Shown here: positions 1-64,000 of the stretch, piece by piece | How positions within the stretch are numbered: position 1 is the first letter of the stretch | Layout of the letters: each line of letters begins with the position of its first letter | NCBI GenBank assembly: GCA_963821875.1 | Contig: CAWGFE010000002.1 | Span: 3,014,021-3,078,020 of the forward strand | Length of the DNA: 64,000 nt | Reading direction: 5' to 3' | From: an uncultured Alphaproteobacteria bacterium | GTDB taxonomy: Bacteria; Pseudomonadota; Alphaproteobacteria; CAVTAV01 | The notes under the pieces: generated by a model | The model's input: only the letters and a program-made list of their open reading frames with translations | Database searches by the model: none | What the model was told of the DNA's origin: nothing | Made by a program: the position numbers and the translations under genes

Positions 1-1529
1 ACGGGGAACAGCCGCACGGTGTCGTCGGCGTGGCCATCCAAGCGAGCATCGACTTCCGACAGCCACGCGGCGGTGTCGTGGATCGAAAAGATCGGGTCCG
101 AAACGCCCTGATAAATGATCATTTTGCCGCCATGCTTCTTGAAGCCGTCGATGTCCGGCGAGCGCGCGTTGATGTCCTGCCAAGCCGAGCGCGGGAAATC
201 CGCATTCGTCGCGTACATGAGAGGCGCATCTTTGTCGAAGTCGTAATGCAGCAGATAATTGAATGCCGGCTGCGGACCCGGCGGCAAAATCTTTGGCGGC
301 GTGGAAAAGACTTCGGCCAACGCGCCCGCGCCCAAACTGACGCCGATAGACAGGCCGCCGCCGGGACGGCCGGCATTGCCGCCCTTGGGCGTTGATCCGA
401 TCGTCCATGCGCGCCAACCTGGATCGGCTAATCCGGCATCCCAGGGAAACGTTACATAGAGCGCTTCACCCTTGCTGTTGTGGGGTCCTTCATAAAATTT
501 CTCGATGGCGGAGATCTGCGTTGCACTTAGGCAACCATCGGCCCTCTTTCCCTTGCATTCGACCTTGCGAAGCTGCGGCATGACTTTCTTGCTAGTGCAC
601 TGCTCGAAGTCGCCGACAAGGCCGTCCTTCACACCGTCGTCGGCATCACAGGCGGCCAGGATCGCTTTCCGAGCGAGTGCCAAGTCCGCGTCCGAGGCGC
701 TCTCGGCTAGCTTGGAGACCGACATTTTAGACGTCTTGCCATCACTCAAGACAGCGGCGAAGGCCTGAACGACCCACGGATGCCCCAGGGCCGCCCGCGG
801 CAACGACATACCGGGCGATCCCGCCAGGATTCCATCGAACGCATTTGGACGACGTTCGGCAAAGGACAGTCCCTCCTGCCCGCCTTTCGAGCAGCCAACG
901 AAATAGGAATGAACCGGCGACTTGTCGTAGTACTGCGCGATGATGGCCCGGGCCGCGTCATAGGTGGCCTCCTGGCCAGAATGACCGTAGTCGGAGCGCG
1001 CCTGCTCGTCGCGCCCGAACGAAACAGTGCCTCCTGCCGCGGGATCGTTGTTGATCTGGTTGTTATGGCCGGAGTCGTCGCTGACCACGGCATAGCCGGA
1101 AGCGATCGCCGGCGGCGCGGCGCCACCGACATTGCCGAGCGCGCTGCCGATATTGCCGTCCGAGCCGCCACCGCCTTCGAACAGGAAGCGGCCGTTCCAT
1201 TTCTCGGGAAGCCGGAGATGGAACCGGATCGCGTAATGATCGCCATCCTGGCCCGTCCGCTCATGCATGATGCCCATGATGTCGCAATGGGCCGGCAGGG
1301 GTGGGCTCTTCAAGTCTCCGAAGCCCAGATTGGCCGTGGTCCCCGCCGGCAGCCACTTGGCGCTTAGAATGCGAAGGGTCTTGTCAGGCCAGGAATGCGC
1401 ATTCGCGGCCAGGGCTTCGCAGGCGGCCTGATCCGGCGCCGCCAAAGCGGTCGTCATGGGAACGATGCCCGCGGCGAGCGCGATGACAGCCGACAGCACG
1501 ACGGAAAGTCTCACATTAGAAATCGTCAT
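1..1529 (-). CDS. tannase/feruloyl esterase family protein (secreted; partial, 3' end beyond window start)
   Basis: My own minus-strand translation reads MTISNVRLSVVLSAVIALAAG... with a VGCSKGGQEG (GCSxGG) nucleophile motif typical of the tannase/feruloyl esterase family. Start ATG is the reverse complement of 1527-1529. The ORF is absent from the track because it runs off the window. Confidence 0.7.
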   Translation of the reverse strand, partial: MTISNVRLSVVLSAVIALAAGIVPMTTALAAPDQAACEALAANAHSWPDKTLRILSAKWLPAGTTANLGFGDLKSPPLPAHCDIMGIMHERTGQDGDHYAIRFHLRLPEKWNGRFLFEGGGGSDGNIGSALGNVGGAAPPAIASGYAVVSDDSGHNNQINNDPAAGGTVSFGRDEQARSDYGHSGQEATYDAARAIIAQYYDKSPVHSYFVGCSKGGQEGLSFAERRPNAFDGILAGSPGMSLPRAALGHPWVVQAFAAVLSDGKTSKMSVSKLAESASDADLALARKAILAACDADDGVKDGLVGDFEQCTSKKVMPQLRKVECKGKRADGCLSATQISAIEKFYEGPHNSKGEALYVTFPWDAGLADPGWRAWTIGSTPKGGNAGRPGGGLSIGVSLGAGALAEVFSTPPKILPPGPQPAFNYLLHYDFDKDAPLMYATNADFPRSAWQDINARSPDIDGFKKHGGKMIIYQGVSDPIFSIHDTAAWLSEVDARLDGHADDTVRLFP

Positions 1530-1534
1530 GGCCG

Positions 1535-2653
1535 CTACTTTCCAAGATGTTTGTCGAAGAACTTGACGATCACATCGAAGCAATCGCGCGATTCGGGAAC
1601 GTCTGTGTTGTAGAAGAAACCGTGGAACATGCCCTCCCAGACATGGAGCTCGGCGTCGACCCCCTCCTTCACGAGCAGCGAATGGGAATAGACCGCCGAG
1701 CTGAGCTCGAAGCCGCGCGTACCGGTGATGATCAGGGTCGGCGGAAACTTGGCTAGCACATCGAGCGAGTTCGCGGGCGCAACCAGCGGATCCTTCAAGT
1801 CCACATTGGAGAGATAGCCCATCTGGCTTCCGCCTGGGGCCTTGCCGCCGGCACTCTTCTTCGGCGGCGCGAACATCATCCGCGCTTCGCCGGCGGGCGC
1901 AGCCGTGTAGTTGGCGTCACCGCCGAAGCCCTGCTTGGCGACTGTCAGTCCCGAGCAGAACAGCCCGACGGCGCCCGGGCGCGGTAGGTCGTGTTTCTGG
2001 AACCAGGCCACGGCCATGCCGGTCAACATGCCGCCGGCCGAGCAGCCATAGATTCCGATGTCCTCCGGCCGATAGGTCTTGAGCAGTTCCTTATAGGCCG
2101 CCGCGACATCCTCGCTCGCCGCCGGGAAATGGTATTTGGGTCCCTCGCGGTAATCGAGGCTGACGACTTTGATGCGCCCCATGGCCGCTACCGGAATCGA
2201 TTCGAGCTCGGCACACCCGGGCCAGCAGCCGGAGAAGCCGCCACCGTGCAGGTCGATCAGGACGCGCGTCTTGTTCTTCTCCGAGATACCGGCCTTCGGC
2301 GTGTAGACATAGGCATGAACGCCGCCGACCGTGGTGTCCGCGCGGTTCACCGCATAACGTTCCTTCTGGCGCTTCAGATAACCGGCGAGAAGCGGCGGAA
2401 CGCCATTCTTCTGCACCAGCATCGCCGGCTGCTGCACCTGCTTGAGATGCTCAGTGAGATAGGCCTTGCCCTCGGGGCTCAGAAACTCGGACACGGGAAC
2501 GGCCATCGCCGGCACATGCACGGTGCCGTCGTCATCCACCTTCAGCGCGTTCGGCCCAACTTGTGCCCAGGCGGCAGGCAAGAGAGCGGCAGAGGCAATC
2601 AGCGCGCAGCCGGTGGCGAGCGCGCGGACCAGTCGTTTCGATGTCTGGAACAT
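1535..2653 (-). CDS. secreted alpha/beta hydrolase, HSL-type esterase/lipase
   Basis: 372-aa ORF with a signal peptide, an HGGGF oxyanion motif, a GCSAGG nucleophile elbow, and a GGGGGAT RBS before the ATG. Only 5 bp upstream of the tannase-family gene, so likely an operon. Confidence 0.8.
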   Translation of the reverse strand: MFQTSKRLVRALATGCALIASAALLPAAWAQVGPNALKVDDDGTVHVPAMAVPVSEFLSPEGKAYLTEHLKQVQQPAMLVQKNGVPPLLAGYLKRQKERYAVNRADTTVGGVHAYVYTPKAGISEKNKTRVLIDLHGGGFSGCWPGCAELESIPVAAMGRIKVVSLDYREGPKYHFPAASEDVAAAYKELLKTYRPEDIGIYGCSAGGMLTGMAVAWFQKHDLPRPGAVGLFCSGLTVAKQGFGGDANYTAAPAGEARMMFAPPKKSAGGKAPGGSQMGYLSNVDLKDPLVAPANSLDVLAKFPPTLIITGTRGFELSSAVYSHSLLVKEGVDAELHVWEGMFHGFFYNTDVPESRDCFDVIVKFFDKHLGK

Positions 2654-2852
2654 TGATCCCCCCGGATCGTTTGGCAGGTTCCGAATTCGTATGTGATCGA
2701 TACGAAGTGTAGGCCCGACGGCGCGCTATTGCAATCGATTGTATAGCTAACTACAGTCGACTGACATCGCATACGCTCTACGGCGGCGCAGGCCGATATT
2801 TGCGCGCCTTGCGATGATCGTCGAGGGGACCAGTCTAAAGGGGGAAGATCGA

Positions 2853-3866
2853 ATGGACAGACTTGAACGGCGCGACTTTCTGGCGCTCGGTGGCTCCTTG
2901 CTTCTTGCTCAGGCAGCGGGCCTTACCCAAGCGGTCGCCGCAGAGTCGAGCTCCGCCGCCGCCCCGCCCGTTCCCAAGGCATTGCCCAAAGCCTGGACCA
3001 AGGCCCCGACAATTCCGTTATGGCCGGGCGAGCCGCCCGGCGGCGCGGATTACAAGCCACAAAAGCTCCCCGCCAACATGGACCCGACCTGGATTCGCAA
3101 TATCGCCCGGCCGGAGCTACATGTCTTCCGCCCGTCCAAGCCGAACGGACATGCGCTGCTGGTCATGCCGGGCGGAGCCTATCTGTTCGTGTCGATCGGC
3201 AATGAGGGTGTCGATGTCGCCAAGCGCATGAACACGCTCGGCACCACGGTCTTCGTCCTGACCTACCGCCTGCCGAACGAGGGTTGGACGCCGCGGGCGG
3301 ACGTGCCGTTGCAGGACGCCCAGCGCGCCATGCGCCTGATCCGCTCTCAAGCGGCGAAGTACAAAATCTCACCGGATACCCTGAGTGCGATCGGCTTCTC
3401 GGCAGGCGGCAACCTTGCGGCCTGCCTAGCCACGCAACATGCCGAGAAGGTCTATACCGCCGTGGATACAGCCGACCGCCTGAGCGCGAAGCCTTTCGCA
3501 GCCGGCCTGATCTATCCCGTCGTCACCATGGAGAAGCCGTGGACGCACGACCTGTCGCGACGCATGTTGCTTGGCGAACATCCTACGGACGCCGAGGTGG
3601 CGCACCGTTCGGCCGAGTTGCATGTCGATGCCGACACGCCGCCAACCTTCCTGGCTCACGCCATGGACGATACCGACGTGCCGGTCGAAAACAGCATTCA
3701 CATGATGGAAGCGCTGCGAAAGGCGAAACGGCCGGTCGAGGCGCATTTCTTCCAGGAAGGCCACCATGCCTTCGGCGTCGGCCGCCCGAACACGCCCTCG
3801 GCCCATTGGATCGACCTGTTCCACGCCTGGCATACGCGGCTGATCGAGACCGCTTCAACTCACTGA
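2853..3866 (+). CDS. Tat-exported alpha/beta hydrolase (esterase)
   Basis: Twin-arginine motif MDRLERRDFLALGG, then VMPGGAY and GFSAGG serine-hydrolase motifs and a C-terminal His. The start is chosen at the Met before the RR motif; the track ORF begins at 2814. Confidence 0.75.
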   Translation: MDRLERRDFLALGGSLLLAQAAGLTQAVAAESSSAAAPPVPKALPKAWTKAPTIPLWPGEPPGGADYKPQKLPANMDPTWIRNIARPELHVFRPSKPNGHALLVMPGGAYLFVSIGNEGVDVAKRMNTLGTTVFVLTYRLPNEGWTPRADVPLQDAQRAMRLIRSQAAKYKISPDTLSAIGFSAGGNLAACLATQHAEKVYTAVDTADRLSAKPFAAGLIYPVVTMEKPWTHDLSRRMLLGEHPTDAEVAHRSAELHVDADTPPTFLAHAMDDTDVPVENSIHMMEALRKAKRPVEAHFFQEGHHAFGVGRPNTPSAHWIDLFHAWHTRLIETASTH

Positions 3867-3894
3867 ATCAAAAGGCGTTTCTGAGGCTCAAGCA

Positions 3895-4770
3895 ATGATC
3901 AAAGATTGGTTCAGAAGCCCCGCCATTCTCGGAGCACTCGCGTTGCTCCTGATACCGGGCACCGGGGCCTTCGCACAGGCGCCGAAGGTTGGCATGGTCG
4001 AACGACCTTGCCCGCCACCGCTCGTTCTGCCCGCGGGCATGAAGGACGTCTTCATCGACGTCTTCGTCAAGCCGCGCAAATTGACACCCGCGGATACCGA
4101 TCGGGTGATCAAGGATCCGCGGATGGTGGAGTTCACCAAGAAGAATGCACAGCGCGCTCAAATGGATTGGGCCGGACTCTGCACCTATCACGCGGCCAAT
4201 GCGAAAGCGCTGGCGGCACCGGTCGCGCCGCGGGTCGTGTTCATGGGCAATTCGATCACTCAGAACTGGGGCCTCGCCGACCCGGATTTCTTCACTCACG
4301 GAATCCTCGATCGCGGTATCAGCGGCCAGACAAGCGCACAAATGCTGGTACGGTTCCGAGCAGACGTCGTTACGCTCAAGCCGAAGATCGTCCACATCCT
4401 CGCCGGTACCAACGATATTGCCGGGAACGCGGGGCCAGAGAGCCCGCAGGACTTTAAGAACAACATCATGGCGATGGTCGAGATCGCCAAAGCCAACAAC
4501 ATCACGGTCCTGCTCGGCAGTATTCCACCCACGGCGCATTTCTCGTGGCAGCCGACCGTCAATCCCGTGCCGTGGGTCGCGTCGTTGAACGACTGGCTCC
4601 GTGACTACGCCAAGCGGATGAATATCCGATATGTCGATTACCTCTCAGCGCTTGTCGGCAGATCGGGCGAGTTTCGCCCGGCCCTGAGCAATGACGGCGT
4701 ACATCCCAATCGCGACGGCTTTGCCATCATGCGACGGATCGTTGAGCCGATGTTGTCCGGACGGCACTAG
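3895..4770 (+). CDS. secreted SGNH/GDSL hydrolase
   Basis: Signal peptide, a GNSIT block (catalytic Ser), a GTND block and a C-terminal DGVHPN block. Confidence 0.8.
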   Translation: MIKDWFRSPAILGALALLLIPGTGAFAQAPKVGMVERPCPPPLVLPAGMKDVFIDVFVKPRKLTPADTDRVIKDPRMVEFTKKNAQRAQMDWAGLCTYHAANAKALAAPVAPRVVFMGNSITQNWGLADPDFFTHGILDRGISGQTSAQMLVRFRADVVTLKPKIVHILAGTNDIAGNAGPESPQDFKNNIMAMVEIAKANNITVLLGSIPPTAHFSWQPTVNPVPWVASLNDWLRDYAKRMNIRYVDYLSALVGRSGEFRPALSNDGVHPNRDGFAIMRRIVEPMLSGRH

Positions 4771-4852
4771 AGGGAAACCTCCGTTCTCTGTTAGAATTGG
4801 ACGGCGTGCCGGACAGATGTCGGACACGCTCTGACCTTGGGGGAAGTTCTTA

Positions 4853-6223
4853 GTGAGCGACGTGAAGACTGATACAACCGTCCTGATTGCGGGCGGCGGC
4901 ATAGGTGGCATGAGCCTAGCTCTCACTCTGCATCAGATCGGTGTCGAGTGCATGGTTTTCGAATCCGTGTCGGACCTCAAGCCTCTTGGGGTCGGCGTCA
5001 ATCTTCAGCCAAACGCGGTTCGTGAACTATACGATCTCGGCTTCGACGAGGCAGGTCTCAACACGATCGGCGTTCAAGCCAAGGAGTGGGCCCTGGTCGG
5101 CCGCAACGGAAAGGAAGTCTATTCGGAACCGCGTGGATTGCTGGCCGGATACCGCTGGCCCCAATATGCGGTTCACAGAGGGAAGCTTCAGATGCTTCTC
5201 TATAGCGAGGTGCTTAAGCGGCTAGGAGCGGATTCGGTGAAGTTGGGCCACCGAGTGACCGGATACCGGAATCGGTCGGACGGCCGAGGCGTAACGGCCC
5301 TGATAGAAACGCTGGTCGGAGAACGTCTTGAGATCGATGGCGCCCTTCTGATCGGCGTCGATGGTATTCACTCGGCGGTACGCGCGCAGATGTATCCCGA
5401 TCAGCCTCCGATAAATTGGGGCGGTGCGATCATGTGGCGGGGAACCAGCGCGGGATTTCCGATCAGGACCGGCTCCTCCTTCGTCGGGCTCGGCTCACAT
5501 ACGCATCGGCTGGTCTTCTATCCCATCTCGCTTCCCGACCCCGCCACGGGCTTGTCGACTATCAACTGGATCGCGGAGATCACAGTCGATAATTCCCTCG
5601 GCTGGACGAAAGGCGACTGGAACCGTCGCGCCAAACACAGCGAGTTCATGGGCTATTTCGAGGATTGGAAATACGATTGGCTCGACGTACCGGATATGTT
5701 GGGCCGTTCAGCCGAGGTTTTCGAATACCCCATGATCGATCGCGACCCGGTTCCGACCTGGGTCGATCGACGGGTTGCGCTTCTGGGCGACGCGGCGCAT
5801 GTGATGTATCCGACGGGCTCCAATGGTGCCAGTCAGGCGATTGTCGATGCTCGCGTTCTGGGCGCCGCAATGGTGGAACACGGCGTGACGCCGGATGCCC
5901 TGCAGGCATATGATGAGCGGCTCTGTGCGCCGATTTCGGCTTTGGTTCTCCGCAATCGCGGCGCAGGCCCGTTCGGCATACTCAACATCGTCGACGAACG
6001 TTGCGGCGGCATATTCGACGATATAAACGACGTTATCCCGGCTCAGGAGCTCGACGAGTTCATGGCTGGATACAAATCCGCGGCGGGCTTTGCGGTAGAG
6101 AAACTGAATGTGGCGGAGCCGACCATCGCGATGGGGAAGAGAGTCGCCTCGGCGAGAACCCGGCGGTCCGACGCCCCAAGCGGCCGCCGATCGGTGTTGC
6201 GCCCGTTCGCACCTACTTCTTGA
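4853..6223 (+). CDS. FAD-dependent aromatic monooxygenase (salicylate/3-hydroxybenzoate hydroxylase-like)
   Basis: N-terminal GGGIGG dinucleotide-binding motif, DGIHSAVR, and a GDAAH FAD-binding motif. 456 aa. Confidence 0.8.
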   Translation: MSDVKTDTTVLIAGGGIGGMSLALTLHQIGVECMVFESVSDLKPLGVGVNLQPNAVRELYDLGFDEAGLNTIGVQAKEWALVGRNGKEVYSEPRGLLAGYRWPQYAVHRGKLQMLLYSEVLKRLGADSVKLGHRVTGYRNRSDGRGVTALIETLVGERLEIDGALLIGVDGIHSAVRAQMYPDQPPINWGGAIMWRGTSAGFPIRTGSSFVGLGSHTHRLVFYPISLPDPATGLSTINWIAEITVDNSLGWTKGDWNRRAKHSEFMGYFEDWKYDWLDVPDMLGRSAEVFEYPMIDRDPVPTWVDRRVALLGDAAHVMYPTGSNGASQAIVDARVLGAAMVEHGVTPDALQAYDERLCAPISALVLRNRGAGPFGILNIVDERCGGIFDDINDVIPAQELDEFMAGYKSAAGFAVEKLNVAEPTIAMGKRVASARTRRSDAPSGRRSVLRPFAPTS

Positions 6224-7190
6224 TGAACTCCTTCACGGTCCAGCCTTTGTCGGCGCAGTAGCCGCAATCGGGACCGATGAACATCTTTCCGGCGCCGTCG
6301 TCGGATTTAAGTTGCCACTCGAGCCACTTCGTTGCGATCTGGCCATAAGCGCCGCCGTTCGCCTGCATATAGGTTCCGCCGTGACCAACGTCGTTATAGG
6401 CAAAGAAGACCGGCACCTGGTGGATCCGCGATACATCGTCGACACTATTCTTGAACGCGATGTCGGTCGGCCCTCCGTTGATATAAGCCACCGGAGCATG
6501 GAACTTTTGGAGGATGTCCTTGCCGACATTCAGTTCGTCGATCCCAGCCGGCGGCGCGCCATTGAAGACGCCGCTGTTCATGACGAGCGTGGTCGAAATG
6601 CGCGGATCCGGGGAGACGCGTATGGCTTGAAGCCCGCCGCAGCTATGTCCCGCGACAGCTATTCGGTTCGTGTCGATCTTGTGGAAAAAAGGACTGCCTC
6701 GGCGGTTCGTCTCGGCATCGGCCCAATTGATTGCATCATAGAACTGCGAGGCATGGGTCGCGGCCGGCGGCAGTGAATTCGGAACCGGCGCCGGGGCAGG
6801 AGCGGGCGACTGCGCCGCGGGCTCGGGTCGTTCCCTGCCCTCTTCTCGGGGATAGCCGAGCGAAATGACGAAGAACCCGTGCGAGGCGATTTCGCGGAGG
6901 AAAGCCGCATACATCAAACCGTTGTCCACGCACGCGCCGTTTCCCCAAATCACCAGCGGCAGCTTCTGGTCGGGCATCTTCGCCGGATGATACAGTGTGT
7001 GGGTCCGGAGCGATGCCACGGCCTCGGCGACGGCGGGCCATTGCCCCGTCCCGCTCGGCTCGCCGATCACGCCGACCGGCTTGGGAGCCGGCTTCGCGGC
7101 CTCGGCAGCGCCAGCACGACCTGGCGCGACCGCTAGCAGCAAAACCAGCACAAATGTCAAATAGCTACCGAAAAGCGGACCAATCTTCAT
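6213..7190 (-). CDS. secreted alpha/beta hydrolase (dienelactone hydrolase/PAF-AH-like)
   Basis: Signal peptide MKIGPLFGSYLTFVLVLLLAVAPGRAGA with a GGAGA RBS, and a GHSCGG nucleophile elbow. The track ORF extends upstream to 7487, but the Met at codon 100 plus RBS is the likely start. Confidence 0.7.
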   Translation of the reverse strand: MKIGPLFGSYLTFVLVLLLAVAPGRAGAAEAAKPAPKPVGVIGEPSGTGQWPAVAEAVASLRTHTLYHPAKMPDQKLPLVIWGNGACVDNGLMYAAFLREIASHGFFVISLGYPREEGRERPEPAAQSPAPAPAPVPNSLPPAATHASQFYDAINWADAETNRRGSPFFHKIDTNRIAVAGHSCGGLQAIRVSPDPRISTTLVMNSGVFNGAPPAGIDELNVGKDILQKFHAPVAYINGGPTDIAFKNSVDDVSRIHQVPVFFAYNDVGHGGTYMQANGGAYGQIATKWLEWQLKSDDGAGKMFIGPDCGYCADKGWTVKEFIKK

Positions 7191-7260
7191 CGTATTCTCC
7201 CCTGCATCAGAGTGTGAAAACCTCTTCGATGATCCGAATTCCCCAACGGTCCAATTGCGT

Positions 7261-8052
7261 CTAAGGCTCAACCAGGACTTCGACCCGTCGACGCGAAGCA
7301 TTCGGTAGGCCGTCAGCGTCCTGCACATCGATCGGCTGGGCCGCGTTGTGCCATTTGGTCGTGATCTTATCACGGGGCACGCCCAACAAAATGAACGCCT
7401 TAGTGATTTCCTGGGCCCTTTGACGCGCGATGTCGCGATTCTCCGCCATCGCATGACCTGACACGTCTTGAGGATCGGTAGCGGCATAGCCCGTCACCGT
7501 GATTTTGCTCGCGTGAACCCCGCGGATATAGGCGATGGCCTGGTCGAGGAGATAGTCGTCCAACTGATAAACGATGAAGTCTCGATCGAAATCAAAGAAA
7601 AGGTAGAAGGTCTTCGCCTGGAATGGTTTCGGCGGGACCGGCCGAGCTTCCGACATCGGTCGGACGTTGCGCTTCGGAAGAACGAACTTGCGGCCTGGAT
7701 AACCCTCCGCCGGCAGCATCATGGGCGTGCACCGCATGTCCAGAACCGACACGCGAACGGGATCGAGGGTCGGACTACCGCACGCCGCGCTATCGCTGGT
7801 AACACGCCCTTCGACGAGAATCGCACGACCGGTAAGCGGCTTGGTCGGCGATTTGCTGACATCGTAACGCACACCGGATTCGTGATCGTCGCTGAGCCAG
7901 CAACCGGACTTCTTGCCCGAATCCGCATCTCTGTAGATCGGACACGAAACGAATTGAACGATCTCCTGGGCCTGCGCCGCCATACCGACGAGGATGCCGG
8001 TGACCGCAACGACCGAGGACATCGCACGGACCATGGCCAATGGCGTCTTCAT
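7261..8052 (-). CDS. OmpA-family protein
   Basis: Signal peptide and a C-terminal OmpA-like domain (TVTGYAATDP...NRDIARQRAQEI...RRVEVLV). Confidence 0.75.
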   Translation of the reverse strand: MKTPLAMVRAMSSVVAVTGILVGMAAQAQEIVQFVSCPIYRDADSGKKSGCWLSDDHESGVRYDVSKSPTKPLTGRAILVEGRVTSDSAACGSPTLDPVRVSVLDMRCTPMMLPAEGYPGRKFVLPKRNVRPMSEARPVPPKPFQAKTFYLFFDFDRDFIVYQLDDYLLDQAIAYIRGVHASKITVTGYAATDPQDVSGHAMAENRDIARQRAQEITKAFILLGVPRDKITTKWHNAAQPIDVQDADGLPNASRRRVEVLVEP

Positions 8053-9563
8053 AGTACGCTCATGAGATTGACCAGATCCTGCTTTTCCTGCTCGGTGTAA
8101 CCGATGTTGTAACGCCGGTCGTAATAGTCGACGACATCACGCAAGGTCTTGGCGGAACCATTCGAAAAATAGGGCGGCCGGGCGGCCAGGCCGCGCATCG
8201 ACTGCAAGGTAATGCGGCCGACATCCATACAGCGCCCGGTGGTCAGGGCATAGCCCGGGTCATGGGTATAGATGACGCGGCCATAAAATGGATGCGGCTT
8301 GCCCTTGCAGGTAATCTTGAACAACGGAAGATCGGGCGCGGGATCAGCGAAAGGCAACGTCGTGGTCCCGAGATCCACTTGCCCCGGCGCAACATCGTTG
8401 CCCATCTGACTCATGTTGTGACAGAGCGCGCAGGCGTTTCGGACCGGATTGCCGAAGCCGATCGGCCAGTTGATGCCCATCGAATCCGAAATTAGGAAGG
8501 TCTTGTCTCGAAAGATCTTGGCTCCTCGTGCAACCAATTCACGGAAGGCGCGCTGCTCCGGCGTCAGATTTGCGTCCTTGGGGATGTTCGCCCAGGCTGC
8601 AAACTCGCTCCACACGGGCTGACCCTGATCGCCGAGTTGTCCGGGCTCCGAATTCGCAAGTTTCGCCGGCCCTCCAAAGGCGCCGCCGTCGTTAAGGGAG
8701 CCTCCGACATTGTCACGCTGTTGGGCGGTATAGAGATGGCTCTCGAAATCGACGATACGCTTCACCTGGTCCGGATCGAGCCGGCCCATGATCTCGAGAT
8801 GGGCACGCATGGCGTCGCGTGCCTGCTCGGCCAATGTGAATATTCTCGAGTCGGCCATCAGATTACCGCTCACCGGCTTACCGGTTTCCGGATCGAGCTT
8901 GAGCGGCATCCCACTCTTGGGGTCGTAGGGAAAGCCGATGGCGGTCAGGTACTTAAGATTCGAAACAGGTCGAGGCCGGCGATAGACCGACACTGTGGGA
9001 TTCGGCGCGTGGAGGCCATGATCCTTGCCGGTGTTGCAGCCCGTCGGATCGCGGACAACCTCGATGTCGAAATCGGGCGTGATGGTCTTGCCATTAAGAT
9101 CCCGAGGCGGCCAAGGCCGCTCAATACGGAACACGCCCCGCTCCAGAAGCAGCGAGTGGGACTTCTTCGGACCCTGCGGCAAATTGGGGCAATTCGATCC
9201 GTCATAGGCGGCGAAAAGCGGATCCTTGCCATCCGTTTCTTTCCAGCGTTCCTGGATCGTCTTTACCGACAGGCTCATCCCGTCGGCAGGCTGATGGCAG
9301 GTCACGCACGCGCGTCCATTCGGACCGATCGCGGTGAAGAACGGGTGCCCCTTCGTATCCAGCGGGCCATTCGTCAACAAGGTCTCGGTGACGCCAGACC
9401 CATCCCGATACTCAAGCTTGGCCGGAAAGATGCGCCCTTCACCCGGCGCCCACCAGTTGGAAGGTTTGTTCGCAGCAGTCGACTGCATACCGAACAACGT
9501 GATCCCCAACGACACGAGGCCAACGCCAAAGACCAGAAGGCACGAAATTTCTCGATGGCGCAT
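8049..9563 (-). CDS. di-heme cytochrome c (cytochrome-c peroxidase / DUF1111-like thiol oxidoreductase family)
   Basis: Two CxxCH heme motifs (CVTCH, CALCH), a transmembrane/signal N-terminus, 504 aa. Its stop overlaps the OmpA start by 4 nt (ATGA), indicating translational coupling. Confidence 0.65.
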   Translation of the reverse strand: MRHREISCLLVFGVGLVSLGITLFGMQSTAANKPSNWWAPGEGRIFPAKLEYRDGSGVTETLLTNGPLDTKGHPFFTAIGPNGRACVTCHQPADGMSLSVKTIQERWKETDGKDPLFAAYDGSNCPNLPQGPKKSHSLLLERGVFRIERPWPPRDLNGKTITPDFDIEVVRDPTGCNTGKDHGLHAPNPTVSVYRRPRPVSNLKYLTAIGFPYDPKSGMPLKLDPETGKPVSGNLMADSRIFTLAEQARDAMRAHLEIMGRLDPDQVKRIVDFESHLYTAQQRDNVGGSLNDGGAFGGPAKLANSEPGQLGDQGQPVWSEFAAWANIPKDANLTPEQRAFRELVARGAKIFRDKTFLISDSMGINWPIGFGNPVRNACALCHNMSQMGNDVAPGQVDLGTTTLPFADPAPDLPLFKITCKGKPHPFYGRVIYTHDPGYALTTGRCMDVGRITLQSMRGLAARPPYFSNGSAKTLRDVVDYYDRRYNIGYTEQEKQDLVNLMSVL

Positions 9564-9680
9564 CGACCTGTCCTGTTAGGATGATCCAGCTGATAAGCTA
9601 GGGGCCTGGTGCTTGCCGGCGTCCTGGAGCGGAGCCTAGATCAGCCCGGTGGACTGAGGCAATACGGTGCCGAACCTTTC

Positions 9681-10007
9681 TTAGATGAACGGGCTGAAAA
9701 CCTGATCCCAGAACCGTCGGGTTCTCCGGAACGGATCGGCTTCGGCGCCGCTCTTCTCGTCGAACGACATGGTCGTGCGCCGGTCGAGGTCGTAGGCCGG
9801 CCATGCCAGATCCTTGGTCGACGGATCGCCTGTATGCGCGAACGCTGCCCAGGCGGCGCTCATCACCGACGCCATGGCCTGCGCACGCGGGCCGCCGCCG
9901 GTGATCGGAGCGGTCTCCGGGGCGTCCGGATTGTCGAACACAAGTGAAACCTCCAGCCCGTGCGACGAGCGGAGTTTACCGTCCAATACTGGTGTCTCCC
10001 ATTGCAT
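9681..10007 (-). pseudogene. carboxylesterase type B C-terminal fragment (remnant)
   Basis: 108-aa ORF with SHGLEVSLVFDNPDAP...AWAAFAHTGDP, which resembles the C-terminal conserved blocks of the type-B carboxylesterases (compare HGSELAFVFG..WINFARTGNP in the full-length paralogs). There is no N-terminal catalytic domain upstream. Confidence 0.5.
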
Positions 10008-10122
10008 CTGATAGAGGAAGACGGGCGCGGACCTTGCACGGATTTCAGCTCGGCAATCTGTGTCGCGCCCCTTCTAAAGCCTGCCGAGCGGTCGGTTCCT
10101 ATAATGAAATAGAGATCCGAAG

Positions 10123-10611
10123 GTGTCGCCTTGGGTTAGACTTCACGATAGAGCCGCACGGCATCTTCGCCGTTCTTCTTGCCGATGGCGTCCCTCATCC
10201 GTGCCAAGAGGCCCGCGTCCGACCGCAGAGCGCCCGAACGTCGATAACGACACAGTCACTCTGGTACAGGCCGTTCCGTTCAAGCGACGTGGTATTGAAA
10301 TGAAGATGATCATCGAGAGCAGTACAGTCACCAATCCAGACGACAAGCCGATCAAGGCTGTAAGCCGAGCACACGCCTGGTGAAACATGTTCTGCAGCGG
10401 GCAAGCCAGTTCGATCAGAGATTTCGCTGTTAAGGTCGACAGCAACGAGCGCTATGTGGCGCGGGTTCTAACGCTGAGGTTCCTGGCTCCGAAGATCATC
10501 GAAACCATCCTGATGGGACGTCAGCCGACTGAACTCACCATCGACCGCCTCATCAAGCGGACTCGACTCCCACTGGACTGGACCGAGCAGGCGACAACGC
10601 TCGGCTTCTGA
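10123..10611 (+). pseudogene. serine recombinase/resolvase C-terminal remnants (two frames)
   Basis: ORF 10387..10611 ends ...RFLAPKIIETILMGRQPTELTIDRLIKRTRLPLDWTEQATTLGF, a C-terminal signature I recall from Rhizobiales recombinase-family proteins. ORF 10123..10383 has VPFKRRGIEMKMII...PDDKPIKAVSRAHAW. There is no catalytic N-terminal domain. Confidence 0.45.
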
Positions 10612-10826
10612 TAGAGAAACCGTACCGCCAAATACGTGCCGGGAGACGAATTCCTCAAATGGCTATATCGACGGCCTGACCCGCGTCTCTACAAACGCCC
10701 CTGTCCCGACACATTCCGCCTAACCCGCGGAAAACACGAGATATTATGGGAGACGCACGAATGGAGGGAAAATCAGCAGGACTTAGTGGCGGTGAACGCA
10801 GTCTCGAGCGAACCCGTCTCAGTTTA

Positions 10827-10850
10827 ATTTTCCCTGTTAACAGGGAAAAT
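10827..10850. repeat. 24-bp perfect palindrome ATTTTCCCTGTTAACAGGGAAAAT
   Basis: Read directly in the sequence. It is followed by CAGGGAATT copies at 10852, 10950 and 10971, and by the palindrome GGGAATTCCC at 10973-10982, all in an AT-rich stretch. Confidence 0.7.
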
Positions 10851-11633
10851 ACAGGGAATTTCGAACGAAATAGAGCCTCAGTCCGCTCCTAAACCGGAAT
10901 AACAGACTGAGATAGGGGAATAATATCGAGAATTCCGCGAAAATCAGAACAGGGAATTTTCTACAGGAAGCAGGGAATTCCCGTTGTCGAATAGCGAATT
11001 TTTGCCGCCGCCGGACCGGAAGTTAGCGTTGTACTGACCTTCCCCCCGATTATCTGTTCCGGCGTATATCTCTTCCGTGCCATTCTTCGCTCCTTCCAAG
11101 CTCAAAATAGCCGGAACTCTAACTCTCAACATGGACCACTTTTCAGGGGGCAGGTCAGTCAATCTTGATTGCCAAACGTCGCCAAACTTGGAATTTAGTG
11201 CACTGTCACCGTCATTTTGGCAACTTCAATATAGTCGCACCTTAAGTGCGACGGTCTCCGCCACGCCACACCGGAACCGGATCTGCGAAAATTCATGCTA
11301 CTGTTCCCTGACGCACCGGTAGACCTCATTGACAAGCAAATAGACAAAGGCCCGGTGAAAGCCAGAGAATTCCTGGCCCAAGAAGCCACGCGTTTGTGTC
11401 GCGGTTGAACGGTTTCCGCATCGAAACACTGGCGGAGAACGCGGTCACTTCTTAGTTCACCTAACGCGTCAGATGACCCGACAACAATATCAATCCGGCA
11501 TTGCCCGGATGTCGGAAAGTTAATCTTGCCCTGGCCTCCCGGCATGTTCAGTCAAGAAGCTGGCAGGTGCAGTCATGCCCAACCGATTGGCTCGCCATTA
11601 CCTTGTTCGCACGATAAGGCAGAAGGCGAGATT

Positions 11634-12338
11634 ATGGACGCCACCAAGCCAGCGATCGAGATTGAAAGATTGGAGTTCCAGTGGCCTGGAGGCGCTCCTT
11701 TAATTGCGATCGACAATCTGAGGGTAGATCGCGGTGAGCGCGTATTTCTGAAAGGGCCAAGCGGCAGCGGGAAGAGCACGTTGCTCGAACTCATAGCCGG
11801 AATCGTGAATCTCAAGACCGGCTCTATTCGTGTCAATGGCGCCACAATTAGCAAGCTCCGCCCCAGCGAGCGCGATCGTTTTCGAAGCAATCACATTGGC
11901 TTCATCTTCCAGCTCTTCAATCTCATCCCCTATTTGACGGTTCGGTCGAACGTTCTTCTGCCGTTGCATTTCTCGCCCGAGAGGCGGGAACGATTGAATG
12001 ACGTGGAGCTGGACGACGAGGTCGTACGTCTTCTGACAGCACTTGGTCTTGCGGGCGGCAATCTGCTGGAGCGTTTAACCACACAACTATCCATCGGACA
12101 GCAGCAACGTGTCGCCGCAGCACGAGCCCTGATCGGACGCCCCGATATCGTAATCGCGGATGAACCGACGTCGTCCCTCGACGCCGATACACGGGCCGGA
12201 TTCCTCCGGTTGTTAATGGCGGAATGCAGGACGCTGGGGACGACGCTCGTCTTCGTCAGCCACAACTCCTCACTGGAGACCTTCTTCGATCGCACATTAT
12301 CGATGAGCGATCTAATGCCAAACGCTCCGGCTCAATAG
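11634..12338 (+). CDS. ABC transporter ATP-binding protein (FtsE/LolD-like)
   Basis: Walker A GPSGSGKST, signature LSIGQQQR and Walker B IVIADEPTSSLD. Start taken at MDATKPAIEIERL. Confidence 0.85.
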   Translation: MDATKPAIEIERLEFQWPGGAPLIAIDNLRVDRGERVFLKGPSGSGKSTLLELIAGIVNLKTGSIRVNGATISKLRPSERDRFRSNHIGFIFQLFNLIPYLTVRSNVLLPLHFSPERRERLNDVELDDEVVRLLTALGLAGGNLLERLTTQLSIGQQQRVAAARALIGRPDIVIADEPTSSLDADTRAGFLRLLMAECRTLGTTLVFVSHNSSLETFFDRTLSMSDLMPNAPAQ

Positions 12339-12350
12339 CTGGGAACGACC

Positions 12351-13614
12351 ATGATCATCTGGAATTTGGCGCTAAAGAGCTTGTGGAACCGCAGAACGAC
12401 TGCTGCTCTGATGGTGCTGGCAATCTCGATCAGCGTCGCCCTGCTGCTCAGCGTGCAGATGTTGCGCACCTCGGCAAAACAGGGTTTTACCAACACGATC
12501 TCGGGAACCGACCTGATCGTCGGAGCCCGCACCGGTCCGATAAATCTCCTCCTTTCTTCCGTGTTTCGGATCGGCAACGCAACGACGAATGTAAGTTGGA
12601 AAACTTATCAGAAGATCGCCCATCATCCCGACGTGGCCTGGACAATTCCAATTTCCCTCGGCAACTCACATCGCGGTTTTCGGGTCCTTGGGACCGATGC
12701 GGACTACTTTCGGCACTACCATTTTGCCGGCGACCAATCCCTGCATCTTGTCGCCGGTCGCGAATTCAAGAACTTGTTCGAGGCCGTATTGGGAGCGGAC
12801 GTCGCTCGAAAGCTGCACTACAAGATTGGCGACTCCATAATCCTCGCGCACGGGGTCGGCGAGGTCAGCTTTGAGAAACATAAAAATCATCCATTTCGGG
12901 TCGTGGGCATCCTGGCCAAAACGGGCACACCGGTCGACCGGACGGTCCATGTCGGTTTGACGTCGATCACAGCTATCCATGTCGATTGGCGGACGGGAAC
13001 GCTGGCGCCGAAAAATGCGCGGGCAAGCACGGAAGCTCTGAAGCACATGGACCTGACTCCGAAGGACCTGACCGCCTTCCTCGTCGGAATGCGGTCGAAG
13101 CCTCTGGCTCTCAGGATGCAACGCGCCGTCAACGTGTATAAAGGGGAGCCCCTGCTTGCCATTATTCCGGGCGTCGCGCTCAACCAGTTATGGAGTCTGG
13201 TCGGTGTGGCCGACACGGCCTTGATGATCGTTGCCGCTTTCGTCGTCGTCGCCAGTCTGCTTGGAATGCTTACGTCGATCCTCACAGAGTCTGAATGAGC
13301 GACGGCGCGAGATGGCGATTCTGCGATCGGTCGGCGCTCGCCCGAGGCATATATTGGGGCTGATGGTAATCGAAGCGGGCCTATTGGCGGCGCTCGGCGT
13401 GATCTTTGGGACGATCTGGGCGTATCTATTGCTATTCTTGGGACGCCCAATTCTCCAACAGAAGTTCGGTGTATTCATTGAAATGAATATTCCGTCGTCC
13501 TACGAACTCTCTATTCTCGCTTTGATCGTATTGTCGGCTTTGATTATAGGATTCCTGCCGGCCTTCCGCGCTTATCGGAATACGCTCAGTGACGGCCTTC
13601 AAATACGTGTCTGA
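12351..13614 (+). pseudogene. FtsX-family ABC permease, interrupted by a single-base frameshift near 13285-13290
   Basis: N-terminal 315-aa ORF (12351..13298, frame 0) and a C-terminal ORF (13231..13614, frame +1) containing the conserved FtsX ERRREMAILRSVGA block. The frames join as ...ILT / SLNERRRE. Confidence 0.65.
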
Positions 13615-13625
13615 CGGAGGTTCAA

Positions 13626-14172
13626 ATGCATGCCGTTCACAAGAGGCTCCTGTTCGCGGCAACACTAATGGCAGTTGTCAGTCTGCCCCCAACGCCCAAC
13701 GGCGCCGCAGCGAAAGAGGATACAAAGATACAGAACTCTCAGCTGGGAGACCCTATTGCCGGTAGCCGAGAGAAAGAATTTCAACCCGAACCCGCCCCCG
13801 CCAGTGCATAGCTACCTCGGCGAGGGAAGCATGCCGGCCCTTCAGTCAGGTTCGTACACGCCTAATCCGGATCTCGACGGCAAGCTTGTTAAGATCCCTG
13901 GCTTCGTCGTCCCGTTGGACACAGACAAGAAAGGCGGGCTCGTCGACTTCCTTCTCGTGCCCTATTTCGGAGCGTGCATTCACGTTCCTCCACCGCCACC
14001 GAACCAAATTGTCTACGTGAAGATGAAGAAGTCCGTTCCGCTTAGTTCAATGCAGGATGCACAGTGGGTTATCGGAACGCTACACGCATCGATCAAGAAG
14101 TCGGATTTGGGTGCTTCGGCCTATTTGCTGGACGGGACTTCACTGCAACCGTATCAGTACTCGGATCAGTGA
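13626..14172 (+). CDS. DUF3299 periplasmic protein (possibly frameshifted between the signal peptide and the domain)
   Basis: The DUF3299 body (LVPYFGACIHVPPPPPNQIV) is in frame +1 from a TTG at 13675. The only signal peptide (MHAVHKRLLFAATLMAVVSLPP) is in frame 0 from 13626 and terminates at 13811. DUF3299 is commonly linked to FtsEX-like ABC pairs. Confidence 0.5.
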
Positions 14173-14289
14173 CAGCTCGCGGCACCGGGCGTTCATCTAG
14201 CGTTCCTTGCTTTGGTTGCCACAACTCTTGAGACCTTGAAACGGCCACGGACGATGCCGTCTTCCGAGGACCGAGTTATACGGTTGCGG

Positions 14290-15279
14290 TCAGTGAATAC
14301 CCATAGGACATGCTGCTAACGCGACGCCGGATCTCCCGCACTGCCGAGTTGCTCTGGGAGCCTCGCCGAAAGTCTTGCGATAGGACCTCGAGAAGTGAGC
14401 CGCATCCTTGAACCCGCATTGTAGCGCGATTTCTGTGATCGAACTGCTGCGCGTACGGGGATCGACCAATAGCTCCCTTGCTCGATCTAGACGTTGTCGC
14501 CAGATCAATGCCGCTGGCGTCAGACCGTCACCTGCGGAAATCCTGTATAACTGTCGAAGCGAAACGTCGAAATAGTCGGCGATGGTTTTCGGCGTCAGCT
14601 CGTCGCTATCGATCTGCGCGTTTATGTAGTCAGTTATTTCTTGTACATCAAGCAACGGACGAGAGGTGGCCATCCCTCTGGCGACGGGGCACTTAGCTCC
14701 CAGCGCCCGAGCCAGCAGTTGCAGCGTGATTTCCATCGAGTCAAGACTGTCGAGCGTGGGCCCGTGCCGAACGAGCGACGCCAAAGTATCTGACAGGAGC
14801 GCTCCCGCACCGCTGTTTCCCTTGATCAAAGGGACCATAGGAATCGAGTTGACATCGAGATATTGTTGTACCGTCTCAGCGGGAAGATGGAACGAGAACT
14901 GGTGGAAGTCCGGCCCGACCTCAAATACAGACTGATATCTGGAATCGATGAGCGTACAGTCTCCGGGTCTCAGATAGGTTTCCTTGCCGCGCTGCCGCAT
15001 GATTGCGGCCCCTTTTGCCTGGAAGATCAGGAAGTAGCGATCTCCCGGGTAATATTCGTCTCTCTTTCGATCCTTGATGACGCGACCATTCGAAAGACGA
15101 ATGTCGGCAACCTTCAAAGTGCCGATCGTCCGGGTGTTGATGCTGCCTTTGAAATCCCACCATCGATCGCAGACCACACGATAGGCTCCGCACACGCGCC
15201 CCATCGCACGATTGCAGCTCTCCAGGTCCGACAATGTCCGGGCGGAACTTGCAGCCATCTGTCCCCCTCCGCTCCCCAT
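14290..15279 (-). CDS. AraC-family transcriptional regulator
   Basis: C-terminal AraC HTH (ITEIALQCGFKDAAHFSRSYRKTFG) with an N-terminal sensing domain. Confidence 0.8.
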   Translation of the reverse strand: MGSGGGQMAASSARTLSDLESCNRAMGRVCGAYRVVCDRWWDFKGSINTRTIGTLKVADIRLSNGRVIKDRKRDEYYPGDRYFLIFQAKGAAIMRQRGKETYLRPGDCTLIDSRYQSVFEVGPDFHQFSFHLPAETVQQYLDVNSIPMVPLIKGNSGAGALLSDTLASLVRHGPTLDSLDSMEITLQLLARALGAKCPVARGMATSRPLLDVQEITDYINAQIDSDELTPKTIADYFDVSLRQLYRISAGDGLTPAALIWRQRLDRARELLVDPRTRSSSITEIALQCGFKDAAHFSRSYRKTFGEAPRATRQCGRSGVALAACPMGIH

Positions 15280-16100
15280 GCGTCGACAAAATCGAGGTAT
15301 CTTTTCAAGATCACCACACGACTATTAAAGTCGACTTTGGTCGAGTATAAGTTCCGCCATATTATTGTCAATCAGGTTGCGAACAGGGCACCGGTTTGCC
15401 ACATCACACTCACTTCAAAAATCGAGACAATGATCACAGATGATATAAAATCGGAGGCTAGCGACGACGTAAATTTCTGGGAGGGCGCCCGTGACGCTGC
15501 TTAGTACGCGCAAAAGCACGTTGAGAAAGAACGGCATCGCCCGCAGAAGGCGTCTTCTGGATGCGGCACGCCTCCTCCTCCAGGACCACGATCTCGACGA
15601 GATCAGTCTGGGAGATGTGGCGGCAGAAGCTAAGGTGCCAAAAGGTTCGGCCTACCACTTCTACTCCGACATCAAGGATCTCTATGTCAGCCTCCTTGCC
15701 GATGTTGAGAAAGAACTGCAGAAGATCTTGCAAGCGCCTATCCGTCGCCGGGTAGACAGCTGGGCGAACGTGGTCGAGATCCTGAATGAGCGCGGCATGA
15801 AGTATTACGCGAAGCACGCTGCCTCGATGAAGCTGCAGGTCGGGGCGAAGACGCCTCCGGACTTGAAACTCCACGACCGGAAGAGCGACGTCGATCTGGG
15901 AAAGATCTATGAGCAACAGATCAACGTGTTCTTCGAACTGCCCGATATTGATAACCGCTCGACGATCTTCTTCAGAGCAATCGAGATTGCGGACCTGATG
16001 TTCTCCCTGTCGGTCCTCGAACATGGATACATCACGCCCGAGATGGAGGAAGAAGCCAAACGCGCGATGTGTGGCTATCTCAGCTGCTACATTCCAAAAG
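15029..16100. repeat. direct repeat copy A (AraC 5' part, divergent promoter, TetR)
   Basis: Near-identical to 19296..20015 apart from an internal ~355-bp segment (15390-15745) that copy B lacks. Confidence 0.85.
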
Positions 16101-16141
16101 AACTGCCGCGACGGAAGCGGAATGGATCAAAGAAGGCTTAG
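15491..16141 (+). CDS. TetR-family transcriptional regulator
   Basis: N-terminal TetR HTH (EISLGDVAAEAKVPKGSAYHFYSDIKDLY). 216 aa. Confidence 0.8.
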   Translation: MTLLSTRKSTLRKNGIARRRRLLDAARLLLQDHDLDEISLGDVAAEAKVPKGSAYHFYSDIKDLYVSLLADVEKELQKILQAPIRRRVDSWANVVEILNERGMKYYAKHAASMKLQVGAKTPPDLKLHDRKSDVDLGKIYEQQINVFFELPDIDNRSTIFFRAIEIADLMFSLSVLEHGYITPEMEEEAKRAMCGYLSCYIPKELPRRKRNGSKKA

Positions 16142-16601
16142 GCCGTATGGGGCACGCAGCCTGATGCCTGGCATAGGATACGCGATGCCGCGAGATCGGC
16201 ATTACTCAGACGAGCAATTTGCCGCTCCCGGCACCGGACCAAGAACTTACCGCCCTCGCTGGAGGCCAGGAAGCGATCGACGTGGCCATCCCGAGCCAGG
16301 ACACGGTTATCGAGGCCTGCACCGTTCGGCGAAAGGCAATCTTCGCATTCCGTCATATTGATCGATAATGGGTTTGGTCGCGGCTCGAAGCGTAACCTCG
16401 CCGTTGGAGTCGATACGTGCACTCTGCAAAGAGCCGTCGCTACAGAGCATGAAGAAGTCGTGCGCGCTGGGCGGATAACCCAGGGCGTAACCCGGCGTAT
16501 CGACTTCCCTTGACCGTGGTGGCCGGCGATCTGAGAAAAGCGTTCAGATGCTTTTCGTCCCCCTTGAAGTTCGCCGATTTCATGGCCGCGGAATACGGGT
16601 A

Positions 16602-16802
16602 TTAGGTCGAGCCTACAACGCGCACTATGACGCCCGCCAAATTCAGCCCAATCCCAAGCTTGCGGCCATGTTCGATGACATGACACAGCGCGCATTGTTT
16701 GAACAGATTGGCGCCGCGCGCTGCATCCCCTTCAGCCGTATGAACAATTCCCGGCATCAAGAGAAATGCTGCTGATATCGCAACAATACTTCTCTGCAAC
16801 AT
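16602..16802 (-). pseudogene. class I cytochrome c N-terminal fragment
   Basis: Signal peptide plus GDAARGANLFKQCALCHVIE (CxxCH), but the ORF stops after 66 aa. There is no Met-ligand region and no continuation in another frame. Confidence 0.45.
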
Positions 16803-16817
16803 TTCGCGTCTTTTCGG

Positions 16818-19190
16818 TCACCAATTAACGCGCGCCGTCACACCATAGGTGGCTGGAGGGGCATAGTAGGAAGTCGTGCCCAGAACGCCGAGGTTGAGCG
16901 TATAAGCCCTGTATGCTTTATCGAAGATGTTCTTACCCCACAGGGTCAACTGGAACTTTTCGCTCGGATCCGTCCAGCTTACCGACGCGTTGGTTACATT
17001 GTAGGAGGGCTGCAAGGACGAGCGGCCGTTAGTGACTTCAAGATACTGATCATCGTACCAAACACCGTCGACTTGCAGGGCCGCGGTGCCCACGGGTAAA
17101 TCAAAGTCGTAACGGACCAGGTAATTGACGCTGAAGCTCGGAGCATTGGGAAGCTTTGCGTCGGTAATGAATTTCTGCGGAAAGGTGCACTGGAATGCAC
17201 CGCCGATATTGGTGCAGTATTGCGCGTCCGGCGCGCCGGGGAACAGCTCCGGTGCGATTTGTTGGCCAACGCCCAAGATGCGCTTGACCTTCGACGTCTC
17301 CCACGTGCTTCCCAACCTGATGTAGAATCGGTCGATCGGCTCCCACGTCGCTTCCAGTTCTGCCCCAGTCGCCAGCGCGTCACTGTTACTGACTTGCGGG
17401 GTGCCGTTAAACACCGCAAATGCTTGATAATTGTTGTAGATATAATGATACGCAGTCCCGTTGACCCGCAAACGCTGGTTGGGAGTGGTGTATTTGATGC
17501 CCAGTTCAAAGCTATGCAGCGTCTCCGGACCGTGGCGGAACGTGGTCGGCGTGATATTCGGACTGAGCGTCCAGTTACCCCCCTTGATTCCACGATTATA
17601 GGAGGCAAACAAAAGCATGCCGGTCTGTGGTTTCCAATTCAGCGAAACACGCGCTGCGTAGTCGCCATAGTGGATTCGATTCACCCCGGGATTGCTCGCC
17701 GCCAGAATCTTGTCGGTTGTAAGCACCGCATCAGGAAACCCGGAGTCGACCAGCAGCGAGGTGTAGTCGATGGACTTGTTGTCCTTTGAGTAGCGCAGGC
17801 CGCCGATGACGGAGAACTTGTCGGTGAAGTGATATTCCGCCTGCCCAAATAAGGACCAATTCTTCGAGTTCAGTTTGTAGGGCTCTGTCACCGATGGGTC
17901 ATTGGCGGCGCCGTTGATATCGAAAGCCGCTCCGAGCACCGGTGCTCCCTGTGTCACGTTTTGACCGTCGATGGTCATGTCCAGATAATAGGCGCCGACT
18001 TGCCAATCCACACGATCCGTGTTGCCCGATAACCGCGTTTCCTGAGAGAACTGATCGTAATTGACGTCAGTGCGGAAGATGATGACCGTGATCGGTATCG
18101 CGTCTCCATCCTCCTGATAGTGCTTGTTAAAGTGCGTATAATTGGTGATCGAGGTCAGTTTCACATTGCCAAGCTGCCAAGTAATGTCGGCTTGGCCGAT
18201 GTTGACCCGACGGTCTAGGAAGCCGGGCGTGTTCGAGAAGTTCTGAAAAGGAGATGCTTTTGCACCGGTAATGCCATTGATGACGCCGCCGGAGCCGTCG
18301 GTGAGACCCGCGGGATCGACGTGACAGAAACCGTTCGGAAGAAAATCGCAGTTGTCGAACACATAGCCACCAGTTGGGACATTGTGATCGCGCGAATATT
18401 TGTACCATAGCTCAACGAGGAGGTCGGGCGTCACATCTATCTGTGTAGTGGCGCGAAGTGCATAGGCGTTCTGCCCACCCAGGTTCTGGCCATCTCCAAA
18501 CAAGCCATTGGCGGGATCGGCGTCTGCCGACTTGATATAACTTCCACCGAGTTCCCTCCGCGTCGCAATGCGGAATCGCCAACCGTCAGTGATCCCTCCG
18601 CCGACCGCTCCTTCCAGTGAGCGCGAATTGAACCGTCCATAGCTCCCTTGGACATAACCGTTAAAATCGGAGTCAGTCGCGCCATTGCTTATATAATGGA
18701 CTAGGCCGCCGGTCGCATTTCGGCCAAACAAAGTCCCTTGTGGGCCGCGCAGCACTTCAACCCGTTCAAGGTCAAACAGTTGCCCGCTTATGCCGTTCAT
18801 TGAGCCCATATACGCGTTATCCATATACACGGCGACGGGCGCTTCGAGGTTGTCCTGGAAATTGTTTTGTGAGATGCCCCGCAAATTGAAGATCGTAACA
18901 TTTGGCGACCAGGCATTGATGTGCATACCAGGAATCTGCTGGGTGATACCTGTTGTCTCGTTGATGCCGAGCTTGCTGAGCTGATTGCCCGTTAGTGCGG
19001 ACACGGAAACCGGCACGTCTTGAAGATTCTGACTGCGTTTCTGTGCCGTTACGACGACGACGTCGAGCAAAGACCCTTTGTTCGCAGCGTCCTCGCTAGT
19101 TTGGGCTATCGCCGCGCTGGCGGCTCCAACCGCGGCAATCGCTGAAGTGCACAACAAAATCGTTCGTACCAGCGTGGAATTGCGGAACAT
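16818..19190 (-). CDS. TonB-dependent receptor
   Basis: 790 aa with a signal peptide, a plug domain (DVVVVTAQKRSQNLQDVPVSVSAL), and many beta-strands ending ...TARVNW. Confidence 0.9.
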   Translation of the reverse strand: MFRNSTLVRTILLCTSAIAAVGAASAAIAQTSEDAANKGSLLDVVVVTAQKRSQNLQDVPVSVSALTGNQLSKLGINETTGITQQIPGMHINAWSPNVTIFNLRGISQNNFQDNLEAPVAVYMDNAYMGSMNGISGQLFDLERVEVLRGPQGTLFGRNATGGLVHYISNGATDSDFNGYVQGSYGRFNSRSLEGAVGGGITDGWRFRIATRRELGGSYIKSADADPANGLFGDGQNLGGQNAYALRATTQIDVTPDLLVELWYKYSRDHNVPTGGYVFDNCDFLPNGFCHVDPAGLTDGSGGVINGITGAKASPFQNFSNTPGFLDRRVNIGQADITWQLGNVKLTSITNYTHFNKHYQEDGDAIPITVIIFRTDVNYDQFSQETRLSGNTDRVDWQVGAYYLDMTIDGQNVTQGAPVLGAAFDINGAANDPSVTEPYKLNSKNWSLFGQAEYHFTDKFSVIGGLRYSKDNKSIDYTSLLVDSGFPDAVLTTDKILAASNPGVNRIHYGDYAARVSLNWKPQTGMLLFASYNRGIKGGNWTLSPNITPTTFRHGPETLHSFELGIKYTTPNQRLRVNGTAYHYIYNNYQAFAVFNGTPQVSNSDALATGAELEATWEPIDRFYIRLGSTWETSKVKRILGVGQQIAPELFPGAPDAQYCTNIGGAFQCTFPQKFITDAKLPNAPSFSVNYLVRYDFDLPVGTAALQVDGVWYDDQYLEVTNGRSSLQPSYNVTNASVSWTDPSEKFQLTLWGKNIFDKAYRAYTLNLGVLGTTSYYAPPATYGVTARVNW

Positions 19191-19199
19191 GACTTTCCC

Positions 19200-19547
19200 C
19201 TAAATTGTCAACGATTTCCGGTGCGCAAATTGTTCTACGCTTGCCCCGCCATGCACCAAGGCGACGCGGAGTTCATCGAAGCCGTACTCAGGGCAAAAGA
19301 AGTAGCGATCTCCCGGGTAATATTCGTCTCTCTTTCGATCCTTGATGACGCGACCATTCGAAAGACGAATGTCGGCAACCTTCAAAGTGCCGATCGTCCG
19401 GGTGTTGATGCTGCCTTTGAAATCCCACCATCGATCGCAGACCACACGATAGGCTCCGCACACGCGCCCCATCGCACGATTACAGCTTTCCAGGTCCGAC
19501 AATGTCCGGGCGGAACTTGCAGCCATCCGTCCCCCTCCGCTCCCCAT
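19200..19547 (-). pseudogene. AraC regulator N-terminal duplicate fragment
   Basis: The first ~83 aa match the 14290..15279 product almost exactly, then diverge at the repeat boundary. No HTH domain. Confidence 0.6.
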
Positions 19548-20015
19548 GCGTCGACAAAATCGAGGTATCTTTTCAAGACCACCACACGACTATTAAAGTC
19601 GACTTTGGTCGAGTATAAGTTCCGCCATATTATTGTCAATCAGGTTGCGGTGTAGGAGTGCCGGGTAGACAGCTGGTCTAACGTGGTCGAGATCTTGAAT
19701 GAGCGCGGCATGAAGTATCACGCCAAGCACACTGCCTCGATGAAGCTGCAGATCGGGGCGAAGACGCCTCCGGACTTGAAACTCCACGACCGGAAGAGCG
19801 ACGTCGATCTGGGAAAGATCTACGATCAACAGATCAACGTGTTTTTCGAACTGCCCGATATTGATAACCGCTCGACGATCTTCTTCAGAGCGATCGAGAT
19901 CGCGGATCTGATGTTCTCACTCTCCGTGCTCGAGCACGGCCGTATCACCAACGACATGGAGGAAGAGGCCAAACGCGCTATGTGCGCTTATCTCGAATGC
20001 TATATTCCAAAAAAT
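19296..20015. repeat. direct repeat copy B
   Basis: See copy A. The two copies bracket 16100-19296, which holds the TonB-dependent receptor and the cytochrome c remnant. Confidence 0.85.
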
Positions 20016-20030
20016 TGGCACCGAGACTCA
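19683..20030 (+). pseudogene. TetR regulator C-terminal duplicate fragment
   Basis: Matches residues ~95-205 of the 15491..16141 product. It lacks the start and the HTH, and after ~20015 its frame runs antisense into the SDR gene. Confidence 0.55.
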
Positions 20031-20056
20031 TGTCGTCGACTGGTGAATAGCCGCTC

Positions 20057-20866
20057 CTACGGCGAAACACCGCATTCCGGCAATAACGCTCCCCCGTCAA
20101 CGATCAATGTCTGGCCGGTGACGTATGACGCGGCATCGGATGCGAGGAAAGCCATAGCGAACGCTATGTCTTTGGGACTCCCCAATCTTTTCATGGGGAT
20201 TCGGCTCGCCAGTTTTTCCGCATGCGCCCGATCACCCAAATTGTCGGCCGCGGAGGTTTCGATCATTCCGGGTTCAACGCCATTCACCGTCACATTATAT
20301 TTCGCCAGTTCGAGCGCCGCCGCGCGAATGAACCCGTTTATCCCAGCCTTCGACGCGGCATAATGCGCGAGGCCCGGATAAGCCACCCTTGCTCCCGTGA
20401 CGGACGATGTCACTAACACGCGCCCTTTCCCTTGACGCTTGAAGCAGGGTAACGCGGCCTGAGTAAGCCAAAATGCCGCCTTGAGATTCACAGAAAGAGT
20501 CCGAGCAAGTATCCCGTCGTCAATGTCCTCAAATGCCGTTAACGGAAAATACGCTGCATTGTGAACAACGACATCGATTCTACCAAACCGGCCATACACG
20601 TCATCAACCAGAGCAGACACGCGCCGTTCGTCCGACACATCGATCTCGAAAAAATGCGCCCGGCCTTTCGCCGAACGAATCTCTTCTGCCGCTGACAACC
20701 CGCTTTCAACCGCCAAATCGGCAATAACGACCTCGGCTTCATGTGCTGCAAATACGCCCGCAATTGCCTTGCCGATCCCCTGCCCTGCGCCGGTTACGAC
20801 ACATACTTGACCGGCAAAATCGAACGGAAGTCGATAATCCCCCGTAGGTGACACACTTTCCGACAT
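20057..20866 (-). CDS. SDR-family oxidoreductase
   Basis: TGAGQGIG Rossmann motif, NAA, and YxxxK (YAASK). The start MSESV sits 4 nt after the upstream SDR stop; the track ORF extends to 20935. Confidence 0.8.
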   Translation of the reverse strand: MSESVSPTGDYRLPFDFAGQVCVVTGAGQGIGKAIAGVFAAHEAEVVIADLAVESGLSAAEEIRSAKGRAHFFEIDVSDERRVSALVDDVYGRFGRIDVVVHNAAYFPLTAFEDIDDGILARTLSVNLKAAFWLTQAALPCFKRQGKGRVLVTSSVTGARVAYPGLAHYAASKAGINGFIRAAALELAKYNVTVNGVEPGMIETSAADNLGDRAHAEKLASRIPMKRLGSPKDIAFAMAFLASDAASYVTGQTLIVDGGALLPECGVSP

Positions 20867-20870
20867 GAGC

Positions 20871-21653
20871 TCAGATCGCCGAGAAAGCAAGCGTCGGAAC
20901 ATCCACGATCGTCGAGCCCGCGTCCGCGACCACAACGGCGCCTGTAACGATTGACGCGTCCTCGGAAATCAAAAACCGGCAGACCGCCGCTATCTCCTCG
21001 CTAGACGCAGCACGGCGCAATGGAACGTCACGCGTCACTAACTCGTAGGCCTGTTCCAGGGAGATGTTGTGATTCTGCATCAGCGGCTCCATCTCTTCGT
21101 CAGCCATCGGCGTCTTCACCCAGCCCGGACAAACGGCATTGACGCGTACACCTGACGGACCAAAATCGCGCGCGAGAGAACGGGTAAGTCCGATCAAAGC
21201 ATGCTTTGCGGTCGTATAACCACAAACCTCAGGGCCTGCTCCGAGTGACGCGATCGAGGCTACTAAAACGGCTGCTCCCCGTCTTTCTATCAGACAAGGC
21301 AGTGTCTCCCGAGCAGCAACGAATGCCGTGTTGAGATTTGCGTCCAGAGAAAGACGCCACTCCGCATCTCCCGTCGCCAACGCGTCGCCAAGACCATGGC
21401 CGCCTGCGCTAGCAATCAGAAAATCGATGCCGCCAAAACGGTCCTTGAGCTGCGATACTGCCTTCTTCATCTCCGACGTATCGGACGCATCGCCAACCAA
21501 TACTGCGCCATCAATATCTTTTGCCACATTCTCGAGCGGTTGTCTTCGTCGGCCCATTACCGCAACCTTGACACCTTCCGAGGCCAGGCGACGGGCACAT
21601 GCTGCACCGATTCCGGTCCCACCGCCGGTTATCAACGCGACCTTGCCCTTCAT
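20871..21653 (-). CDS. SDR-family oxidoreductase
   Basis: TGGGTGIG, SAGG and YTTAK motifs. 260 aa. Confidence 0.85.
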   Translation of the reverse strand: MKGKVALITGGGTGIGAACARRLASEGVKVAVMGRRRQPLENVAKDIDGAVLVGDASDTSEMKKAVSQLKDRFGGIDFLIASAGGHGLGDALATGDAEWRLSLDANLNTAFVAARETLPCLIERRGAAVLVASIASLGAGPEVCGYTTAKHALIGLTRSLARDFGPSGVRVNAVCPGWVKTPMADEEMEPLMQNHNISLEQAYELVTRDVPLRRAASSEEIAAVCRFLISEDASIVTGAVVVADAGSTIVDVPTLAFSAI

Positions 21654-21740
21654 AGCCGGAACGTTCCGCAGGCTAGGTCAGACGTGCGTAGCACCAGCTT
21701 GACTGACAGGTCCCCGGACCGAGCGGAAGGTCTTTCATCG

Positions 21741-22586
21741 TCATTCATGGCGCTCGCCTCCCCGTTCGTGCGACGTAACATTCAGAATCCGCGCCTTCGC
21801 GCCTATTGGAAAATTGGTTACACGTCCAAAATCGTCGCCTTCGTAACCAAACAGTTTCCCGGTCGTCTTCATCGCATCCAAACTCAGCACGACAACGCCT
21901 AGTGTCGGCACAATCTTCTCTCGCCAGACGAACAAGTACATCTTGTTGCCAAGCTTGTAGTAATGGCACCTGTCCGTGTCAGCGAGCCCCCTCTCTGCAC
22001 CGGACAAGCAATGCCACGTATAGAAAGAATCATTTAGGTAGATGTGTTCGTATCGCTCGGTCGGACTGTAAATATACTCGATACGGTGACCGACAAGATC
22101 CACAGTCGTTTTATGACGCGGTGTGATGTCTGTAAGCGCTTCGTCGACAGCTCCATGAACGAAGTCCACGGCGACGCCCGTCAGTTCCTTCCCGCTACGC
22201 CTCCGTTCGGGCAGGGACATCAACGCCTCCGTCTCGCTCGGCAAACGACCGATTACGGACGTGAATATCTTCTGCTCCAGGTCTAGGAACAGACTGATCG
22301 TCATCGTTCTTTCTGTTTGGCTGACGAAGTCTATAAAGTACTTGCCGGGCTGCATCGTCGTGGCGCGGTAGCTTTCCGGCGGTTTTCTCTCACCGAGACC
22401 CGATCGAACCAGGCGGTCTTCCGTTTCGAAGGCGAACCGCTCTATCGAGCTGTCGTCATAATGAAACTCGAAAGATCGACCGGCCAGGTCACTGCTCGGC
22501 GGCAAGAGGTTGACGTCTTTTTCAAAGGCCGCACCAAGTTCTCCAACGCCAATCCAGGGCGAATCACTAACCATACTCTTCCTCAA
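21741..22586 (-). CDS. MoaF-like/hypothetical protein
   Basis: 281-aa ORF with good coding character, upstream of the two SDR genes on the same strand. Similarity to MoaF is from memory only. Confidence 0.35.
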   Translation of the reverse strand: MRKSMVSDSPWIGVGELGAAFEKDVNLLPPSSDLAGRSFEFHYDDSSIERFAFETEDRLVRSGLGERKPPESYRATTMQPGKYFIDFVSQTERTMTISLFLDLEQKIFTSVIGRLPSETEALMSLPERRRSGKELTGVAVDFVHGAVDEALTDITPRHKTTVDLVGHRIEYIYSPTERYEHIYLNDSFYTWHCLSGAERGLADTDRCHYYKLGNKMYLFVWREKIVPTLGVVVLSLDAMKTTGKLFGYEGDDFGRVTNFPIGAKARILNVTSHERGGERHE

Positions 22587-23202
22587 TTTTCGACGCAGAC
22601 AGACGCACTGAACAATCTCGATGACTATACCACCGCTGGTTTAAGGCCGAGCAGGTCGGTGAAATCGAACGGACTGACCAGTGAAGGCCGCGACCAATGC
22701 TGGAGCACGTTTTGAAGTCTTTTTTTTGCGGCGATTAAGGCTTCGCTAAAGACGTCCCCTTTTACCGCGCCGCATTCATAACCGTGTTGACACCAAATGA
22801 ATGCCTTAGCTTAATCCAGCCATGAGCGTTTGGTCGGTCACCGTGAATGGTGGAATGACGATTTCTCCTGCTTGGCACAACTTTGGCACGACGCCACGCG
22901 CAGAAATTCTCATGAAATAGAACATGCGATCAGGGAACTTAAGCGGCCGCTGCCTTGCATTCTTGTTTGGCGCTGCCAAAAAATTGATCGGATTGGACAG
23001 GAAGAGGAGGAGGACGCAGGATTGCGGAGATTCAGTGCAAGGTTCACAAAGTCCCGCCACTTGGCAGCGATAGTCAAGAAAATGGCCATGCCGAACAAGA
23101 TCAGATCGGAAGCCGGCCCGTACCCTTAATCGACTGATAGGCCCTTAATCTTCAGGGTTATAACTACCAGTACAACAGCGCACCACCAGCAAGGACGCAA
23201 AC

Positions 23203-24552
23203 ATGAGCACCGACGCGGCAAATAAGGCAAGCAGTCACTTCTGGCACCCTATGCTGCATCCAAATGAAATGACGCGGCGCAGTCCGATCCGGATCGTTCG
23301 GGGCGACGGATGCTATGTTTACGACGACGAAGGAAAGAGGCTGGTCGACGGCGTGGCCGGTCTTTGGAACGTGAATGTTGGCCATAACCGCCCTGAAATG
23401 AAGCAGGCTATCGCCGAGCAGCTCGACAAGCTCGAATATTTTCAGCTGTTCGACGGCGTATCGCATCCGACCGCCGAGGAACTGGCTCAACGGGTCATAG
23501 AATTGTCGGACGAAGAGGACATGGGCCGCGTCCTGTTTAGTTCAGGAGGGTCGGATGCGGTCGAGACTGCGCTAAAGATCGCTCGTCAGTATTGGAAACT
23601 TGAAGGTCAACAGGACCGGACCAAGTTTATAGCCTTACGGCAAGGCTACCATGGCACGCATTTTGGTTCGGGATCCGTGAACGGCAATACGGCGTTCCGC
23701 CGTAACTATGAGCCCCTGCTGCCGGGATGCTTCCATGTCGAGACCCCTTGGCTCTATCGAAACCCGTTTACCGAAGACCCCGAAGAACTTGCCAAGATCT
23801 GCGCCGACCAGCTTGAGCGGGAGATAATCTTTCAGAGCCCGGACACGGTAGCGGCCTTCATTGCGGAACCCATACAGGGCGCCGGTGGCGTCATCGTCCC
23901 ACCGGCAAGCTATTGGCCTTTGGTTCGGAAGATCTGCGACAAATACGGAGTTTTGCTGATTTCCGACGAGGTTGTGACGGGATTTGGCCGTAGCGGTACG
24001 ATGTTCGGTTGTCGGGCATGGGGCGTCAAACCCGATATCATGTGCCTCGCGAAAGGCATTTCATCTGGCTACATTCCGTTGGGTGCCACGGTCGTCAACA
24101 AACGCATCGAAGACGCCTTCGCCAAAAACCAGGATTTCACAGGCGCAATCATGCACGGATACACCTATGCGGGCCATCCTGTTGCCTGCGCAGCCGCTCT
24201 TGCCTGCCTGAAGATAGTCGTCGACGAGGATCTGCCCGCCAACGCCGCAAAGCAAGGCGCTTACCTTTTAGAGCAACTCAAGCCCTTCGAACAACGATAC
24301 AAAACCGTCGGCGAAGTGCGCGGAAAGGGATTGATGATTGCGCTCGACCTGGTTCAGGACAAGATGACCCGGGAACCCATTGACCCCGAAGGCGGTTATG
24401 CCAACGAAGTCGCCGCCGCTGCAAGGGAGGCGGGCGCTCTGGTTCGACCGGTCGGCACGAAAATCATTCTGTCGCCGCCGCTCGTGTATCAAACCGAGCA
24501 TGTTGACGCTCTCGTCGCCGCATTGGATGCCGGCTTCAGAAAAGTCGACTAA
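23203..24552 (+). CDS. class III (omega) aminotransferase, amine:pyruvate type
   Basis: HFWHP...GLWNVNVGHNRPE, SGGSDAVE, DEVVTGFGRSG and a C-terminal LSPPL block. 449 aa. Confidence 0.9.
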   Translation: MSTDAANKASSHFWHPMLHPNEMTRRSPIRIVRGDGCYVYDDEGKRLVDGVAGLWNVNVGHNRPEMKQAIAEQLDKLEYFQLFDGVSHPTAEELAQRVIELSDEEDMGRVLFSSGGSDAVETALKIARQYWKLEGQQDRTKFIALRQGYHGTHFGSGSVNGNTAFRRNYEPLLPGCFHVETPWLYRNPFTEDPEELAKICADQLEREIIFQSPDTVAAFIAEPIQGAGGVIVPPASYWPLVRKICDKYGVLLISDEVVTGFGRSGTMFGCRAWGVKPDIMCLAKGISSGYIPLGATVVNKRIEDAFAKNQDFTGAIMHGYTYAGHPVACAAALACLKIVVDEDLPANAAKQGAYLLEQLKPFEQRYKTVGEVRGKGLMIALDLVQDKMTREPIDPEGGYANEVAAAAREAGALVRPVGTKIILSPPLVYQTEHVDALVAALDAGFRKVD

Positions 24553-24603
24553 GCACAGCCCAGCCTCAAGCGGCCGACAGCCAGTTTCGGGATCGCCCCA
24601 AAA

Positions 24604-26064
24604 ATGCTCGGTAAAAACGGAAAGACATCACGCCCAGAACACGGGGTCATAGGATTTCCCACGGCACTTGCCACTGCTGTCGGCCTAATCATGGCCAGCC
24701 CTGTGATCCTTACGGTCACCTCCGGATTTGGGACCGGTGGCAAAACCTTTGCAATCGCGATCGTAATCGCCTTCGTGATGATGCAGGCCCAAGCGATGTC
24801 TTTTGCCGAGGCGGCATCCATCTTGCCTACCACGGGCTCCGTCTATGACTACATCTCATGCGGCCTCGGACGCTTCTGCGCGATCGCGGGCACCATTTCG
24901 GCCTACGTGCTCGTCCATGTATTCGCGGGTACGGCAGAAACAATCCTCAGCGGCATCCTGGCGCTTGTCAATTTCGACACTCTCCACAACGCGCTGGAAA
25001 AGAGCGGGAGTTCCTGGCTGGTAGGTGTCGGGCTCGTTGTCCTGTTCGGATTCGTAAATGCATTCGGGATCAAGGTCTTCAGCAGGGTCGAGATCGTTCT
25101 GACGGCCGGCATGTGGACCACCTTGATGATCTTCGGCATCGTGGGCTTGCTATCGCCCCCCGTGGTCCACCTCCAGGGTTGGTTCGGGTCATCGGAGATT
25201 GGCACAGGCTTGCCCGCTACCCTGTCGCTCGTCGGTATGGCGATGTTCATGTTTGTCGGCTTCGAATTCGTGACGCCGCTTGCCGCAGAACTCAAGAATC
25301 CGGCGCGCCACATACCCAGGGCGATGACGATCGGGCTGTTTGCCGTGGCTGCTTGCATGTTGATCTATGGCAGCGCCATGCGTCATCAAGTCGAAAACGT
25401 TGCGGTTGGAAATGGATCCCATCTCCTGGACACCCCGATGGCGATTCCGACTTTCGCGATGCATGTCATGGGACCGGCCGGAAAAGTATGGCTTGGCATC
25501 GCTTTCCTGTTTGCCGGCGCCGCCACGATCAATACGTTGATGGCCGGTTTGCCGCGCATTATGTATGGCATGGCGATCGACGGATCCCTGCCCAAGATCT
25601 TTGCTTACCTGCATCCGAAGTATAAGACGCCAATCGTAGGAATTGCCGTTTCGGTCTTCATTCCGTGCTTCCACGCGTGGCTGATCAAAGGGGACATCGA
25701 CCGTCTCAACAACCTAGTGCTCGCCGCGGTCTGCGCCTGGGGCGTCGCCTATATCATGGTGAGTTTGTCGGTCATTTCGCTGAGGATCAGGCGTCCCGAT
25801 CTGCCGCGTCTTTATAAAACGCCACTCTTTCCTCTGCCCCAGATCATTTCGATTATCGGGATCGTGATTGCCATCTGGTACATCACGCCAATCGGAACAA
25901 GCGCCTGGCAGGTATACAAGTCGTTCGGCATCATGCTTCTGTTCACCCTCGCCTATGCATTTGTGTGGACGCGCTTTGTAAGACGTGTGCCCATGTTTGA
26001 GCCGGTGCCGGTCGAGAAAATTCTGGAAGAGGAGTTTGGCTCGGACGAAGGACAGCGCTTCTGA
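24604..26064 (+). CDS. APC-family amino acid/amine permease
   Basis: 486 aa with 12 predicted TM helices and APC-like motifs. Confidence 0.85.
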   Translation: MLGKNGKTSRPEHGVIGFPTALATAVGLIMASPVILTVTSGFGTGGKTFAIAIVIAFVMMQAQAMSFAEAASILPTTGSVYDYISCGLGRFCAIAGTISAYVLVHVFAGTAETILSGILALVNFDTLHNALEKSGSSWLVGVGLVVLFGFVNAFGIKVFSRVEIVLTAGMWTTLMIFGIVGLLSPPVVHLQGWFGSSEIGTGLPATLSLVGMAMFMFVGFEFVTPLAAELKNPARHIPRAMTIGLFAVAACMLIYGSAMRHQVENVAVGNGSHLLDTPMAIPTFAMHVMGPAGKVWLGIAFLFAGAATINTLMAGLPRIMYGMAIDGSLPKIFAYLHPKYKTPIVGIAVSVFIPCFHAWLIKGDIDRLNNLVLAAVCAWGVAYIMVSLSVISLRIRRPDLPRLYKTPLFPLPQIISIIGIVIAIWYITPIGTSAWQVYKSFGIMLLFTLAYAFVWTRFVRRVPMFEPVPVEKILEEEFGSDEGQRF

Positions 26065-26132
26065 ATGACGGACCCAATGTCTCAGAATCGGAGTTTTTCT
26101 GCATCGCTTTGTCCTGAGCCTGTCGCACTGTC

Positions 26133-26510
26133 ATGAGCCTTTATTACGTTCAGAAATTGCTCTATCGCCTCAACCGCAACGAGTTGACGCGAAAGCGCTT
26201 CGAGACCGAGCGTGAGAATCTGCTAGCGGAGTGCGAACTGACCGACGAAGAGCGCGAGGCGATCCTGAAACCGGATATAGGCTTGCTCTATGTCCTTGGC
26301 GTCAACGGCCAAATCCTGATGCATTATGCGGGCATGTGCCGTTACGAATGGGACGACTATCTCGATGCCATGCGGAAAGGCATTCAGCGCCACGGCCCGG
26401 TTCGGGCGGGTGTCTATGCGATGACAGGCTATCGAGGCGTTGAAGCCCACGATACTGAACTTCGAGAGCGTCGCGACAAGACAAAAGGCCGAGAGGACGA
26501 CCAGAATTGA
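26133..26510 (+). CDS. LigA-like small subunit of an aromatic-ring-opening (LigAB-type) dioxygenase
   Basis: 125 aa. The LN...RKRF..ERE.L..ECELTDEEREAIL..D...L...G pattern resembles protocatechuate 4,5-dioxygenase alpha subunits. Its stop overlaps the next start (ATGA). Confidence 0.5.
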   Translation: MSLYYVQKLLYRLNRNELTRKRFETERENLLAECELTDEEREAILKPDIGLLYVLGVNGQILMHYAGMCRYEWDDYLDAMRKGIQRHGPVRAGVYAMTGYRGVEAHDTELRERRDKTKGREDDQN

Positions 26511-27403
26511 TGACCATGCTCGATCGACTGAAGGGGTCCATTCCACCGCTCATCACTCCCTTCAAGGACGGCGAGGTGGACTATAAGACCTATGAGCGCC
26601 TGGTGGAGCGACAGATCACCGAAGGCTCCCACGGCATTCTGGTCAACGGCACGACCTCGGAACCGGCAACGCTGACGATCGAGGAACGCAACCGGACCTG
26701 CGACGTCGCGCTGGAGATTGCCAAGGGCCGGGTGCCCGTGGTCGTGGCGACGGGCTCGCAGTCCTTTGCCGAGACAAAGGCGCTGACAGATCACGCGGTC
26801 AAGGCCGGCGCCGACGCGCTTCTCATCGTCACGCCCTATTACACGCGGCCACCCCAACGCGGAATCATCCGCTACTATCTGGAACTCACCAAAGGCCATG
26901 ACGTGCCCTGGATGATCTATCACATCCCGGGTCGTGCCGCGGTCGACGTCAAGATCGATACGGTCAAGGAGCTCAAGGATATGTCGCCGACCTTTGTCGG
27001 CATGAAGCACGCCTCAAAGGATCTCGATTTCGTCAGCGACTGTTTTGCGGCAGTGGGCGGCGACTTCAAGATCTTCGTCGGCCTCGAGGACCTGTCCTTC
27101 CCGATGATGGCGGTCGGCGCCTGCGGGCTGATGAACGCCGTCGGCAATCTGCGTCCGGCCGTGCTGTCGGAGCTCTGCCAGGCCGTGTGGGACGGCAAAC
27201 TCGCCCACGCCAAGGCGCTGCATGATCTTCTTTACGAGATCAACAAGGCGGTGTTCTTCGACACCAATCCGATTCCGATGAAATACATGGCCAAGAAGCT
27301 CGGCATCATTGAGCGCAATGAACACCGCCTGCCTATGGTGCCGGCGACGCCGGAGCTTGAGCACCGCCTCGACGGCGTGCTGAAACGGACCGGGTTGCTG
27401 TAG
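26507..27403 (+). CDS. DapA/DHDPS-family class I aldolase
   Basis: LITPF, GILVNGTTSE, the Schiff-base Lys region KHAS and a Y in TPYY. 298 aa. Confidence 0.85.
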   Translation: MMTMLDRLKGSIPPLITPFKDGEVDYKTYERLVERQITEGSHGILVNGTTSEPATLTIEERNRTCDVALEIAKGRVPVVVATGSQSFAETKALTDHAVKAGADALLIVTPYYTRPPQRGIIRYYLELTKGHDVPWMIYHIPGRAAVDVKIDTVKELKDMSPTFVGMKHASKDLDFVSDCFAAVGGDFKIFVGLEDLSFPMMAVGACGLMNAVGNLRPAVLSELCQAVWDGKLAHAKALHDLLYEINKAVFFDTNPIPMKYMAKKLGIIERNEHRLPMVPATPELEHRLDGVLKRTGLL

Positions 27404-27419
27404 AGCATCAGCTCCTTTT

Positions 27420-28241
27420 TCACGCGACGTCCATTGTTGCGACGGTGCAGCCGACGGCGAAGATCGGGATCGGCTCGTAAAACCAGAGTTTGCCCGTCTT
27501 GCCCTCGGTCGCTCCGGCAACCGCGATGAAGGTGCGGATCTCGAAGCCGCCCTGCCCGGCCGTCTTGTAGGTCTCAATGTCGTTATAGGACAGCAGGTCG
27601 TCCTTCCGGTTGTTCAGGAACTTGTCCAGGAAGTCGCGGTCCCATTCCTCGTTGATCTTGCCCGAATCCGGCGTTGCCGGCCAATGCGAGATGCCGCCCG
27701 TACCGATCAGCGCAATCTTTTCCGGCAAGGCATCGGCCGCATGGCGGATCGCCTGGCCGAAGGCATAGGCGCGATGGAGCGGCGTCAACGGGGGACCCTG
27801 GCAATTGATATTGGCCGGGATTACGGCCATGTCATAATTGGGAGTCAGGAAATGGAGCGGCACCATGATGCCGTGATCGAATTTCCATTCCTCCGCATAG
27901 GCCGTGTCGACCTCTTCCATCACGCCTTGAATCAGGCGCCGCGAAAGGTCCTTGTTGCCGGGAATCTGGCGGCGCTCGATCTTCATCCAGTCGGGATCCT
28001 CGATCGGGCCCTCGTAATGATCCGCCATGCCGATCGCGAAGGCCGGCATGTTCTCCATGAAGAAATTGCCGAAATGCTCGGCCGCGATCACCACCAGCGC
28101 CTCCGCGCCCGAGGCCCGGATGGCGTCTCCCATCTCGCGGTAGGCCTTGTAGAACGGCTCGCGGACCGCCGGATCGGCGCGCTCCGCCCGGTTCACGATA
28201 CCCGGGGCGTGACTGCAAACACCCGCGAAAACCAGTGGCAT
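27420..28241 (-). CDS. LigB-type class III extradiol dioxygenase (HpaD-like)
   Basis: MPLVFAGVCSHAPG N-terminus typical of the LigB family. The Met at codon 52 of the track ORF sits 4 nt after the ALDH stop. Confidence 0.8.
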   Translation of the reverse strand: MPLVFAGVCSHAPGIVNRAERADPAVREPFYKAYREMGDAIRASGAEALVVIAAEHFGNFFMENMPAFAIGMADHYEGPIEDPDWMKIERRQIPGNKDLSRRLIQGVMEEVDTAYAEEWKFDHGIMVPLHFLTPNYDMAVIPANINCQGPPLTPLHRAYAFGQAIRHAADALPEKIALIGTGGISHWPATPDSGKINEEWDRDFLDKFLNNRKDDLLSYNDIETYKTAGQGGFEIRTFIAVAGATEGKTGKLWFYEPIPIFAVGCTVATMDVA

Positions 28242-28245
28242 GGCG

Positions 28246-29763
28246 CTACAGTCCCATCTTGGTGATTTTGTGGTTGTCTGTGGCGATGGCGATGTTTTTG
28301 GTTTCCATATAGAAGTCGAAGCTGTAATCGCCGCCGTCGCGGCCGATGCCGGAGGCTTTGACGCCGCCGAAAGGCGCGGGCAGATGGCGGACATTCTCCG
28401 AATTCACCCAGACCATGCCGGCCTCGACGTCATGCGCCACGCGGTGAGCGCGGCCGACATCGCGGGTCCAGATATAGGCCGTGAGGCCGTATTTCACGTC
28501 ATTCGCGATGCGAATGGCGTCTTCCTCGTCCTTGAACGGCACAGCGGTCAGGACCGGGCCGAAGATTTCTTCCTGAGCGATCCGCATACCCGTATTGGCG
28601 CCTGTGAACAGCGTGGGCTCGACGAAGCAGCCTTTGCCGCCTCCCGCCTCCGACGCCTTGCCGCCCGCCGCGATGGTCGCCCCGTCGGAGCGTGCGACAT
28701 CCATGTAAGAGAGCACCTTTTCGAGATGCCTTGGATGGATCAGCGGACCGACTTCGGTCCCCGGATCCAACGGATGGCCGACCTTCAGCTTCTTCACCCG
28801 CTCGGCGAGCCTGGCGGTGAACTCGTCATAGATGGACTCCTGGATCAGCGCGCGGCTCGACGATGTGCAGCGTTCGCCGTTCAGGCTGTAGATCATGAAG
28901 ATGACGGCATCGAGCGCGCGGTCGAGATCGGCATCGTCGAACACGAAGACCGGGTTCTTGCCGCCGAGCTCGAAATGCACGCGCTTCAGGGTCGGACCGC
29001 CCTGCTGCATGATCAGCCCGCCGGTCGCGGATTCGCCGACAAAACCGATCGCCTTGATGTCCGGGTGCTCGGTCAAGGCCTTGCCCGCCGTCTCGCCGAA
29101 GCCGTGCACAACGTTCCAGACGCCCGCCGGCAAGCCCGCCTCCTGGGCGATCTCGGCCAGAATCTGCGCCGTCAGCGGGCTCCATTCCGCCGGTTTGTGG
29201 ACGACCGTGCAGCCCGCTGCCAAGGCCGGGGCGATCTTCCAGGTCGACAGCATGAACGGCGTGTTCCAGGGCGTGATCACGCCCACCGGCCCGATCGGCT
29301 GGCGGATCGTGTAGTTCATCTGGCCGTCGGTCGGCAGCGAGAGGCCATTCGCCGCGGTCGGCGCGCGGTCGGCATAGAAGCGGAAATTGGCCGCGCCGCG
29401 CAGCGCCGCCTTGCTCATAAAGCGGATCGCCTGGCCGGTATCCAGACATTCGGTACAGGCGATCTCCTCGGCGCGCTTCTCGACAGCATCGGCGATCGCA
29501 TGAAGGATCGCCCGGCGCTCCTTGCCCGGCACCTTGCGCCAGCTCCCGAACGCCTCGGCGGCCGCTTTCGCCGCACGGTCGATATCGGCCGGCGTGCCCG
29601 AGGCGACCTTCGCCAAAAGCCGGCCGTCAATCGGCGAGTGCGTCTCGAAAGTCTCGCCGGTTCCCGGATCGGCCTTGCCGCCGATGAGGTGCGGGACCGT
29701 TTCATCTTTGAACCGCCCGACATAGGACTCGGCGGTTTTTACGGCGTCTTCAAGCTTGCTCAT
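28246..29763 (-). CDS. NAD-dependent aldehyde dehydrogenase (hydroxymuconic-semialdehyde dehydrogenase type, HpaE-like)
   Basis: FELGGKNP, an ERCTSSSR catalytic Cys block and GxGxxxG motifs. About 505 aa. Confidence 0.85.
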   Translation of the reverse strand: MSKLEDAVKTAESYVGRFKDETVPHLIGGKADPGTGETFETHSPIDGRLLAKVASGTPADIDRAAKAAAEAFGSWRKVPGKERRAILHAIADAVEKRAEEIACTECLDTGQAIRFMSKAALRGAANFRFYADRAPTAANGLSLPTDGQMNYTIRQPIGPVGVITPWNTPFMLSTWKIAPALAAGCTVVHKPAEWSPLTAQILAEIAQEAGLPAGVWNVVHGFGETAGKALTEHPDIKAIGFVGESATGGLIMQQGGPTLKRVHFELGGKNPVFVFDDADLDRALDAVIFMIYSLNGERCTSSSRALIQESIYDEFTARLAERVKKLKVGHPLDPGTEVGPLIHPRHLEKVLSYMDVARSDGATIAAGGKASEAGGGKGCFVEPTLFTGANTGMRIAQEEIFGPVLTAVPFKDEEDAIRIANDVKYGLTAYIWTRDVGRAHRVAHDVEAGMVWVNSENVRHLPAPFGGVKASGIGRDGGDYSFDFYMETKNIAIATDNHKITKMGL

Positions 29764-30151
29764 TCTGTGCCTCGGCGACAATACGCTCTCTTACGGTGTT
29801 GTGACGGACGGTGAACTGCGTGATCTCGTGAATTTCGACCGTGAGGGCATAGGGCCGCAAGGGCTCGGCGGCATCCAACCCATCGCGGGCGACCGCCAGC
29901 AGAGATTGCGCCAGCGCCCTCAGATCGTTCTTGTCGCGGCCCTCCCGCAGCCGGGCCACGATATGCATGAAGCTGTTGTCGGGATGGCGGTCCGCAATGC
30001 GATAGATCTGGCGCGGGGCGAACCGCGTGCGCAGCGCCGCGATATCCATCAGCCCGCTCGCCAGCGCCGCTTCATGAAGATTATCGGCAAGCAACTCCAA
30101 ATCAACGCCGTCGCTCAGATTATCGGAATATTCGACAATGACATGCGGCAT
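29750..30151 (-). CDS. 5-carboxymethyl-2-hydroxymuconate isomerase-like (HpaF/CHMI family)
   Basis: Begins MPHVIVEYSDNL, the hallmark CHMI N-terminus with catalytic Pro1. 133 aa. Overlaps the ALDH start. Confidence 0.75.
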   Translation of the reverse strand: MPHVIVEYSDNLSDGVDLELLADNLHEAALASGLMDIAALRTRFAPRQIYRIADRHPDNSFMHIVARLREGRDKNDLRALAQSLLAVARDGLDAAEPLRPYALTVEIHEITQFTVRHNTVRERIVAEAQNEQA

Positions 30152-30350
30152 CGCTCCGTCTCTGCCTCCCCTTCCACCGAAGAGCGGTTCAAACTCGGGT
30201 GCGCTTCAATGATTTTTTCGCGCTCGCAAGACATTGCCCAAACGACCTTTTCTTCAAGCTTGAGGTCGATCGGCGTTTCGAACGAACTGTAAGTATGTGA
30301 GGGCCAGGCCATCCGGCCTGACCCTCATCGCGAGACTTTGTTTTACGTGA

Positions 30351-32076
30351 CTAGTCGCTGTCTGCCCGGTAGACAACTTCTCCATTGATGATGGTCATCT
30401 TCACCTTGGTATTGTGAATATCCGTCACGGGGATCTTGTAGGGATCCCGGTCGGTTACCACCAGATCAGCCAGCATTCCCGGCTCAATCGTTCCAACCAG
30501 GTTTCTATGCTTCATTAAGACGGCGGAATTCACGGTGAACATATCCATCGCCTGCTTCAGCGTGATCCGCTCCTGGGCACCGAGCACCTCTCCACCGCCG
30601 CCCGGCTTCTGACGGGTCACCAGCGTTTCGATGGCCAGCCACGGATCGACCGAGGGAACGACCGACCAATCCGATCCGGGCACCACAAGTGCTCCGGAAT
30701 CGATCGCATCCTTGACCGGAATCCAGCGTTTCATCCGCTCCGGACCGATGGCCTTCTTGATGTCCGGAATAATCGGGTTCGGGTACCAGATGTATGGTGA
30801 CATCTCGAACGTTGCGGCAAGAGCGCGCCCACGCTTAATGTCGCTCATCTTCACGAAGCTGTTGTGTCCCGGATCATGCAGATTCCCCGAGGGACCGTTT
30901 GCTTTACGGGCTGCTTCGATCGCGTTCAGCGCCTCACGCACAGCTGCATCGCCGGCGGCATGAAACTTGACCGTCAAGCCTTCTTTGTCGAACCGCGTCA
31001 CGGCTCTACTCAGCACTTTCTGCGGCATCATGAGCAGGCCTTTCGCCCGCGGGCCCTTGGGATTCTTCGCGTCGGCATACGGATCTAGCATCGCCGCGGT
31101 GTGGCCGTCCGTCGGCACCCCATCGAGAAATATCTTGATGCAGCTCGGCGAGAAGCGGGCAGTCTTGTACAAGTTACGGCGCTGGATGGCCGTCTCGAAC
31201 ATCGGACTGCCGCCAGTCAGAGCGGAAGGCCGCCACATGATGCAGCCGACAACTCTGCTGCTTCAGCTCTCCTTCCTTGGAGAGTTCGTCATACGCCGCC
31301 ATGTTGTCTTCGCCTACGGCCGCGTCGGTGAGCGACGTGATGCCATAGGACAACATCTTATGAAGGGCCCACTTCAACGCTTTGACATTCTGTTCCGGAG
31401 TTGCCGGCGGGACCTTACTGCGAACCATATTGGCGCCGGCTTCCCGGAAGACGCCCGTCGGTTCACCCTTCGCATCACGCTCGATGATGCCGCCCGGCGG
31501 GTTCGGCGTCTTCGCCGTGACGCCAGCGACTTCTAGCGCCTTGGAATTCGCCCAAGCGCTATGCCCGCTGATATCGGTAAGCACGACTGGATTGTCCGGC
31601 GCTACCTTGTCCAACATCGCGCGGTTGGGCGGCGAGCCGATCGACGTGGCATCCCATTGTCCACCCGTGATCCACTCGCCTTTATTATGCTCTTTCACAC
31701 ATCCCGCGAGCGTCTTCTGAACGGTCGCCAGCGAGGAACCTTGGGGAAACCGGCATTGCAATTGCGCTAGTCCCGCCCCCATGGGATGGACATGCATGTC
31801 GTGCAAGCCCGGCAGGACGGTCGCGCCCTTCAGATCGATGACCTTGGTTTTGCCGGTCTTGTATTTGTCCACGGCTGAAGCGTCGCCAAGCCCGATGATG
31901 ACGCCTCTCTCCACGGCCATGGCCTGTACAGACCCTTTCGGCGTAACGATATCGCCGTTTGTCAGAATCATATCGGCCTGATCCTTCGCCGCGGCAGCCG
32001 TCAAGGCTGCTGCGGCACCAAGGGCCGCGATGGAAACCGCGGCGGCCAAAGCGTGTCGTCTGAACTGCTTCATAGT
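30351..32076 (-). pseudogene. secreted amidohydrolase-3 family protein, interrupted by a single-base frameshift near 31255-31262
   Basis: N-terminal ORF (31174..32223; signal MKQFRRHALAAAV.., HDMHVHP metal-binding motif) and C-terminal ORF (30351..31238), in different frames. They join as ...GELKQ / RVVGCIMWRP. Confidence 0.65.
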
Positions 32077-32379
32077 GTGACCCTCCAAGACTTCGTCCTC
32101 GTCAGGACAATTTAGCTCCCCGCTCGATGTCGCGCGCCGGACTGCGTTAGATCCTTTGCCGCACGCGTCCGAACGGACGATACCGTGGCAGGCGGGATCG
32201 AAACGATCCGGCGTCATCGACACTCAAGCTCTCCCGCGTATCGTAGTCGGCGTGCGACCGCGCCGCTTGCTTCAATTGGCCTGTGTCTTGACCGGTTGTG
32301 CCAACGAACCTGGCTGCCACGTGAAGCATGGGCTGGAGCGCCAATCGGCGGCCGTCAAGATATTTCCAAACGTTTCCAA

Positions 32380-32577
32380 TTACTTGGATCTATTTTTAAG
32401 AACCATTTCGCCGCCGATGATGACCATCTGCACCGTGGTCCGATGGACATCCGTTATCGAATCCGAAAAGGATTGCGATCGAGAACAATCACATCCCCCA
32501 GCAGGCCCCGGACGTATGCTTCCAAGGATAGTTGCCTGCCTCATCTGACGCGCGGAGTTGACCGTGAACAGGTCCAT
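32380..32577 (-). pseudogene. second amidohydrolase C-terminal remnant (degenerate paralog)
   Basis: MDLFTVNSARQMRQATILGSI...QMVIIGGEMVLKNRSK parallels the C-terminus of the 30351 gene (MDMFTVNSAVLMKHRNLVGTIEPGMLADLVV...KMTIINGEVVYRADSD), with an internal frame disruption. Confidence 0.4.
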
Positions 32578-32759
32578 CGCTCGCGCCCATCCCGAGGAGA
32601 AGTAGATCTAACCATGAACCAAGACGAGATCTGCGGACCCGGTTGGCCGACACAAGCAAAACCGATCACCGCAGTGAATAGCCTACTCCGAAAACCAGCC
32701 ATCGATGCCTCTTCAGTCTCTCGCCATCGCCTGAGATAGGCGGCGCCGCCGAAAACGGA

Positions 32760-33866
32760 TCACGATGTAAAGGGCAAGAATTCCATGCCTAAGGCCTGCG
32801 CGACGGCTTGATGAGCGATGTGACCGTCGTAGATGTTGAGGCCGCTGCCGAGATGCTTGTCCTGCGACATCGCTTGTCTCGTCCCAAGCTCCGCCAGCGC
32901 CCGTATGTGTGGCAATGTGGCATTTGTAAGCGCGACAGTGGACGTGCGAGCAAATGCACCCGGCATATTGGTGACGCAATAATGGACGATCCCATCGACC
33001 TCGAAAGTGGGGTCGGCATGCGTCGTCGGTCGGCTTGTCTCGAAGCAACCGCCCTGATCGATCGAAATGTCGACCATGACCGACCCCTTCCTCATATGTC
33101 CGAGCATGTTCCTCGTGACGAGCTTCGGAGCGGCAGCACCCGCAATAAGCACGGCGCCGATGACCAGATCGGCATTCGCAACCAGTCTTTCGATGGTCTC
33201 TGCCGTCGCGTATTCCGTCTTTAGTCGGGATCCGAAGATCGCCGCGATTTCGCGCAGCCGTTTCGTCGACCGGTCGACAACTGTCACGTCTGCTGTCAAT
33301 CCGACCGCCATCTCCGCGGCATGGCTTCCCGCCACTCCACCGCCAAGGACGACCACTCGTCCCGGCGACACTCCCGGAACGCCGCCCAATAGAACACCGG
33401 ATCCACCGAAGGCCTTCTGAAGGCACATAGCGCCGACTTGGACCGACATCCGGCCCGCAACCTCGCTCATTGGCGTCAACAGCGGCAACGAACCGTCGGA
33501 AGCTGTCACAGTTTCATAGGCAATGGCCGTCACACCCGATTGCAACAAGGCTTGCACCAGGTCCGGAGCGGCGGCCAAGTGAAGATAGGTGAAGAGAGTT
33601 TGGTCGGCGCGCAAAAATTTACATTCTCCGAGTTGTGGCTCTTTCACTTTGATGATCAGGTCGGCTCGATCAAAGACGTCTTCAGCGTATTCCAGAAGCT
33701 GCGCTCCCGCAGCTTCATACATGGCGTCGCTGAAGCCCACACCTGCACCCGCGTCGCGTTGAACAAAGACGTCGTGGCCCGCGTCGATCAGCTCGCGCAC
33801 GCCGGAAGGAACCATACCAACACGATACTCGTGAACCTTTATTTCCTTTGGAATTCCCACGCGCAT
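32760..33866 (-). CDS. ald: alanine dehydrogenase
   Basis: [18 protein letters not shown]-terminus, a [11 protein letters not shown] motif, and AlaDH/PNT family blocks. Confidence 0.9.
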
Positions 33867-34063
33867 TGCTTGTTTCACTGTCCTTGTTACTTCTAACCAA
33901 ACATAGGGATCCGTAACATCCCTGTCGTTTTACAGCGTCAATTTTCCGAGAACGCCGGATAGCCTGCTTCCCCGTCGATGACGGTCGTCGGAACCTTGGT
34001 TTTGTCGAAAAAAAGCCGGGGCCAGGGCACTCACGAAGAGGCCCCGGTCCGCGGTTAACGGAG

Positions 34064-36445
34064 TCAATACCTGTAGATCGCGGTGAGACCGACAGTGCGG
34101 GGCCGGAAAGTTGTTCGCTGATAGAGAATTACCGGGCCCGGCGGAGTGCTCTGCGACAGAATCGTGTGCGAATTGAGAAGATTGTTGACAAAGATGGAAA
34201 GGTCGACGTCCGACAGTTTTGTACCGATTCGAGCCGACAGAAGATTCGTTTCCGGAAGCAGGAATAGGTTGCTCGGATTGAAGGTCCCATTTGTCGGATT
34301 GGTCCCTGGCGTTATGCCTGACTGACCGCTTTGGTACTGATAATCGACTCGGGCGAAGCTGTCGTGATCGCCAAAGGCCGTGAAATTGTACTGTGCGGAA
34401 AATGCGCCGGTCCACGGTGAACCTGGAATGTGATCACCTTTGGTGACGAGATTGGTCGTCGCGGCTGGACCTCCCTGAACAGTCTGATCGAACTTCGCGT
34501 TCGTGTATCCGAATGAAAGCGAAATGACGAGATCGTCCACCGGTTCGACTTCCACCTGAAAGTCGACGCCCTTACTGGTAGCCGACCCCAAATTCGTGAC
34601 AAAGGTGAAGCCGCAGGAGTTGAGCGCGACTTGCTGCTGAATATTTCCCCAGTCGACATAGAAGGCACTTGAGCTGACCCGCAAACGTCCTCCAGCGAAT
34701 GAATTTTTCGATCCGACTTCGTAGCTCCACACATGATCCGAGCTATAGAGTTGAGGGGCCGCAGGCAGACCGAGGCTGGCAAGTTGCCCTCCGCAAGGCA
34801 AGCCGACCCGTGGATTATATCCTCCAATCCGGTACCCCTTGGCGACGCTGGCATAGACCATGTTGTCCGCATCGATTTTATAGGAAATGCCGCCCTTCGG
34901 CGTAATCGGGCTCTCTTTTTGCGACCCCGAATCGGCAACGTCCGGACCGACGACCGGCCCTCGATATTTGGCCTGAGCGTCGACGGTCGTTCTGGCCACC
35001 CGAATGCCCGCCGTTAGCGTGAGCTTATCGGTGACTTTGAGATCGGCCTGGCCGTACCCGGCGATCTGCTCGTCAGTCGCTTCGATCGGATCGGCGACGA
35101 AAGTGTATAGCCCATCGACGAGTCCTTGCCCGAAGAACGCGTTGAACGGAATCCCTGTATTCGCCTGAAACAGCGCCGGCAGGAACGTATCCTGCACGAA
35201 CTGACGAGCACTCTGATGGGCGTGCGTAAAGAATCCGCCAATCACCCACGTCAGGCGCGCGTCGTCGTTGGCGGATTGGAAGCGCACCTCTTGCGTCCAA
35301 TTCTTTTGAACATTGTACTGATTAGTCGGCGCGTAGAAGCCGGCGGGAAAGAACGCATTCGCTGCCCAGATTCCAGCTTCAAAGGCGGAATAGTCGTTGA
35401 TCGAGTGGTTATGGCGATCGAAATAGGACGTGTTCGACACAACGTCGACTCCGCCCAAATGCAGTTCGATCTTGAGGGACGGCAGCACGAACTTGTCTTT
35501 GCTAACGGCAGCCAGCGAGTTCCCGTTATTGAATTTGCCGTTGGACGGATCGGAAAGGACGGCCCAATAACTTGGTGTGTCGTTCAGACGAAGGTCCTGA
35601 TAGTAGATCGATGGCGTAATAGAGAGATTTTCGCTGGGAGCGAAAGTGAGGGCCGCCTTTAGGACGATCGAGTTTTGCCAGTTCGAATTGTTGTCCAGAG
35701 TATTTGTCGGCGCGTGAGTCGTGCGATCCCAGTCGACTCGATCAACCCAACCGCCATCTCTCCGATACCAGCCGCTGATACGGAAGCCAACTTTGTCCTG
35801 TACGATTGGCGCGCCGATCGCGGCGCCAGCTTCATAGCTGGGGTCACCACTTTCCGTGTAGCCAAGCTCCGAGCGCGCATAGGCTGAGAACTTATCGAGG
35901 TTCGGCTGCGGCGTTATGAACCGTACAGTACCGCCTTCCGACCCTGCGCCAAACAGCGTACCCTGAGGCCCGCGCAGAACCTCGACGCGCTCAACATCAA
36001 AGACTTCCGGAAAACTGTTGAAGGCGCTGTATCCGAGGGAACGCGACTGTATCGGTGTATCGTCGATATAAATGCCGGTCGTAGACGACCCAGCAGTCGA
36101 CGAAATGCCTCGGATCGCAATGTTTGACGCCAAGCCGTTTCGTGCGTCCGCTCTCGCAAACGAAATCCCGGGCGTTAGACGAGCCAGATCATCGATCTTG
36201 CGCACGCCTTGCATATCCATCCTCGCCTGACTGAAGGCACTCACGCTGATAGGAACGTTGGCCAGACTTTCACTGCGCCGTTGAGCGGTCACCATCACCT
36301 CTGGCAGGGCCCCAACTTCGGCGACCGTAGATTGAGCCGCATCTTCGGCGGCAGAAGCTCGCGCCAAAGGAAGACATGCGGATATAGCAAGCACAGATAC
36401 GGCACCCCAAGCACCGATAGCATTTCGTTCGGCTGACCAGCTCAT
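34064..36445 (-). CDS. TonB-dependent receptor
   Basis: Start MSWSAERN.. with a GGGAGG RBS, signal peptide, a plug domain (EVMVTAQRRSESLANVPISVSAF) and a C-terminal ...AIYRY. Confidence 0.9.
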   Translation of the reverse strand: MSWSAERNAIGAWGAVSVLAISACLPLARASAAEDAAQSTVAEVGALPEVMVTAQRRSESLANVPISVSAFSQARMDMQGVRKIDDLARLTPGISFARADARNGLASNIAIRGISSTAGSSTTGIYIDDTPIQSRSLGYSAFNSFPEVFDVERVEVLRGPQGTLFGAGSEGGTVRFITPQPNLDKFSAYARSELGYTESGDPSYEAGAAIGAPIVQDKVGFRISGWYRRDGGWVDRVDWDRTTHAPTNTLDNNSNWQNSIVLKAALTFAPSENLSITPSIYYQDLRLNDTPSYWAVLSDPSNGKFNNGNSLAAVSKDKFVLPSLKIELHLGGVDVVSNTSYFDRHNHSINDYSAFEAGIWAANAFFPAGFYAPTNQYNVQKNWTQEVRFQSANDDARLTWVIGGFFTHAHQSARQFVQDTFLPALFQANTGIPFNAFFGQGLVDGLYTFVADPIEATDEQIAGYGQADLKVTDKLTLTAGIRVARTTVDAQAKYRGPVVGPDVADSGSQKESPITPKGGISYKIDADNMVYASVAKGYRIGGYNPRVGLPCGGQLASLGLPAAPQLYSSDHVWSYEVGSKNSFAGGRLRVSSSAFYVDWGNIQQQVALNSCGFTFVTNLGSATSKGVDFQVEVEPVDDLVISLSFGYTNAKFDQTVQGGPAATTNLVTKGDHIPGSPWTGAFSAQYNFTAFGDHDSFARVDYQYQSGQSGITPGTNPTNGTFNPSNLFLLPETNLLSARIGTKLSDVDLSIFVNNLLNSHTILSQSTPPGPVILYQRTTFRPRTVGLTAIYRY

Positions 36446-36825
36446 TTGACGACCTCCCGACAAATCCCTGATATCCCAACCACAGCCGGTTGACCCGCGG
36501 TTGTTTGGTCTTCGCGACCAGTAATTGCGCCGCACCACACCCAGCATGAGAGGCTGTAGCGTAGAAGCGCTACAGATCGACTGTGCGACGCATTGTTTAC
36601 GAGTTTGCCTGAGCTATCGCGCAGGTTCTTGCTTGCGCTGGCCAATAACTTGACCGGCTTTGCCAATCGAACGCGGGCCGAGCCACCTTCTCCGAAACCC
36701 GGCTTTCAAGGGAATTTAGCGCTCTGAATCGAGACTTAAGTCCGGAGCTTTGCTCGCGTCACGCTGAACGGCGCCGTATTGATCATACGGGTCATGTCAG
36801 CTGCTTCTGATGAGTAGCTGACGGC

Positions 36826-37612
36826 TCATGCCTGCCGGGATCCAAGGCGCTTTGAGATCTGCTCCGCAACTTGCAGAACCTCCCTAACGAGACTGCCTTT
36901 CAGCGACAGGTCGAAGCTCCCTGTGTAGCCCAACGCAATCAAGGCCATTGCCATCATCCCGTTGTAGTCGAATACAGGCGCTGCTATTCCGCTGATGCCC
37001 GGGATGAAATCGCTCGTTCTCGCAATACCGTGACGTCGCGTCTGCTGCACCCAATGGTCCACTTCCTCGCGGGTCAAGGGTTGAAGACCGAGCCGCACAT
37101 TGTCCGTCAATTCGTCCGCCAGCAGCCTGGCAGTCATTTCATGGGGCAAGAAAGCCAGAAACGCGCCACCCGTCGCGGAGCGCGTGAGAGGCAAGACCGA
37201 CCCCAACCGGAGGCTCGCTGAAACCGGCGTATCGGACCCAAACCATCGAACGATCGTAGGTCCCTTATTCCCCCAGACGGCAACCGCAACTGTCTGTTGG
37301 AGCGACTCGCCAAGATCTCTGAGGATTGGTGTCGCCTGCTGGACCGGCTCCATTCGTGCCAAAGCGCTCAAGCCCAAATGCAAGGAGAATTCCCCAAGGT
37401 CATATCGTCCGGTCGCCGGATCTTGCTCCACGAGTTCCCATCCTCATGAAGCTCACCAGATATCGGTGGGCCTTCGCGGCCGGCATTTTGGCGGCCGCCG
37501 CAAGATCGCGGAGCATCATGGCATGCGAGGACTCAACTAACGCTCTGAGCAGCGCGGCGCCGACCTCGATCGACTGGACACCCTTACGGCTCTTCTCGGT
37601 CTCGTCACTCAT
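36826..37612 (-). pseudogene. IclR-family transcriptional regulator, interrupted by a single-base frameshift near 37427-37431
   Basis: The HTH N-terminus (37400..37612: GVQSIEVGAALLRAL...AHRYLVSFMRMG) and the effector domain (36826..37431) lie in different frames. The expected junction MRMG-LVEQDPATGRY is broken by one extra base. Confidence 0.65.
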
Positions 37613-37696
37613 GACGGCGGCATCCCATGTTGACAGAAGCGATCAGAGAATTTACGCTTTGTGAAATACATTTTATAATACGTAATTCCATGGCAG

Positions 37697-39241
37697 GTGA
37701 CCATGATGTCGGCAAAAGGGGAATGCAGCATGCGAGAGAATAGCTTGACCGGCAATGACAAGCATTCGGCAGGAGCGCGAAAGGGTGCACAAATCTTGCA
37801 GCGGCTCCGCGACCGGCCTCCGTCGATCTGGTACCGGGGCGAGCAGGTCCGCGATGTAACGGCGCATCCGGCTCTCGAAGGCGGCGTGCAGACGCTTGCG
37901 GAACTTTACGACCTTCAATGGCGGAACCCTGACGTTTCTCTCTACAAATCGCCCACGACCGGCGACTTGGTTGCGCGGTCTTTCATGATGCCACGAACTC
38001 ATGAAGAACTGCACAGCGTCACGAAGGCGATGAAGGTATGGGCGAATTACGCCTTTGGCATGATGGGGCGCGTGCCCGACTATATTAATCGGGCAATGAC
38101 GGGCTATGCCGCGGGGGCGCCGTTTCTCGCGGAAGCCGACCCTCGATTCGGCGAGAACGCCACCCGCTATTACGAGTATCTGCGAGAAAACGACCTTTGC
38201 TTGACCCACACACTGATCCCTCCCCAGGCCAATCGCGCAGCGAGCTCGGCGAACCAAGCCGATCCGTTTCTGGCCGCGCGCGTCAAGGAGGAAACCGACG
38301 CCGGGATCGTCGTGCGTGGGTGCCGGATGCTGGCGACCCTTCCGATCTCGGACGAAATCATGGTCTTCCCGTCCACTCTCCTGAAGAGTCCCGAAGAGGA
38401 CGCACCTTATGCCTTCGGCTTCGTTATCCCGAACGACACCCCCGGCTTGCGTTTCATATGCCGCGAGAGTGTCGACTACGGACGGTCCCATTTCGATCAT
38501 CCGCTCGGATCGCGGTTCGAAGAGATGGACGCGGTCGTTGTCTTTGATGACGTCTTCGTCCCTTGGGAGAACATATTCCTGTATCGCGATATAGATCGCT
38601 GCAATCAGGCCTATGCACGAACCGGCGCGGTCGTGCACATGACACATCAGGTTCTCGTCAAAAACATCGCGAAGACGGAATTCCTGCTGGGTCTGGCTTC
38701 GTTGCTGGTCAATACGATCGGCGTGGAGGTCTTCCAACATATCCAAGAAAAGCTTGCGGAGATCTGGGTCAATCTCGAAACGATGAAAGCGCTTTTGCGC
38801 GCCTCGGAAGCGGATGCCACTCTGGACGAATGGGGCGTGATGCGGCCCGCCTGGAATCCACTCGACGCCGCACGCAATCTGTACCCGAAATTGTATCCCC
38901 GAATGGTCGAGATCATTCAACAGATCGGGGCTAGCGGTCTGGTCGCGATGCCGACCGAGGCGGATCTCAAGGGTCCGCTCGTGGACGACATCAAGAAGTA
39001 TTATCAGGCGGCCCGCGCTGACGCCTTCGACCGGATCCCGATCTTCCGTCTTGCCTGGGACACGGCGCTCTCGGCCTTCGGGTCTCGTCAGGTACTGTAC
39101 GAACGCTTCTTCTTTGGGGATCCCGTTCGGATGGCCGGCGCTCTGGTGGCGGGACATGGCGCCGAAATAAAAGAGCTTGCTGGTAGAGTCCAAGAGTTCG
39201 TCAAAACGACGAAAGACGAGGCTTTCTCAGAGACCCCTTAA
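37697..39241 (+). CDS. hpaB: 4-hydroxyphenylacetate 3-monooxygenase oxygenase component family (HpaB-like)
   Basis: 514 aa; IWYRGEQVRDVTAHPAL near the N-terminus plus other HpaB family blocks. Divergent from the IclR gene. The start may instead be at 37730. Confidence 0.85.
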   Translation: MTMMSAKGECSMRENSLTGNDKHSAGARKGAQILQRLRDRPPSIWYRGEQVRDVTAHPALEGGVQTLAELYDLQWRNPDVSLYKSPTTGDLVARSFMMPRTHEELHSVTKAMKVWANYAFGMMGRVPDYINRAMTGYAAGAPFLAEADPRFGENATRYYEYLRENDLCLTHTLIPPQANRAASSANQADPFLAARVKEETDAGIVVRGCRMLATLPISDEIMVFPSTLLKSPEEDAPYAFGFVIPNDTPGLRFICRESVDYGRSHFDHPLGSRFEEMDAVVVFDDVFVPWENIFLYRDIDRCNQAYARTGAVVHMTHQVLVKNIAKTEFLLGLASLLVNTIGVEVFQHIQEKLAEIWVNLETMKALLRASEADATLDEWGVMRPAWNPLDAARNLYPKLYPRMVEIIQQIGASGLVAMPTEADLKGPLVDDIKKYYQAARADAFDRIPIFRLAWDTALSAFGSRQVLYERFFFGDPVRMAGALVAGHGAEIKELAGRVQEFVKTTKDEAFSETP

Positions 39242-39333
39242 CCGCGCCGCCGAAATTGAGCGACACCCTTTCGACAGGCGTCAGTCAGTATCATCGAGAT
39301 ATCCTAAGACGACGAAGACGAAGGTGCTGCCCA

Positions 39334-39891
39334 ATGACATTGAGTCAACGAGAGTTCCGAACAGCGATCGGACACTTTGCAACCGGCGTCGCCGTCATAG
39401 CCGCACAAGTCGGCGACGAGGTTCACGCTATGACGGCAAACGCGGTGTCGTCTCTCTCACTCGATCCTATGCTCATCCTCTTCTGCCCGAGCAAAGGGGC
39501 TCGCTTCGCTCAGTTCTTGCCGGAACTGACGGCATTCAGCATCAACATTCTGCGCGAAGAACAGCAGGCGTTGTCGAACTTCTTCGCGGGGGCATGGCGA
39601 GGCACACAGGCGCCGGCCTTCCGCTTTGTCCGTACGGCGGCCGGACCGCGCCTGGAAGGTGCTTTAGCCTCGCTGAACTGCGAACTCCTTGAGACTCTCG
39701 AAGGCGGGGATCATCTGGTCGTAATCGGACGTGTAACAGCGACACATATCGGCACGAGCCCGCGTCAACCCCTGATCTTCTTCAAAGGGCAGTATCGATC
39801 AATGAGTCTTGCGGAAGAGTCGCCGGCTCCCGATCTAGCCAATGTCAACGATGAGCCGGCGCATATATTTTACATGGGCACTCAACGTTAG
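39334..39891 (+). CDS. hpaC: flavin reductase (HpaC-like)
   Basis: FRTAIGHFATGVAVIA...MTANAVSSLSLDPML flavin reductase-like domain. The start is chosen at MTLSQREF; the track ORF begins at 39256. Confidence 0.8.
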   Translation: MTLSQREFRTAIGHFATGVAVIAAQVGDEVHAMTANAVSSLSLDPMLILFCPSKGARFAQFLPELTAFSINILREEQQALSNFFAGAWRGTQAPAFRFVRTAAGPRLEGALASLNCELLETLEGGDHLVVIGRVTATHIGTSPRQPLIFFKGQYRSMSLAEESPAPDLANVNDEPAHIFYMGTQR

Positions 39892-39979
39892 GCGCATGGG
39901 CCATGCGGGAGAAGCTTTTTACAATCGCCGAACTGGAACGTCGAGATAGCGTCATTCGGCACACGATAAGAGTTCACGG

Positions 39980-41575
39980 ATGGAGGCGCGAATGAGAGCT
40001 CTGATCGCATCAGTCTTGGCCCTGACATCGATGGCTTCGCTCGTTCCCACTCGGGCATCGGCAGCCGAACCGGCGCGGCACGCGGTCACCCCTTCGGTGG
40101 TTCCGCTGCCTCGGATTACGGGGCCCATTCCCGTTACAAAGACCTCCTGGCCGTTCAATGCCGCAGATCACTCCGTGACCAAGCGAGATCTGTCGACGGA
40201 AGGCTACGAGGAGGAGGAATACTTTATGCACGGCCAGGCCAATGTCTACGACTGGCCTGCAATCAACAAGCTGGAGAGTTTCGCGCGGGGCCCCTACACC
40301 ACGCGAATCCTGGTCCGCCGCCCAAAGGATCCGTCCAAATTCAGCGGTACGGTGATCGTGGAAGCCCTCAATCCGTCGCTCCGGTACGACGCGCCCATCA
40401 TGTGGATGGAATCTCAGGATTACTTCATTCACCAAGGCGATGTTTATGTCGGCGTAACGGTAAAGCCAGTTGCCGTTAAGTCTCTCAAGCTGTTCGATCC
40501 GGCGCGATACGCGGCCCTCTCCTTCAAGAACCCGCTTCCGCCGTCCGATACATGTCCACAATCGCAATTGCCCGCCGCGCCGGGCGGATTGCCGCCCGAA
40601 TCAAGTCCGGCCACGGAAAACGGCTTGATATGGGATATTCTGAGCCAAACCGGCGCGCTTGTCAGAAGCGGGTCGCGCACAAACCCTCTGCATGATCTGA
40701 AGGTAACGCAAGTCTACCTCACGGGGGATTCTCAGAGCGGCGCCTTTGTTCTCATCTATGCAAACGCGATCCATCCATTCTCCAAGCTCCCTGACGGACA
40801 CCCGGTATACGATGGTTATCTGACATCGTCGGCCGGTGGGCCGGGAGTCCCCGTCAACCAGTGCTCACCGGGCGTTGGGCCCGGCGACGCCCGCCTGGCC
40901 ATGCAGCCCCGTAGTGTCCCTATCATCAAGATCATCAATCAGACTGATCTTGGATATCTGAACCGGCGGCCGGACAGCGACACCTATCCCGATCTCTATC
41001 GCGGATATGAGATCGCGGGTGCCGCCCATGTGCATGACTGGGTTCTCCGCTGGGGTGCCGCGGACGCAGATGTTGCTAAGACCGGCGCGGGCGGTTTCCT
41101 GTCAAACGCTAAGTGCCAGCAACGAAACGAACACGGCAATGAGTTTCCGACCCAATACATTCTGGACGGCGCTTTCGCCAATCTGGAGCGCTGGTCAAGA
41201 GATGGTGTCGCACCGCCGCGAGCTGCACCATTAAAGGTAGATGACATCCAGCATGCCCGAGCGTCTCTGGAACTCGACAAGTTCGGCAACGCGAAGGGGG
41301 GAGTCCGCACGCCTTATGTGGATGTGCCACTGGTCCGCTACGGTGCCTATATGGACGGACCGGGGATTTGCGAATTGTGGGGCTATCAGGTACGCCTGTC
41401 GCCGGAAACCCTCAAAAAGTTATATCCTGATCGGGCAAGCTATGTCTCGAAGGTTACGGCGGCGACCCGCAGGATCCTCATGGAGCACTGGATTACGAAG
41501 CGAGACGCTGGAAAGATCGTGAAGGAGGCCGAAGGCGTTCGGCTACCGCAGATCTGGTCCGGAAGCGGCCACTAG
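39980..41575 (+). CDS. secreted hypothetical protein with a putative alpha/beta-hydrolase domain (paralog 1)
   Basis: Signal peptide, a conserved RYTTRILVRRPKDPSKF block, a candidate nucleophile elbow TGDSQSG, and GNAKGGVRTPYVDVP. 531 aa. Confidence 0.6.
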   Translation: MEARMRALIASVLALTSMASLVPTRASAAEPARHAVTPSVVPLPRITGPIPVTKTSWPFNAADHSVTKRDLSTEGYEEEEYFMHGQANVYDWPAINKLESFARGPYTTRILVRRPKDPSKFSGTVIVEALNPSLRYDAPIMWMESQDYFIHQGDVYVGVTVKPVAVKSLKLFDPARYAALSFKNPLPPSDTCPQSQLPAAPGGLPPESSPATENGLIWDILSQTGALVRSGSRTNPLHDLKVTQVYLTGDSQSGAFVLIYANAIHPFSKLPDGHPVYDGYLTSSAGGPGVPVNQCSPGVGPGDARLAMQPRSVPIIKIINQTDLGYLNRRPDSDTYPDLYRGYEIAGAAHVHDWVLRWGAADADVAKTGAGGFLSNAKCQQRNEHGNEFPTQYILDGAFANLERWSRDGVAPPRAAPLKVDDIQHARASLELDKFGNAKGGVRTPYVDVPLVRYGAYMDGPGICELWGYQVRLSPETLKKLYPDRASYVSKVTAATRRILMEHWITKRDAGKIVKEAEGVRLPQIWSGSGH

Positions 41576-41613
41576 ATCTAAGCAAGCGCAGTCAAAATTT
41601 CGGGGGACGATCA

Positions 41614-43137
41614 ATGCGACGACTACTTGGCTTCTTGCCATTGGCGATCCTTGTGATGTCGGCATCGTCAAACGCTGAACAGCCGTCCCTGCCCGACGTC
41701 CGCGGTCCCATCGCGGAGACGGCCTCGTCGCACGCCTTCCTGTCATCCCGTCGTCTGAAACAGCCGGTCGATCTTTCGAAATACGGTTACGTCGAGAAAG
41801 AATACCTGATCAGCGGGGATGCCCGCGTGTTCGGATGGCCCGTGAAAGACCATCCGCCGGCGCTTGCAACCGGGCGCTACACAACACGGATTCTTGTCAG
41901 ACGCCCCAAGGACGATTCCAAATTCAATGGCACGGCGATCGTGGAGCCGATGAACCCGTCCTCGCCGGTCGATCTTCCGATCATGTGGGCCGAATCCTAT
42001 CGTCAGTTCATGGCCGACGGATACGCATGGATCGGCATTACGATCAAGCCGAATACGATCAAGGCCCTGAAGAAATTCGATCCGGCGCGTTATGGCACTC
42101 TTGGAATGCCACACCCGGCGGGCGGCCCCACCTGCAAGGTCGGCGACATAAATTCCTGGGCGCAACCGACAACCCCGGATGACGAGACCGGCCTGGCCTG
42201 GGATATCATCAGTGAGATCGGCGCTCTGCTGAAGTCGGGATCGGATCGAAATCCGCTAAGCCGAGCGGCAGATCGATTGTATATGACGGGTCAATCCCAA
42301 ACGGCCGGCTATGCGCGGACCTACGCGACGTTCTTTGGCCTTATCGAGAAAGGCCCGGAGGGACACCCGCTATACAACGGCTATCTCTATAGCGGCAGCC
42401 CACCATGGCAGGTTCCGATCAATCAATGCGTAAAGGGCTTTTCTCCTGATGATCCTCGATTGCTCACCGGCCCGGCCGGCGTTCCTGTCATCGAGCTCTT
42501 CACTCAGGGCGACATAGGCTCGAACATAGCGACCCGACGGCCCGACTCCGACGATGCCCCGGATCTGTTCCGTCGCTACGAAGTCGCCGGCGCTGCCCAT
42601 GTCGATCCATGGGAACAAAAATCCTTTGCCTCGGAGCACGACATGCTTCGCGCGAGCGGACAAGCTGACCCGATAGCTAAGGCGAATTGCGAGCCAAAGG
42701 ATGTCACTCCGTCGGACTTCCCGACGCGCTATGTCTTCGACGCTGCCTGGCGCCTTCTCGACGAGTGGGTACGCAAGGGCGTGCCGCCCCCGCACGCGCC
42801 ATCGCTGAAGCTAAAGCCTCGGGCCGCCAGCCATTTTCGCCCGGACCAATCTTTCGTAGTCGACCGGTATGGAAACGCCAAAGGGGGCGTGCGAACGCCT
42901 TATGTGGACGTCCCGACGGCCCGATGGATCGGTGCCAAGACGCCAGCGTTCGAGTGCATGTTCGAGGGATACAAATACGAGTTCGATCGGTCGGCGCTCA
43001 AGAAACTGTATCCAACGCACCACGCGTACGTGATCAAAGTCCGCCGGGATGCAGGTAATCTCGTGAAGCAAAGATGGCTGACGCCAACTGATGCGTCCAC
43101 AATTATCGATGAAGCTAACCGAGCGAATGTCCCATAG
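41614..43137 (+). CDS. secreted hypothetical protein with a putative alpha/beta-hydrolase domain (paralog 2)
   Basis: Colinear with paralog 1 (RYTTRILVRRPKDDSKF, TGQSQTAG, YGNAKGGVRTPYVDVP). 507 aa. Confidence 0.6.
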   Translation: MRRLLGFLPLAILVMSASSNAEQPSLPDVRGPIAETASSHAFLSSRRLKQPVDLSKYGYVEKEYLISGDARVFGWPVKDHPPALATGRYTTRILVRRPKDDSKFNGTAIVEPMNPSSPVDLPIMWAESYRQFMADGYAWIGITIKPNTIKALKKFDPARYGTLGMPHPAGGPTCKVGDINSWAQPTTPDDETGLAWDIISEIGALLKSGSDRNPLSRAADRLYMTGQSQTAGYARTYATFFGLIEKGPEGHPLYNGYLYSGSPPWQVPINQCVKGFSPDDPRLLTGPAGVPVIELFTQGDIGSNIATRRPDSDDAPDLFRRYEVAGAAHVDPWEQKSFASEHDMLRASGQADPIAKANCEPKDVTPSDFPTRYVFDAAWRLLDEWVRKGVPPPHAPSLKLKPRAASHFRPDQSFVVDRYGNAKGGVRTPYVDVPTARWIGAKTPAFECMFEGYKYEFDRSALKKLYPTHHAYVIKVRRDAGNLVKQRWLTPTDASTIIDEANRANVP

Positions 43138-43179
43138 GCGAGCCCGGCTTGGAATTTCTTAGGTGTAAGGGGGAACTCG

Positions 43180-44634
43180 ATGTCTACACTTGCTTTTAGG
43201 TCGGCCACGGAGCTGGCTCGTATGGTTCGCGCGCGCGAGATCGGCTGTGTCGAATTGCTCGACTATTTCGTTGGCCGGATGGAGAGCTACAATCCCGCCG
43301 TCAACGCAATTATCGTGCAGGATCTGGATGCGGCCCGCGGCCGAGCAGTGGCAGCTGATGAAGCGCTCTCCCGAGGGGAAGACGTCGGCCCGCTGTTCGG
43401 CGTTCCAATGACCGTCAAAGAGTCGTTCAACCTTACCGGCGCTCCGACGACGTGGGGCTTCCCGGAATTCAAGGACAACATCGCCACATCCAATGCGGTG
43501 GCCGTCGACCGGTTGCTCGGCGCCGGCGCAAATGTCTTCGGCAAGACGAACGTACCGCCAGGGCTGATGGACGGCCAAAGCAATAACGAGATCTATGGCC
43601 GTACAAACAACCCGTGGGATCTTTCGCGAACGCCGGGCGGGTCTTCCGGCGGGGCAGCGGCCGCGTTGGCATCCGGCATGACCGGCCTCGAGTTCGGCAG
43701 CGACATTGCGTCGTCGATCCGTAATCCGGCCCATTACTGCGGCGTCTTCGGTCATAAGCCGACATGGGGCGTCTGCCCCCAGCGCGGCCATATGCTGGTG
43801 GATACGCATCAACCCACCGACATCGGCGTCGTCGGCCCGCTGGCGCGCAGCGTTTCGGATCTCGAGTTGGCGTTCTCGGTGGTCGCCGGTCCTTCCGAGC
43901 GCGAGGCGCTCGGCTACTCCCTGGCGCTTCGGCCGGCGCGAAAAACGGAACTGAAAGACTTTCGCATTGCTCTGGTGTGCAACGACAGCTTCGCCGAAGT
44001 CGACCAGACCGTCTCGGATCAGCTGACCAAGCTTGGCGACTTCCTCGAAGGCGAAGGCGTACAGGTCTCGCGTGACGATCGCCCTCGGTTCGAAAGCGAG
44101 GAACTCTATATCCTTTATATGATCCTTCTCCGGGCCGCCGCGGCAGGAAGCGTGACGGACGAGGAGTTCTCTCAAAACCTTCAGCATGCAAAAGGAGCAA
44201 GCCGCGCCACGCGGGATATCGCCAAGGCGAATGCCTATGGCGTAACGCTCTCGCATCGCGACTGGCTGCGGCTCGATGAAGAGCGGCACCGATATCGGAT
44301 CAAGTGGATCGAGTTCTTCGAGCGCTTCGACGCGCTGCTCTGCCCCCCACTCTCGACACCGGCGTTTCCTCACAAGACCGGGTCGCCCCAAGGCCGGACG
44401 CTCACCGTTAACGGCAAGGAGGTGCCGTTTGAAAACCAGCTGTTCTGGGCCGGCTATGGCGCTGCATTCTATCTGCCCGCGACCGTCGCCCCGATCGGTC
44501 TCAGTCCTGATGGCCTTCCGATCGGCGTGCAGATCATCGGCAACCAATACGATGATTACACATGCCTCAAGTTTGCCGGGCTTTTGGAAGAAAAGTACCG
44601 CAGATTCGCTCCGCCGCCCGGTTACGGGGACTAG
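43180..44634 (+). CDS. amidase-signature family amidase
   Basis: The GGSSGG Gly/Ser-rich amidase-signature stretch and TNNPWDLSRTPGGSSGGAAA. 484 aa with no signal peptide. Only 42 bp after paralog 2. Confidence 0.9.
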   Translation: MSTLAFRSATELARMVRAREIGCVELLDYFVGRMESYNPAVNAIIVQDLDAARGRAVAADEALSRGEDVGPLFGVPMTVKESFNLTGAPTTWGFPEFKDNIATSNAVAVDRLLGAGANVFGKTNVPPGLMDGQSNNEIYGRTNNPWDLSRTPGGSSGGAAAALASGMTGLEFGSDIASSIRNPAHYCGVFGHKPTWGVCPQRGHMLVDTHQPTDIGVVGPLARSVSDLELAFSVVAGPSEREALGYSLALRPARKTELKDFRIALVCNDSFAEVDQTVSDQLTKLGDFLEGEGVQVSRDDRPRFESEELYILYMILLRAAAAGSVTDEEFSQNLQHAKGASRATRDIAKANAYGVTLSHRDWLRLDEERHRYRIKWIEFFERFDALLCPPLSTPAFPHKTGSPQGRTLTVNGKEVPFENQLFWAGYGAAFYLPATVAPIGLSPDGLPIGVQIIGNQYDDYTCLKFAGLLEEKYRRFAPPPGYGD

Positions 44635-44663
44635 GGTCTGTCATCAATTAGAGATTACAGTGA

Positions 44664-44719
44664 CAGTGCACTTAATTGACGAATGTCATCGACGCCAAGA
44701 TTAAATGCACTGTCACCGT
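44664..44719. repeat. inverted repeat TACAGTGACAGTGCACTTAAT ... ATTAAATGCACTGTCACCGTA
   Basis: Read in the sequence; the arms are ~21 bp with 2 mismatches. A third copy of the motif TGCACTGTCACCGT lies at 11206-11219. Confidence 0.6.
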
Positions 44720-44800
44720 AATCCCTTAGACAAGAATGTGTCGAGGCAATGCCGACCGCATAGTAGTAGCTTGGATAATCAGCTTTTTATGAGGACGTAG

Positions 44801-46432
44801 TTGATGTTGCAGAATTGGAAGCGGTTCGCAACGCTGATAGCAATCGCGGCGTCGGCGGCGAGCGTTGCGACGTTGGTCGCGGCTGACACCGGTGGTGATC
44901 CAACCGTCCGCATCGGCCCTGAGATCATACGCGGTCGACACGACGCGGTGGTGGGCGTCGATCGCTTTCTGGGTATCCCTTATGCTGCTCCTCCCGTTGG
45001 AGCGTTGCGCTGGCGCGAGCCCCAACCGTTGGCACTCAAAGCCGGGACGTTTGACGCGGGCGACTATTCGCCAAGCTGCACCCAGGTTATGAGCCCCGCT
45101 TTCAAGACCATCTTCCCGCACATTCCCCACGAGCGGTACAGTGAGGACTGTCTCTATTTGAACGTGTGGACGCCGGCGGCCAAGCCCCCGAAGCGGATGC
45201 CGGTTATCGTCTGGATTCACGGTGGCGGCTTTATGGCCGGTACTGGCTCCAGTCCGATAAATCAGGGGGCCGACTTGGCCCACAAGGGCGTGGTGGTCGT
45301 GACATTAAATTATCGCCTGGGGCCGCTTGGATTCCTCGTCCTTCCTCAGCTTGCCGCCGAATCGCCTCACCACGTGTCAGGCAATTACGGGATACTCGAT
45401 CAGATCGCCGCACTGAAGTGGGTGCGCGCGCATATCGGCGCGTTCGGCGGCGACCCCGACGATGTCACGATCATCGGCTGGTCGGCCGGCAGTGCCTCGG
45501 TCAACGCCCTTCAGGCCACGCCGCTGGCGCGCGGGTTGTTCCAGCGGGCGATCGGACACAGCGGAGCCGACATGAACCCGGGGGCCGGCATCTGGCCTGT
45601 GCGGACGGTCGCGCAAGCGAACCGGTACGGGCGCGAGTACATGAAACTGTTTGGCGCCAAATCATTGGCAGACCTGCGCGCGATCCCGGCCCAGAAGCTC
45701 GCCGACGCTCCGCCGAAATTCTGGATCCTGGAGAATGACGGTTACGTCTTCCCTGGCGAAATCCATGACATTTTCGCGAGCGGGCGCCAGACCAAGGTGC
45801 CGGTGATGGCGGGCGCGGCCGCCGACGAATCGTCGGTTCTCGGTCCCGATCAGGGCTGGGTCCATCCCCGGACGCCAGCAGAAGCAGCGGAGGCGGCAAG
45901 GCTCTACGGCCCGCCAGATCATCCCAACGGGCACGCCACGGATGATGCCGTTCTTTGGCAGGCGCGAGAATGGGTTCGGTTGAACGCCAAGTCCGGCGTT
46001 AAGAACTCCTACCTGTGGTTCACCACCCTTGCGCCACCAGCGCCACCAAAACCGGACGGCACGCCGATGGGCGCCTATCACGGCTCCGAGTTGGCGTTCG
46101 TGTTTGGAACGCAGCACCTGATAAACCTTCCCTGGACCCCGGCAGAGCATAAGGTGAGCGATACATTATCGGATTATTGGATAAATTTTGCCCGAACCGG
46201 CAATCCGAATGGCCCCGGGCTTCCGAAGTGGCCGGCTTACAGCGGCGACCAGGTCATGGAATTATCTCTTACGCCGCATGCGATCCCGCTTCCCAGAGCC
46301 GAAAGTATTCGCTTCCTAAATGCGCAATTTTCTCGTCAACGAGCCAAGGGCATAAAGGCCGCAGTGCACGCATCTGGCGAAAATTCTTCATCAGAACAAA
46401 TTCACGGAAACGATCCTAACGATCGACAATGA
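44801..46432 (+). CDS. secreted carboxylesterase type B
   Basis: An EDCLYLNVWTP block, an HGGGF oxyanion hole, nucleophile motif GWSAGS, and C-terminal HGSELAFVFG. 543 aa with a signal peptide. Confidence 0.9.
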   Translation: MMLQNWKRFATLIAIAASAASVATLVAADTGGDPTVRIGPEIIRGRHDAVVGVDRFLGIPYAAPPVGALRWREPQPLALKAGTFDAGDYSPSCTQVMSPAFKTIFPHIPHERYSEDCLYLNVWTPAAKPPKRMPVIVWIHGGGFMAGTGSSPINQGADLAHKGVVVVTLNYRLGPLGFLVLPQLAAESPHHVSGNYGILDQIAALKWVRAHIGAFGGDPDDVTIIGWSAGSASVNALQATPLARGLFQRAIGHSGADMNPGAGIWPVRTVAQANRYGREYMKLFGAKSLADLRAIPAQKLADAPPKFWILENDGYVFPGEIHDIFASGRQTKVPVMAGAAADESSVLGPDQGWVHPRTPAEAAEAARLYGPPDHPNGHATDDAVLWQAREWVRLNAKSGVKNSYLWFTTLAPPAPPKPDGTPMGAYHGSELAFVFGTQHLINLPWTPAEHKVSDTLSDYWINFARTGNPNGPGLPKWPAYSGDQVMELSLTPHAIPLPRAESIRFLNAQFSRQRAKGIKAAVHASGENSSSEQIHGNDPNDRQ

Positions 46433-46688
46433 CCCTGTAGACCATCTCGACAGGCAGCACTGCTCTAGATGTTTGGTCCCGGCATTTGACGATGCGAGTT
46501 TAGGTTGAATCGTTCGGGTTCGTTTGTCCAGCATTGACGTGACCACCAACTTTCATCCGGTTGCGATTGGAGTCTTGGCGGCTTTGTTGCGCATGAGCGC
46601 GGACTGAGCAATGGCCTGCGCAGCGGAGCCCGTGGGGCGTAGCGAAGCAGGCCATGTTGTACGCGCTCGCCTGAGCCCAACAAATATT

Positions 46689-47711
46689 CTATTCGCTCGA
46701 CAAGAGAACTCGCGCCCTTTCAAGTGTTGTCGGCTGGGCCGCCACTGCTGAGCGGGCCGCCGCGCGAAGTGCGTCCCGTTGTTCTTCGTTCAGATACTCC
46801 ACTGGAGACTTGCCATCGACGCGCGCCAGAGCGAGCACGGGCAGTAACTTGGCGGCTCGGAACTCCAGATTATCGGCGGGTTCCCAGTCGATCCTGGCGA
46901 AGTAAGCCGACGCAAGCATATTGAAAGCGGTTGTGAGCAATCCTGCCGCACCTTGTACCACACGCGCTTTGATAACGAGGTGGTTGAGGCAAAAGGCAAG
47001 ATCGAAGGCTGGATCGCCGAACCAAGCGCATTCGGCGTCGAGCAACACCGGTCCTTCAGGGCCACGAAGAATGTTCTTGGGGCTCACGTCGCCATGAACG
47101 AGCACTTTGCGCGTGGCGGCCGTAGTGGCCGCGATGCCTTCGATCGTCGCAGCCAAGTCTGGATGGGCGCGAGCAGTCGTTCTTAAATAAGGTTCAATCC
47201 GCAGGGCCTCGAAACCGTCGTTCGTAGCAAAGCCTGCCGGCAGCGTGCAATTGCGCGCGGTCGCCGAATGGATTCGCCCCACCAACGCTCCTACATCGCC
47301 GGCAAAATCGGGATCTACCCGACCGGCCATCAGTTCCGACTTCCATAGTGGGTAGCGATCGGGGGCCAGCCATGCCATCGCAAACAGGCCGCGGGCGGGG
47401 TCATGCACAATCGGCTGCGGCATTGCCCCGGGCGCAATGGCCGAGACGACCTCCATGTAAGCCCATTCCATGGCGTTGCGCCCCACCGGAGCTGTCCAGT
47501 CCGAGGCCACCTTCAGCCGGGCGAGCGCCCGCTTCACACAGAAGGCGCCGGCTTGGGTCTTGACCCTCCAGATGTCGGACGACACGCCGCCGGCGAGCGG
47601 CACCCAGTCTCCCGTCTCGTCGGGCTCGGCCAGCCCGTAATCCCGCAGGAACTCGATGAGGTCTGGCTCGGGCGTGGTCACAGTGGGGCCAGGCCGGATG
47701 CGCCACTCCAA
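46689..47711 (-). CDS. phosphotransferase (APH/ChoK-like kinase) family protein
   Basis: Kinase catalytic loop LVHGDVSPKNIL and a DAECAWFGDPAFDLA block. 340 aa. Its 5' end overlaps the enolase 3' end by 34 nt. Confidence 0.7.
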   Translation of the reverse strand: MEWRIRPGPTVTTPEPDLIEFLRDYGLAEPDETGDWVPLAGGVSSDIWRVKTQAGAFCVKRALARLKVASDWTAPVGRNAMEWAYMEVVSAIAPGAMPQPIVHDPARGLFAMAWLAPDRYPLWKSELMAGRVDPDFAGDVGALVGRIHSATARNCTLPAGFATNDGFEALRIEPYLRTTARAHPDLAATIEGIAATTAATRKVLVHGDVSPKNILRGPEGPVLLDAECAWFGDPAFDLAFCLNHLVIKARVVQGAAGLLTTAFNMLASAYFARIDWEPADNLEFRAAKLLPVLALARVDGKSPVEYLNEEQRDALRAAARSAVAAQPTTLERARVLLSSE

Positions 47712-48958
47712 GGCAGGCCTGCCTCTTCGATGCGGAGGAGTTGGTTGTACTTCGCCTGTCGCTCCGAGTTGCGAACGGAGCCGATCTTGACCTGTCCGCC
47801 AGCGACGCCGACCGCCAGATCTGCGAGGAAATCATCCTCGGTTTCGCCAGATCGCGCCGAAATCACGGTTGCATAGCCCGCAGCCCGCGCCATCCGAATG
47901 GCTGCGAGGGCACCTGATAGTGTGCCATTCTGGTTGACCTTGATAAGTGCACTGTTGGCGATGCCGGTATCGATCGCCCGCTGGATACGGTCCGGTTGTG
48001 TCGCGAACAGATCGTCTCCAACGAGCTGGATCCGAGACAGGCGCCGCGTCATCTCAGGCCAGTGTCCCCAATCCTCCTCATCAAGTCCGTCCTCAATGGA
48101 GATGATGGGATATTTTTCGACCCAACTGGCCTGCATTTCAATCATCTCAGTGGCATTGTAGGTGCGGCCCTGTCGCCGAAACACGTATCCCCCCATTCCG
48201 TCAAACAGCGAGGAGGATGCTATGTCGAGAGCGATCGCCACGTCCTTGCCGGGTTCGAGCCCCGCCTTTTCGAATGCCTCGACCATCAGGTCCAATGCTT
48301 CCTCGGACGTCTCGAAGCCCGGGGAAAGCCCTCCTTCGTCGGCGAGCAACGTCGGCAGACCGCGCACGGCGCATAGTTTCGCGGCCTGGACGCGCACTCT
48401 GCAGATCCAATCAAGCGCCTCCGAATATGAGTTTGCCCCCACCGGAATGGCGAGAAAGTCCTGGACGTCCATTCCACGTCCAGCGTGAAGACCCCCCGAT
48501 AGAATGTTGACCATCGTCAGTGGCATGCTGGGCTCCGTGCCGGCAAGCTCGGCAAAACGCCGCCAGAGGGGTTGCCGCTGCGCGAACGCACTTGCACGCA
48601 CGACCGCCAAGCTGACCGATAGAACCGCATTACCTCCCAACCGGGCGAGATTCGCCGTACCATCCAGCTCCCGCATGGCCGCGTCGATCCCCTGCTGGTC
48701 CATTGAATCGCGACCGAGAAGCAGACGAGTGATCTCGCCCTTAACGTTGGCAATCGCGCTGGAAACGCCACGCCCTTCCCACGCCGTGCCACCGTCTCGC
48801 AACTCGACCGCCTCCGCCTTGCCCGTCGATGCACCCGATGGCGCCGACGCCCGCGCCGTAACGCCGTTGGCCAGTGTTACCTCGGTCTCAACGGTGGGCC
48901 GCCCGCGGCTGTCCAGGATCTGCCTGGCGTAAATCGCGGAAATCCTGGTCGTCATCAC
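47678..48958 (-). CDS. eno: enolase (phosphopyruvate hydratase) paralog
   Basis: Canonical enolase N-terminus ISAIYARQILDSRGRPTVE and other enolase blocks. 426 aa. Confidence 0.9.
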   Translation of the reverse strand: MMTTRISAIYARQILDSRGRPTVETEVTLANGVTARASAPSGASTGKAEAVELRDGGTAWEGRGVSSAIANVKGEITRLLLGRDSMDQQGIDAAMRELDGTANLARLGGNAVLSVSLAVVRASAFAQRQPLWRRFAELAGTEPSMPLTMVNILSGGLHAGRGMDVQDFLAIPVGANSYSEALDWICRVRVQAAKLCAVRGLPTLLADEGGLSPGFETSEEALDLMVEAFEKAGLEPGKDVAIALDIASSSLFDGMGGYVFRRQGRTYNATEMIEMQASWVEKYPIISIEDGLDEEDWGHWPEMTRRLSRIQLVGDDLFATQPDRIQRAIDTGIANSALIKVNQNGTLSGALAAIRMARAAGYATVISARSGETEDDFLADLAVGVAGGQVKIGSVRNSERQAKYNQLLRIEEAGLPWSGASGLAPL

Positions 48959-49602
48959 TACAGGCCTTCCGGATGATTGCGGGGATTTTGCGGGTATTCG
49001 CCGGCGAGCACGCGGACCACTTCCTCCGCTGACCGTCTGCGCAGTTCGGCAAGCGACGCATCGGAGGAAAAGGCCACATGCGGCGTGACGATGACATCGG
49101 GCCGCTCTACAAGTGCGCGCGGCGGAGTGGGCTCGCCCTCGATCACATCTACACCTGCTCCCGAGAGGCGACCGGCTTCCAGCCCGGCAATCAGTGCCTC
49201 ATTGTCAACGAGTGGCCCCCGGCTCACGTTAATGAGGAAGCAGCCCTCTTTGACGTGGGCCAACCGTTTAGCATCGAACAGATGGCGCGTCGCATCGGTC
49301 AGCGGCGCATGCAGGATTATAACGTCGCTGGCCGCCAGCATCTCGTCTAACGGCAACAAACAAGCGGGGCCGCCATCTCGCGCGGAGGGGGAATGCGCGA
49401 GCACCGTGCAGCCAAAAGCGGCAAGCTTGGCGACTGTGGCGCGCCCGATCCGACCGAGCCCTACGACGCCCACGGTCAGGTCGGAGACCCGCCGCAACCG
49501 CGCGGCGGCAGGATTCCAGCGGCCGGCCTTCACCTCCCGATCGAAGAACACGGTATGGACTTGGGTTTGCGACAGCATCGACGGAGGCCGCGACGTTACC
49601 AA
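48958..49602 (-). pseudogene. D-isomer-specific 2-hydroxyacid dehydrogenase, N-terminally truncated
   Basis: Only the NAD-binding/C-terminal part is present (GVVGLGRIGRA, catalytic RGPLVDNEAL, HVAFSS). An in-frame stop lies 5 codons upstream of the TTG 'start', and the MFS gene begins 88 bp away. Its stop forms an ATGA overlap with the enolase start. Confidence 0.55.
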
Positions 49603-49624
49603 CGCGACGACTTTTCACCAAACG

Positions 49625-49640
49625 TTGACAGCGCTGTCCA
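49625..49640. promoter_or_regulatory. LacI-type operator half-palindrome TTGACAGCGCTGTCCA (site 1) in the MFS promoter region
   Basis: Read in the sequence, 50 bp upstream of the MFS start. One mismatch to the perfect palindrome seen at site 2. Confidence 0.6.
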
Positions 49641-49689
49641 TTCCCGTCGAGAATAGCAGGCTTGAACGGTTTGAATCGAGGGGAATGGC

Positions 49690-50991
49690 ATGGCGACAGC
49701 AGCGCCCGCCGGCAGCAAGATAGAGAGACCAGGCGACAAGGAGGTGGCCTTCAACCGGCCCCTGTTCATTCTGTCCCTTGGCCTCTTCTTCCTTTGGGGC
49801 TTCGCCACCGTTCTGATCGATATTCTGGTACCGAAGCTAAAAGGCCTGTTCGATCTCAGTTTTGCCGAGGTGATGCTGACGCAGTTCGCCTTCTTCCTCG
49901 GTTATCTCGTCTTCTCGTTACCAGCGGGAAATATCGTTGCGCGCATCGGTTACATGCGCGGAATCGTACTCGGCCTCACGATCATGGCTGCCGGTTGCCT
50001 GATGTTCGCGCCAGCGGCACGCATGGGGCTGTTCGCCGGCTTTCTGTTCGCTCTCTTCATCATGGCTGCCGGCATCACGACGCTGCAGGTGGCCGCCAAC
50101 GCTGTTATCGCCATTATCGGTCCGGCCGAAACGGGCTCCGCGCGCCTGACATTGGCCCAAGCCTTCAACAGCTTCGGCACATTCATCGGCCCGCTCATCG
50201 GTGCGAGCCTGATCCTTCAGAACGACGTCAATCTACCGGCGGACATCGCAACCCTGAGCGCCGCCAAGCTAAGCGCATTGCGCATCAGCGAGGCGTCCGT
50301 CGTTCAGGTTCCGTTTCTCGGAATCGCAGCCCTCCTCGTCGTGCTCATTGTCGTCTTCTGGGTAAAGCGCGATCTTCTGCCACACGCGGCACCGGATGCG
50401 GCGTCCCATGGCGGCATCGGTTTTGCTCTGCTTCGCCGGCCTCGCATTCTATTCGGGGTCATCTCGATCTTCGCCTATGTCGGGGCAGAAGTCTCGATCG
50501 GATCGATGATGGCCAATTATCTCATGCAACCCGACGTGCTGTCGCTCACGGCCCTTCGTGCGGGACAACTCGTCAGCATCTATTGGGGCGGGGCCATGGT
50601 CGGACAATTCATCGGCGCCGCAGTCCTGCATCGAATCCGCCCCGGCCGTGTACTCTCGGTCTGCGCAAGCGGCGCGATCATCCTGGCGGCGCTCTCGAGC
50701 TTCTCTCATGGTTACATGGCGGGCGGGACGATCCTTGCCGTCGGCCTCATGAATTCGATCATGTTCCCTACCATCTTTGCCCTGTCGCTCGAAGGGACCG
50801 GAGAAGACGCTCCAAGGGCATCCGCCTTACTCTGCATGGGCATCGTCGGTGGCGCCATTCTGCCCGTCGTCACAGGCTCGGTCGCGGATCACCTGTCGCT
50901 CGCCACCGCCCTGATCGTCCCGATCATCGCCTATGGCTGGATCATCTTTTTTGGACAATTCACCGTGCGCGCCTCGCGGCTGCGCCCGTGA
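49690..50991 (+). CDS. MFS sugar transporter (glucose/galactose/fucose permease GluP/FucP family)
   Basis: 433 aa, 12 TM helices, with an N-terminus typical of FucP/GluP-type symporters. Confidence 0.85.
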   Translation: MATAAPAGSKIERPGDKEVAFNRPLFILSLGLFFLWGFATVLIDILVPKLKGLFDLSFAEVMLTQFAFFLGYLVFSLPAGNIVARIGYMRGIVLGLTIMAAGCLMFAPAARMGLFAGFLFALFIMAAGITTLQVAANAVIAIIGPAETGSARLTLAQAFNSFGTFIGPLIGASLILQNDVNLPADIATLSAAKLSALRISEASVVQVPFLGIAALLVVLIVVFWVKRDLLPHAAPDAASHGGIGFALLRRPRILFGVISIFAYVGAEVSIGSMMANYLMQPDVLSLTALRAGQLVSIYWGGAMVGQFIGAAVLHRIRPGRVLSVCASGAIILAALSSFSHGYMAGGTILAVGLMNSIMFPTIFALSLEGTGEDAPRASALLCMGIVGGAILPVVTGSVADHLSLATALIVPIIAYGWIIFFGQFTVRASRLRP

Positions 50992-51009
50992 CTCTACGGA
51001 CAAGAGGAT

Positions 51010-53094
51010 ATGCGGCGTATGCCATCTTTCTCCCGTTCTTCGTGCGTCGCGTTATTCGTTGCGCTTTCTTCGGCCGGGGTCCTGGCGTCTTCGGCCGCAC
51101 CAGCGCTTTCGAAGACCACGAAGCAACCGAATCTGGGCACCAGAACGAAATCCACAATCGACGTGGACGGGTTACGTTTTCGAGACCTGAACGGCGACGG
51201 CAAACTGGAGCCATACGAGGACTGGCGCCTCTCGCCGGAGGCACGCGCCAAGGATCTGACGGCCCGCATGACCCTCGCCGAAAAGATCGGCACGATGATG
51301 CATTCGACATTGCCGGGACCGCTTGGGGCCCTAGGCCGTTCCGCCAAAGGCTATGATCTAACCCGAACACGGAAGCTGATCGACGGCAAGCATGTAACAA
51401 GCTTCATCACACGCCTGACGCTACCGCCCGCCCAAATGTCGGAGCAAAGCAATGCCGTGCAGGCGCTGGCCGAAAAGACGCGTCTCGGTATCCCGGTCAC
51501 AATCAGCACCGATCCGCGCAGCCACTTTCAATATGTGCTGGGCGCGAACGAGACCGGCGGAGAATTCCCGCAATGGCCCGAAACCCTTGGATTTGCAGCC
51601 CTGAGAGATCCAGCCGTCGTTCGCCGCTTCGCCGATATCGCGCGGCAGGAATATCGCGCAGTCGGCATTCAGGAGGCTCTCTCGTCCCAGGCGGATTTGG
51701 CGACTGAGCCCCGATGGCCGCGGCAAACCGGTACCTTCGGAAGCGACGCAGCGCTCACCAGCCGCATGGTCGGCGCCTATGTCGCCGGTTTTCAGGGTGG
51801 CGATCACGGCCTGCAACGCGACGGCGTCATGACGGTCGTCAAACACTGGGTCGGCTATGGGGCCTCCGTGAAGGGCCTTGACGGCCATAACTATTACGGC
51901 CAATTCGCCCAATTCGGCGGTGGTAAGCTGCAGCGTCATATCGACGCCTTCAAGGGCGCATTCGACGCCAGGACGAGCGGTGTCATGCCGACCTACGCGA
52001 TCCTCCGCGACGCCGAAGTCAATGGATGTCCGCTGGAGCAGGTTGGAGCAGGCTTCAATAAGCAACTCCTGGCTGGGCTCTTGCGGCATACCTATGGCTT
52101 TAAGGGAATCGTCCTGTCGGACTGGGCGATTACCCGCAACTGCGACCAGGCCTGCCGTCATCCGACCGCCGATCAGCCCCAGAAGCCCAAGGATATCGCT
52201 ATGCCTTGGGGCGTGGAATCGCTGACACCCCAGCAGCGCTACATCAAGGGGGTGCGGGCCGGTGTGGATCAGTTTGGTGGAACCGATGACGTTCAGCCTT
52301 TGATCGACGCCGTTAAGAGCGGAGCGTTGAGCGAGGATCGGATCGACCAGTCCGTTCGTCGCGTCTTGATCCCAAAATTCGAAATGGGGCTGTTTGAAGA
52401 TCCCTATGTCGATCCATCCCGCGCTCAAGATATCGTGGGGGCACCCAAATTCGTCGCCGAAGCCGCCCCGACACAGCGCGTGGCGCAGGTGCTTCTGCAA
52501 AACAGCAACAACCTTCTGCCGCTCGTCCGCGCGCTCAAGAAGGTCTATCTATTCGGCATGAATTCAAAGGCGGCTGAAGCGGCGGGCCTAACCATCGTCG
52601 ACGACCCCGCCAAAGCCGATTTCGCCATCATCCGCGCGGAGGCTCCGTCGGAAATGCTTCACCCCGACTATTTCTTCGGCAGCCGACAGAAGGAAGGGAG
52701 GCTCGATTTTCATAAATGTGATCCGGCCTATGACGCGTTAAAGGCGGCGAGCGCGCATGTTCCAACCGTCATGGCCATCTTTCTCGATCGGCCGGCCATC
52801 CTCACCAATATTCGCAACAAAGCGACGGCGATCCTTGCCAATTTCGGAGCGAGCGACGCCGCCGTGCTCGACGTCATTCTCGGCGAGGCGAAGGCACGAG
52901 GGAAACCGCAAACTCTGAAATCATTTTGGTCCCCCTTTGCACGTCGACCGTGGCACCCGTTTTCTGCAGAAGCGCAATGTAAATTGACAGCGCTGTCAAT
53001 TGCCGGTGGTCAGATTAGCGTTTTGGGGGACAAGTGGATTCGCGCACAACCAGCGCGTAATCGAGAGGGATGCCGGCCGACAACTTGCCTGTAA
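51010..53094 (+). CDS. secreted glycoside hydrolase family 3 beta-glucosidase (BglX-like); 3' end uncertain
   Basis: Signal peptide and GH3 blocks (VVKHWVGYG, GIVLSDW). The last ~50 codons look non-coding, run through the operator palindrome and overlap convergent lacI by 80 bp. Confidence 0.75.
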   Translation: MRRMPSFSRSSCVALFVALSSAGVLASSAAPALSKTTKQPNLGTRTKSTIDVDGLRFRDLNGDGKLEPYEDWRLSPEARAKDLTARMTLAEKIGTMMHSTLPGPLGALGRSAKGYDLTRTRKLIDGKHVTSFITRLTLPPAQMSEQSNAVQALAEKTRLGIPVTISTDPRSHFQYVLGANETGGEFPQWPETLGFAALRDPAVVRRFADIARQEYRAVGIQEALSSQADLATEPRWPRQTGTFGSDAALTSRMVGAYVAGFQGGDHGLQRDGVMTVVKHWVGYGASVKGLDGHNYYGQFAQFGGGKLQRHIDAFKGAFDARTSGVMPTYAILRDAEVNGCPLEQVGAGFNKQLLAGLLRHTYGFKGIVLSDWAITRNCDQACRHPTADQPQKPKDIAMPWGVESLTPQQRYIKGVRAGVDQFGGTDDVQPLIDAVKSGALSEDRIDQSVRRVLIPKFEMGLFEDPYVDPSRAQDIVGAPKFVAEAAPTQRVAQVLLQNSNNLLPLVRALKKVYLFGMNSKAAEAAGLTIVDDPAKADFAIIRAEAPSEMLHPDYFFGSRQKEGRLDFHKCDPAYDALKAASAHVPTVMAIFLDRPAILTNIRNKATAILANFGASDAAVLDVILGEAKARGKPQTLKSFWSPFARRPWHPFSAEAQCKLTALSIAGGQISVLGDKWIRAQPARNREGCRPTTCL
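52982..53001. promoter_or_regulatory. 20-bp perfect palindrome AATTGACAGCGCTGTCAATT (site 2)
   Basis: Read in the sequence. Located between/overlapping the GH3 3' end and the lacI 3' end. Confidence 0.6.
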
Positions 53095-54007
53095 TACCGG
53101 CTTCCGCGGCAGCCACTCCGAAATTGGTTAGCGGTTGCTGGATCGTGGTCAATGAGGGCCAGCAGGTCCTGGTTGCAGGTATATCGTCGAAGCCTGAGAT
53201 GGAAAGGTCATCGGGCAGCTTGAGACCAAGTTCATGCGCCACCGCCATGACGCCGAGCGCCATGTCGTCATTTGCAGCGAATATTGCCGTCGGCGGTTGT
53301 TCGAGTTGGAGCAGTTGACGCCCCGCCTCCCGACCCGACGTGAAGGAGAAATATCCCTGAACGACATATTGCGGATCCACATTGAGTCCCGCGTCCGTCA
53401 TCGCCTGTGTATATCCGTCGTAGCGTGATGCCGCAGAGAGGTGATCAGGATGCGGCCGGATCATGCCAATGTGCCGATGGCCAATATCGATAAGATGCCT
53501 CGTCATCTCATAGGCAGGGCTTCGCTCATCCATCGCGATATTGATGCCGGGCCCTGCTTCTGCGCCTGCTATGCGAATGATCGGCGTATTCAAGCCACCG
53601 ACAACCGTCAGAAACTCGACATTATCGGACAGTGGTGGTGTCACGAAGACAGCATCGGGCGCCAAGGTATGAACAAGCCGGCGCATGACATCTCCGATCA
53701 GACCGTCGTCGAGAGAAATGGGTTCGACAACAAGATGGTATCCGCCTTCCCGGCACCGAATGGCGGCCCCCGACTGGATACCCGTGATATAGGCCGGGCT
53801 TGGATTGTTGTAGGGAAACGCGATCAGATAAGATCGGCTACCGGCCATTCGGCGCGCAGCCTGGTTTGGACGGTAGTCCAGCTCCTTTACGGCCGCCAGG
53901 ACGCGCTCACGCAAATTGTCACGTACATGTGGCTCGTTGTTCAGGACACGCGATACGGTCTTCATGGACACGCGAGCGCGCATCGCAACATCATAGATCG
54001 TTGCCAA
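53015..54007 (-). CDS. LacI-family transcriptional regulator
   Basis: N-terminal HTH (ATIYDVAMRARVSMKTVSRVLNN) and a periplasmic-binding-protein-like effector domain. 330 aa. Confidence 0.85.
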   Translation of the reverse strand: MATIYDVAMRARVSMKTVSRVLNNEPHVRDNLRERVLAAVKELDYRPNQAARRMAGSRSYLIAFPYNNPSPAYITGIQSGAAIRCREGGYHLVVEPISLDDGLIGDVMRRLVHTLAPDAVFVTPPLSDNVEFLTVVGGLNTPIIRIAGAEAGPGINIAMDERSPAYEMTRHLIDIGHRHIGMIRPHPDHLSAASRYDGYTQAMTDAGLNVDPQYVVQGYFSFTSGREAGRQLLQLEQPPTAIFAANDDMALGVMAVAHELGLKLPDDLSISGFDDIPATRTCWPSLTTIQQPLTNFGVAAAEAGITGKLSAGIPLDYALVVRESTCPPKR

Positions 54008-54229
54008 AGGTCGACAGTCCTTCTTTTCCTGCTATGCCGCCGCCGCGACGGACCAGACCGCATTAATTTGTTGCAACATAAGCCTCCCCTCGTGAGACGA
54101 CCAACCATGCCCGTAGTCGGCGCGATACACCAAATAATTTCTGCGGACCGGGATCGAAACGATCACATCACGATGTGCGGAGCGCACGGACGGCGTGTAA
54201 GCGCAAGAGTGATCCTATCTCGTCGCTTA

Positions 54230-54856
54230 CTACTTTTGCATGCTCATCGCTCTTCGGGCATTGCCCTCAATCTTTTCCCAAACTCCGCCATCGATCATCG
54301 CCCTCGGCGCAACCCACGACCCACCCACACAGGCGACATTCGGAAGGGCGAGATAGTCCGGCGCGCGATCGGGCCCGATACCGCCCGTGGGGCAAAACAC
54401 GCAATCGGGCAGCGGGCCATGGAGAGATTTAAGATATTTGATCCCGCCGGCCTGTTCGGCAGGGAAAAATTTCATGGCCGCAAACCCTGCTTCGAAAACG
54501 GTCATCGCCTCACTTGCCGTAGCAGTACCGGGCAAGGCCGCTATGCCCGCTTCTTTCAAAGCAGCGAGCAATTGAGGTGGTGAGCCGGGTGTCACGAGAA
54601 AAGCGGCGCCCGCTCCCATCGACTTCTCGATGTCGGCCCGCGTGCGAACTGTTCCCATGCCGATGATAAGATCGGACGCTGCATCCTGCATCGCCTTCAC
54701 GGCGTCGAGCGCGCAGTCGGTCCGAAGTGTCAATTCGACGACACTCAACCCGCCGGCGGCGAGCGCCCGGGCCAAGGGCGCCGCGCATCCCAGACGAGCC
54801 ACCTCCAGCACCGGAATGACAGACGCTTTTTCCAGAATTGCATCAATATTCATCAA
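54230..54856 (-). CDS. eda: KDPG/KHG aldolase
   Basis: Eda family blocks (VIPVLEV, GAAFLVTPG, KFFPA). 208 aa. Confidence 0.85.
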   Translation of the reverse strand: MMNIDAILEKASVIPVLEVARLGCAAPLARALAAGGLSVVELTLRTDCALDAVKAMQDAASDLIIGMGTVRTRADIEKSMGAGAAFLVTPGSPPQLLAALKEAGIAALPGTATASEAMTVFEAGFAAMKFFPAEQAGGIKYLKSLHGPLPDCVFCPTGGIGPDRAPDYLALPNVACVGGSWVAPRAMIDGGVWEKIEGNARRAMSMQK

Positions 54857-55815
54857 CCCAAACGCTCCATCGCGGCCGCCGCGCCATAGAGAGCCACACT
54901 TTCATCCACGATGAGGCGAACTGGGACCGCGGCCATATAATCCTTCATGCGTCCCTTATCAAGGAATCGGTCAATAAACGGACCTTCTAGAAGCATCTCT
55001 CTGATTTTCGGCAGAATGCCGCCGCCGAGGACGACGCCACCCCGTGCGCCCGTAGCAAGCACCGCATCCCCAGCGACGCGCCCCAAGACTGCACTGAACA
55101 TATTCACGGTCCTCAACGCAATGCGATCCGTTCCATCCATTGCGGCGGCCGTAATCTCTTCAGCCTGAAGCGTCAACGGCGGCGCTCCCTCGATCTGACA
55201 AAAGGCGCGGTGGATATTTACGAGGCCAGGCCCGGATAGAAAACGCTCGGCGGACACGCGGGGATGTGCTCTGGCAATGAAACTCATGACCTCGGTCTCT
55301 TCTGTCGTTTGCGGCGCAAATGCGACATGCCCACCTTCCGTCGCAACGACCCTGTTCCCCGTTTGAGTTGGTACGATCAAGGCCTGACCGAGACCAGTGC
55401 CGGGCCCGATGATAAGTTGCACCGCCAGAGCATCCCGCCGCGCTCGTTTTACGGTGACGAAAGCGTCGTCATGGAGATAGGCCACGCCGCTCGCTGCCGC
55501 ATAGAAGTCGTTGACGAGCATCAGTTCCTCGAGGGCCAACGCCTTCTGAAACTCGTCGCCGCGAAGTGACCAGTGGGAATTTGTCAAGGTAACCTGCGCC
55601 TGACCGTTATGCACCGGCCCGGCGAGCGCCATGCAGGCGCGTTTGGGGTGCGCCTGCACGGATTCTAAATAGGCGTGGGCCGCGTCGCGTACGGTCTCGA
55701 AGTCCTCCGTTTGAAGTCTCCGCGCGTCATGAAGCGTGATCCCGCTGCTCACCGCTTCAGCGATCGCAAACCGGACATTAGTGCCGCCGATATCGGCAAC
55801 AAGTATCAGATCAAT
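54853..55815 (-). CDS. glk: glucokinase
   Basis: [16 protein letters not shown]-binding N-terminus. The likely TTG start overlaps the edd stop (TTGATTGA). The track ATG at 55971 would overlap edd by 160 nt. Confidence 0.75.
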
Positions 55816-57646
55816 CAAGGTGTTCTTCCAACTTAAACGTCGTCGCACCACTCTCGGCGCCCGAAACAAGGTCTCTGAATCCGGCGAAAAGCTCTCTGCC
55901 GCTTCCCCAGCGATCCTCAGCCAGATCTCGGGCGGTCGTCTCGCGGAGCGCCAACTCGTCAGCCTCGACACGGACCTCCAGAATTCCTCGTTTGGCGTCG
56001 AGGCGGATCAAGTCACCGTCACGGATCTTGCCGATGGCGCCTCCGTTAGTGGCTTCCGGCGAGACGTGAATGGCCGCCGGCACCTTGCCGCTGGCGCCGG
56101 ACATGCGCCCATCGGTAACGAGCGCGACCTTGAATCCCCGGTCCTGGAGCACACCGAGATACGGTGTCAGCTTATGAAGTTCGGGCATTCCGTTGGCCTT
56201 CGCGCCCTGATACGGCACTACGGCGATGAAATCCCGGTCGAGTTCGCCCGCCTTGAACCGGTCGAGGAGATCCTGCTGGCCGTCAAATATGACGGCGGGC
56301 GCTTCGACGATGCGCTTCTCGGGCTTCACGGCGGAGACCTTTATCACTGCGCGGCCGATATTGCCCGTGAGCAGCACGAGCCCGCCGGTCGGAGAGACCG
56401 GGTCATCCGTCGCGCGTAATATTTTCTCGTCTCTTGGGCGATCGGGCGGCGCACGCCACGCAAGCCGACCGTCGGCCAGATACGGCTCAACCGCATAATG
56501 GCCGAGGCCTGGCCCCATGACGGTCATGACATCTCCGTGCAGCAGGCCGGCATCGAGCAATTCGCGGATAACAAATCCGAGGCCGCCGGCGTCCCGGAAG
56601 CGGTTCACATCGGCCGACCCGTTGGGATAGATGCGCGCCAGCAACGGCGTTACCTTCGAGAGCGCGTCGAAGTCGTCCCAGTCGATGATAACGCCGACGG
56701 CCCGCGCCATCGCGACAAGATGGATGGTGTGGTTGGTCGACCCGCCCGTCGCGAGAAGGCCAATGACGGCATTCGCGATAGTTCTTTCATCAATCACGTC
56801 GCAGAACGGAATGTAATCGTCGCCAAGAGCCGTCGTGGCGGCGACGCGCCGTGTTGTTTCCCGGACAAAGGCATCTCGCAACGGCGTGTTCGGATTGACG
56901 AAGGCCGAACCGGGAAGATGCAGTCCCATAACCTCCATCATCATCTGGTTGGAATTCGCGGTGCCGTAGAAGGTGCAGGTCCCCGGGGAATGGTAGCTGC
57001 GGCTTTCGGCGGCAAGAAGCGCGTCCCGCCCGATCTTGCCTTCGGCGTATAGTTGGCGAATACGCGCCTTCTCTTCGTTGGGAAGGCCGGACGCCATCGG
57101 CCCGGCCGGCAGAAACATGATCGGCAGGTGGCCGAATCGCGCCGCGCCGATAAAAAGGCCGGGCACGATCTTGTCGCACACCCCAAGCATGAGGGCGGCA
57201 TCAAACACGTTGTGCGAAAGCGAGACGGCGGTCGCCAAAGCAATGACGTCACGAGAAAAGAGCGACAGGTCCATGCCGGCGCGGCCCTGGGTAACACCAT
57301 CGCACATGGCTGGAACACCGCCGGCAATTTGTGCTGTCGCGCCGATCTCCGAGAGCGTTTCCTTAATGATGTCCGGATAGGCGCCCAGCGGTTGATGTGC
57401 CGAGAGCATGTCGTTGTAGGCCGTGACGATTCCGACATTCGGACCGTCGCCTTGCGAAAGTGACTTCTTGTCATGCGCAGGACAGGCCGCTACGGCATGA
57501 GCGAGATTGCCGCAAGAGACATGCGAGCGATTCGGACCGTCCGACGCGGCAGAACGCATTTGTCTAACATACGCCTCGCGCGTCGCCCGGCTGCGTTTCC
57601 GCATCCGGTCCGTGACGCGATCCAGTGCTTCATTCAGTTTGACCAC
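55811..57646 (-). CDS. edd: phosphogluconate dehydratase
   Basis: IlvD/EDD family blocks ([21 protein letters not shown]). 611 aa. Confidence 0.9.
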
Positions 57647-57656
57647 AACACCCTCC

Positions 57657-58382
57657 CTACGGCGCCCAACAGACCCAGAGGTCCGGTCGCGCCGTCAGGA
57701 TGGCGCGCACCGGCATGTCGTTAACGGCGCCGTCATCCAAAGCCTTTTCGAATATGGCGCGCTTTTCGTTGCCCGAGATCATGACCGCTATCTCTTTCGC
57801 CCCTCTGATCGCGCCCAAGGTAAACGTCATCCTGTCGAGATATTCGCCCGTGACATCGCTTGGTTTCGCGGTGATTGCGGCCAGGCGCGAACCGCTTTCC
57901 GCCAGAGCCCCCTTAAGCCCGGCGCAATCTGGAAACCATGACGCCGTATGGCCGTCCACCCCCATGCCGAGAACAACAACGTCCAACGGGAAACGAACGG
58001 CATCGAGGCGACGCTCGCCTTCTTCAAGCCCTGCGGCCGGTGATGCGGCGCCGGTCCACAGACCAATAAACACGGCATCCGCAGCACGGTTTTGAATCAG
58101 GGTGGATCTGACCAGCGTCTCGTTCGAACCGACGGTCCCGGGCGGAACCCAGCGCTCGTCGACTGGAACGACGCGCACATTCGACCAATCCAGCGACCGC
58201 GTCGAAAGTTCCCTGTACAGATCGGTGGGCGTCGACCCGCCCGAAGCCGCAAGGCTGGCCGTCCCATGCTCGGCGAGGGATCGAGCCAATTGCGCCTCAA
58301 TGACGTCGGCCAATCGCCCGGCCATTGCCGTACGGGACGCAAAGGAAATCATGTTCGGTTCAGATGCCATTGAACCACTCAT
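57657..58382 (-). CDS. pgl: 6-phosphogluconolactonase
   Basis: Pgl family ([23 protein letters not shown]). The start may be at 58352. Confidence 0.8.
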
Positions 58383-59847
58383 GCCCCTCTCGATCCAGCA
58401 TCATGGCAGACTGAACCGGCCCGTCCGTTCCCGCCGCATATTGATGGACTGGCGTGTTGTCCCGGTGCCAGGAATCCAGAATTCCATCGACCCATTTCCA
58501 GGCGGCCTCGACCTCGTCACGGCGCATGAACAACGCAAGATCGCCTCTGACCACCGCTATCAGCAGCCGCTCATACGCATCTGGATAGCGGGCCTCGAAG
58601 GTTTCAGCATAGGACAAATTGAGCGGTACATACCGAAGCCTCATACCGCCCGGTCCGGGATCCTTGGTCACCAGCAGCAATTGCACGCCCTCATCGGGCT
58701 GCAGCCGGATCACCATACGTGTCGGCGGCAAGTCCTCGCCTTCGTTCTGTACCAGCGCGTGAGCGATATCCTTGAACTGGATGATAATTTCCGAATAACG
58801 TCCCGACATTCGCTTGCCGGTCCTCAAGTAAAACGGCACACCTTTCCAGCGCCAGTTATCAATATTGGCCCTGACCGCGACGAAGGTTTCCGCCTTGCTC
58901 TGCTGGCCGAGTTCTTCCACATAGCTCGGCGCGACTTGGCCATCGACCGCGCCTTTGCCGTATTGGCCGCGAACGGTCGTTTGCCGGACATTGTCTCGCG
59001 TGATCGGGCGCAGGGCCCGCAGGACCTTGATCTTCTCGTCGCGGACCGTGTCCGGATTGAGATCGAAGGGAGGCTCCATGGCGACCAGGCAAAGCAGCTG
59101 CAAGAGATGATTCTGCACCATGTCGCGCAAGGCGCCGGCCCCGTCATAATAGCCCGCACGGCTGCCGGCCCCGATCAATTCCGCCACCGTAATCTCGACA
59201 TGATCGATAGCGTTCGCGTTCCATACCGGCTCGAAGATTGAATTCATGAATTTGAGGACTATCAGGTTCTGGACGGTCTCCTTGCCGAGATAGTGATCGA
59301 TCCGGAAGATCGCATCTTCCTCGAAGACCCCTCCCACCCCCGCGTTGATCGCCTGTGCGCTGGCCAGATCCGAGCCGATCGGCTTTTCGAGGACGACCCG
59401 GGCGTCGTCACTCAATCCTGCCGCCGATAAGTTCCGACAGACATCGCCGTAAAAGTCCGGCGTCAAAGCGAAATAGAAGATCCGTTGTTTGCGCTCCCCG
59501 TTTCCCAGCTTGTCTTGAAGTCCGGTCCAAGAGGATCCAGAACTGACCGCGTCGAGGGATTCATAGCTCAGATGACGGACGAAAGCTGTCCACTCGTCAT
59601 CGTCGATCGTCTCCGCAGGGTAGAATTTCCGAAAGCTTTCGAGCGCAAGTTCCCGAAAACGCTCGTCATCCATGTCCGTTCGCGAAACACCGATGATCCG
59701 CGAATTCTCGGGGATCTGTCCGTCACGCCAGCGATGGAAAAGCGACGGGATCAATTTACGCAATGAAAGATCGCCGGCCGCGCCGAACACGACTAAGTCG
59801 AAAGGGGTAACCGGTATGAATTGAGGCGCTGGAACAGCATCCATCAT
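58360..59847 (-). CDS. zwf: glucose-6-phosphate dehydrogenase
   Basis: NADP motif FGAAGDLSLRKL and a RIDHYLGKE active site. The start is chosen at MMDAVPAP; the track ORF extends to 59994. Confidence 0.9.
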   Translation of the reverse strand: MMDAVPAPQFIPVTPFDLVVFGAAGDLSLRKLIPSLFHRWRDGQIPENSRIIGVSRTDMDDERFRELALESFRKFYPAETIDDDEWTAFVRHLSYESLDAVSSGSSWTGLQDKLGNGERKQRIFYFALTPDFYGDVCRNLSAAGLSDDARVVLEKPIGSDLASAQAINAGVGGVFEEDAIFRIDHYLGKETVQNLIVLKFMNSIFEPVWNANAIDHVEITVAELIGAGSRAGYYDGAGALRDMVQNHLLQLLCLVAMEPPFDLNPDTVRDEKIKVLRALRPITRDNVRQTTVRGQYGKGAVDGQVAPSYVEELGQQSKAETFVAVRANIDNWRWKGVPFYLRTGKRMSGRYSEIIIQFKDIAHALVQNEGEDLPPTRMVIRLQPDEGVQLLLVTKDPGPGGMRLRYVPLNLSYAETFEARYPDAYERLLIAVVRGDLALFMRRDEVEAAWKWVDGILDSWHRDNTPVHQYAAGTDGPVQSAMMLDREGHEWFNGI

Positions 59848-60148
59848 AACTCGTTCGCCTTCTCTCTTTTGATGTTGTGCCGCCACCCGAACCAATCGCC
59901 TTGACGAACTTAAGTGTCTATCCGCCGGATGAAACCGGCTCTCGCTACACAGCTCCGAAAAATCAAACCAAGAGCGTCTCGCCACCGTTCTCACATTACC
60001 GTATTTCCCCTCTGCTTATCCGCGATCGACTCACATACCGACGGATAAAGCTACGTTCGATCATGATCTCCGAACAAAACTCTGCCCGGCGGAACCTGAC
60101 CTTCCGCCATCTTAGAGAGCCCGGAGAATACTTCTTAATGCTCTAAAA

Positions 60149-60164
60149 AGACAGCGCTGTCAAA
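60149..60164. promoter_or_regulatory. LacI-type operator AGACAGCGCTGTCAAA (site 3) upstream of the zwf operon
   Basis: Read in the sequence, ~300 bp upstream of the zwf start. The core GACAGCGCTGTC is shared with sites 1 and 2. Confidence 0.55.
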
Positions 60165-60253
60165 TAACAGGAAGCGACGTGTCCCCCGTCAGCACCTATG
60201 GCCAAGATTGGGTAGTAGATTAGTGGAGCATCGGTCTCGTCTGGGGGTTGATG

Positions 60254-60700
60254 TTAGGCGGCGAGCTTGCGGTGCTGCAAGCGCCGATGTTCGATGGTCT
60301 GTCGCTTGATCCTTTCGCGTTGTTTGATGATGGTCTCGGCCCTGCCGAAGTAGGCGTCGGCGGGCGTCACATTGCCCAGGCTCTCATGGTAGCGCTGGTG
60401 GTTGTAGTGTTCGACGAACGCTTCGATCTGGACCTCGAGGTCGCCGGGCAGGAAGTAGTTCTCCAGCAGGATGCGGTTCTTGAGGGTCTGGTGCCAGCGC
60501 TCGATCTTGCCCTGCGTCTGGGGATGGAACGGAGCACCGCGCACATGGCTCTTATCGCATGGTCTGAATCTTGCTTTCCAGTTGAGTCGAAGCGTGCGAT
60601 CGGATGGGCCGCCTTTCAAGCCAACCGAGCAGCAAGCGGCTCGGCGACCACCTTTCGGATTTTGGGCCGGGTCCTGCGCCGCGGCTTTCGTGGATATCAG
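60254..60700 (-). mobile_element. IS481-like (rve/DDE) transposase C-terminal remnant
   Basis: HPQTQGKIERWHQTLKNR...YNHQRYHESLGNVTPADAYFGR integrase-core C-terminus. There is no N-terminal HTH or catalytic DD region; it abuts the carboxylesterase 3' end. Confidence 0.6.
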
Positions 60701-62262
60701 TTCGGGGTAACCGCAGGCAGTGTGACCACGAACTCAAAGCGTTTCTTATCGAGGTCTTCTCGCAAGACGGTTCGATCCTGATCGAATTCCAACACCGGCG
60801 CACTGCTCTTGGTCAGGCGTGGCCAGTCAGAAGTGCGTTCGCCGGGGTGACCAGTCTTGGCAAACCTTACCCAGCGTGACTGAACCTCATCGGTTATCTC
60901 ACGCATGTCTGATGTTTCGATGGGCTCCACGGTCTTCATGGTGCCAAACACGGCATACAGCTCGTCCGTATGCACCGGGCCAGGAACCTTGCCACGCTCC
61001 GAAGGGCGAATGTAGTTGTAGAGATAGACATAAGTCGGCATGCCATGCGCGGCCGCGGCTCGTGCGACCTCTCGCGTTGGCTCTGCCGTCAGGATGTCGG
61101 TCATTAGCTCGCCTTCGATGAAGTGAGTCTGGTGGGTTCCGTATCCGTCATACAGCGTCAGCACCTTTGGCCATTGCGATGCCAATTTCTTGGCGAGGCC
61201 TTTCGTGAAACCCTCGAAACTGCCGGCTTCGTAGCTGTTGGTGCCGATCAGAAGAGGGACGCGAGCAACATCTCCTTTCTCGAAAGCTTCCATCGGGGTT
61301 TCGCGAATGATCTTGCCGTCGATCATGGGTCCGCTGCCGCCTGATCCGAGCGTCGCATTTCCCAGGATCGTCTTTGCCGGAACATCGCGAAGCACCGATG
61401 CATCGTCGCTTTGAACGCCCCATTTTTCCGCCTCGGCTTTGCCGTCCATCTCCGCCTTGTCGATGGGTTTCATGGAGAATCGACGGACGCCGGACTCAAT
61501 AATTGCCTTGGCGAATAGGCCTTTGGCCAAGGGCGAAGACATCAGGAACGTCACAGAAGTGCCGCCGGAGGATTCGCCGAACAGGGTGATGTTGTCCGGG
61601 TCGCCGCCGAATGACGCGATGTTCCGCCGGACCCACTTCAAGGCCGCGATCTGGTCGAGGACCTGGTAATTCCCGAGAGGTCCGTCCGGGTTCTCTTTCG
61701 TGAGTGCCGGATGCGCAAAGAAGCCGAACTTTCCGAGCCTGTAGTTGAAGGTCACCAGGATGATGCCGCGTTGCGCTAGGCTCGACCCGTCATACTTGCT
61801 TTCGGCTCCCGACCCGACACTAAATCCGCCACCGTGAATGAAAACCATCACGGGCAAATCATGAGCTTTCGGCGATGCGCGAACCCATGCATTCAAATAG
61901 AGGCAATCTTCGCTGACGGGCTGGGCGCCGGGACGTCCCGCCGGATTTTGCATGCAGTCGTGGCCAAAGTGATTGGCACGCAGTGGTGCGGTATGAGGCG
62001 ACGGCGGTTGAGGTGCCCGCCATCGAAGGGCGCCGACGGGCGGCGCGGCGTAGGGGATCCCGAGAAACGAGGTTATTCCGTTCTGCGTGACGCCTTCGAC
62101 CATGCCTTCGGTGGTCTGCACGTTCGCATCCCCAGCCGATGCCGCCGGCGCCGGAAGGAGCCCGAAGGTGAGGCCCAGTACGCCAAGGGCTTTGAATAGT
62201 CGGCCAAGAATTCGTGGTGAGAGCGTGCGCCCGATAGTTTGCGTTCGATCATGCAGTTCCAT
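60697..62262 (-). CDS. secreted carboxylesterase type B
   Basis: EDCLYLNAW, HGGGF, nucleophile GESSGG, and a signal peptide from MELHDRTQTIGR...; the track ORF extends to 62382. Confidence 0.85.
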   Translation of the reverse strand: MELHDRTQTIGRTLSPRILGRLFKALGVLGLTFGLLPAPAASAGDANVQTTEGMVEGVTQNGITSFLGIPYAAPPVGALRWRAPQPPSPHTAPLRANHFGHDCMQNPAGRPGAQPVSEDCLYLNAWVRASPKAHDLPVMVFIHGGGFSVGSGAESKYDGSSLAQRGIILVTFNYRLGKFGFFAHPALTKENPDGPLGNYQVLDQIAALKWVRRNIASFGGDPDNITLFGESSGGTSVTFLMSSPLAKGLFAKAIIESGVRRFSMKPIDKAEMDGKAEAEKWGVQSDDASVLRDVPAKTILGNATLGSGGSGPMIDGKIIRETPMEAFEKGDVARVPLLIGTNSYEAGSFEGFTKGLAKKLASQWPKVLTLYDGYGTHQTHFIEGELMTDILTAEPTREVARAAAAHGMPTYVYLYNYIRPSERGKVPGPVHTDELYAVFGTMKTVEPIETSDMREITDEVQSRWVRFAKTGHPGERTSDWPRLTKSSAPVLEFDQDRTVLREDLDKKRFEFVVTLPAVTPN

Positions 62263-62293
62263 CGTAAGACCTCGCTTGCCGGATCGGGCTCTA

Positions 62294-63997
62294 TCAGCCC
62301 CGCAGCAGGGAAAAGACTTTGCCGACCGCAGAATCCGGAATCTTTTCGAGCGCCAGCCGCTCGTCCTTATGCGGGTCGTCAATCGACCGATCGGTTCCGG
62401 AGATGACCATCGTTGACCGGTCCTCGAGCGTATACGGCTTCCACTTCGCTAAACCCGACCCATTTGGCGTGCCCGCGCGGGCGAAGGAGAGCCAGCGCTC
62501 GCTCATCCTGTCGGCGAGCGCCTGACCGTCTGGCGGATCTCCGATCCGACGCTTTCCCAGTTCGACGTTGTCCCAGACGAAAGGCAGATCCACCCCATGC
62601 GGGCTTAAGTAATTGCCGCCGAATATGGGTGGGCGCCACTCCCATCGGTACAAGTACAACGGCGCTCTGCCGAGCGCGACTTTCCGCTGCGCCAACTGCA
62701 CGGTCCGCTTCGTCGTCCAAATTCCGGTCGCGATGAAGATCAGCAATTGCGCAGGAGTGGCATTCGGATGACCGTGCCGATAAGCCTTCAGAAGTGGCTT
62801 CGCCATGCTTCCGAGCGCTTTCTCCACGCGAGCGACGGCGTCCTGTTCATCGATCCCGAACACGGCGTCGGACGCGATGACGCTGAGTTCGGAATCGGTG
62901 CCGCCCACAATCATGGGCACATCGGCGGCTGTTGGCGGCGCGTCCGGCGTCCAAAGCTGGCGCGGAACCGATCTGCCGTCGAATGTCGGCGCCGCGCCCG
63001 ACCCGGCTTTCAGGATCGCATCGACCGGCATGGCCAGTATCTGCCGCGCCGTGGCGCGCGACAGCCCCAGCTTCGCAAGGACTTTGTCGGTCGCCGTGAC
63101 GGCATCGTCTCGGGTGCGGAGCGTCAGCTGCGCGCCACTTTGGATGATCGCCTTGTGAAACAGTCCCTTTGCGGCCGGCATGGCAAGGAGCTGAGAGACT
63201 TCCGAGCCACCGGACGACCACCCAAAGATCGTGACGTTTCCGGGATCGCCGCCGAAATTAGCGACATTGTCCCGAACCCACTGGAGCGAGGCGATGATAT
63301 CGAGAACGCCAGCATTGCCGGAATCCAGGTAATCTTCTCCAAGCGCCTCGCCCAGATACAGGAAACCGAAAAAATTTAGGCGGTGGTTGATCGCGATGAT
63401 GACGGCATCGCCCCGACGGGCAAGGTGCGTACCGTCGAACAATGGCGCGACACCGGCGCCGCTCTGCCACCCTCCGCCATGGAGGAACACCATGACCGGG
63501 CGCTTCGCCCCGTCATTGACGCCCGGGGTAAAGAGATTGAGAAAAAGGCAATCTTCGGACATAGGCGGATGACTTGGCGTCAGGTCGGTCGACCAGCTGT
63601 TAGGCGGATCGAATGTCGGCACCACCTGAGGCGCAATGTTGCCGCCGAGGGCGATAACCGTTTCCATGACGCCGTTCCAGGGCTCGGGCGTCGCCGGCGG
63701 TCTGAATCTATTGAGGCCGCCGGTCGGGGCGCCGTAGCGCAAGCCTCGCAAGGTGTGAATGCCATTCGAGACATAACCCCTCACTTTGCCGTTGGATGTT
63801 TCCACCACGGGGCCAAGGCGAGGGGCTCCGTGGTCGGATGAGCCCGGTTTGTCCGACCGGCTTGGCGAAGAGGCCGCAACCGCTCGGTTAACGCAAGCGC
63901 CTTTTCCCATCGTCGAGAGGGTTGCCGCCGCTGCAGTAACCATCAAGCCGCGCCGGCTGATTTTGTGCGCGTCGTCCTCGAGCTTGGCCCGTGTCAT
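62294..63997 (-). CDS. Tat-exported carboxylesterase type B
   Basis: An RRGLMVTAAAATL twin-arginine signal, EDCLFLNLFTP, HGGGW and nucleophile GWSSGG. 567 aa. Confidence 0.85.
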   Translation of the reverse strand: MTRAKLEDDAHKISRRGLMVTAAAATLSTMGKGACVNRAVAASSPSRSDKPGSSDHGAPRLGPVVETSNGKVRGYVSNGIHTLRGLRYGAPTGGLNRFRPPATPEPWNGVMETVIALGGNIAPQVVPTFDPPNSWSTDLTPSHPPMSEDCLFLNLFTPGVNDGAKRPVMVFLHGGGWQSGAGVAPLFDGTHLARRGDAVIIAINHRLNFFGFLYLGEALGEDYLDSGNAGVLDIIASLQWVRDNVANFGGDPGNVTIFGWSSGGSEVSQLLAMPAAKGLFHKAIIQSGAQLTLRTRDDAVTATDKVLAKLGLSRATARQILAMPVDAILKAGSGAAPTFDGRSVPRQLWTPDAPPTAADVPMIVGGTDSELSVIASDAVFGIDEQDAVARVEKALGSMAKPLLKAYRHGHPNATPAQLLIFIATGIWTTKRTVQLAQRKVALGRAPLYLYRWEWRPPIFGGNYLSPHGVDLPFVWDNVELGKRRIGDPPDGQALADRMSERWLSFARAGTPNGSGLAKWKPYTLEDRSTMVISGTDRSIDDPHKDERLALEKIPDSAVGKVFSLLRG

Positions 63998-64000
63998 CTC

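Follow-up and report, generated by a model that had tools for sequence, protein, structure and literature searches.

Regulators of the TetR/QacR type repress a divergently transcribed target through a palindromic operator which overlaps the promoter. Quinoprotein amine dehydrogenases of the mau/aau type are encoded in clusters comprising the genes for the heavy chain, MauE, MauD, the light chain and a cytochrome c. FeaR-type regulators belong to aromatic-amine catabolism, and the feaR-tynA-feaB system of E. coli is mentioned in PMC4640556. Non-allelic gene conversion and concerted evolution of bacterial paralogues have been described for omp2a/omp2b of Brucella (PMC7050475), with a general theory of such conversion in PMC3924837. 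The locus described here lies in a stretch of 64,000 nucleotides from an uncultured alphaproteobacterium (the window) and carries two copies, A and B, of an AraC/TetR regulator cassette on either side of a receptor gene. It is best explained, with a probability of about 0.72, as an old insertion-duplication scar marked by decay, gene conversion and a retained promoter block.

The first-pass annotation had placed direct repeats at both cassettes, and alignment confirmed homology over extended collinear stretches at those positions. Repeat R1 comprises the first 77 codons of AraC, its 5' leader and, of the intergenic region, the half nearer to AraC. Its copies in A (15031-15381) and B (19299-19649) are 351 bp long with four mismatches (98.9% identity) and a longest exact run of 183 bp. 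Repeat R2 covers TetR codons 86 to about 203 in copy A (15747-16099) and corresponds in copy B to TetR_B, a start-less C-terminal pseudogene (19660-20012, forward strand). Over its 353 bp the identity is 89.8%, unevenly distributed with 96% across 15747-15975 and 78% across the 3' end (15976-16100). The earlier description of copy B as near-identical is therefore accurate for R1 and not for R2, and the part of AraC that is duplicated, given as half of the gene, is about a quarter of it (77 of 322 codons). The internal deletion reported in copy B at about 355 bp was found again and measures about 352 bp (approximately 15395-15745 in copy A). It removed the TetR-proximal intergenic half and TetR codons 1-85, and its junction (19650-19659), where the bases are diverged, recurs in the metagenomic contigs L001 and L044. 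As a control for chance, no exact direct repeat of at least 20 bp was seen in any shuffle of the window, nor was a third copy of the repeats found within it. A distinction between two types of TetR 3' end (donor and recipient), drawn from the identities of the right part of R2, was given up when the addition of contig L046 made the pattern unclean.

Copy A continues into a full-length, FeaR-like regulator gene of the AraC family (14290-15258, reverse strand), the product of which combines AraC_binding_2 (PF14525, 8.6e-20) with the double helix-turn-helix of HTH_18 (PF12833, 2.9e-19). Its start was set at the second methionine following protein P0001, which is 100% identical over 322 aa; another in-frame ATG is present at 15279. 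The best match in the genome collection reached 63% and came from a MAG. On the other side of the intergenic region, TetR_A (15491-16141, forward strand) is an intact TetR-family regulator of 216 aa with the Pfam domains TetR_N and TetR_C_22. Its N-terminal helix-turn-helix domain (PF00440) was detected with E = 4.5e-7 and 30 bits (cut-off 24), and exactly the same protein is encoded on the ENA contig L003. Beyond copy B, the right flank holds genes assigned by Pfam to SDR292, SDR260 and MoaF (20057-22586, reverse strand), a group whose adjacency to TetR is ancestral. The AraC protein shares its domain pair with FeaR-type regulators, JGI lists homologues of it as 'positive regulator of tynA and feaB', and the neighbourhood is amine-related (MoaF, an aminotransferase, an amino-acid permease and amine-dehydrogenase relics). 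These names and neighbours suggest a FeaR-type role in activating aromatic-amine catabolic genes. Unlike the E. coli system, the locus showed no orthologue of tynA or feaB.

The DNA between the copies was said to contain a TonB-dependent receptor and a cytochrome c remnant. Both are there; remains of a heavy-chain gene for an amine dehydrogenase and of a further open reading frame, orf168, had been overlooked. The receptor gene (16818-19190, reverse strand) is intact and encodes a full-length protein of 790 aa with Plug (PF07715, 9.2e-15) and a 22-strand barrel (PF00593, 3.5e-29). It is 88% identical to the orthologue on contig L005 with a dN/dS of 0.06, which points to purifying selection. 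Values of dN/dS for L009 came from rows out of register and were disregarded. The best named matches are from Sphingorhabdus and Novosphingobium (67-68%), and in the plasmid database identity reached about 70% at most, with receptor genes of Sphingobium. Within the window's own species, the receptor of L003 carries the nonsense change R505* and that of L001 is deleted; the receptor thus seems dispensable there, and an adaptive role at present becomes harder to claim.

Downstream of the receptor, relics of a mau/aau-like amine-dehydrogenase operon span 16186-16802 on the reverse strand. Using tblastn with proteins of L006 and L008, they were resolved into cytochrome c (aa 1-102, 16494-16802), heavy chain (aa 184-232, 16364-16507) and orf168 (aa 52-114, 16186-16374). 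Intact counterparts exist elsewhere: in L046, MADH_L and orf168 adjoin TetR, and in L006 and L008 the genes for cytochrome c, Me-amine-dh_H, MauE, a redoxin, Me-amine-dh_L and orf168 adjoin TetR and an orthologous receptor. The fragments in the window retain the order of the L006 and L008 clusters, although they are relics only and their arrangement with respect to the receptor is a permutation of the one in those two contigs. What was inserted was probably a receptor together with an amine-dehydrogenase operon which has since decayed.

The truncated AraC N-terminus and the start-less TetR C-terminus announced for copy B are both present, as pseudogenes. The AraC' reading frame (19200-19526, reverse strand) encodes 108 aa, namely AraC residues 1-77 followed by 31 unrelated residues, and stops 9 nt ahead of the receptor ATG. 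Its protein is not conserved among the B copies of L005, L042 and L043. AraC' was considered as a working truncated protein and rejected: the B copies of L005 and L042 have lost the family-invariant residues G24, Y26, W33, W34 and D63, their dN is 0.35 against 0.08-0.14 in functional copies, and the B copy of L043 carries a 7-nt gap. A protein look-up with the 217-aa TetR_B reading frame gave no match. Annotators should be warned that both frames are pseudogenes. Apart from one block of 54 bp, copy B is decaying.

This block (15319-15372 in copy A) is 100% identical in copy B of the window and contains a predicted promoter and an operator-like element. The AraC promoter of copy A (15344-15371, reverse strand) consists of TTGACA, a 16-nt spacer and TATACT and agrees with the consensus at 11 of 12 positions. 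An AraC promoter copy had been postulated upstream of the receptor and lies at 19612-19639 on the same strand, with the same hexamers and spacer, directed through AraC' into the receptor. In a consensus scan of 14900-20200 these two were the best promoter-like sites. Directly downstream of the -10 element, overlapping palindromes of the form CGACT..AGTCGACT..GGTCG occupy 15319-15343 in copy A and 19587-19611 in copy B. The 25-mer occurs exactly twice in the window, no operator copy being found elsewhere in it, and the palindromes are kept in all nine aligned A and B copies. Duplication of the divergent promoter had been proposed; it holds for the AraC-side promoter and operator, and the TetR-side half was deleted in copy B. 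A second conserved motif (AAATCGAGACAATGA) in the distal intergenic half was lost from copy B of the window with the consequence that its regulation may differ from that of copy A.

Conservation of the block is selective. When positions invariant across four functional A copies were taken as reference, B copies kept 97-100% of them in the block, compared with 76-79% in the part coding for AraC' (Fisher p = 0.002 and 0.0005). The block was retained at this level in two independent lineages, the flanks of which fall to 61-79%. No terminator was predicted between promoter copy B and the receptor. The native upstream leader of the receptor (19191-19298, reverse strand), homologous to 5107-5224 of L005, ends at the AraC' junction; the consensus scan detected no promoter-like site in it, and might miss a promoter of the receptor's own. 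We infer that promoter copy B transcribes AraC' and the receptor, and formerly transcribed the receptor and the dehydrogenase operon.

As in the TetR/QacR paradigm, TetR and its presumed target are transcribed in opposite directions, and the palindromes separate the -10 element of a near-consensus promoter from the leader. Unlike the paradigm, the presumed target is another regulator, of the AraC family, and the candidate operator-promoter occurs a second time before a receptor gene. The same repressor, probably TetR_A, may act on the AraC gene and on the receptor; AraC or another factor could also be what binds the palindromes. On this basis the second cassette can tentatively be regarded, with a chance slightly short of even, as a maintained cis-regulatory duplicate. 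The copied AraC promoter-operator would have wired an incoming receptor/amine-dehydrogenase operon into the TetR/AraC circuit in one step. The 54-bp module would then have been kept by selection over a long time (dS above 1) amid decay, while conversion held both promoters identical in one lineage, a concerted evolution of a regulatory element and not of a gene.

It is rather unlikely that copy B is wholly non-functional debris, the receptor being read from its own promoter and the block being kept by chance or by short conversion patches from copy A. AraC' and TetR_B are plainly pseudogenes, the receptor itself is disappearing in some strains, and about 105 bp of the native receptor leader remain, about 80% conserved with L005, where a promoter missed by the scan could reside. 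Exact runs of 20-34 bp inside the block are possible seeds of conversion, and in other lineages such short patches, instead of selection in place, could keep the block similar. However, preservation of the block in two independent lineages with diverged flanks speaks against debris, as do the near-consensus promoter aimed at the receptor, the lack of a predicted terminator on the way to it and the lack of a promoter-like site in the leader by scan.

The age of the duplication was addressed by comparison with other genomes. The layout AraC-TetR-receptor-AraC'-TetR remnant-SDR was also found in two other species-level lineages, represented by L005/L042 and by L043, in which the A and B copies are 61-76% identical. 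In L005 the copies share 70-76% identity, and L042 has a full second copy of 1147 bp, 69-70% identical to its first. TetR_B is frameshifted in L042, whereas the window, L005 and L043 have each lost a different amount of it, and copy B of L043 shows 76% identity to copy A of the window. A receptor-free arrangement with a single cassette was encountered in the distant genomes L015, L016 and L045, which read MoaF-SDR260-SDR292-TetR<->AraC and whose AraC is about 49% identical at the amino acid level. Since the lineages sharing the layout have diverged copies and stand at dS above 1 to the window, the event was not recent, and the duplication predates the split from them.

The high identity of R1 in the window reflects gene conversion and not a young duplication. 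Its copies are 99% identical within the genome, against 76-80% between orthologues; copy B of the window is closer to the A copy of L005 (76%) than to the B copy (63%), and reaches 76% with the B copy of L043. Through conversion from copy A, the copies were homogenised to 99% identity in R1 and to 96% in the first 230 bp of R2. A sharp boundary limits the tract near 15995-16005, and two sites only (15793 and 15964) differ between strains and match between the copies within a strain. The locus resembles known systems of non-allelic conversion in that identity between paralogues of one genome far exceeds that between orthologues of different genomes, with a sharp boundary and some strain-specific variants in both copies. 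In contrast to Brucella omp2a/omp2b, the acceptor is a pseudogene fragment with a promoter and not a second functional gene. Conversion at this locus was seen in one of the three lineages.

The proposal that the repeats can excise the receptor is supported by contig L001 (assembly ERZ27257104, 98.4% identical to the window), which appears to carry the deletion product with a hybrid R1. It contains the full AraC gene, a single R1, the TetR remnant with the deletion known from copy B, and the SDR gene, and has no receptor. The intact TetR gene is absent along with the receptor, as expected for recombination between the two R1 copies. L001 is A-type at the SNPs 15030, 15220 and 15260 and B-type from 15382 on, and its TetR remnant is the copy-B allele of L044, the common frameshift included. 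Site 15214 is discordant, being B-type to the left of A-type sites, which means that one simple crossover does not account for every site. The contig crosses R1 unbroken and has a private SNP inside it (15267). Because it bears the copy-B TetR deletion allele, L001 appears to be a derived deletion and not an empty site. The near-identical 351-bp direct repeats would have served as substrate for homologous recombination which removed the intact TetR_A as well as the relics, receptor and AraC'.

It is thus very improbable that a recent duplication-insertion brought the receptor into this strain with L001 as the unoccupied ancestral site, an idea to which the 99% identity of R1 and the 98.4% identical, receptor-free L001 lend some appearance. 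The shared layout in lineages at dS above 1, with copies 61-76% alike, contradicts it, as do the origin of L001 from an occupied locus, evident from its L044 copy-B allele, and the mere 78% identity in the right part of R2.

The old insertion-duplication accommodates these observations as follows. The ancestor would have had the order DUF3299-AraC<->TetR-SDR292-SDR260-MoaF. A block X, consisting of the TonB-dependent receptor and then a cytochrome c/amine-dehydrogenase operon on the same strand, would have been inserted beside the regulators, and a segment H of 1.15 kb (AraC codons 1 to about 95, the intergenic region and TetR through to its end) duplicated simultaneously to give L-H-X-H-R. 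The redundant right-hand copy would then have decayed separately in each lineage, AraC' losing family-invariant residues, and the dehydrogenase genes would have been reduced to relics in the window's species. The duplication-insertion scar suspected in the first-pass annotation indeed takes this form, the left copy running into full AraC and the right copy into the SDR genes. The topology is that of Campbell-type insertion-duplication products: each repeat is continuous with its flank, genomes without X have H just once, and the state is reversible by recombination between the repeats, as in L001. The locus differs from such products in that the event is ancient, the second copy has partly decayed and a circular donor or vector can at most be inferred. 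One crossover involving a circular H-X molecule would be the simplest candidate for the original route; a tandem duplication with a later deletion would lead to the same end state. A simple tandem duplication was discarded, as the sequence after copy B (SDR292) does not repeat that after copy A.

The view that the receptor segment is a genomic island or mobile element which an integrase or transposase inserted, with the repeats as its ends, has hardly any credibility. A cargo gene bracketed by direct repeats and the existence of the segment-free L001 would suit it. However, by the precomputed Pfam calls the roughly 10 kb to each side are free of transposase, integrase and tRNA genes, the repeats consist of normal regulator genes of the host and not of element ends, all occurrences found share one chromosomal locus and the GC content is flat across the region.

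The structure recurs in four metagenome assemblies of the window's species, which are independent and come from at least three samples. L003, a 608-kb ENA contig, is 99.88% identical to the window and matches it in structure, L044 covers the complete copy B with both flanks, L049 extends from TetR_A through the receptor 3' end, and L004 covers the receptor/AraC' junction. The duplication consequently survives the suspicion of mis-assembly, each junction being seen again. Repeats of 350 bp can mislead assemblers and two single-base insertions which break reading frames relative to L003 hint at leftover consensus errors in the window, but an artefact is the least credible explanation of all, given the recurrence of every junction, copy differences not expected from collapse or mis-joining (the 352-bp deletion, the 90% identity of R2) and the orthologous structures in other species.

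The locus is a new example of known processes, a clear but ordinary piece of genome evolution. Conversion between a gene and a pseudogene fragment, repeat-mediated deletion and stepwise decay of cargo are found side by side in one species, and the deletion takes away the cargo plus the only intact repressor. Each of these processes was already known, and what the locus adds is a clean and testable case. If promoter capture is true, an inserted operon would have gained an existing promoter-operator through the very duplication that inserted it, with only that element being preserved later. The locus would then be a naturally replicated example of regulon growth, in three lineages and several strains.

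A repeat search and pairwise alignment of the window bore out the two direct-repeat copies of the AraC/TetR cassette proposed in the first-pass annotation. Two collinear blocks are common to the left (A) and right (B) copies: R1 (15031–15381 vs 19299–19649; direct, 351 bp, 4 mismatches, longest exact run 183 bp) and R2 (15747–16099 vs 19660–20012; direct, 353 bp, 89.8% identical, with 96% identity at 15747–15975 vs 78% at 15976–16100). About 352 bp between R1 and R2 are missing from copy B. No exact direct repeat of at least 20 bp was obtained from any shuffle of the window. Pfam assigned an AraC-family regulator (14290–15258, minus strand), a TetR-family regulator (15491–16141, plus strand) and a TonB-dependent receptor (16818–19190, minus strand), with two SDR genes and MoaF right of the cassette region and DUF3299 and a MacB/FtsX-type ABC system left of it. 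Copy B contains the first 77 codons of AraC and TetR from codon 86 onward; the duplicated share of AraC thus amounts to a quarter and not to the 5' half initially annotated. An imperfect inverted repeat of 21 nt (76% complementary, arms 98 nt apart) is located around the AraC start and promoter in both copies (15230–15250/15349–15369 and 19498–19518/19617–19637). An open frame of 226 codons (19683–20363, plus strand) begins in the TetR remnant of copy B and enters the SDR292 gene in antisense; gene callers annotate the corresponding frame in contig L003 as 217 aa, but it is an accidental ORF and no gene.

The structure was recovered in independent assemblies. L003 (ENA contig, 608 kb) is identical in structure, with 99.88% identity across 20.6 kb. 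L044 (JGI contig, 98.5%) covers the receptor, the truncated AraC (AraC'), the TetR remnant, SDR292 and SDR260, while L049, from the same sample, extends from the intact TetR across the spacer to the 3' end of the receptor. The receptor/AraC' junction is crossed by L004. The cassette duplication is not an assembly artefact. Compared with L003, the window displays a single extra A at 13286 and at 13734, which split the MacB/FtsX gene (12351–13614) and the DUF3299 gene (13626–14172); these are genuine frameshifts or else consensus errors introduced by long-read assembly.

Related contigs indicate how old the arrangement is. L005 and L042 (98–100% identical) belong to one species, with a receptor protein 88% identical to that of the window and a dS to the window of ~1.2–1.35. 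Both show the order ABC-MacB-DUF3299-AraC-TetR-receptor-AraC' (aa 1–92)-TetR remnant-SDR-MoaF. The second copy of L042 is full length (1147 bp at 70% vs window 14984–16119) and its TetR only frameshifted; in L005, a ~560-bp deletion (L005 4445–4600 vs L042 9007–9644) removes most of this TetR pseudogene, which makes it the second deletion polymorphism of the scar, of independent origin. L043 (87.5% identical to the window) displays receptor-AraC'-TetR remnant-SDR292-SDR260-MoaF, its second copy being 76% identical to that of the window and carrying its own ~335-bp deletion. The distant genomes L015, L016 and L045 have a single cassette without receptor (MoaF-SDR260-SDR292-TetR<->AraC). From these layouts, an L-H-X-H-R arrangement (duplicated stretch H of ~1.15 kb, inserted block X, flanks L and R) arose before the split of the L005/L042, L043 and window lineages. 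The proposed duplication-insertion scar is thus supported, but the event is ancient. The shortest route to it would be one crossover involving a circular H-X molecule; tandem duplication with a subsequent deletion would lead to the same layout, and the data are compatible with both. In L002 (34–190) and L009 (2029–5568), aminotransferase and amino-acid permease genes come right after TetR, while in the window (23054–26064) they sit past the SDR-SDR-MoaF block. This block is therefore itself a variable insert in the regulon.

The nature of the insert was deduced from L006 and L008, which have receptor orthologues of 71–74% identity and the order cytochrome c, amine-dehydrogenase heavy chain, MauE, redoxin, light chain, orf168, TetR, receptor, SDR. 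Using their proteins in tblastn, three fragments were detected downstream of the receptor, on the minus strand and in conserved order: cytochrome c (aa 1–102, 16494–16802), heavy chain (aa 184–232, 16364–16507) and orf168 (aa 52–114, 16186–16374). The spacer had been described as receptor plus cytochrome c remnant; both are present, but so are the heavy chain and orf168 relics. The relics (16186–16802) correspond to a quinoprotein amine-dehydrogenase cluster with intact versions in L006, L008 and L046. L046, with 82% identity to the window, has its light chain and orf168 intact and convergent with the TetR-AraC pair. Therefore, the inserted block was most likely the receptor with the whole amine-dehydrogenase operon, which decayed in the window. 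L046 also carries, between orf168 and TetR, a 384-aa gene (1003–2157, minus strand) missing from the window, whose product by eye resembles a cobalamin-independent methionine-synthase-like protein.

Copies A and B of the AraC 5' segment are 99% identical in the window and 69% in L042, while the window and L043 B copies share 76%. Window copy B is 76% identical to the A copy of L005 vs 63% to its B copy. Two strains from the species of the window differ at 15793 and 15964, yet each strain has the same state in both of its copies; copy-specific states are fixed from ~16006 onward. This within-genome likeness bears the signature of gene conversion, which would account for the 99% identity. R1 appears to have been converted last; in the initial stretch of R2, conversion would be older or patchy, and the boundary falls at about 15995–16005. 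The process is close to non-allelic conversion of bacterial paralogues such as Brucella omp2a/omp2b (PMC7050475), for which theory is available (PMC3924837).

L001, 98.4% identical to the window on both flanks, displays MacB-DUF3299-full AraC-one R1-the same ~352-bp deletion-TetR remnant-SDR. Its TetR remnant is the copy-B allele of strain L044, with a common frameshift at 15839, and along R1 it matches the A type at 15030, 15220 and 15260 but the B type from 15382 onward. An R1_A x R1_B crossover within 15261–15381 would be expected to leave such a product; it would remove 4.27 kb (intact TetR, relics, receptor and AraC') and is close to deletion by recombination between direct repeats. The suggestion that the scar can excise the receptor is thereby supported, except that site 15214 is at odds with a single crossover; a chimeric origin of contig L001 is less likely. 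This receptor-less contig is derived and was rejected as ancestral empty site, because the copy-B deletion is present.

A promoter scan of 14900–20200 revealed that the two best sigma-70-like sites (TTGACA, 16 nt, TATACT; 15371–15344 and 19639–19612, minus strand) are the R1 copies. Overlapping palindromes (CGACT..AGTCGACT..GGTCG; 15319–15343 and 19587–19611) lie directly downstream. Across all nine aligned A and B copies, no part of the cassette is better conserved than this 54-bp block. Of the alignment columns that do not vary among four functional A copies, the B copies of L042 and L043, although decayed, retain 97% and 100% within the block, vs only 77–79% in the part coding for AraC' (Fisher p = 0.002 and 0.0005). 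AraC' is no conserved protein; in the window its ORF stops 9 nt ahead of the receptor ATG, with no terminator-like site predicted in between. Transcription of the receptor, and formerly of the whole operon, is inferred to start from the promoter copy, with an operator shared with the AraC gene, and the adjacent TetR is likely the repressor. A less likely reading is that short conversion patches kept the block and that the receptor is expressed from its 105-bp leader. A second motif (AAATCGAGACAATGA, 15418–15432) in the TetR-proximal intergenic half is conserved in all A copies and the L005 and L042 B copies, whereas copy B of the window has lost it and that of L043 has only part of it; the motif possibly serves as TetR promoter or as another operator. 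The claimed duplication of the divergent promoter holds for the AraC side, but not for the TetR side.

Between species, the receptor evolves under strong purifying selection, with a dN/dS of 0.06. Within the window's species, it is deleted in L001 and interrupted in L003 by R505* (CGA-to-TGA at 12188, window 17678). It may be decaying there, and may be dispensable now that the dehydrogenase genes are gone.

No transposase, integrase or tRNA was found by Pfam calls within ~10 kb on either side of the locus and every occurrence of the arrangement is at the same locus; therefore, a mobile element was rejected. The locus is close to insertion-duplication products and segmental duplications, its cassette to TetR-type divergent operator-promoter units, and its AraC to FeaR-type regulators with an amine-catabolic neighbourhood. 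The first interpretation, a scar with excisable receptor and duplicated promoter, is thus supported in part; the scar is also ancient, its copies were homogenised through conversion, and the promoter duplication is confined to the AraC side. The processes are known ones, of which the locus offers a new and well-documented example.

Follow-up and report, generated by a model that had tools for sequence, protein, structure and literature searches.

A predicted variant 3,4-dihydroxyphenylacetate breakdown pathway, joined to probable amine import and deamination genes, in an uncultured soil alphaproteobacterium

In Escherichia coli W and C, the hpa (hpc) genes encode a HpaB/HpaC-type hydroxylase, an HpaD-type dioxygenase, HpaE, a CHMI tautomerase (HpaF), the decarboxylase HpaG, the hydratase HpaH and the class II aldolase HpaI, with HpaR and HpaA as regulators and pyruvate and succinic semialdehyde as end products. 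LigAB, the protocatechuate 4,5-dioxygenase of Sphingobium sp. SYK-6 (PDB 1B4U/1BOU), has a small LigA separate from the catalytic LigB, and the genes downstream of it are those for LigC, LigI, LigJ and LigK. SYK-6 LigB binds the substrate carboxylate at its C-terminus. The model TIGR02313 ('HpaI-NOT-DapA') covers DapA paralogues that Thermus thermophilus and Oceanobacillus iheyensis carry in their 4-hydroxyphenylacetate operons. Pseudomonas (P. aeruginosa PAO1; the P. putida U 'catabolon') breaks down tyramine and dopamine by way of homoprotocatechuate, using TynA, which is an amine oxidase or dehydrogenase, and canonical Hpa enzymes. In the Tpa-Ald pair, taurine:pyruvate aminotransferase works with alanine dehydrogenase, by which pyruvate is regenerated and ammonium released.

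The window, a 64-kb stretch of DNA from an uncultured soil alphaproteobacterium, carries a locus that resembles each of these systems in part. Its pathway is a widespread variant of known 3,4-dihydroxyphenylacetate (homoprotocatechuate) breakdown chemistry and no new kind of system; it is spliced into import and deamination genes for an amine that is probably tyramine-like. Profile-HMM searches confirmed every gene family that a sequence-only reading had named, at its coordinates, including the LigA-like, CHMI-like and HpaB-like calls (PF07746, PF02962 and TIGR02309). The cluster reaches beyond the limits first drawn (23203–39891), taking in a MoaF gene, two SDR genes and a TonB-dependent receptor on the left (16818–22586) and, on the right, a pair of Abhydrolase_10 genes followed by an amidase and a carboxylesterase, all in the direction of hpaBC (to 46432). 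The dN/dS values, 0.02–0.13, show purifying selection on all genes.

16818–19190, minus strand: TonB-dependent receptor, left edge of the peripheral module (Plug and TonB_dep_Rec_b-barrel)
20057–20935, minus strand: SDR oxidoreductase 1, real start probably near 20806 (adh_short_C2)
20871–21653, minus strand: SDR oxidoreductase 2 (adh_short_C2)
21741–22586, minus strand: MoaF-family protein, divergent from the transaminase (MoaF and MoaF_C)
23203–24552, plus strand: class III amine:pyruvate-type (omega) transaminase (PF00202, 354 bits; NF005683, 802 bits)
24604–26064, plus strand: APC-family permease, probable amine importer (AA_permease_2)
26133–26510, plus strand: LigA-type alpha subunit of an extradiol dioxygenase (PF07746, 43.7 bits; cut-off 25.3)
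26507–27403, plus strand: DapA-family class I aldolase, predicted 4-hydroxy-2-oxoheptanedioate (hydratase-)aldolase (PF00701)
27420–28241, minus strand: LigB-type catalytic beta subunit, predicted homoprotocatechuate dioxygenase (PF02900)
28246–29781, minus strand: HpaE (TIGR02299, 805 bits; cut-off 638)
29750–30151, minus strand: CHM isomerase, an HpaF-like tautomerase (PF02962, 93 bits)
30351–32073, minus strand: secreted Amidohydro_3 metal hydrolase with a 1-bp insertion near 31257 (profile match; N-terminal signal peptide)
32760–33878, minus strand: alanine dehydrogenase (TIGR00518, 498 bits; cut-off 392)
34064–36547, minus strand: second TonB-dependent receptor (Plug and barrel)
36826–37612, minus strand: IclR-family regulator, divergent from hpaB, with a 1-bp insertion near 37438 (IclR_C in a 201-aa ORF)
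37697–39241, plus strand: HpaB, oxygenase component of 4-hydroxyphenylacetate 3-monooxygenase (TIGR02309, 657 bits; cut-off 480)
39256–39891, plus strand: HpaC-type flavin reductase (Flavin_Reduct, 122 bits)
39980–43137, plus strand: tandem pair of Abhydrolase_10 hydrolases in the direction of hpaBC (PF20091, 426 and 411 bits)
43180–46432, plus strand: amidase-signature amidase (PF01425, 322 bits; NF004816, 592 bits) and carboxylesterase (COesterase, 328 bits), with short gaps

The locus shares with E. coli the HpaB/HpaC-type hydroxylase, HpaE (50% identical), the CHMI tautomerase (25% identical to HpaF) and the predicted end products. HpaE and HpaB, the latter of the Thermus/Geobacillus HpaB-1 type and so unlike that of E. 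coli, pass their equivalog cut-offs, which supports the proposed homoprotocatechuate-type meta-cleavage core fed by HpaBC. The locus differs in its dioxygenase, which is of the two-subunit LigAB type (HpaD-type score 35 bits; cut-off 316), in a class I DapA-family enzyme in place of HpaI, in lacking HpaH and in its IclR regulator. The use of the LigAB-type dioxygenase and the DapA-family aldolase bears out the suggestion of a non-canonical variant. Neither tblastn searches with the E. coli proteins nor FAH queries found a homologue of HpaG, HpaH, HpaI or HpaD in the 64-kb window. The reported absence of the first three thus holds for the window, but an HpaG-C-like FAH decarboxylase is encoded in relatives and at a paralogous locus in the same assembly. 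The part list is also not peculiar to this locus, as had been thought. Neighbourhood comparison identified a widespread module, FAH(HpaG-like)–DapA-like–CHMI–HpaE–LigA–LigB, in many uncultured Alpha- and Gammaproteobacteria, with all six genes together in 23 loci and sub-sets in many more; LigA–LigB and parts of the module are found in Acidimicrobiia too. Locus L025 has the order IclR-HpaB-HpaC-CHMI-HpaE-DapA-FAH-MarR-LigA-LigB. The window HpaB is 82% identical to the HpaB that adjoins the core module there, and the window IclR is 54% identical to the IclR adjoining hpaBC. The flavin reductase has HpaC_Thermus as its top NCBIfam match (123 bits; cut-off 200). The promoters compared yielded no common operator motif.

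In the route we propose, the TonB-dependent receptors, together with the secreted Amidohydro_3, Abhydrolase_10, amidase and esterase hydrolases, would take up conjugates and release an arylethylamine (tyramine, dopamine), which the APC permease would import. The pyruvate-dependent transaminase would convert the amine to the arylacetaldehyde and alanine; pyruvate would come from alanine dehydrogenase, whose likely role is pyruvate regeneration with release of ammonium, and from the aldolase. The aldehyde may be oxidised to the acid by a StyD-like ALDH from the second locus or by HpaE itself. A related enzyme, the CHMS dehydrogenase of A. baumannii, has a broad range and acts on succinic semialdehyde too (PMC12718150). 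HpaBC would hydroxylate 4-hydroxyphenylacetate to the catechol, and the LigAB-type Fe(II) dioxygenase, with its two subunits, would open the ring of 3,4-dihydroxyphenylacetate. By family assignment, HpaE would oxidise the semialdehyde and CHMI tautomerise the product, and the tricarboxylate would be decarboxylated by the HpaG-like FAH, encoded only at the paralogous copy. The DapA-like enzyme is predicted to cleave the C7 keto-acid through a lysine Schiff base to pyruvate and succinic semialdehyde, and probably performs the HpaH-type hydration too. The sequence from aromatic biogenic amine through arylacetaldehyde and (di)hydroxyphenylacetate to meta cleavage is that of the Pseudomonas tyramine/dopamine route; what differs here is the use of a pyruvate-dependent transaminase, with recycling by alanine dehydrogenase, and of the variant core module. 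The pairing of amine:pyruvate transaminase and alanine dehydrogenase recalls Tpa-Ald, with a different amine and downstream pathway.

The genes are contiguous, as the term 'supercluster' had implied, but on the reading we lean towards the locus is a lineage-specific fusion, in which two or three gene sets, each conserved on its own, have come together (ring cleavage, IclR-hpaBC, and peripheral amine/amide genes). The order transaminase-APC-LigA-DapA, with a 4-bp overlap of the LigA stop and DapA-like start, recurs in L081, L083, L092 and L095, and the operon fusion is therefore real. Among the loci compared, the peripheral genes are linked to the core module in no other lineage.

A conserved module of its own comprises the transaminase, the permease, MoaF, the SDRs, Amidohydro_3 and Abhydrolase_10. 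In Pseudomonas and Burkholderia, orthologues of the transaminase (79% identical) and permease (65–68%) adjoin an ALDH, with MoaF (50%) in the Pseudomonas locus only. In L090, the Abhydrolase_10, Amidohydro_3, transaminase and APC genes have as neighbours MoaF, a pair of SDRs, a TonB-dependent receptor and also a tannase. In Pseudomonas, Burkholderia and L090, the APC orthologues that adjoin the transaminase are 65–71% identical to the window permease, and the MoaF next to the transaminase in Pseudomonas and L090 is about 50% identical. SDR 1 is 56–60% identical to SDRs of the Pseudomonas and L090 amine modules, and SDR 2 59–70% to SDRs in L089 and L090. The L090 gene that precedes the transaminase shares 71% identity with the window Amidohydro_3, and the L090 Abhydrolase_10 that adjoins Amidohydro_3 and the transaminase shares 72.5% with its window homologue. 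A TonB-dependent receptor adjoins SDR-SDR-MoaF in L090/L091. The MoaF name comes from the Klebsiella monoamine regulon. The transaminase (dN/dS 0.03) is of the amine:pyruvate type, as first called: its top PDB matches are omega/amine transaminases, the best being 5lh9 (598 bits). Since the ALDH beside its Pseudomonas and Burkholderia orthologues best matches the phenylacetaldehyde dehydrogenase StyD (764 and 701 bits; next family about 525), an arylethylamine substrate is supported. This context, with MoaF, gives independent support to the aromatic amine or amide originally suggested.

These genes could instead be loosely juxtaposed to the ring-cleavage set, with transaminase, permease and alanine dehydrogenase serving an aliphatic amine or omega-amino acid (putrescine, GABA, beta-alanine) and only the pyruvate/succinic-semialdehyde node in common. 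JGI pipelines label the transaminase family, close homologues included, putrescine-pyruvate transaminase, in Pseudomonas, Burkholderia and L090 the orthologous transaminase-APC module has no ring-cleavage genes with it, and the window has no arylacetaldehyde dehydrogenase. Succinic semialdehyde, a substrate open to CHMS dehydrogenases such as that of A. baumannii, is what a GABA:pyruvate transaminase would give. We consider this unlikely: LigA and DapA lie within the transaminase-APC operon with the 4-bp overlap conserved in five assemblies, the transaminase orthologues have next to them a StyD-like ALDH, not a PuuC-, KauB- or GabD-like one, and MoaF is associated with the transaminase and, in L025, with hpaBC.

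The dioxygenase subunits are separated in the window, where LigA has moved into the transaminase operon (dN/dS 0.10). LigA had been taken for an orphan, but in 155 of 160 related loci (80/80 from genomes, 75/80 from metagenomes) its place is directly upstream of LigB, and the two are therefore the alpha and beta subunits of a LigAB-type dioxygenase. Only in this lineage does LigA stand in front of the DapA-like gene. LigB starts at MPLVFAG, which gives 273 residues as compared to the 324-aa ORF. SYK-6 LigB is its top PDB match and closest solved structure. The window LigB keeps the equivalents of the metal ligands His12, His61 and Glu242 and of the catalytic His195, and from these residues the enzyme looks catalytically competent. 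The match is just 95 bits, and the window beta subunit is about 30 residues shorter at the C-terminus. Scores against protocatechuate, gallate and 2,3-dihydroxyphenylpropionate dioxygenases are 95, 77 and 72 bits, as compared to 25 bits for the solved homoprotocatechuate dioxygenases; LigB is thus nearer the protocatechuate type and its substrate is assigned from context alone. The literature searched gave no characterised member of this LigAB clade.

LigAB might accordingly cleave another catechol (protocatechuate, gallate, a dihydroxyphenylpropionate, or dopamine or L-DOPA directly), with the downstream enzymes acting on analogous products. LigB falls by similarity in the protocatechuate family of its superfamily, for which AromaDeg lists no homoprotocatechuate enzymes, and relatives are found in different settings (CHMI-LigA-LigB alongside a PLP decarboxylase in L082; FMN_dh-LigA-LigB-transaminase in Acidimicrobiia). 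Set against this, the HpaE equivalog is directly upstream of LigB or LigA-LigB in the window and many relatives, CHMI and the HpaG-C-like FAH co-occur, hpaBC is adjacent in the window and L025, and the LigC, LigI, LigJ, LigK set found downstream in SYK-6 is absent. The aldolase is DapA-like, and the aldehyde substrate of DapA is succinic semialdehyde but for one amino group. Another catechol is therefore quite improbable, and we retain homoprotocatechuate.

The DapA-like protein (dN/dS 0.08) has TIGR02313 as its top NCBIfam model, and a DapA paralogue within an hpa operon as C7 aldolase is what that model describes; the DapA-for-HpaI swap is thus already foreseen by it. The protein reaches 296 bits where the cut-off is 397, which places it in a separate clade, and it exceeds the cut-off of TIGR00674 (dapA; 260 against 206 bits). 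The clade retains the catalytic residues T44, Y107, Y133, R138 and K161, and D187L, D188E and I203M are invariant. The gene occurs in 34 loci, none of which has HpaH or HpaI, and loci with HpaH or HpaI have no DapA-like gene; as the two are never found together, the DapA-like enzyme is taken to substitute for HpaH/HpaI. In the literature searched, no characterised member of this clade and no enzyme assay of it or of the TIGR02313 clade was found.

The paralogous locus (L174, assembly ERZ25039500) carries FAH and the StyD-like ALDH and is about 99.5% identical to the window over CHMI–HpaE–LigB, an identity maintained by gene conversion. A sister genome has the two loci on a single 2.4-Mb contig. 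We infer from the shared assembly, the 99.5% identity and the sister genome that L174 belongs to the same organism. That the window copy is a partly degraded duplicate of this complete module, with an ordinary lysine-pathway DHDPS and a decaying LigA, would fit the TIGR00674 score, the missing FAH and the frameshifts in two genes, but is very improbable given the dN/dS values of LigA and DapA, the 34 loci in which DapA-like is tied to FAH, CHMI and HpaE, the invariant substitutions specific to its clade, the gene conversion that holds CHMI–HpaE–LigB intact and the unshifted amidohydrolase of L083.

Both frameshifts are probably assembly errors. The insertion in the amidohydrolase gives two ORFs that cover profile halves 1–213 and 223–472, and that in the IclR gene splits the regulator. 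Removal of one base restores a 261-aa IclR protein with HTH_IclR and IclR_C and a 573-aa amidohydrolase, which is intact at this length in the near-identical L083.

The cluster is composed of two gene sets that converge on each other. The plus-strand set, which runs from the transaminase (TA) through the APC permease and LigA to the DapA-like protein, meets a minus-strand set that runs from IclR through the TonB-dependent receptor, alanine dehydrogenase, Amidohydro_3, CHMI and HpaE to LigB. ORF listing and profile searches confirmed all of the family names given in the sequence-only reading.

Genes of the two convergent sets (window position, strand, family)
23203-24552, plus strand, class III transaminase (profile search)
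24604-26064, plus strand, APC permease (profile search)
26133-26510, plus strand, LigA-family protein of 125 aa (PF07746, 43.7 bits)
26507-27403, plus strand, DapA-family protein; its first 4 bp overlap the LigA stop
27420-28241, minus strand, LigB of 273 aa, starting MPLVFAG (PF02900, 133 bits); its end is 16 bp from the DapA-like gene
28246-29781, minus strand, HpaE (TIGR02299, 805 bits; cut-off 638)
29750-30151, minus strand, CHMI (Pfam CHMI)
30351-32073, minus strand, secreted Amidohydro_3 hydrolase
32760-33878, minus strand, alanine dehydrogenase (TIGR00518 equivalog, 498 bits; cut-off 392)
34064-36547, minus strand, TonB-dependent receptor
36826-37612, minus strand, IclR

The genes for HpaB and a flavin reductase diverge from IclR and are followed on the same strand, with short gaps, by two Abhydrolase_10 genes, an amidase and a carboxylesterase, up to position 46432. 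MoaF, two SDRs and another TonB-dependent receptor precede the transaminase and are transcribed away from it. An Rfam search of the window gave no matches.

HpaB scores 657 bits with TIGR02309 (cut-off 480) and the reductase 122 bits with Flavin_Reduct. HpaE passes the equivalog cut-off of TIGR02299, which identifies it as the CHMS dehydrogenase. In the test for the CHM isomerase HpaF, the CHMI protein scores 93 bits with Pfam CHMI (cut-off 26.5) and 43 bits with the NCBIfam equivalog NF011605 (cut-off 215). The best score for an HpaD-type dioxygenase is 34.7 bits with TIGR02298 (cut-off 316), E. coli HpaD finds no match in the window by tblastn, and a LigAB-type enzyme is present in its place. 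The canonical HpaG/H/I genes had been described as absent and this holds for the whole 64 kb, where E. coli HpaD, HpaG, HpaH and HpaI find no homologue. A single-domain FAH (HpaG-like decarboxylase), resembling the C-terminal part of HpaG (TIGR02303, 174 bits for the relatives' protein), is found in the modules of relatives and in a paralogous locus, L174, and not in the window. We regard the core (LigA, LigB, HpaE, CHMI and the DapA-like enzyme, with FAH in relatives) as very probably a variant of the homoprotocatechuate-type meta-cleavage route.

When one genome per species was scanned, 80 loci were found with LigB 68–92% identical. These belong to Alpha-, Gamma- and Betaproteobacteria and Acidimicrobiia and are almost all from MAGs, Nitrospirillum sp. 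BR 11163 being the single cultured example. Gene-order maps of the related loci were built by tblastn; clustering of ORFs was dropped, as antisense ORFs in GC-rich DNA confounded it. Two orders recur, <FAH <DapA CHMI> HpaE> LigA> LigB> and CHMI> HpaE> DapA> FAH> MarR> LigA> LigB>, and all six module genes occur together in 23 genome loci. In L025, a related locus, the module is directly 3' of IclR-HpaB-HpaC, with HpaB 82% identical to that of the window and MoaF nearby. No simple single inversion was found that links the window gene order to that of L039 and L096. Many gammaproteobacterial copies of the module carry an Amidohydro_2 gene (PF04909, LigI/LigJ/decarboxylase family) convergent just downstream of LigB (L006, L020, L028, L038, L041, L050, L053, L057, L059 and others); the window has none.

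The description of the LigA-like gene as an orphan is not sustained. LigA adjoins LigB in 155 of 160 related loci: it is immediately upstream on the same strand in all 80 genome loci, and upstream in 75 of the 80 loci from a metagenome scan with LigA. By its PF02900 score and by alignment to 1b4u_B, in which the equivalents of His12, His61, His195 and Glu242 are kept, LigB has the catalytic fold, an iron site of the 2-His-1-Glu type and the catalytic histidine; LigA is a separate, predicted α subunit. LigB scores 95 bits with protocatechuate 4,5-dioxygenase, 77 with gallate dioxygenase and 72 with MhpB, its closest matches, and 25 bits with a solved homoprotocatechuate dioxygenase. The equivalog models for protocatechuate and gallate dioxygenases all score far under cut-off with the window LigB. 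Pfam domains of LigC, LigI/J and LigK type are missing from the window genes; the SAR116 preprint deals with the canonical ligABCIJK set. In AromaDeg, the protocatechuate family of the LigB superfamily contains many clusters of unknown function and no cluster that cleaves homoprotocatechuate. The ring-cleavage substrate would be 3,4-dihydroxyphenylacetate (homoprotocatechuate), an assignment based not on similarity but on gene context, because of the modules in which LigAB is found (including IclR-HpaB-HpaC in L025) and the HpaE equivalog. Members of the same LigAB clade, 68–72% identical, occur in other contexts in nine Acidimicrobiia loci (L023, L049, L056, L062, L068, L069, L074, L075 and L080) and in a further locus, L082. 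In the Acidimicrobiia an FMN-dependent dehydrogenase gene precedes LigA and LigB, and two class III transaminase genes follow them; one alphaproteobacterial genome has CHMI, LigA, LigB and a PLP-dependent decarboxylase. The clade is thus repeatedly linked to amine enzymes (the Acidimicrobiia loci and L082).

The best NCBIfam model for the DapA-like enzyme is TIGR02313 ('HpaI-NOT-DapA'), at 296.5 bits and under the cut-off of 396.7; it also passes the dapA equivalog TIGR00674 (260 bits against 206). TIGR02313 already foresaw a DapA-type HpaI. The gene adjoins FAH, CHMI, HpaE and LigAB in 34 loci and is near hpaBC in L025 and the window, which is the location described by TIGR02313, a DapA paralogue in a 4-HPA catabolic operon. 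HpaH hydratase and the class II aldolase HpaI have no matches in the window or in the 34 loci, and among the genome loci the DapA-like gene never occurs together with HpaH or HpaI (about 10 loci). In E. coli DapA numbering (sequence compared with 1dhp), Thr44, Tyr107, Tyr133, Arg138 and the Schiff base Lys161 are kept in 28–30 of 30 clade members. Gly186 is also kept, and D187L, D188E, I203M, N80Q and H56R are invariant substitutions of the clade. A role in lysine/diaminopimelate synthesis, acting on aspartate semialdehyde, would agree with the dapA score; the invariant substitutions and the catabolic context argue against it. Succinic semialdehyde differs from aspartate semialdehyde, the DapA substrate, solely by the amino group, so a DapA paralogue would be a natural recruit for cleavage of 4-hydroxy-2-oxoheptanedioate. 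NahE-type hydratase-aldolases, of the same superfamily, carry out hydration through the Schiff base. By analogy, since HpaH is missing from every DapA-containing locus, the DapA-like enzyme may also hydrate the 2-oxo-3-enoate in this way.

The FAH protein of L096, used as a query, led to a second copy of the module. A 99% identical FAH is on contig_46836 of ERZ25039500 (L174), the assembly that also holds a window-like contig (L083). In a sister genome an 87% identical FAH (L172, ERZ25039549 contig_34451) shares a 2.4-Mb contig with the window-like L081, the two being about 1 Mb apart. The complete order in L174 and L172 is <LigB <LigA' DapA'> beta-lactamase-fold> tannase> <HpaE <CHMI FAH>. 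L174 is neighboured by an RPE65-family oxygenase, a long MoaF-domain protein, two GSTs and an SDR, followed by a StyD-like ALDH (743 bits), MaoC, an ADH and a CoA ligase; L172 has the same neighbours without the RPE65 oxygenase and ends within the MaoC gene. The second module is set in a plant-phenolic context (tannase, GSTs, StyD-like ALDH and CoA ligase, with the RPE65 oxygenase in L174). FAH and the StyD-like ALDH are found in the second locus only and would have to act in trans.

Between the window and L174, DNA identity is 99.5% for LigB (dS 0.005) and 99.6% for CHMI-HpaE (dS about 0.01), 82.8% for DapA (dS 0.8) and 78.5% for LigA (dS saturated). Between L081 and L172, on one contig of the sister genome, it is 95% for LigB, 97% for CHMI-HpaE, 98% for DapA and 79% for LigA. 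Because CHMI-HpaE-LigB are 95–99.6% identical within a genome, whereas homologous genes of the two genomes are only 80–86% identical, the comparison indicates that the duplication is old and that gene conversion homogenises parts of both copies. Misassembly as the cause of the LigA-DapA/LigB arrangement was rejected: the full junction is seen in both L083 and L081, which belong to different ENA assemblies, and the order TA-APC-LigA(-DapA) is found again in L092 and L095. By these comparisons TA-APC-LigA-DapA beside a convergent LigB is a real arrangement. The dN/dS values of LigA (0.10), DapA (0.08), LigB (0.06) and the transaminase (0.03) show purifying selection.

The transaminase scores 802 bits with NF005683, and its closest solved structures are amine/omega transaminases (5lh9, 598 bits, and 6s54); the cluster therefore holds both a class III omega-transaminase and an alanine dehydrogenase (TIGR00518). 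Orthologues 77–84% identical are found in Pseudomonas, Burkholderia, Chromobacterium and many MAGs. The Pseudomonas context is AraC, DUF3156, APC and ALDH on one side and TA, LuxR, MoaF, a second TA and SDR on the other; in Burkholderia it is ALDH, TA, APC, DUF3156 and AraC. Two metagenome loci (L090/L091) have Abhydrolase_10, tannase, TonB-dependent receptor, two SDRs and MoaF, then Abhydrolase_10, Amidohydro_3, TA and APC. Identity to the window genes is 65–71% for APC, 50% for MoaF, 56–70% for the SDRs, 71% for Amidohydro_3 and 72.5% for Abhydrolase_10. The ALDHs beside the transaminase match phenylacetaldehyde dehydrogenase StyD best (764 bits in Pseudomonas, 701 in Burkholderia), under the 850-bit cut-off and about 180–240 bits over the next family. 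This ALDH is our best evidence that the transaminase family would act on arylethylamines; it supports that reading indirectly, as does MoaF beside the orthologues. We lean slightly towards a peripheral module that feeds an aromatic amine to the core. The peripheral genes are unlinked to the ring-cleavage module outside the window's lineage; therefore the supercluster is a lineage-specific fusion. A search of the promoter regions for a shared operator (12-mers, up to 2 mismatches) and a promoter and terminator scan gave chance-level matches. The AT-rich iclR-hpaB intergenic region (37640-37690) has an imperfect inverted repeat, ATTTACG...CGTAAT, overlapping a promoter-like site, TTTACG-17-TATAAT; it is a candidate IclR operator, and the other promoters gave no similar site.

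In the proposed pathway, TonB-dependent receptors would bring amide or ester conjugates across the outer membrane and secreted hydrolases would cut them, the freed arylethylamine being imported by the APC permease. The transaminase, with pyruvate, would convert the arylethylamine to the arylacetaldehyde, and alanine dehydrogenase would restore pyruvate. The StyD-like ALDH, in trans, would yield 4-hydroxyphenylacetate for hydroxylation by HpaBC; LigAB would then open the ring, and HpaE, CHMI, FAH (in trans) and the DapA-like enzyme would lead to pyruvate and succinic semialdehyde. What the analysis establishes is the families, the gene order, the selection and the presence of a second locus; all substrates, hydration by the DapA-like enzyme and action in trans are inferred. 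We put forward only tentatively, as the less probable outcome, the joint reading in which protocatechuate-family LigAB is the main homoprotocatechuate ring-cleaver of many uncultured soil and marine Alpha-/Gammaproteobacteria and Acidimicrobiia, the DapA-like enzyme is a bifunctional hydratase-aldolase replacing HpaH and HpaI, the pathway here is divided between two paralogous loci that have a single FAH in common and are homogenised by gene conversion, and one copy is specialised for aromatic amines from plant amide conjugates, e.g. hydroxycinnamoyl-tyramines.

The chemistry and most of the families are already known. Three features appear uncharacterised in the literature searched: a protocatechuate-family LigAB as dioxygenase of an hpa-type pathway, the consistent lack of HpaH in DapA-containing loci, and a transaminase operon fused to the module. 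Searches on DapA-type HpaI, TIGR02313, LigAB with homoprotocatechuate, MoaF with transaminases, and feruloyltyramine amidohydrolases found no characterised member. As the dapA cut-off is passed, automated pipelines would name the aldolase '4-hydroxy-tetrahydrodipicolinate synthase' (DHDPS), and the JGI pipeline labels the dioxygenase '2,3-dihydroxyphenylpropionate dioxygenase' or a generic extradiol dioxygenase. Metagenome surveys are therefore likely to overlook a common route by which uncultured soil and marine bacteria use carbon from (hydroxy)phenylacetate and biogenic amines. If both the substrate of LigAB and the (hydratase-)aldolase of DapA type are confirmed, well-studied superfamilies would gain two enzyme functions, and there would be markers for the turnover of carbon of the tyramine, dopamine and hydroxytyrosol types. 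The two loci with gene conversion are an example of duplication of a catabolic module and its re-wiring to new peripheral pathways.

Amidohydro_3 is split near 31257 and IclR near 37438 by one extra base each; without that base the hydrolase has 573 aa and the IclR protein, with HTH_IclR and IclR_C domains, has 261 aa. There are four such single-base insertions, at 13286 (MacB/FtsX permease), 13734 (DUF3299), 31257 (Amidohydro_3) and about 37438 (IclR), none in a long homopolymer. Over 21 kb, L083 matches the window at 99.84% identity, with 31 substitutions and 3 indels, and lacks the insertions at 13286, 13734 and 31257. True pseudogenisation of the amidohydrolase is less likely than assembly error, since each of the three indels adds 1 bp to the window and breaks a gene that L083 has intact; we take these, and the insertion in IclR, as probable assembly errors. 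A 2-Hacid_dh_C ORF without the N-terminal domain and a GH3 gene matching only the start of the C-terminal domain (48958-49602 and 51010-53094) may reflect further frameshifts of the same kind. A direct repeat (15031-15381/19299-19649, 99% identical, and 15747-16099/19660-20012, about 90%) flanks a TetR-unknown-TonB-receptor segment. The second copy comprises the 5' end of AraC with its upstream region and a TetR fragment without the HTH, and the repeat is a partial segmental duplication upstream of the receptor gene.

Follow-up and report, generated by a model that had tools for sequence, protein, structure and literature searches.

Our best model of this locus, to which we assign a probability of roughly 55%, is that an imported aromatic ester or amide is deconjugated in the periplasm by two adjoining paralogs of the Abhydrolase_10 family (AB10_1 and AB10_2), encoded within a likely hpaB-to-amidase operon and its surrounding, apparently catabolic island. 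The whole stretch of DNA analysed, 64 kb in length, is referred to as the window, and related loci in other genomes are given as L numbers. The features that carry the argument are the following.

37651..37679, plus strand: candidate sigma-70-like promoter (TTTACG-17-TATAAT; 10/12 consensus) in the divergent IclR/hpaB intergenic region
37697..39241, plus strand: hpaB, 4-hydroxyphenylacetate 3-monooxygenase oxygenase component (HpaB_N and HpaB, Pfam)
39256..39891, plus strand: flavin reductase, HpaC-like partner of HpaB (PF01613, E = 3e-35)
39980..41575, plus strand: AB10_1, Abhydrolase_10 paralog 1, predicted exported serine hydrolase (PF20091, E = 2.5e-127, full length)
41614..43137, plus strand: AB10_2, Abhydrolase_10 paralog 2, predicted exported serine hydrolase (PF20091, E = 6.2e-123)
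43180..44634, plus strand: amidase-signature enzyme, predicted cytoplasmic, 484 aa (PF01425 full length, 322 bits)
44650..44726, plus strand: strong hairpin with 27-nt arms, 89% complementary, 16 nt past the amidase stop
44801..46432, plus strand: type-B carboxylesterase, exported judging by its signal-like N-terminus (PF00135, E = 2e-97)

Two paralogs of the PF20091 family

All the open reading frames first described at 39980-44634 are present at their positions. AB10_1 is 531 aa long when read from 39980, and the ATG at 39992 that is called in other assemblies, giving 527 aa, may be its true start; AB10_2 counts 507 aa. The proposal that the two are paralogs is borne out by 41% identity over 519 columns (E = 2e-124), far above chance. 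Both cover positions 1-428 of the 429 of the PF20091 profile ('Alpha/beta hydrolase domain') with 425.9 and 411.3 bits for a cutoff of 23, so that the preliminary description, which could name no characterised enzyme family, has to be amended: the paralogs belong to a catalogued family, although one whose function is not known. Their description as uncharacterised stands, as neither a PDB match by sequence or profile, nor an NCBIfam model for the paralogs, nor a curated name, a characterised member or a paper on PF20091 in the literature was found, and the same PDB searches returned no solved structure for the family.

The conserved blocks reported for the pair are partly exact: GNAKGGVRTPYVDVP occurs unchanged in both proteins, while RYTTRILVRRPKD is exact in AB10_2 only and reads PYTTRILVRRPKD in AB10_1. 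The predicted elbow TG[DQ]SQ[ST] is found as TGDSQS and TGQSQT. The paralogs are indeed neighbours, but the tandem duplication inferred from this is not a recent one, because each has its own set of orthologues at 59-72% identity in other genomes and a second AB10 copy lies on the opposite strand in L001 and L073. The gene order recurs unchanged in L069, a separate assembly from this species with 99.93% identity over 21.5 kb.

At 50% identity, PF20091 resolves into about 3,700 clusters, spread over many bacterial phyla and at least one haloarchaeal plasmid. Its catalytic domains or genes are often found in adjoining twos or threes, and members from Gram-positive bacteria bear SLH or LPXTG anchors. 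No feature sets the two paralogs apart from the family; AB10_2 has an Asn at the position that is Asp278 in 96% of members. The Ser-Gln elbow, Asp/Glu, His and C-terminal G-N-x2-G-G-x-R that are conserved in the family are all present, with S251, Q252, D323, H350 and R443 (the latter in the C-terminal motif) in AB10_1 and S228, Q229, D300, H329 and R427 in AB10_2.

Predicted fold, active site and export

The assignment to the alpha/beta hydrolases is corroborated by the PF20091 matches (E of the order of 1e-127 and 1e-123), by an AF2 model of AB10_1 with an alpha/beta-hydrolase core (pLDDT 92.5, pTM 0.91) and by Foldseek, which with this model returned alpha/beta hydrolases exclusively. In the modelled secondary structure, strand 244-250 and helix 252-267 flank Ser251, and strand 338-345 precedes His350; by this order of elements, S251, D323 and H350 of the model are at the canonical catalytic positions. 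The nucleophile Ser251 (Ser228 in AB10_2) would thus sit on a strand-turn-helix elbow, with Asp323 (Asp300) after the penultimate core strand and His350 (His329) after the last. The C-terminal extension of about 170 residues, which holds the most conserved motif of the family, D-x2-G-N-x2-G-G-x-R, probably caps the active site.

Conservation of the catalytic Ser, raised as a check on the initial description, depends on the depth of sampling: Ser251, Gln252 and His350 are invariant among 50 sequences with at least 41% identity, but of 113 diverse representatives of the family only 73 keep the Ser-acid-His triad as aligned; at position 323, 91% of the 113 have Asp or Glu. We propose from these residues that both paralogs, as members of PF20091, are competent to act as serine hydrolases.

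Both N-termini are Sec signal-like (...TRASA-AEP and ...SSNA-EQP), in agreement with the export signals noticed earlier; signal-peptide calls are heuristic throughout this work. Cys192, 295, 379 and 464 of AB10_1 correspond to a second set in AB10_2 (Cys174, 272, 359 and 448), and since covariation over PF20091 groups the four positions into two pairs, the alignment suggests two disulfides per paralog. A signal-like N-terminus accompanies the cysteines in 62 of 77 sequences versus 5 of the 31 that do not have them (Fisher p = 6e-10). Taken together, the heuristic and the covariation predict that both paralogs are exported via Sec.

The probable hpaB-to-amidase transcription unit

The paralogs directly follow the hpaBC genes, as had been stated. 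HpaB scores 656.7 bits against NCBIfam TIGR02309 (HpaB-1, cutoff 480.2), and its flavin reductase partner is under all NCBIfam equivalog cutoffs. The same-strand gaps along hpaB-hpaC-AB10_1-AB10_2-amidase are 14, about 90, 38 and 42 bp; the 42-bp distance between the paralogs and the amidase is as originally given, and a purine-rich ribosome-binding site lies within the 38- and 42-bp spacers, ahead of AB10_2 and of the amidase. These five genes are probably co-transcribed with hpaB as first gene. The promoter candidate at 37651..37679 is weak, given that promoter-like sites in the region are not above chance in number, and neither promoter nor terminator scans of the region gave a signal above chance. 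The hairpin past the amidase folds at -33 kcal/mol (z = -5.7 versus shuffles) with no U-tract, and is probably the 3' end of the unit.

The operon as initially drawn therefore needs adjusting at both ends: the paralogs and the amidase probably do share a unit, but it probably starts at hpaB. The secreted carboxylesterase placed after the amidase exists and has a signal-like N-terminus; it lies outside 39980-44634, beyond a gap of 166 bp after the amidase that holds the strong hairpin, and since the unit probably ends there, it is likely transcribed apart.

The amidase scores 592 bits against NCBIfam NF004816 (cutoff 503) and has the GGSSGG motif together with the Lys and Ser catalytic positions. 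Its cytoplasmic location, already proposed, agrees with the absence of a signal peptide by the heuristic. The nearest solved relatives are 9je9, the urethanases UMG-SP1/2/3 (E = 1e-79 to 1e-86) and ClbL; homology of the UMG-SP enzymes and ClbL to the amidase is full length within the AS family (E = 1e-70 to 1e-91). While the ClbL gene has a biosynthetic setting, the amidase gene here belongs to a catabolic operon. According to PMC11708778, the UMG-SP urethanases hydrolyse urethane and amide bonds. The relatives of the carboxylesterase in the PDB are generic (pNB esterase, FumD, cholinesterases).

An apparently catabolic island around the probable operon

The hpaB-to-amidase unit is part of an apparently catabolic island of roughly 35 kb, whose other features are listed below.

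11526..19190: upstream end of the island, with a MacB-type ABC transporter (frameshifted), DUF3299, an AraC regulator and a second TonB receptor (16818-19190)
20057..22586, minus strand: MoaF and two SDR oxidoreductases
23203-24552, plus strand: class-III (omega) aminotransferase (PF00202; PRK07481, 802 bits, cutoff 575)
24604-26064, plus strand: amino-acid permease (PF13520)
26507..27403, plus strand: DHDPS-family enzyme nearest to HpaI-type aldolase (TIGR02313, 296 bits, cutoff 397)
27420..28394, minus strand: LigB-type (class III) extradiol ring-cleavage dioxygenase (PF02900)
28246..29781, minus strand: HpaE, 5-carboxymethyl-2-hydroxymuconate semialdehyde dehydrogenase (TIGR02299, 805.5 bits, cutoff 638)
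30351..32073, minus strand: Amidohydro_3 metallohydrolase, exported by its signal-like N-terminus (heuristic), in two ORFs covering profile positions 1-213 and 223-472
32760..33878, minus strand: alanine dehydrogenase (TIGR00518, 498 bits, cutoff 392)
34064..36547, minus strand: TonB-dependent outer-membrane receptor (Plug and TonB_dep_Rec_b-barrel)
36826..37650, minus strand: IclR-family regulator, divergent from hpaB (IclR_C; the HTH domain runs on in a different frame)

Two of these genes are interrupted in the window and intact in L069. The IclR gene (261 aa in L069) is broken by one extra base at 37435, the sole indel between the two assemblies, and Amidohydro_3 (573 aa in L069) has a frameshift near 31255, located by tblastn with the intact L061 orthologue.

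HpaB-1 and HpaE of the homoprotocatechuate pathway are above their equivalog cutoffs, and the flavin reductase, the LigB-type dioxygenase (matching NCBIfam class III extradiol models with scores under the cutoffs) and the HpaI-like aldolase are present, the last with an ambiguous assignment as it also exceeds the dapA cutoff. HpaF, HpaG and HpaH were not found among the window ORFs scanned and may be encoded elsewhere in the genome. In contrast with a compact hpa operon, the hpa genes here are scattered among those of hydrolases, a transaminase and TonB receptors.

Conserved partners in related loci

Across 14 distinct related loci, the partners of AB10 are retained despite shuffled gene order. 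Amidohydro_3 is near AB10 in 12 of them, adjoining it on the same strand in six, and a TonB receptor in 11; a second AB10 and a COesterase are each found in four. The partners that stay constant in this AB10 clade are thus an exported Amidohydro_3 together with a TonB receptor, rather than the amidase. The coupling of AB10 to the amidase, pointed out from the window, does recur (5/14) and reaches an 8-bp overlap of the two genes in L062. In that locus, hpaB, hpaC, the TonB-dependent receptor, Amidohydro_3, ABC, DUF3299, AB10 and the amidase form a single same-strand array, and the families of the upstream end of the island are also present. The trio of MoaF and two SDR oxidoreductases recurs with AB10 in L061 and L062.

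The suggested link to aromatic catabolism gains from these loci beyond the HpaB-1 and HpaE scores, since an AB10-Amidohydro_3 pair, overlapping by 4 bp, lies beside the homogentisate pathway in L070 and AB10 is linked to an HpaB-family gene in L013 (Dehalococcoidia). Outside the alpha-/gammaproteobacterial clade, for instance in the many Arthrobacter loci, AB10 is usually monocistronic with neighbours that are not conserved; therefore the island context may not generalise to the whole of PF20091.

Relation to known hydrolase systems

AB10 has the alpha/beta core and nucleophile-elbow design in common with cutinases, PET hydrolases (e.g. IsPETase, 6ane), dienelactone hydrolases and esterase D. 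For the cutinase/PETase type, the Foldseek probability is about 1.0, with a TM of about 0.5 normalised to the target but 0.26 normalised to the query, and about 11% identity. About 270 AB10 residues have no counterpart there, namely a long N-terminal beta-hairpin (76-115), insertions and the 170-residue C-terminal domain after the His, and no HMM-level relationship to these families was found. Tannases/feruloyl esterases (PF07519) and type-B carboxylesterases (PF00135) are, like AB10, 500-550 aa long, exported and encoded in the same TonB-receptor-linked loci. AB10 was rejected as a member of either, with no Pfam match at E <= 10 and hhalign probabilities of 0.16% (L061 tannase) and 0.19% (window COesterase).

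The closest parallel in logic is the fumonisin cluster of the sphingomonad Sphingopyxis sp. MTA144, in which the carboxylesterase FumD acts first and frees ester-linked groups, after which the class-III aminotransferase FumI takes the exposed amine in a pyruvate-dependent reaction that forms alanine (PMC3136697). In the window, too, a COesterase occurs with a class-III aminotransferase and an alanine dehydrogenase; among the relatives of this COesterase, FumD stands no nearer than pNB esterase or the cholinesterases. The island differs by the addition of Abhydrolase_10, Amidohydro_3, the amidase and aromatic ring cleavage, which indicates a different, aromatic substrate.

Proposed pathway and alternative readings

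In the favoured model, where both the sequence of events and the kind of substrate are our inference, a TonB-dependent receptor would import a conjugated aromatic with ester and/or amide bonds. The conjugating groups would be removed in the periplasm by the AB10 pair, cutting an ester or amide bond, along with the exported Amidohydro_3 and the carboxylesterase. The products would pass the inner membrane through a permease, and the cytoplasmic amidase would cut a remaining amide. The omega-transaminase would then remove an amino group, with pyruvate recycled by alanine dehydrogenase, and a 4-hydroxyphenylacetate-type product would enter HpaBC hydroxylation and homoprotocatechuate meta ring cleavage.

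A reading that we consider possible, if rather improbable, is one in which the paralogs are C-N hydrolases (alpha/beta-fold peptidases or amidases) rather than esterases, acting with Amidohydro_3 and the AS-amidase on a TonB-imported peptide-like or N-acyl-amino-acid/amine substrate. Indeed, the steadiest partners of AB10, Amidohydro_3 and the amidase, are amide-bond enzymes, an M20 peptidase and beta-lactamase-family proteins (L064) or a gamma-glutamyltranspeptidase (L068) are found nearby, and the transaminase, alanine dehydrogenase and amino-acid permease of the island suit nitrogen-containing products. The arginines R109, R176, R341 and R443, invariant across PF20091, would furthermore suit carboxylate recognition. 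However, the family elbow, G-[YWQD]-S-Q-[ST]-G, is of a kind that we take to resemble those of lipases and cutinases, esterases, cutinases and PET hydrolases top the Foldseek matches of AB10_1 with a prolyl endopeptidase only at rank 17, and AB10 also has ester hydrolases as neighbours (a tannase in L061; COesterases in L003, L064 and L067).

That the PF20091 enzymes of this clade and the likewise uncharacterised, exported Amidohydro_3 form a new periplasmic 'deconjugase' pair for TonB-imported natural aromatic conjugates is a speculative extension of the favoured model, and we hold it to be unlikely. Under this reading, a possible class of substrates would be hydroxycinnamoyl- or acyl-tyramine / 4-hydroxyphenylacetyl esters and amides of plant polyesters, suberin for example.

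We give still less credence to general secreted esterases or lipases that lie next to hpaBC and the amidase only incidentally, in a region that gathers hydrolases. The window does contain at least 11 hydrolase genes (three COesterases, two HSL-type esterases, a GDSL lipase, a PETase/PAF-AH-like protein, the AB10 pair, the amidase and Amidohydro_3), and elsewhere most family members stand alone. Chance proximity would nevertheless not persist as the same partners do in independent genomes with changed order and orientation, and the overlapping junctions of AB10 with Amidohydro_3 (L070) and with the amidase (L062) are tight.

An adaptation to synthetic carbamates, polyurethane fragments or plasticiser esters, with the amidase as urethanase and AB10 and COesterase as polyester/carbamate esterases, is very improbable in spite of the UMG-SP relatives and the PET hydrolase matches, as the PETase likeness is limited to the shared core, no natural substrate is known for the urethanases, which are promiscuous amidases, and the module is common in MAGs from diverse, apparently natural habitats and tied to tyrosine/tyramine-type pathways.

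Significance

This locus and its relatives give PF20091 a concrete context, that of a predicted exported serine hydrolase in tight partnership with an exported Amidohydro_3 and a TonB receptor, and place AB10 upstream of dihydroxyphenylacetate ring-cleavage pathways. Established concepts are not challenged, the paralogs being an ordinary kind of uncharacterised enzyme. With this context, enzyme discovery, also of esterases and amidases that interest biotechnology, has a smaller range of substrates to search, and more is added to what is known of catabolism fed by TonB receptors in sphingomonad-like bacteria. Were the deconjugase pair to prove real, solving it would supply a family of about 3,700 sequence clusters with its first function and structure.

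Family assignment and fold of the paralogs

AB10_1 and AB10_2, the two paralogous proteins encoded downstream of hpaBC, are new members of a catalogued, functionally blank family of alpha/beta hydrolases. Both match Pfam PF20091 (Abhydrolase_10) over their full length (E = 2.5e-127 and 6.2e-123, respectively), and the Pfam scan returned no other family even at E <= 10. The NCBIfam scan gave no matching model, the PDB search matched no chain, whether by sequence or with a 50-sequence profile, and a literature search on PF20091 or Abhydrolase_10, by name or accession, found nothing relevant. In a word-indexed search, 2,021 proteins scored at E <= 1e-5, and an exhaustive search recovered 3,738 clusters (50% identity) at E <= 1e-3 and 2,025 at E <= 1e-10. 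Members are found in Alpha- and Gammaproteobacteria, many Arthrobacter, Dehalococcoidia, Acidobacteriota, Verrucomicrobiota, Firmicutes and on one haloarchaeal plasmid, and all carry generic names at source. Megablast of the operon against plasmids gave no match, and plasmid-encoded proteins match the paralogs at 26-30% identity at most, with generic names.

The alpha/beta-hydrolase fold proposed in the preliminary description is upheld by structure prediction. Indeed, the confident AlphaFold2 model of AB10_1 (pLDDT 92.5, pTM 0.91) retrieves alpha/beta hydrolases exclusively from the PDB with Foldseek, including IsPETase, cutinases, esterase D/S-formylglutathione hydrolase, dienelactone hydrolase, siderophore esterases and glucuronoyl esterase. 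Identity to these matches is about 11% and the query-normalised TM score no more than 0.2-0.28, so that AB10_1 has the core alone in common with the solved enzymes.

Gene layout and probable operon

The ORF positions bear out the arrangement first described, namely two paralogs, an amidase 42 bp further on, then a carboxylesterase, with hpaBC upstream:

37697-39241, + strand, hpaB, directly upstream of the flavin reductase and paralogs
39256-39891, + strand, flavin reductase (hpaC-like), directly upstream of the paralogs
39980-41575, + strand, AB10_1 (paralog 1), ORF of 531 aa
41614-43137, + strand, AB10_2 (paralog 2), ORF of 507 aa
43180-44634, + strand, amidase, ORF of 484 aa
44801-46432, + strand, carboxylesterase ORF

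In other assemblies AB10_1 starts at ATG 39992, giving 527 aa. The paralogs align end to end with 41% identity (E = 2e-124). The motifs quoted as shared between them were found, although RYTTRILVRRPKD is exact in paralog 2 only and reads PYTTRILVRRPKD in paralog 1. The DNA comes from an uncultured alphaproteobacterial MAG, in which NCBI annotates the three successive genes as 'alpha/beta hydrolase domain-containing protein' twice, then 'amidase'. Gene order is unchanged in L069, a second, independent assembly of this species that matches with 99.93% identity across 21.5 kb. The original observation is confirmed, and its interpretation as a hydrolase system is supported in part.

From hpaB to the amidase, the same-strand gaps are 14, ~90, 38 and 42 bp, and the last two spacers each hold a purine-rich ribosome-binding site. 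A weak promoter-like site lies directly 5' of hpaB, and a hairpin (44650-44726; 27-nt arms, -33 kcal/mol, z = -5.7) starts 16 nt past the amidase stop. We infer that hpaB, hpaC, AB10_1, AB10_2 and the amidase gene form a five-gene operon, with the carboxylesterase predicted to be transcribed apart.

A 22-nt arm of this hairpin recurs once in the window, at 11193-11214, with 3 mismatches and the core GTGACAGTGCA unchanged; by chance, no such copy would be expected. The copy precedes the ABC-transporter gene by about 310 bp and lies at the upstream boundary of the low-GC island. This repeat might serve as an operator, represent a REP/MITE-like element or be an island-boundary relic; a conserved operator is unsupported, as no copy was found in 68 comparison loci.

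Predicted catalytic residues

In the AB10_1 model, Ser251 sits in the turn joining strand 244-250 to helix 252-267, Asp323 directly past strand 315-320 and His350 past strand 338-345. In the predicted order of secondary-structure elements, these are the canonical catalytic positions. Ser251, Gln252 and His350 do not vary among 50 sequences sharing 41% identity or more, so that the objection that the serine might not be conserved fails for the clade of the paralogs. Among 113 diverse PF20091 representatives, the alignment shows Ser, Asp/Glu and His together in 73, an acidic residue at position 323 in 91% and His350 in 86%. Part of the apparent losses are alignment shifts, e.g. at G-M-S-G-G; in genuine subfamilies, however, the nucleophile is replaced by Thr, Ala or Gly and the His is missing, and the family as a whole does include branches that are probably inactive or mechanistically different. 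An elbow of the type G-x-T-[GA]-G-D or G-Y-G-x-A-G-G, together with loss of the catalytic His, was seen in P0144, P0180, P0191, P0193, P0200, P0211, P0212 and P0245, and in P0173, P0205, P0216, P0248 and P0260; such branches may be non-catalytic or use a different mechanism.

AB10_2 keeps Ser228, Asp300 and His329, and has Asn at the position of Asp278, which is Asp in 96% of PF20091. Further family-wide invariants are Arg176-Tyr177, Glu80, Arg109 and a C-terminal D433..G436-N437..G440-G441-x-R443. The C-terminal domain is predicted to cap the active site, and the invariant arginines may bind an anionic group. That one paralog is a catalytically dead partner can be rejected, as the triad is kept in both and in every domain of multi-domain relatives.

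Predicted export and disulfide bonds

By a heuristic criterion, signal-like N-termini are present on both paralogs, as had been claimed, and on the carboxylesterase and the Amidohydro_3 protein; the amidase has none. Each paralog contains exactly four cysteines, all at positions conserved in PF20091, where cysteines come and go in pairs, 192+295 and 379+464 (all four, n = 50; none, n = 29; first pair only, n = 12; second pair only, n = 9). A signal-like N-terminus is found in 62 of 77 members with cysteines versus 5 of 31 without (Fisher p = 6e-10), and Gram-positive relatives bear S-layer-homology domains or an LPXTG anchor. These signal heuristics, the cysteine covariation, its association with the N-terminus and the surface-anchored relatives argue that the paralogs are very probably periplasmic and disulfide-bonded. 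We put at roughly 85% the probability that both are, as predicted, exported and active serine hydrolases.

Paired and multi-domain Abhydrolase_10 proteins

A second Abhydrolase_10 gene lies less than 10 kb away in three loci: in L001 and L073 the two genes are convergent, and in L061 the second gene has a TonB receptor and a tannase as neighbours. L028 has a tandem pair. Eleven PF20091 representatives join two or three Abhydrolase_10 domains into a single chain, with the triad in every complete domain. Surface-anchored (SLH, LPXTG) proteins with 2-3 complete domains and intact triads are P0140, P0155, P0163, P0226, P0222, P0162, P0236, P0156 and P0256, which suggests that several domains act together, perhaps on substrates that are complex or polymeric. 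Since AB10_1 and AB10_2 each have their own orthologues in other genomes (68-72% and 59-67% identity, respectively), their lineages are old, and the tandem duplication cannot be read as a recent event.

Recurrent partners in related loci

Partners within 10 kb were tallied across the AB10_1 clade, whose members share at least 48% identity, in 14 distinct loci: the window, L001, L002, L003, L061, L062, L064, L066, L067, L068, L070, L071, L072 and L073.

Table. Partners of AB10_1-clade genes (partner; loci; arrangement)
Amidohydro_3 orthologue; 12/14; same-strand neighbour in 6, 4-bp overlap in L070
TonB receptor (TBDR); 11/14
LuxR/GerE regulator; 6/14
Amidase-signature amidase; 5/14; 8-bp overlap with AB10 in L062, 64-bp gap in L072
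Second Abhydrolase_10; 4/14
COesterase; 4/14

L066, L068 and L071 share a compact array, MFS-LuxR-TBDR-AB10-Amidohydro_3; L062 carries hpaB, hpaC, TBDR, Amidohydro_3, ABC, DUF3299, AB10 and amidase on a single strand; in L070 the Amidohydro_3-AB10 pair adjoins the homogentisate pathway; and in a MAG from the Dehalococcoidia, AB10 is linked to a gene of the HpaB family. Gene order and orientation vary between genomes, and the association therefore reflects function rather than inherited synteny. Outside this clade (e.g. in Arthrobacter) the gene mostly stands alone: across 60 genome loci, where greedy ORF calling also produced antisense artefacts in the high-GC Arthrobacter genomes, no PF20091 neighbour was conserved beyond genus-level synteny (ALDH, M3 peptidase, SDR, MFS, HxlR). 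The Amidohydro_3 partner is itself uncharacterised: the sole PDB relatives of the L061 orthologue (10700-12442) are 3igh and 3icj, structural-genomics 'uncharacterized metal-dependent hydrolases', and no NCBIfam model scored above cutoff for the exported protein.

The surrounding putative catabolic island

The unit extends beyond the genes first described: a lower-GC stretch (~11.5 to 46.4 kb) surrounds the predicted operon and encodes the following:

Transport and regulation: MacB-type ABC transporter, two TonB receptors, amino-acid permease, AraC, TetR and IclR regulators
Amine metabolism: class-III aminotransferase, alanine dehydrogenase
Further genes: DUF3299, MoaF, two SDRs
Aromatic catabolism: HpaI-like aldolase, LigB-type extradiol dioxygenase, HpaE
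Hydrolysis: Amidohydro_3, predicted exported

HpaB-1, HpaE and AlaDH passed their NCBIfam equivalog cutoffs. GC content at ~10000-27000, coinciding with the upstream half of the island, is 0.54-0.57 versus ~0.60-0.63 in the flanks, and this drop may reflect horizontal acquisition. The MoaF gene and two SDR genes (20057-22586) are a conserved trio that accompanies the Abhydrolase_10/Amidohydro_3 module in three genomes (window, L061, L062); no function is known for MoaF. Literature searches on a MoaF/tyramine/4-HPA cluster and a TonB/amidohydrolase/amidase/homoprotocatechuate cluster found nothing relevant.

Four genes are frameshifted: Amidohydro_3 (~31255), IclR (37435), MacB/FtsX (~13300) and DUF3299 (~13600-14200). 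Decay of the island was rejected as the default explanation, as the 99.93%-identical L069 has IclR and Amidohydro_3 intact, the sole indel in the 21.5-kb overlap being a 1-bp insertion at 37435. The likely cause is either indel errors from long-read sequencing or mutations specific to the strain.

The window is unusually rich in ester hydrolases (1535-7487 and 60697-63997), listed here together with an FAD aromatic monooxygenase that lies among them:

1535-2653 and 2814-3866, two HSL-type esterases
3895-4770, GDSL lipase
4853-6223, FAD aromatic monooxygenase
6213-7487, PETase/PAF-AH-like protein (weak match)
60697-62382 and 62294-63997, two further COesterases

Past the carboxylesterase, an unrelated sugar block (46689-59994) with Entner-Doudoroff genes encodes an APH-family kinase, enolase, 2-hydroxyacid dehydrogenase (without the N-terminal domain), MFS, GH3, LacI, glucokinase, Edd, Pgl and G6PD.

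Proposed pathway and significance

A TonB receptor would bring in a conjugated aromatic compound, from which the predicted-exported Abhydrolase_10 pair, Amidohydro_3 and the carboxylesterase would strip ester- or amide-linked groups in the periplasm. A permease would carry the products into the cytoplasm, where the amidase would cut a remaining amide and the omega-transaminase take off an amine, its pyruvate presumably being recycled by alanine dehydrogenase; a 4-hydroxyphenylacetate-type product would then be consumed by HpaBC and meta-cleavage enzymes. We infer the substrate, whether the bonds cut are esters or amides, and the sequence of the steps, and the catabolic role of the island as a whole stands at about even odds. 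The closest solved relatives of the amidase include UMG-SP1-3, described as promiscuous aryl-amide and urethane hydrolases (PMC11708778); a literature search on 9JE9 found nothing relevant. The order hydrolase then transaminase resembles that of Sphingopyxis FumD and FumI (PMC3136697).

The paralogs are a reasonable target for enzyme discovery that would not surprise a specialist, and of the new leads, the TBDR-Abhydrolase_10-Amidohydro_3 module that recurs in related loci is the most useful.

Follow-up and report, generated by a model that had tools for sequence, protein, structure and literature searches.

A probable GluR/BglR-type sugar regulon with a candidate relic operator in a Parvularculaceae-like alphaproteobacterium

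Gene content of the locus

The window (the whole 64-kb stretch of DNA analysed) carries a plus-strand unit, consisting of a transporter gene and a GH3 β-glucosidase gene, that converges on a minus-strand series in the order zwf-pgl-edd-glk-eda-lacI (Table 1). The same minus-strand order, except for the added eda, is found at loci L008 and L011–L013. The zwf start codon is preceded by a ribosome-binding site, GAGAGAAGG, and the exact 495-residue product is present in the protein collection; the glk start was adopted from a 321-residue gene call in the near-identical L084. The MFS protein scores 256.5 bits against the GluP model TIGR01272 (curated cut-off, 202.55), which identifies it as a glucose/galactose transporter rather than the β-glucoside importer proposed in an earlier note on this DNA.

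Table 1 Features of the locus, in window coordinates
Feature	Position	Strand	Evidence or remark
2-Hydroxyacid dehydrogenase fragment, 5′-truncated	48958..49602	-	Left flank, outside the regulon
Putative operator O1	49623..49642; core TGACAGCGCTGTCC at 49626-49639		MFS ATG follows after 48 bp
Sigma-70-like promoter match, TTGACA-18-GAGAAT	49625..49654	+	Consensus scan, 10/12; -35 hexamer is the O1 left half-site
GluP-type glucose/galactose MFS transporter	49690..50991	+	TIGR01272; Pfam MFS_1
GH3 β-glucosidase, 3′ end truncated	51010..53094	+	Pfam GH3 N-terminal domain
Putative operator O2	52982..53001		Perfect palindrome of 20 bp, 13 nt after the lacI stop
LacI-family regulator, GluR-like, 330 aa	53015..54007	-	Directly downstream of zwf-pgl-edd-glk-eda
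eda (KDPG aldolase)	54230..54856	-	Pfam Aldolase; TIGR01182
glk (glucokinase)	54853..55818	-	Pfam Glucokinase; TIGR00749
edd (6-phosphogluconate dehydratase)	55811..57646	-	TIGR01196, 984 bits
pgl (6-phosphogluconolactonase)	57657..58382	-	TIGR01198
zwf (glucose-6-phosphate dehydrogenase), 495 aa	58360..59847	-	TIGR00871; ATG at 59847
Long zwf leader/upstream region	59848..60145	-	Between O3 and the start codon
Putative operator O3	60146..60165; core AGACAGCGCTGTCA at 60149-60162		Minus-strand reading TTGACAGCGCTGTCT, facing zwf
Transposase (rve_3) fragment	60254..60619	-	Pfam rve_3, E = 4.5e-16; module border, outside the regulon

Gene fragments flank the module on both sides. The dehydrogenase fragment comprises the NAD-binding domain only, its first residue aligning at roughly position 100–120 of full-length family models, and the transposase fragment is replaced by a different context in another strain, L088. 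The zwf leader is 97–98% identical in L088, and the sequence upstream of about position 60183 differs. An Rfam scan of the whole window gave no family match, and thus the leader of about 300 nt corresponds to no known riboswitch or small RNA.

Three palindromes with an invariant core

The earlier note had described three copies of a palindrome around this module, and a pattern scan of the window bears this out. Matches to the 20-mer AATTGACAGCGCTGTCAATT occur at O1 (three mismatches), O2 (none) and O3 (three mismatches), whereas the mean number of matches in 100 dinucleotide-preserving shuffles is 0. The 12-bp core GACAGCGCTGTC is invariant across the three sites, and the 14-mer TGACAGCGCTGTCA is matched with one mismatch at O1, none at O2 and one at O3. 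Specifically, the 10.5 kb surrounding the regulator gene contain three copies of TGACAG-CG-CTGTCA, an even palindrome with the central CG that is characteristic of LacI/GalR operators. Because the outer AA/TT of the 20-mer vary in the family motif, the effective operator is probably 14–16 bp long. No fourth site beyond chance was found elsewhere in the window, where the relaxed pattern TGACANCGNTGTCA (up to two mismatches) adds only a chance-level match at 40023.

All three sites recur in L084; this 608-kb contig comes from an independent assembly of metagenome data and is 99.94% identical over 44001–60990. Their arrangement is therefore no assembly artefact. Each site has a synteny breakpoint within about 20–80 bp. 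O1 is kept in the other-strain contigs L085 and L086, in which homology is lost left of about 49550, and O3 is kept in L088. In other strains, conserved DNA begins about 75 bp upstream of O1 and about 15–20 bp upstream of O3; since it starts just upstream of the operator in both cases, each promoter is predicted to lie at or after its operator.

O1 stands in front of the gluP-GH3 unit, consistent with the placement of BglR-type operators before β-glucosidase and transporter genes. The promoter assigned there is a consensus match only, of a kind no commoner in this region than in shuffles. O3 carries a TTGACA hexamer directed at zwf, accompanied by a poor −10 candidate (CATTAA), and lies 308 bp from the zwf ATG, compared with about 10–150 bp in relatives. 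A general rule that the TTGACA half-site points at the regulated gene was rejected, as it holds for O1, O3 and Hellea-type loci but fails in Asticcacaulis.

A GluR-like regulator and its operator across genomes

As the earlier note had stated, the module has a single LacI-family gene; indeed, tblastn finds only this one in the 64 kb. Its product combines a helix-turn-helix domain (PF00356, residues 3–48, E = 1.4e-19) with a periplasmic-binding-protein-like effector domain (PF13377 and PF00532, Peripla_BP_3/1), as expected of the LacI/GalR family. Among named regulators, the best BLASTP match is GluR (CC2053; 48% identity), with BglR3, BglR2 and BglR1 at 44%, 39% and 37% and the sphingomonad BglR Saro_1609 at 39%. 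The recognition helix VS(M/I)KTVSRVLN is common to the regulator and GluR. A rough neighbour-joining tree groups the regulator with L081–L083 and sphingomonad homologues, next to the Caulobacter GluR clade and not within it. The lower identities and separate branch of BglR3 (CC2316) and Saro_1609 argue against orthology with either, as does the 25% identity in the case of GapR/CceR (RSP_1663). The 222-bp gap between eda and lacI (54008–54229) contains no operator at up to two to three mismatches.

Among the 83 loci gathered for regulator homologues, more than 60 carry an operator with the consensus (T/A)TGACA(G/A)CG(C/T)TGTCA(A/T). Allowing one mismatch at most, the 83 loci together hold 117 sites in 1.48 Mb, compared with 0–4 in shuffles. 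Where zwf is linked to the regulator, 19 of 21 loci (Caulobacter, Asticcacaulis, Hellea, Algimonas, Litorimonas, Robiginitomaculum and one gammaproteobacterial MAG) have a perfect 14-mer no more than 500 bp ahead of zwf, and the Caulobacter loci have TGACAACGTTGTCA there. Regulator homologues with the operator also occur in beta- and gammaproteobacterial lineages. In L003 the operator lies between lacI and the GH3 orthologue, and it precedes MFS homologues in L004, L016, L028, L042, L050, L053 and L065.

An unbiased metagenome scan with the exact 16-mer yielded 120 loci, 49 of which include a GH3, LacI, glk, zwf or eda homologue, nearly always within a few hundred base pairs of the 16-mer; other loci adjoin GH16, GH20, TonB-dependent receptor or OprB genes. 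In phylogenetic footprinting, a check proposed in the earlier note, the relatives closest by edd (the Parvularculaceae loci L089–L092, from Hyphococcus, Amphiplicatus and two MAGs) are without the operator, and one of them has a different LacI regulator with a different palindrome.

A truncated GH3 gene and an operator between gene ends

Homology of the GH3 protein to its relatives stops at residue 632 (nucleotide ~52905), and the tail encoded by 52906–53094 is read-through sequence unrelated to them, running across O2 and 80 nt into the 3′ end of lacI. The conserved last ~35 codons are missing, only 30 positions of the Pfam C-terminal domain are matched and the alignment with the L003 GH3 protein (61% identity) ends at ARGK. 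Likewise, 120 homologues cover only 85–93% of the query, the exception being the query’s own 100%-identical cluster. The tail motif G[KR]LP.ELP.SM.AV..Q.P...DDS..PL...G.G is absent from the protein, and a search of the reading frames found the conserved tail encoded in none. By comparison with homologues, the GH3 protein is sphingomonad-like. Its N-terminus, judged by eye, resembles a secretion signal; such an N-terminus would fit periplasmic hydrolysis followed by glucose import.

A plain inversion was rejected as the source of the convergent GH3 gene. Neither the missing GH3 3′ end nor the missing dehydrogenase 5′ end is found at the opposite junction, where only 20–110 bp are available, and thus the history is more complex than a simple inversion.

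O2 resides inside the GH3 open reading frame, between the convergent 3′ ends of GH3 and lacI, and a consensus scan detects no promoter-like site there. The position of this palindrome at the GH3/lacI boundary is as the earlier note had given it, but the convergent gene ends and the GH3 read-through tail speak against a promoter operator. In the relative L087, whose LacI is 88% identical, lacI is followed after 16 nt by TTGACAGAGCTGTCAA and CAGACAGCGCTGTCAA and then by a TonB-dependent receptor gene. At the nucleotide level, L087 and the window are homologous from the lacI 3′ end through the far edge of O2 and no further; the second operator and the −10 region of L087 are gone beside O2. Because L087 has operators and a receptor gene at the same position after lacI, O2 is probably the leftover operator of a lost transcription unit that was once downstream of lacI. 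The 64-kb window contains no orthologue of the L087 receptor, and since its best matches there reach no more than 38% and 31% identity, the receptor gene has not simply moved within it. The perfect palindrome of O2 could mean continued selection, which would count against its being a relic.

Regulon model and alternatives

We consider it likely that this Parvularculaceae-like alphaproteobacterium has, in the module, a GluR/BglR-type sugar regulon with O2 as its relic operator. On sequence grounds, the regulator encoded in the module very probably recognizes these palindromes. If this model is correct, the 330-residue protein would bind the 14–16-bp palindrome as a dimer. Repressor bound at O1, which overlaps the −35 hexamer and spacer of the predicted gluP/GH3 promoter, would exclude RNA polymerase, and O3, with which the conserved unit upstream of zwf begins on its 5′ side, would repress zwf-pgl-edd-glk-eda. 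Were lacI co-transcribed with this operon, O3 would repress lacI as well, resulting in autoregulation. A sugar signal would free the operators, such that periplasmic β-glucoside hydrolysis, glucose uptake, phosphorylation and Entner–Doudoroff cleavage would be induced together. O2, the strongest site by sequence, fronts no gene. The unit after lacI, represented in the closest distinct relative by a TonB-dependent receptor gene, may have been replaced when the gluP-GH3 module joined convergently, an event that would also have truncated GH3. The earlier proposal of one LacI repressor linking uptake and hydrolysis to the Entner–Doudoroff pathway is thus retained for O1 and O3 with the regulator, as predicted from sequence, but not for β-glucoside uptake or a promoter role of O2.

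Alternatively, all three sites could be functional promoter operators in a single regulon of a new kind, with O2 controlling GH3, lacI or both. The shared core, the regulator gene between the sites and the status of O2 as the best match are in keeping with this, but we consider it quite unlikely, given that O2 lies downstream of both convergent neighbours (the GH3 frame continues across it, and the end of lacI is 13 nt away), has no promoter-like match and would belong to a regulon of a kind already known. That the palindromes are a structural repeat, such as a REP-like element or terminator hairpin, or the target of a transcription factor other than the adjacent regulator is highly improbable. 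They can form hairpins, and TTTTT follows O3 on the minus strand; however, at −2.4 to −8.2 kcal/mol these hairpins are weak, the weak case at O3 is the only adjacent T-run and no Rfam family matches. Furthermore, the even, CG-centred symmetry is typical of LacI-family operators, and the motif tracks regulator homologues across alpha-, beta- and gammaproteobacteria, ahead of sugar genes.

Rather than a relic, O2 might have been kept or co-opted, either as a repressor-dependent roadblock or insulator where the gluP-GH3 and zwf...lacI transcripts converge or as a high-affinity auxiliary or decoy site that tunes free repressor. Its 20-bp palindrome is perfect although the second operator and −10 region seen in L087 have been lost, no intrinsic terminator lies between the convergent genes and the hairpin of O2 itself is weak (−7 to −8 kcal/mol) and without a T-run. 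Against this, the other copies of the junction are all 99.9% identical and thus give no evolutionary sign of selection, and a roadblock would add little because bound repressor should already silence both convergent units. Typical dimeric members of the LacI family are about 330 residues in size, and distances of 3.4–7.2 kb exceed those usual for looping; the 330-residue, dimer-sized regulator and the 3.4–7.2-kb spacing here argue against an auxiliary site acting through looping. We therefore regard a kept or co-opted O2 as unlikely. Specifically, co-option of an O2 stranded in the GH3 read-through tail as a repressor-dependent roadblock, insulator or titrating decoy has a poor chance of being correct; if true, it would represent an operator whose site of action is the ends of genes and not a promoter.

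Relation to known systems

LacI-family control of zwf, of which the earlier note knew no case with this operator, has precedents that were predicted (GluR and PckR) or demonstrated (CceR). The regulon proposed here is a further example of the predicted GluR/BglR regulon, not a new kind, and overturns nothing. In Caulobacter, RegPrecise analysis predicted GluR (CC2053) as a LacI regulator encoded directly after zwf-pgl-edd-glk and acting at a palindromic operator, together with the β-glucoside paralogues BglR1–3 (Ravcheev et al. 2014, PMC4052901). Wider predicted GluR targets there include pykA, gnl-gfo, ppdK and sucABCD, glucose is the proposed signal, a conserved site right before gluR was reported for three Caulobacter genomes and the 2014 survey listed no orthologues outside Caulobacter (PMC4052901). 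Our literature search found no experimental work on GluR/CC2053.

The system described here resembles GluR in the regulator gene following zwf-pgl-edd-glk, the TGACA/TGTCA half-sites upstream of zwf, the recognition helix and the level of identity. It differs in that the zwf site has the centre GCGC rather than the ACGT of Caulobacter, the operon includes eda, no site precedes the regulator gene, the host is Parvularculaceae-like and, in the neighbour-joining tree, the regulator falls outside the Caulobacter clade. The predicted operator–regulator pairing is extended beyond Caulobacter to this genome and to Hellea, Algimonas, Litorimonas, Robiginitomaculum and Asticcacaulis, which is of use for regulon annotation and for choosing a tractable system for the study of GluR. 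The locus also illustrates how reshuffling of operator-headed modules leaves truncated genes and, in all probability, an orphan operator.

CceR/GapR (RSP_1663) of Rhodobacter sphaeroides is an experimentally validated LacI-family repressor of the Entner–Doudoroff pathway whose DNA binding is inhibited by 6-phosphogluconate (PMC4323418). Unlike the present regulator, it recognizes another 20-bp motif, is encoded away from its targets and additionally activates genes of the TCA cycle and ATPase. In Rhizobiales, PckR, likewise of the LacI family, is a predicted repressor of zwf-pgl-edd, eda and glk (PMC4052901). It is non-orthologous, has another motif and an unlinked gene and, as a dual regulator, activates gluconeogenic genes in addition. 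In gamma- and betaproteobacteria, zwf and the Entner–Doudoroff pathway are controlled by HexR, an RpiR-family protein that responds to a pathway intermediate. HexR differs in protein family and operator, and no such regulator gene adjoins the module.

BglR3 (CC2316) and the Sphingomonadales BglR (Saro_1609) are not reported to have zwf in their regulons, and their identity to the regulator is lower than that of GluR. These LacI paralogues are predicted in RegPrecise to act on β-glucosidase and TonB-dependent receptor genes, with a β-glucoside or glucose as the predicted effector. They resemble the present system in that O1 fronts a transporter–GH3 unit and in the sphingomonad-like character of the GH3 protein and of the nearest LacI relatives.

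Three operator-like palindromes frame a sugar module

The 20-mer AATTGACAGCGCTGTCAATT occurs three times in the window, before gluP (O1), just past the lacI stop codon (O2) and upstream of zwf (O3), compared with zero matches in 100 dinucleotide-preserving shuffles. All three sites carry the same 12-bp core, GACAGCGCTGTC, and they differ from the 14-mer TGACAGCGCTGTCA by one, zero and one mismatches, respectively. A search of the window with the relaxed pattern TGACANCGNTGTCA at up to two mismatches yielded a single further match, at 40023, which is at chance level. All three sites recur in a separate metagenome assembly, on a 608-kb contig (L084) with 99.94% identity to the window over 44001–60990, and thus the layout is not an assembly artefact. 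The earlier note had reported these palindromes and a LacI-family regulator gene lying between them, and both observations hold.

Genes were annotated by using Pfam and NCBIfam profiles. On the minus strand, O3 comes first, then a leader of 300 nt and the genes zwf-pgl-edd-glk-eda; 222 bp farther on lies lacI, followed by O2. The O1-gluP-GH3 unit converges on this array from the opposite side.

Features of the sugar module and its flanks
Feature	Position	Strand	Remarks
Carboxylesterase (COesterase)	44801-46432	+	
APH-family phosphotransferase	46689-47711	-	
Enolase	47678-48958	-	Full-length
2-Hydroxyacid dehydrogenase fragment	48958-49602	-	5′-truncated; NAD-binding domain alone; residue 1 aligns at about position 100-120 of full-length models
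O1	49623-49642		3 mismatches to AATTGACAGCGCTGTCAATT
gluP, glucose/galactose MFS transporter	49690-50991	+	TIGR01272 score above curated cut-off
GH3 glycosidase	51010-53094	+	Pfam/NCBIfam
O2	52982-53001		Perfect match to AATTGACAGCGCTGTCAATT
lacI	53015-54007	-	Pfam/NCBIfam; sole LacI-family gene of the window
eda, glk, edd, pgl, zwf	Upstream of lacI	-	Pfam/NCBIfam; same strand as lacI
zwf start	59847	-	ATG; exact 495-aa product on record
O3	60146-60165		3 mismatches to AATTGACAGCGCTGTCAATT
rve_3 (integrase-core) transposase fragment	60254-60619	-	Pfam/NCBIfam; ~90 bp upstream of O3
Carboxylesterase (COesterase)	60697-62382	-	Pfam/NCBIfam
Carboxylesterase (COesterase)	62294-63997	-	Pfam/NCBIfam

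The putative operator accompanies homologues of the regulator across genomes

We collected 80 genome loci that encode related regulators, together with contigs bearing the closest homologues, and the motif is present with the regulator in most of them. At one mismatch or fewer, TGACANCGNTGTCA has 117 sites in the 1.48 Mb of these loci, compared with 0–4 in shuffles. Of the 21 loci in which zwf is linked to the regulator, 19 have a perfect 14-mer no more than 500 bp upstream of zwf, and a twentieth (L015) has a 16-mer with two mismatches that abuts the estimated zwf start. The order is lacI-O-zwf-pgl-edd-glk (where O is the operator) in Hellea, Algimonas, Litorimonas and Robiginitomaculum, O-zwf...eda-lacI-O-GH3 in Asticcacaulis, and O-zwf-pgl-edd-glk-lacI-O-(GH3-like) in Caulobacter, for which the zwf site is TGACAACGTTGTCA. 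In Cellvibrionaceae and Lysobacteraceae, the operator resides between divergent MFS and lacI genes.

Perfect sites (n = 76) define the consensus (T/A)TGACA(G/A)CG(C/T)TGTCA(A/T), wherein the outer positions are not conserved. Thus, the core of the 20-mer originally proposed stands, whereas its AA/TT ends are incidental. The recognition helix VS(M/I)KTVSRVLN is common to the window protein, GluR, BglR3 and the Hellea-type proteins.

An unbiased scan of metagenome contigs for the exact 16-mer, which addressed the condition that the earlier note had named as refuting its proposal, revealed at least 120 loci. Homologues of GH3, LacI, glk, zwf or eda are found in 49 of the 120 loci listed, nearly always within a few hundred base pairs of the motif, and several of the remaining listed loci adjoin genes for GH16, GH20, TonB-dependent receptors or OprB porins. 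A minority adjoin rpoB or SurA and look like chance matches, as expected for a 16-mer in so large a database. This gene company indicates that the motif is context-specific rather than abundant irrespective of its surroundings.

The exact 16-mer TTGACAGCGCTGTCAA is also located 40–90 bp upstream of an ORF in the marine metagenome contigs L097, L117, L165 and L196. The L097 product is GH20 chitobiase-like by Pfam, and the other ORFs are similar by eye only; no regulator homologue was found near the 16-mer in the DNA fetched for these contigs. This operator type may serve an N-acetylglucosamine/chitin regulon in some gammaproteobacteria.

Relationship to known LacI-family regulators of zwf

GluR (CC2053) of Caulobacter is a predicted LacI-family regulator whose gene directly follows zwf-pgl-edd-glk and whose motif is a palindrome of 20 bp; glucose has been proposed as its signal (Ravcheev et al. 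2014, PMC4052901). Its paralogues BglR1–3 are predicted to control beta-glucoside genes, and the LacI-family proteins PckR (Rhizobiales) and GapR (Rhodobacterales) are described as regulators of zwf and edd (PMC4052901). GapR/CceR has been shown experimentally to repress Entner–Doudoroff genes, with 6-phosphogluconate as its effector (PMC4323418). The suggestion that zwf is unusual as a target of a LacI-type repressor is incorrect in light of these precedents. Our literature search found no experimental study of GluR itself.

Comparison with reference sequences from the supplement of PMC4052901 gave the window protein identities of 48% with GluR, 44% with BglR3, 37–39% with BglR1, BglR2 and the sphingomonad BglR, and 25% with GapR. 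In a rough neighbour-joining tree, it groups with proteins from three collected loci (L081–L083) and with sphingomonad homologues, beside but outside the Caulobacter GluR clade. The locus fits the RegPrecise GluR/BglR pattern and is recognisable as such to a specialist. What it adds is modest, namely a wider taxonomic spread of the link between operator and zwf, and an orphan operator.

Predicted control through O1 and O3

We consider it likely that a GluR/BglR-type repressor holds gluP-GH3 off through O1 and zwf-pgl-edd-glk-eda, possibly along with lacI, off through O3 until a sugar signal lifts repression. Joint control of this kind would link periplasmic beta-glucoside hydrolysis to glucose uptake, phosphorylation and Entner–Doudoroff cleavage. 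Operator binding, the effector and the promoter positions are all predicted in this model.

The gluP ATG is 48 bp downstream of O1, whose left half-site coincides with the −35 hexamer in a promoter-like sequence, TTGACA-18-GAGAAT, although this is a consensus match of a kind whose count in the region does not exceed that in shuffles. In another strain (L085/L086), the dehydrogenase fragment is absent and homology upstream of gluP, which includes a 40-bp indel, reaches only to ~49550. This limit places the gluP promoter within ~140 bp of the ATG, with O1 inside. The operator also precedes MFS homologues in many other genomes, and promoter occlusion is the natural reading of how O1 would repress.

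Between the centre of O3 and the zwf ATG are 308 bp, a longer distance than the roughly 10–150 bp seen in relatives. In a further strain (L088), identity of 97–98% to the window starts ~17–20 bp before O3, covers the entire leader and continues into zwf. Farther upstream, L088 is unrelated (an AlpA/GntR/Plug context): genes for an AlpA-like protein, a GntR regulator and a TonB-dependent receptor occupy the position of the window’s transposase fragment, and thus this flank of the zwf module differs from strain to strain. The extent of the match argues that the transcription unit begins at O3. In minus-strand orientation, O3 is TTGACAGCGCTGTCT, which presents a −35-like hexamer facing zwf, and the candidate −10 element, CATTAA, is poor. 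No Rfam family matches the leader. O3 may overlap the zwf promoter or act as a roadblock. Because the eda-lacI gap yielded no operator, either lacI shares the zwf transcript, which would make it autoregulated through O3, or it is expressed from an unregulated promoter of its own.

O2 as a probable relic

The GH3 protein aligns with its 61%-identical homologue from L003, one of the collected loci, only to residue 632 (nucleotide ~52905), and the L003 tail, LPFELPRSMEAVEAQ...DPLFPYGAGIVPE, was not found in any frame of the window. Among the 120 database homologues listed, mostly from Sphingomonadales, query coverage is 85–93%, with the exception of the protein’s own 100%-identical cluster. The tail G[KR]LP.ELP.SM.AV..Q.P...DDS..PL...G.G, common to 11 aligned GH3 homologues, is missing from the window protein, whose frame runs on for 62 unrelated codons, crosses O2 and overlaps the 3′ end of lacI by 80 nt. 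O2 is therefore downstream of both of its neighbouring genes, a position that speaks against a promoter operator. The proposal of one LacI repressor coordinating beta-glucoside uptake and hydrolysis with Entner–Doudoroff catabolism through three sites is supported in part: O1 and O3 fit, whereas O2 as a promoter site and the claim of novelty do not.

The relative L087 has a regulator 88% identical to the window’s. There, 16 nt separate lacI from TTGACAGAGCTGTCAA, after which come CAGACAGCGCTGTCAA and a TonB-dependent receptor gene in the same orientation as lacI. Nucleotide homology with the window extends from the 3′ end of lacI to the far edge of O2, where it ends. In L003, the orthologous GH3 gene is co-directional with lacI, and the operator lies between them. 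The most economical reading of these comparisons is that O2 is probably a relic of another unit that used to lie beyond lacI and of which it was the first operator. When the gluP-GH3 module was attached facing the other way, that unit would have disappeared and GH3 would have been clipped. O2 is still a perfect palindrome, and there is no terminator between the convergent gluP-GH3 and zwf...lacI units; both points would suit a residual role as a roadblock, insulator or decoy, which we regard as improbable.

Proposed mosaic origin of the module

The edd product is closest (75–79%) to those of Parvularculaceae, among them Hyphococcus, Marinicaulis and Amphiplicatus, and the nearest relatives of the regulator and, among the homologues listed, of GH3 are sphingomonad-like. 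Given these mixed affinities relative to edd (55811–57646), we suggest that the regulator and GH3 parts (51010–54007) were acquired laterally. The window’s operator was not found at the zwf loci of these Parvularculaceae relatives. In one of them, a Parvularculaceae-like metagenome-assembled genome (L090, GCA_021776245.1), MFS-zwf-pgl-edd-glk-eda and an alpha-amylase-LacI-TonB-receptor operon are transcribed divergently. The region between them (6377–6551) contains another palindrome, GCAATCGATTGC / TGCGCAATCGATTGCCA, and the LacI protein is only 26% identical to the window’s. We read this as an apparently independent instance of LacI-type zwf control. Synteny breakpoints in the window fall within about 20–80 bp of O1, O2 and O3, as expected if survival is restricted to rearrangements that leave genes with their promoter and operator.

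Surrounding genes

The truncated dehydrogenase gene adjoins O1 and is the first gene before those for enolase and then the phosphotransferase, with overlapping stop and start codons. The three carboxylesterase genes around the sugar module are paralogous, and gene calls in L084 place two Abhydrolase_10 genes and an amidase just upstream (window ~39990–44634); thus, the module sits within a hydrolase-rich region. In L084, pgl (17968–18384) is called at 138 aa, compared with a 241-aa ORF in the window (57657–58382), and a frameshift in pgl may be among the small number of differences that separate these assemblies.
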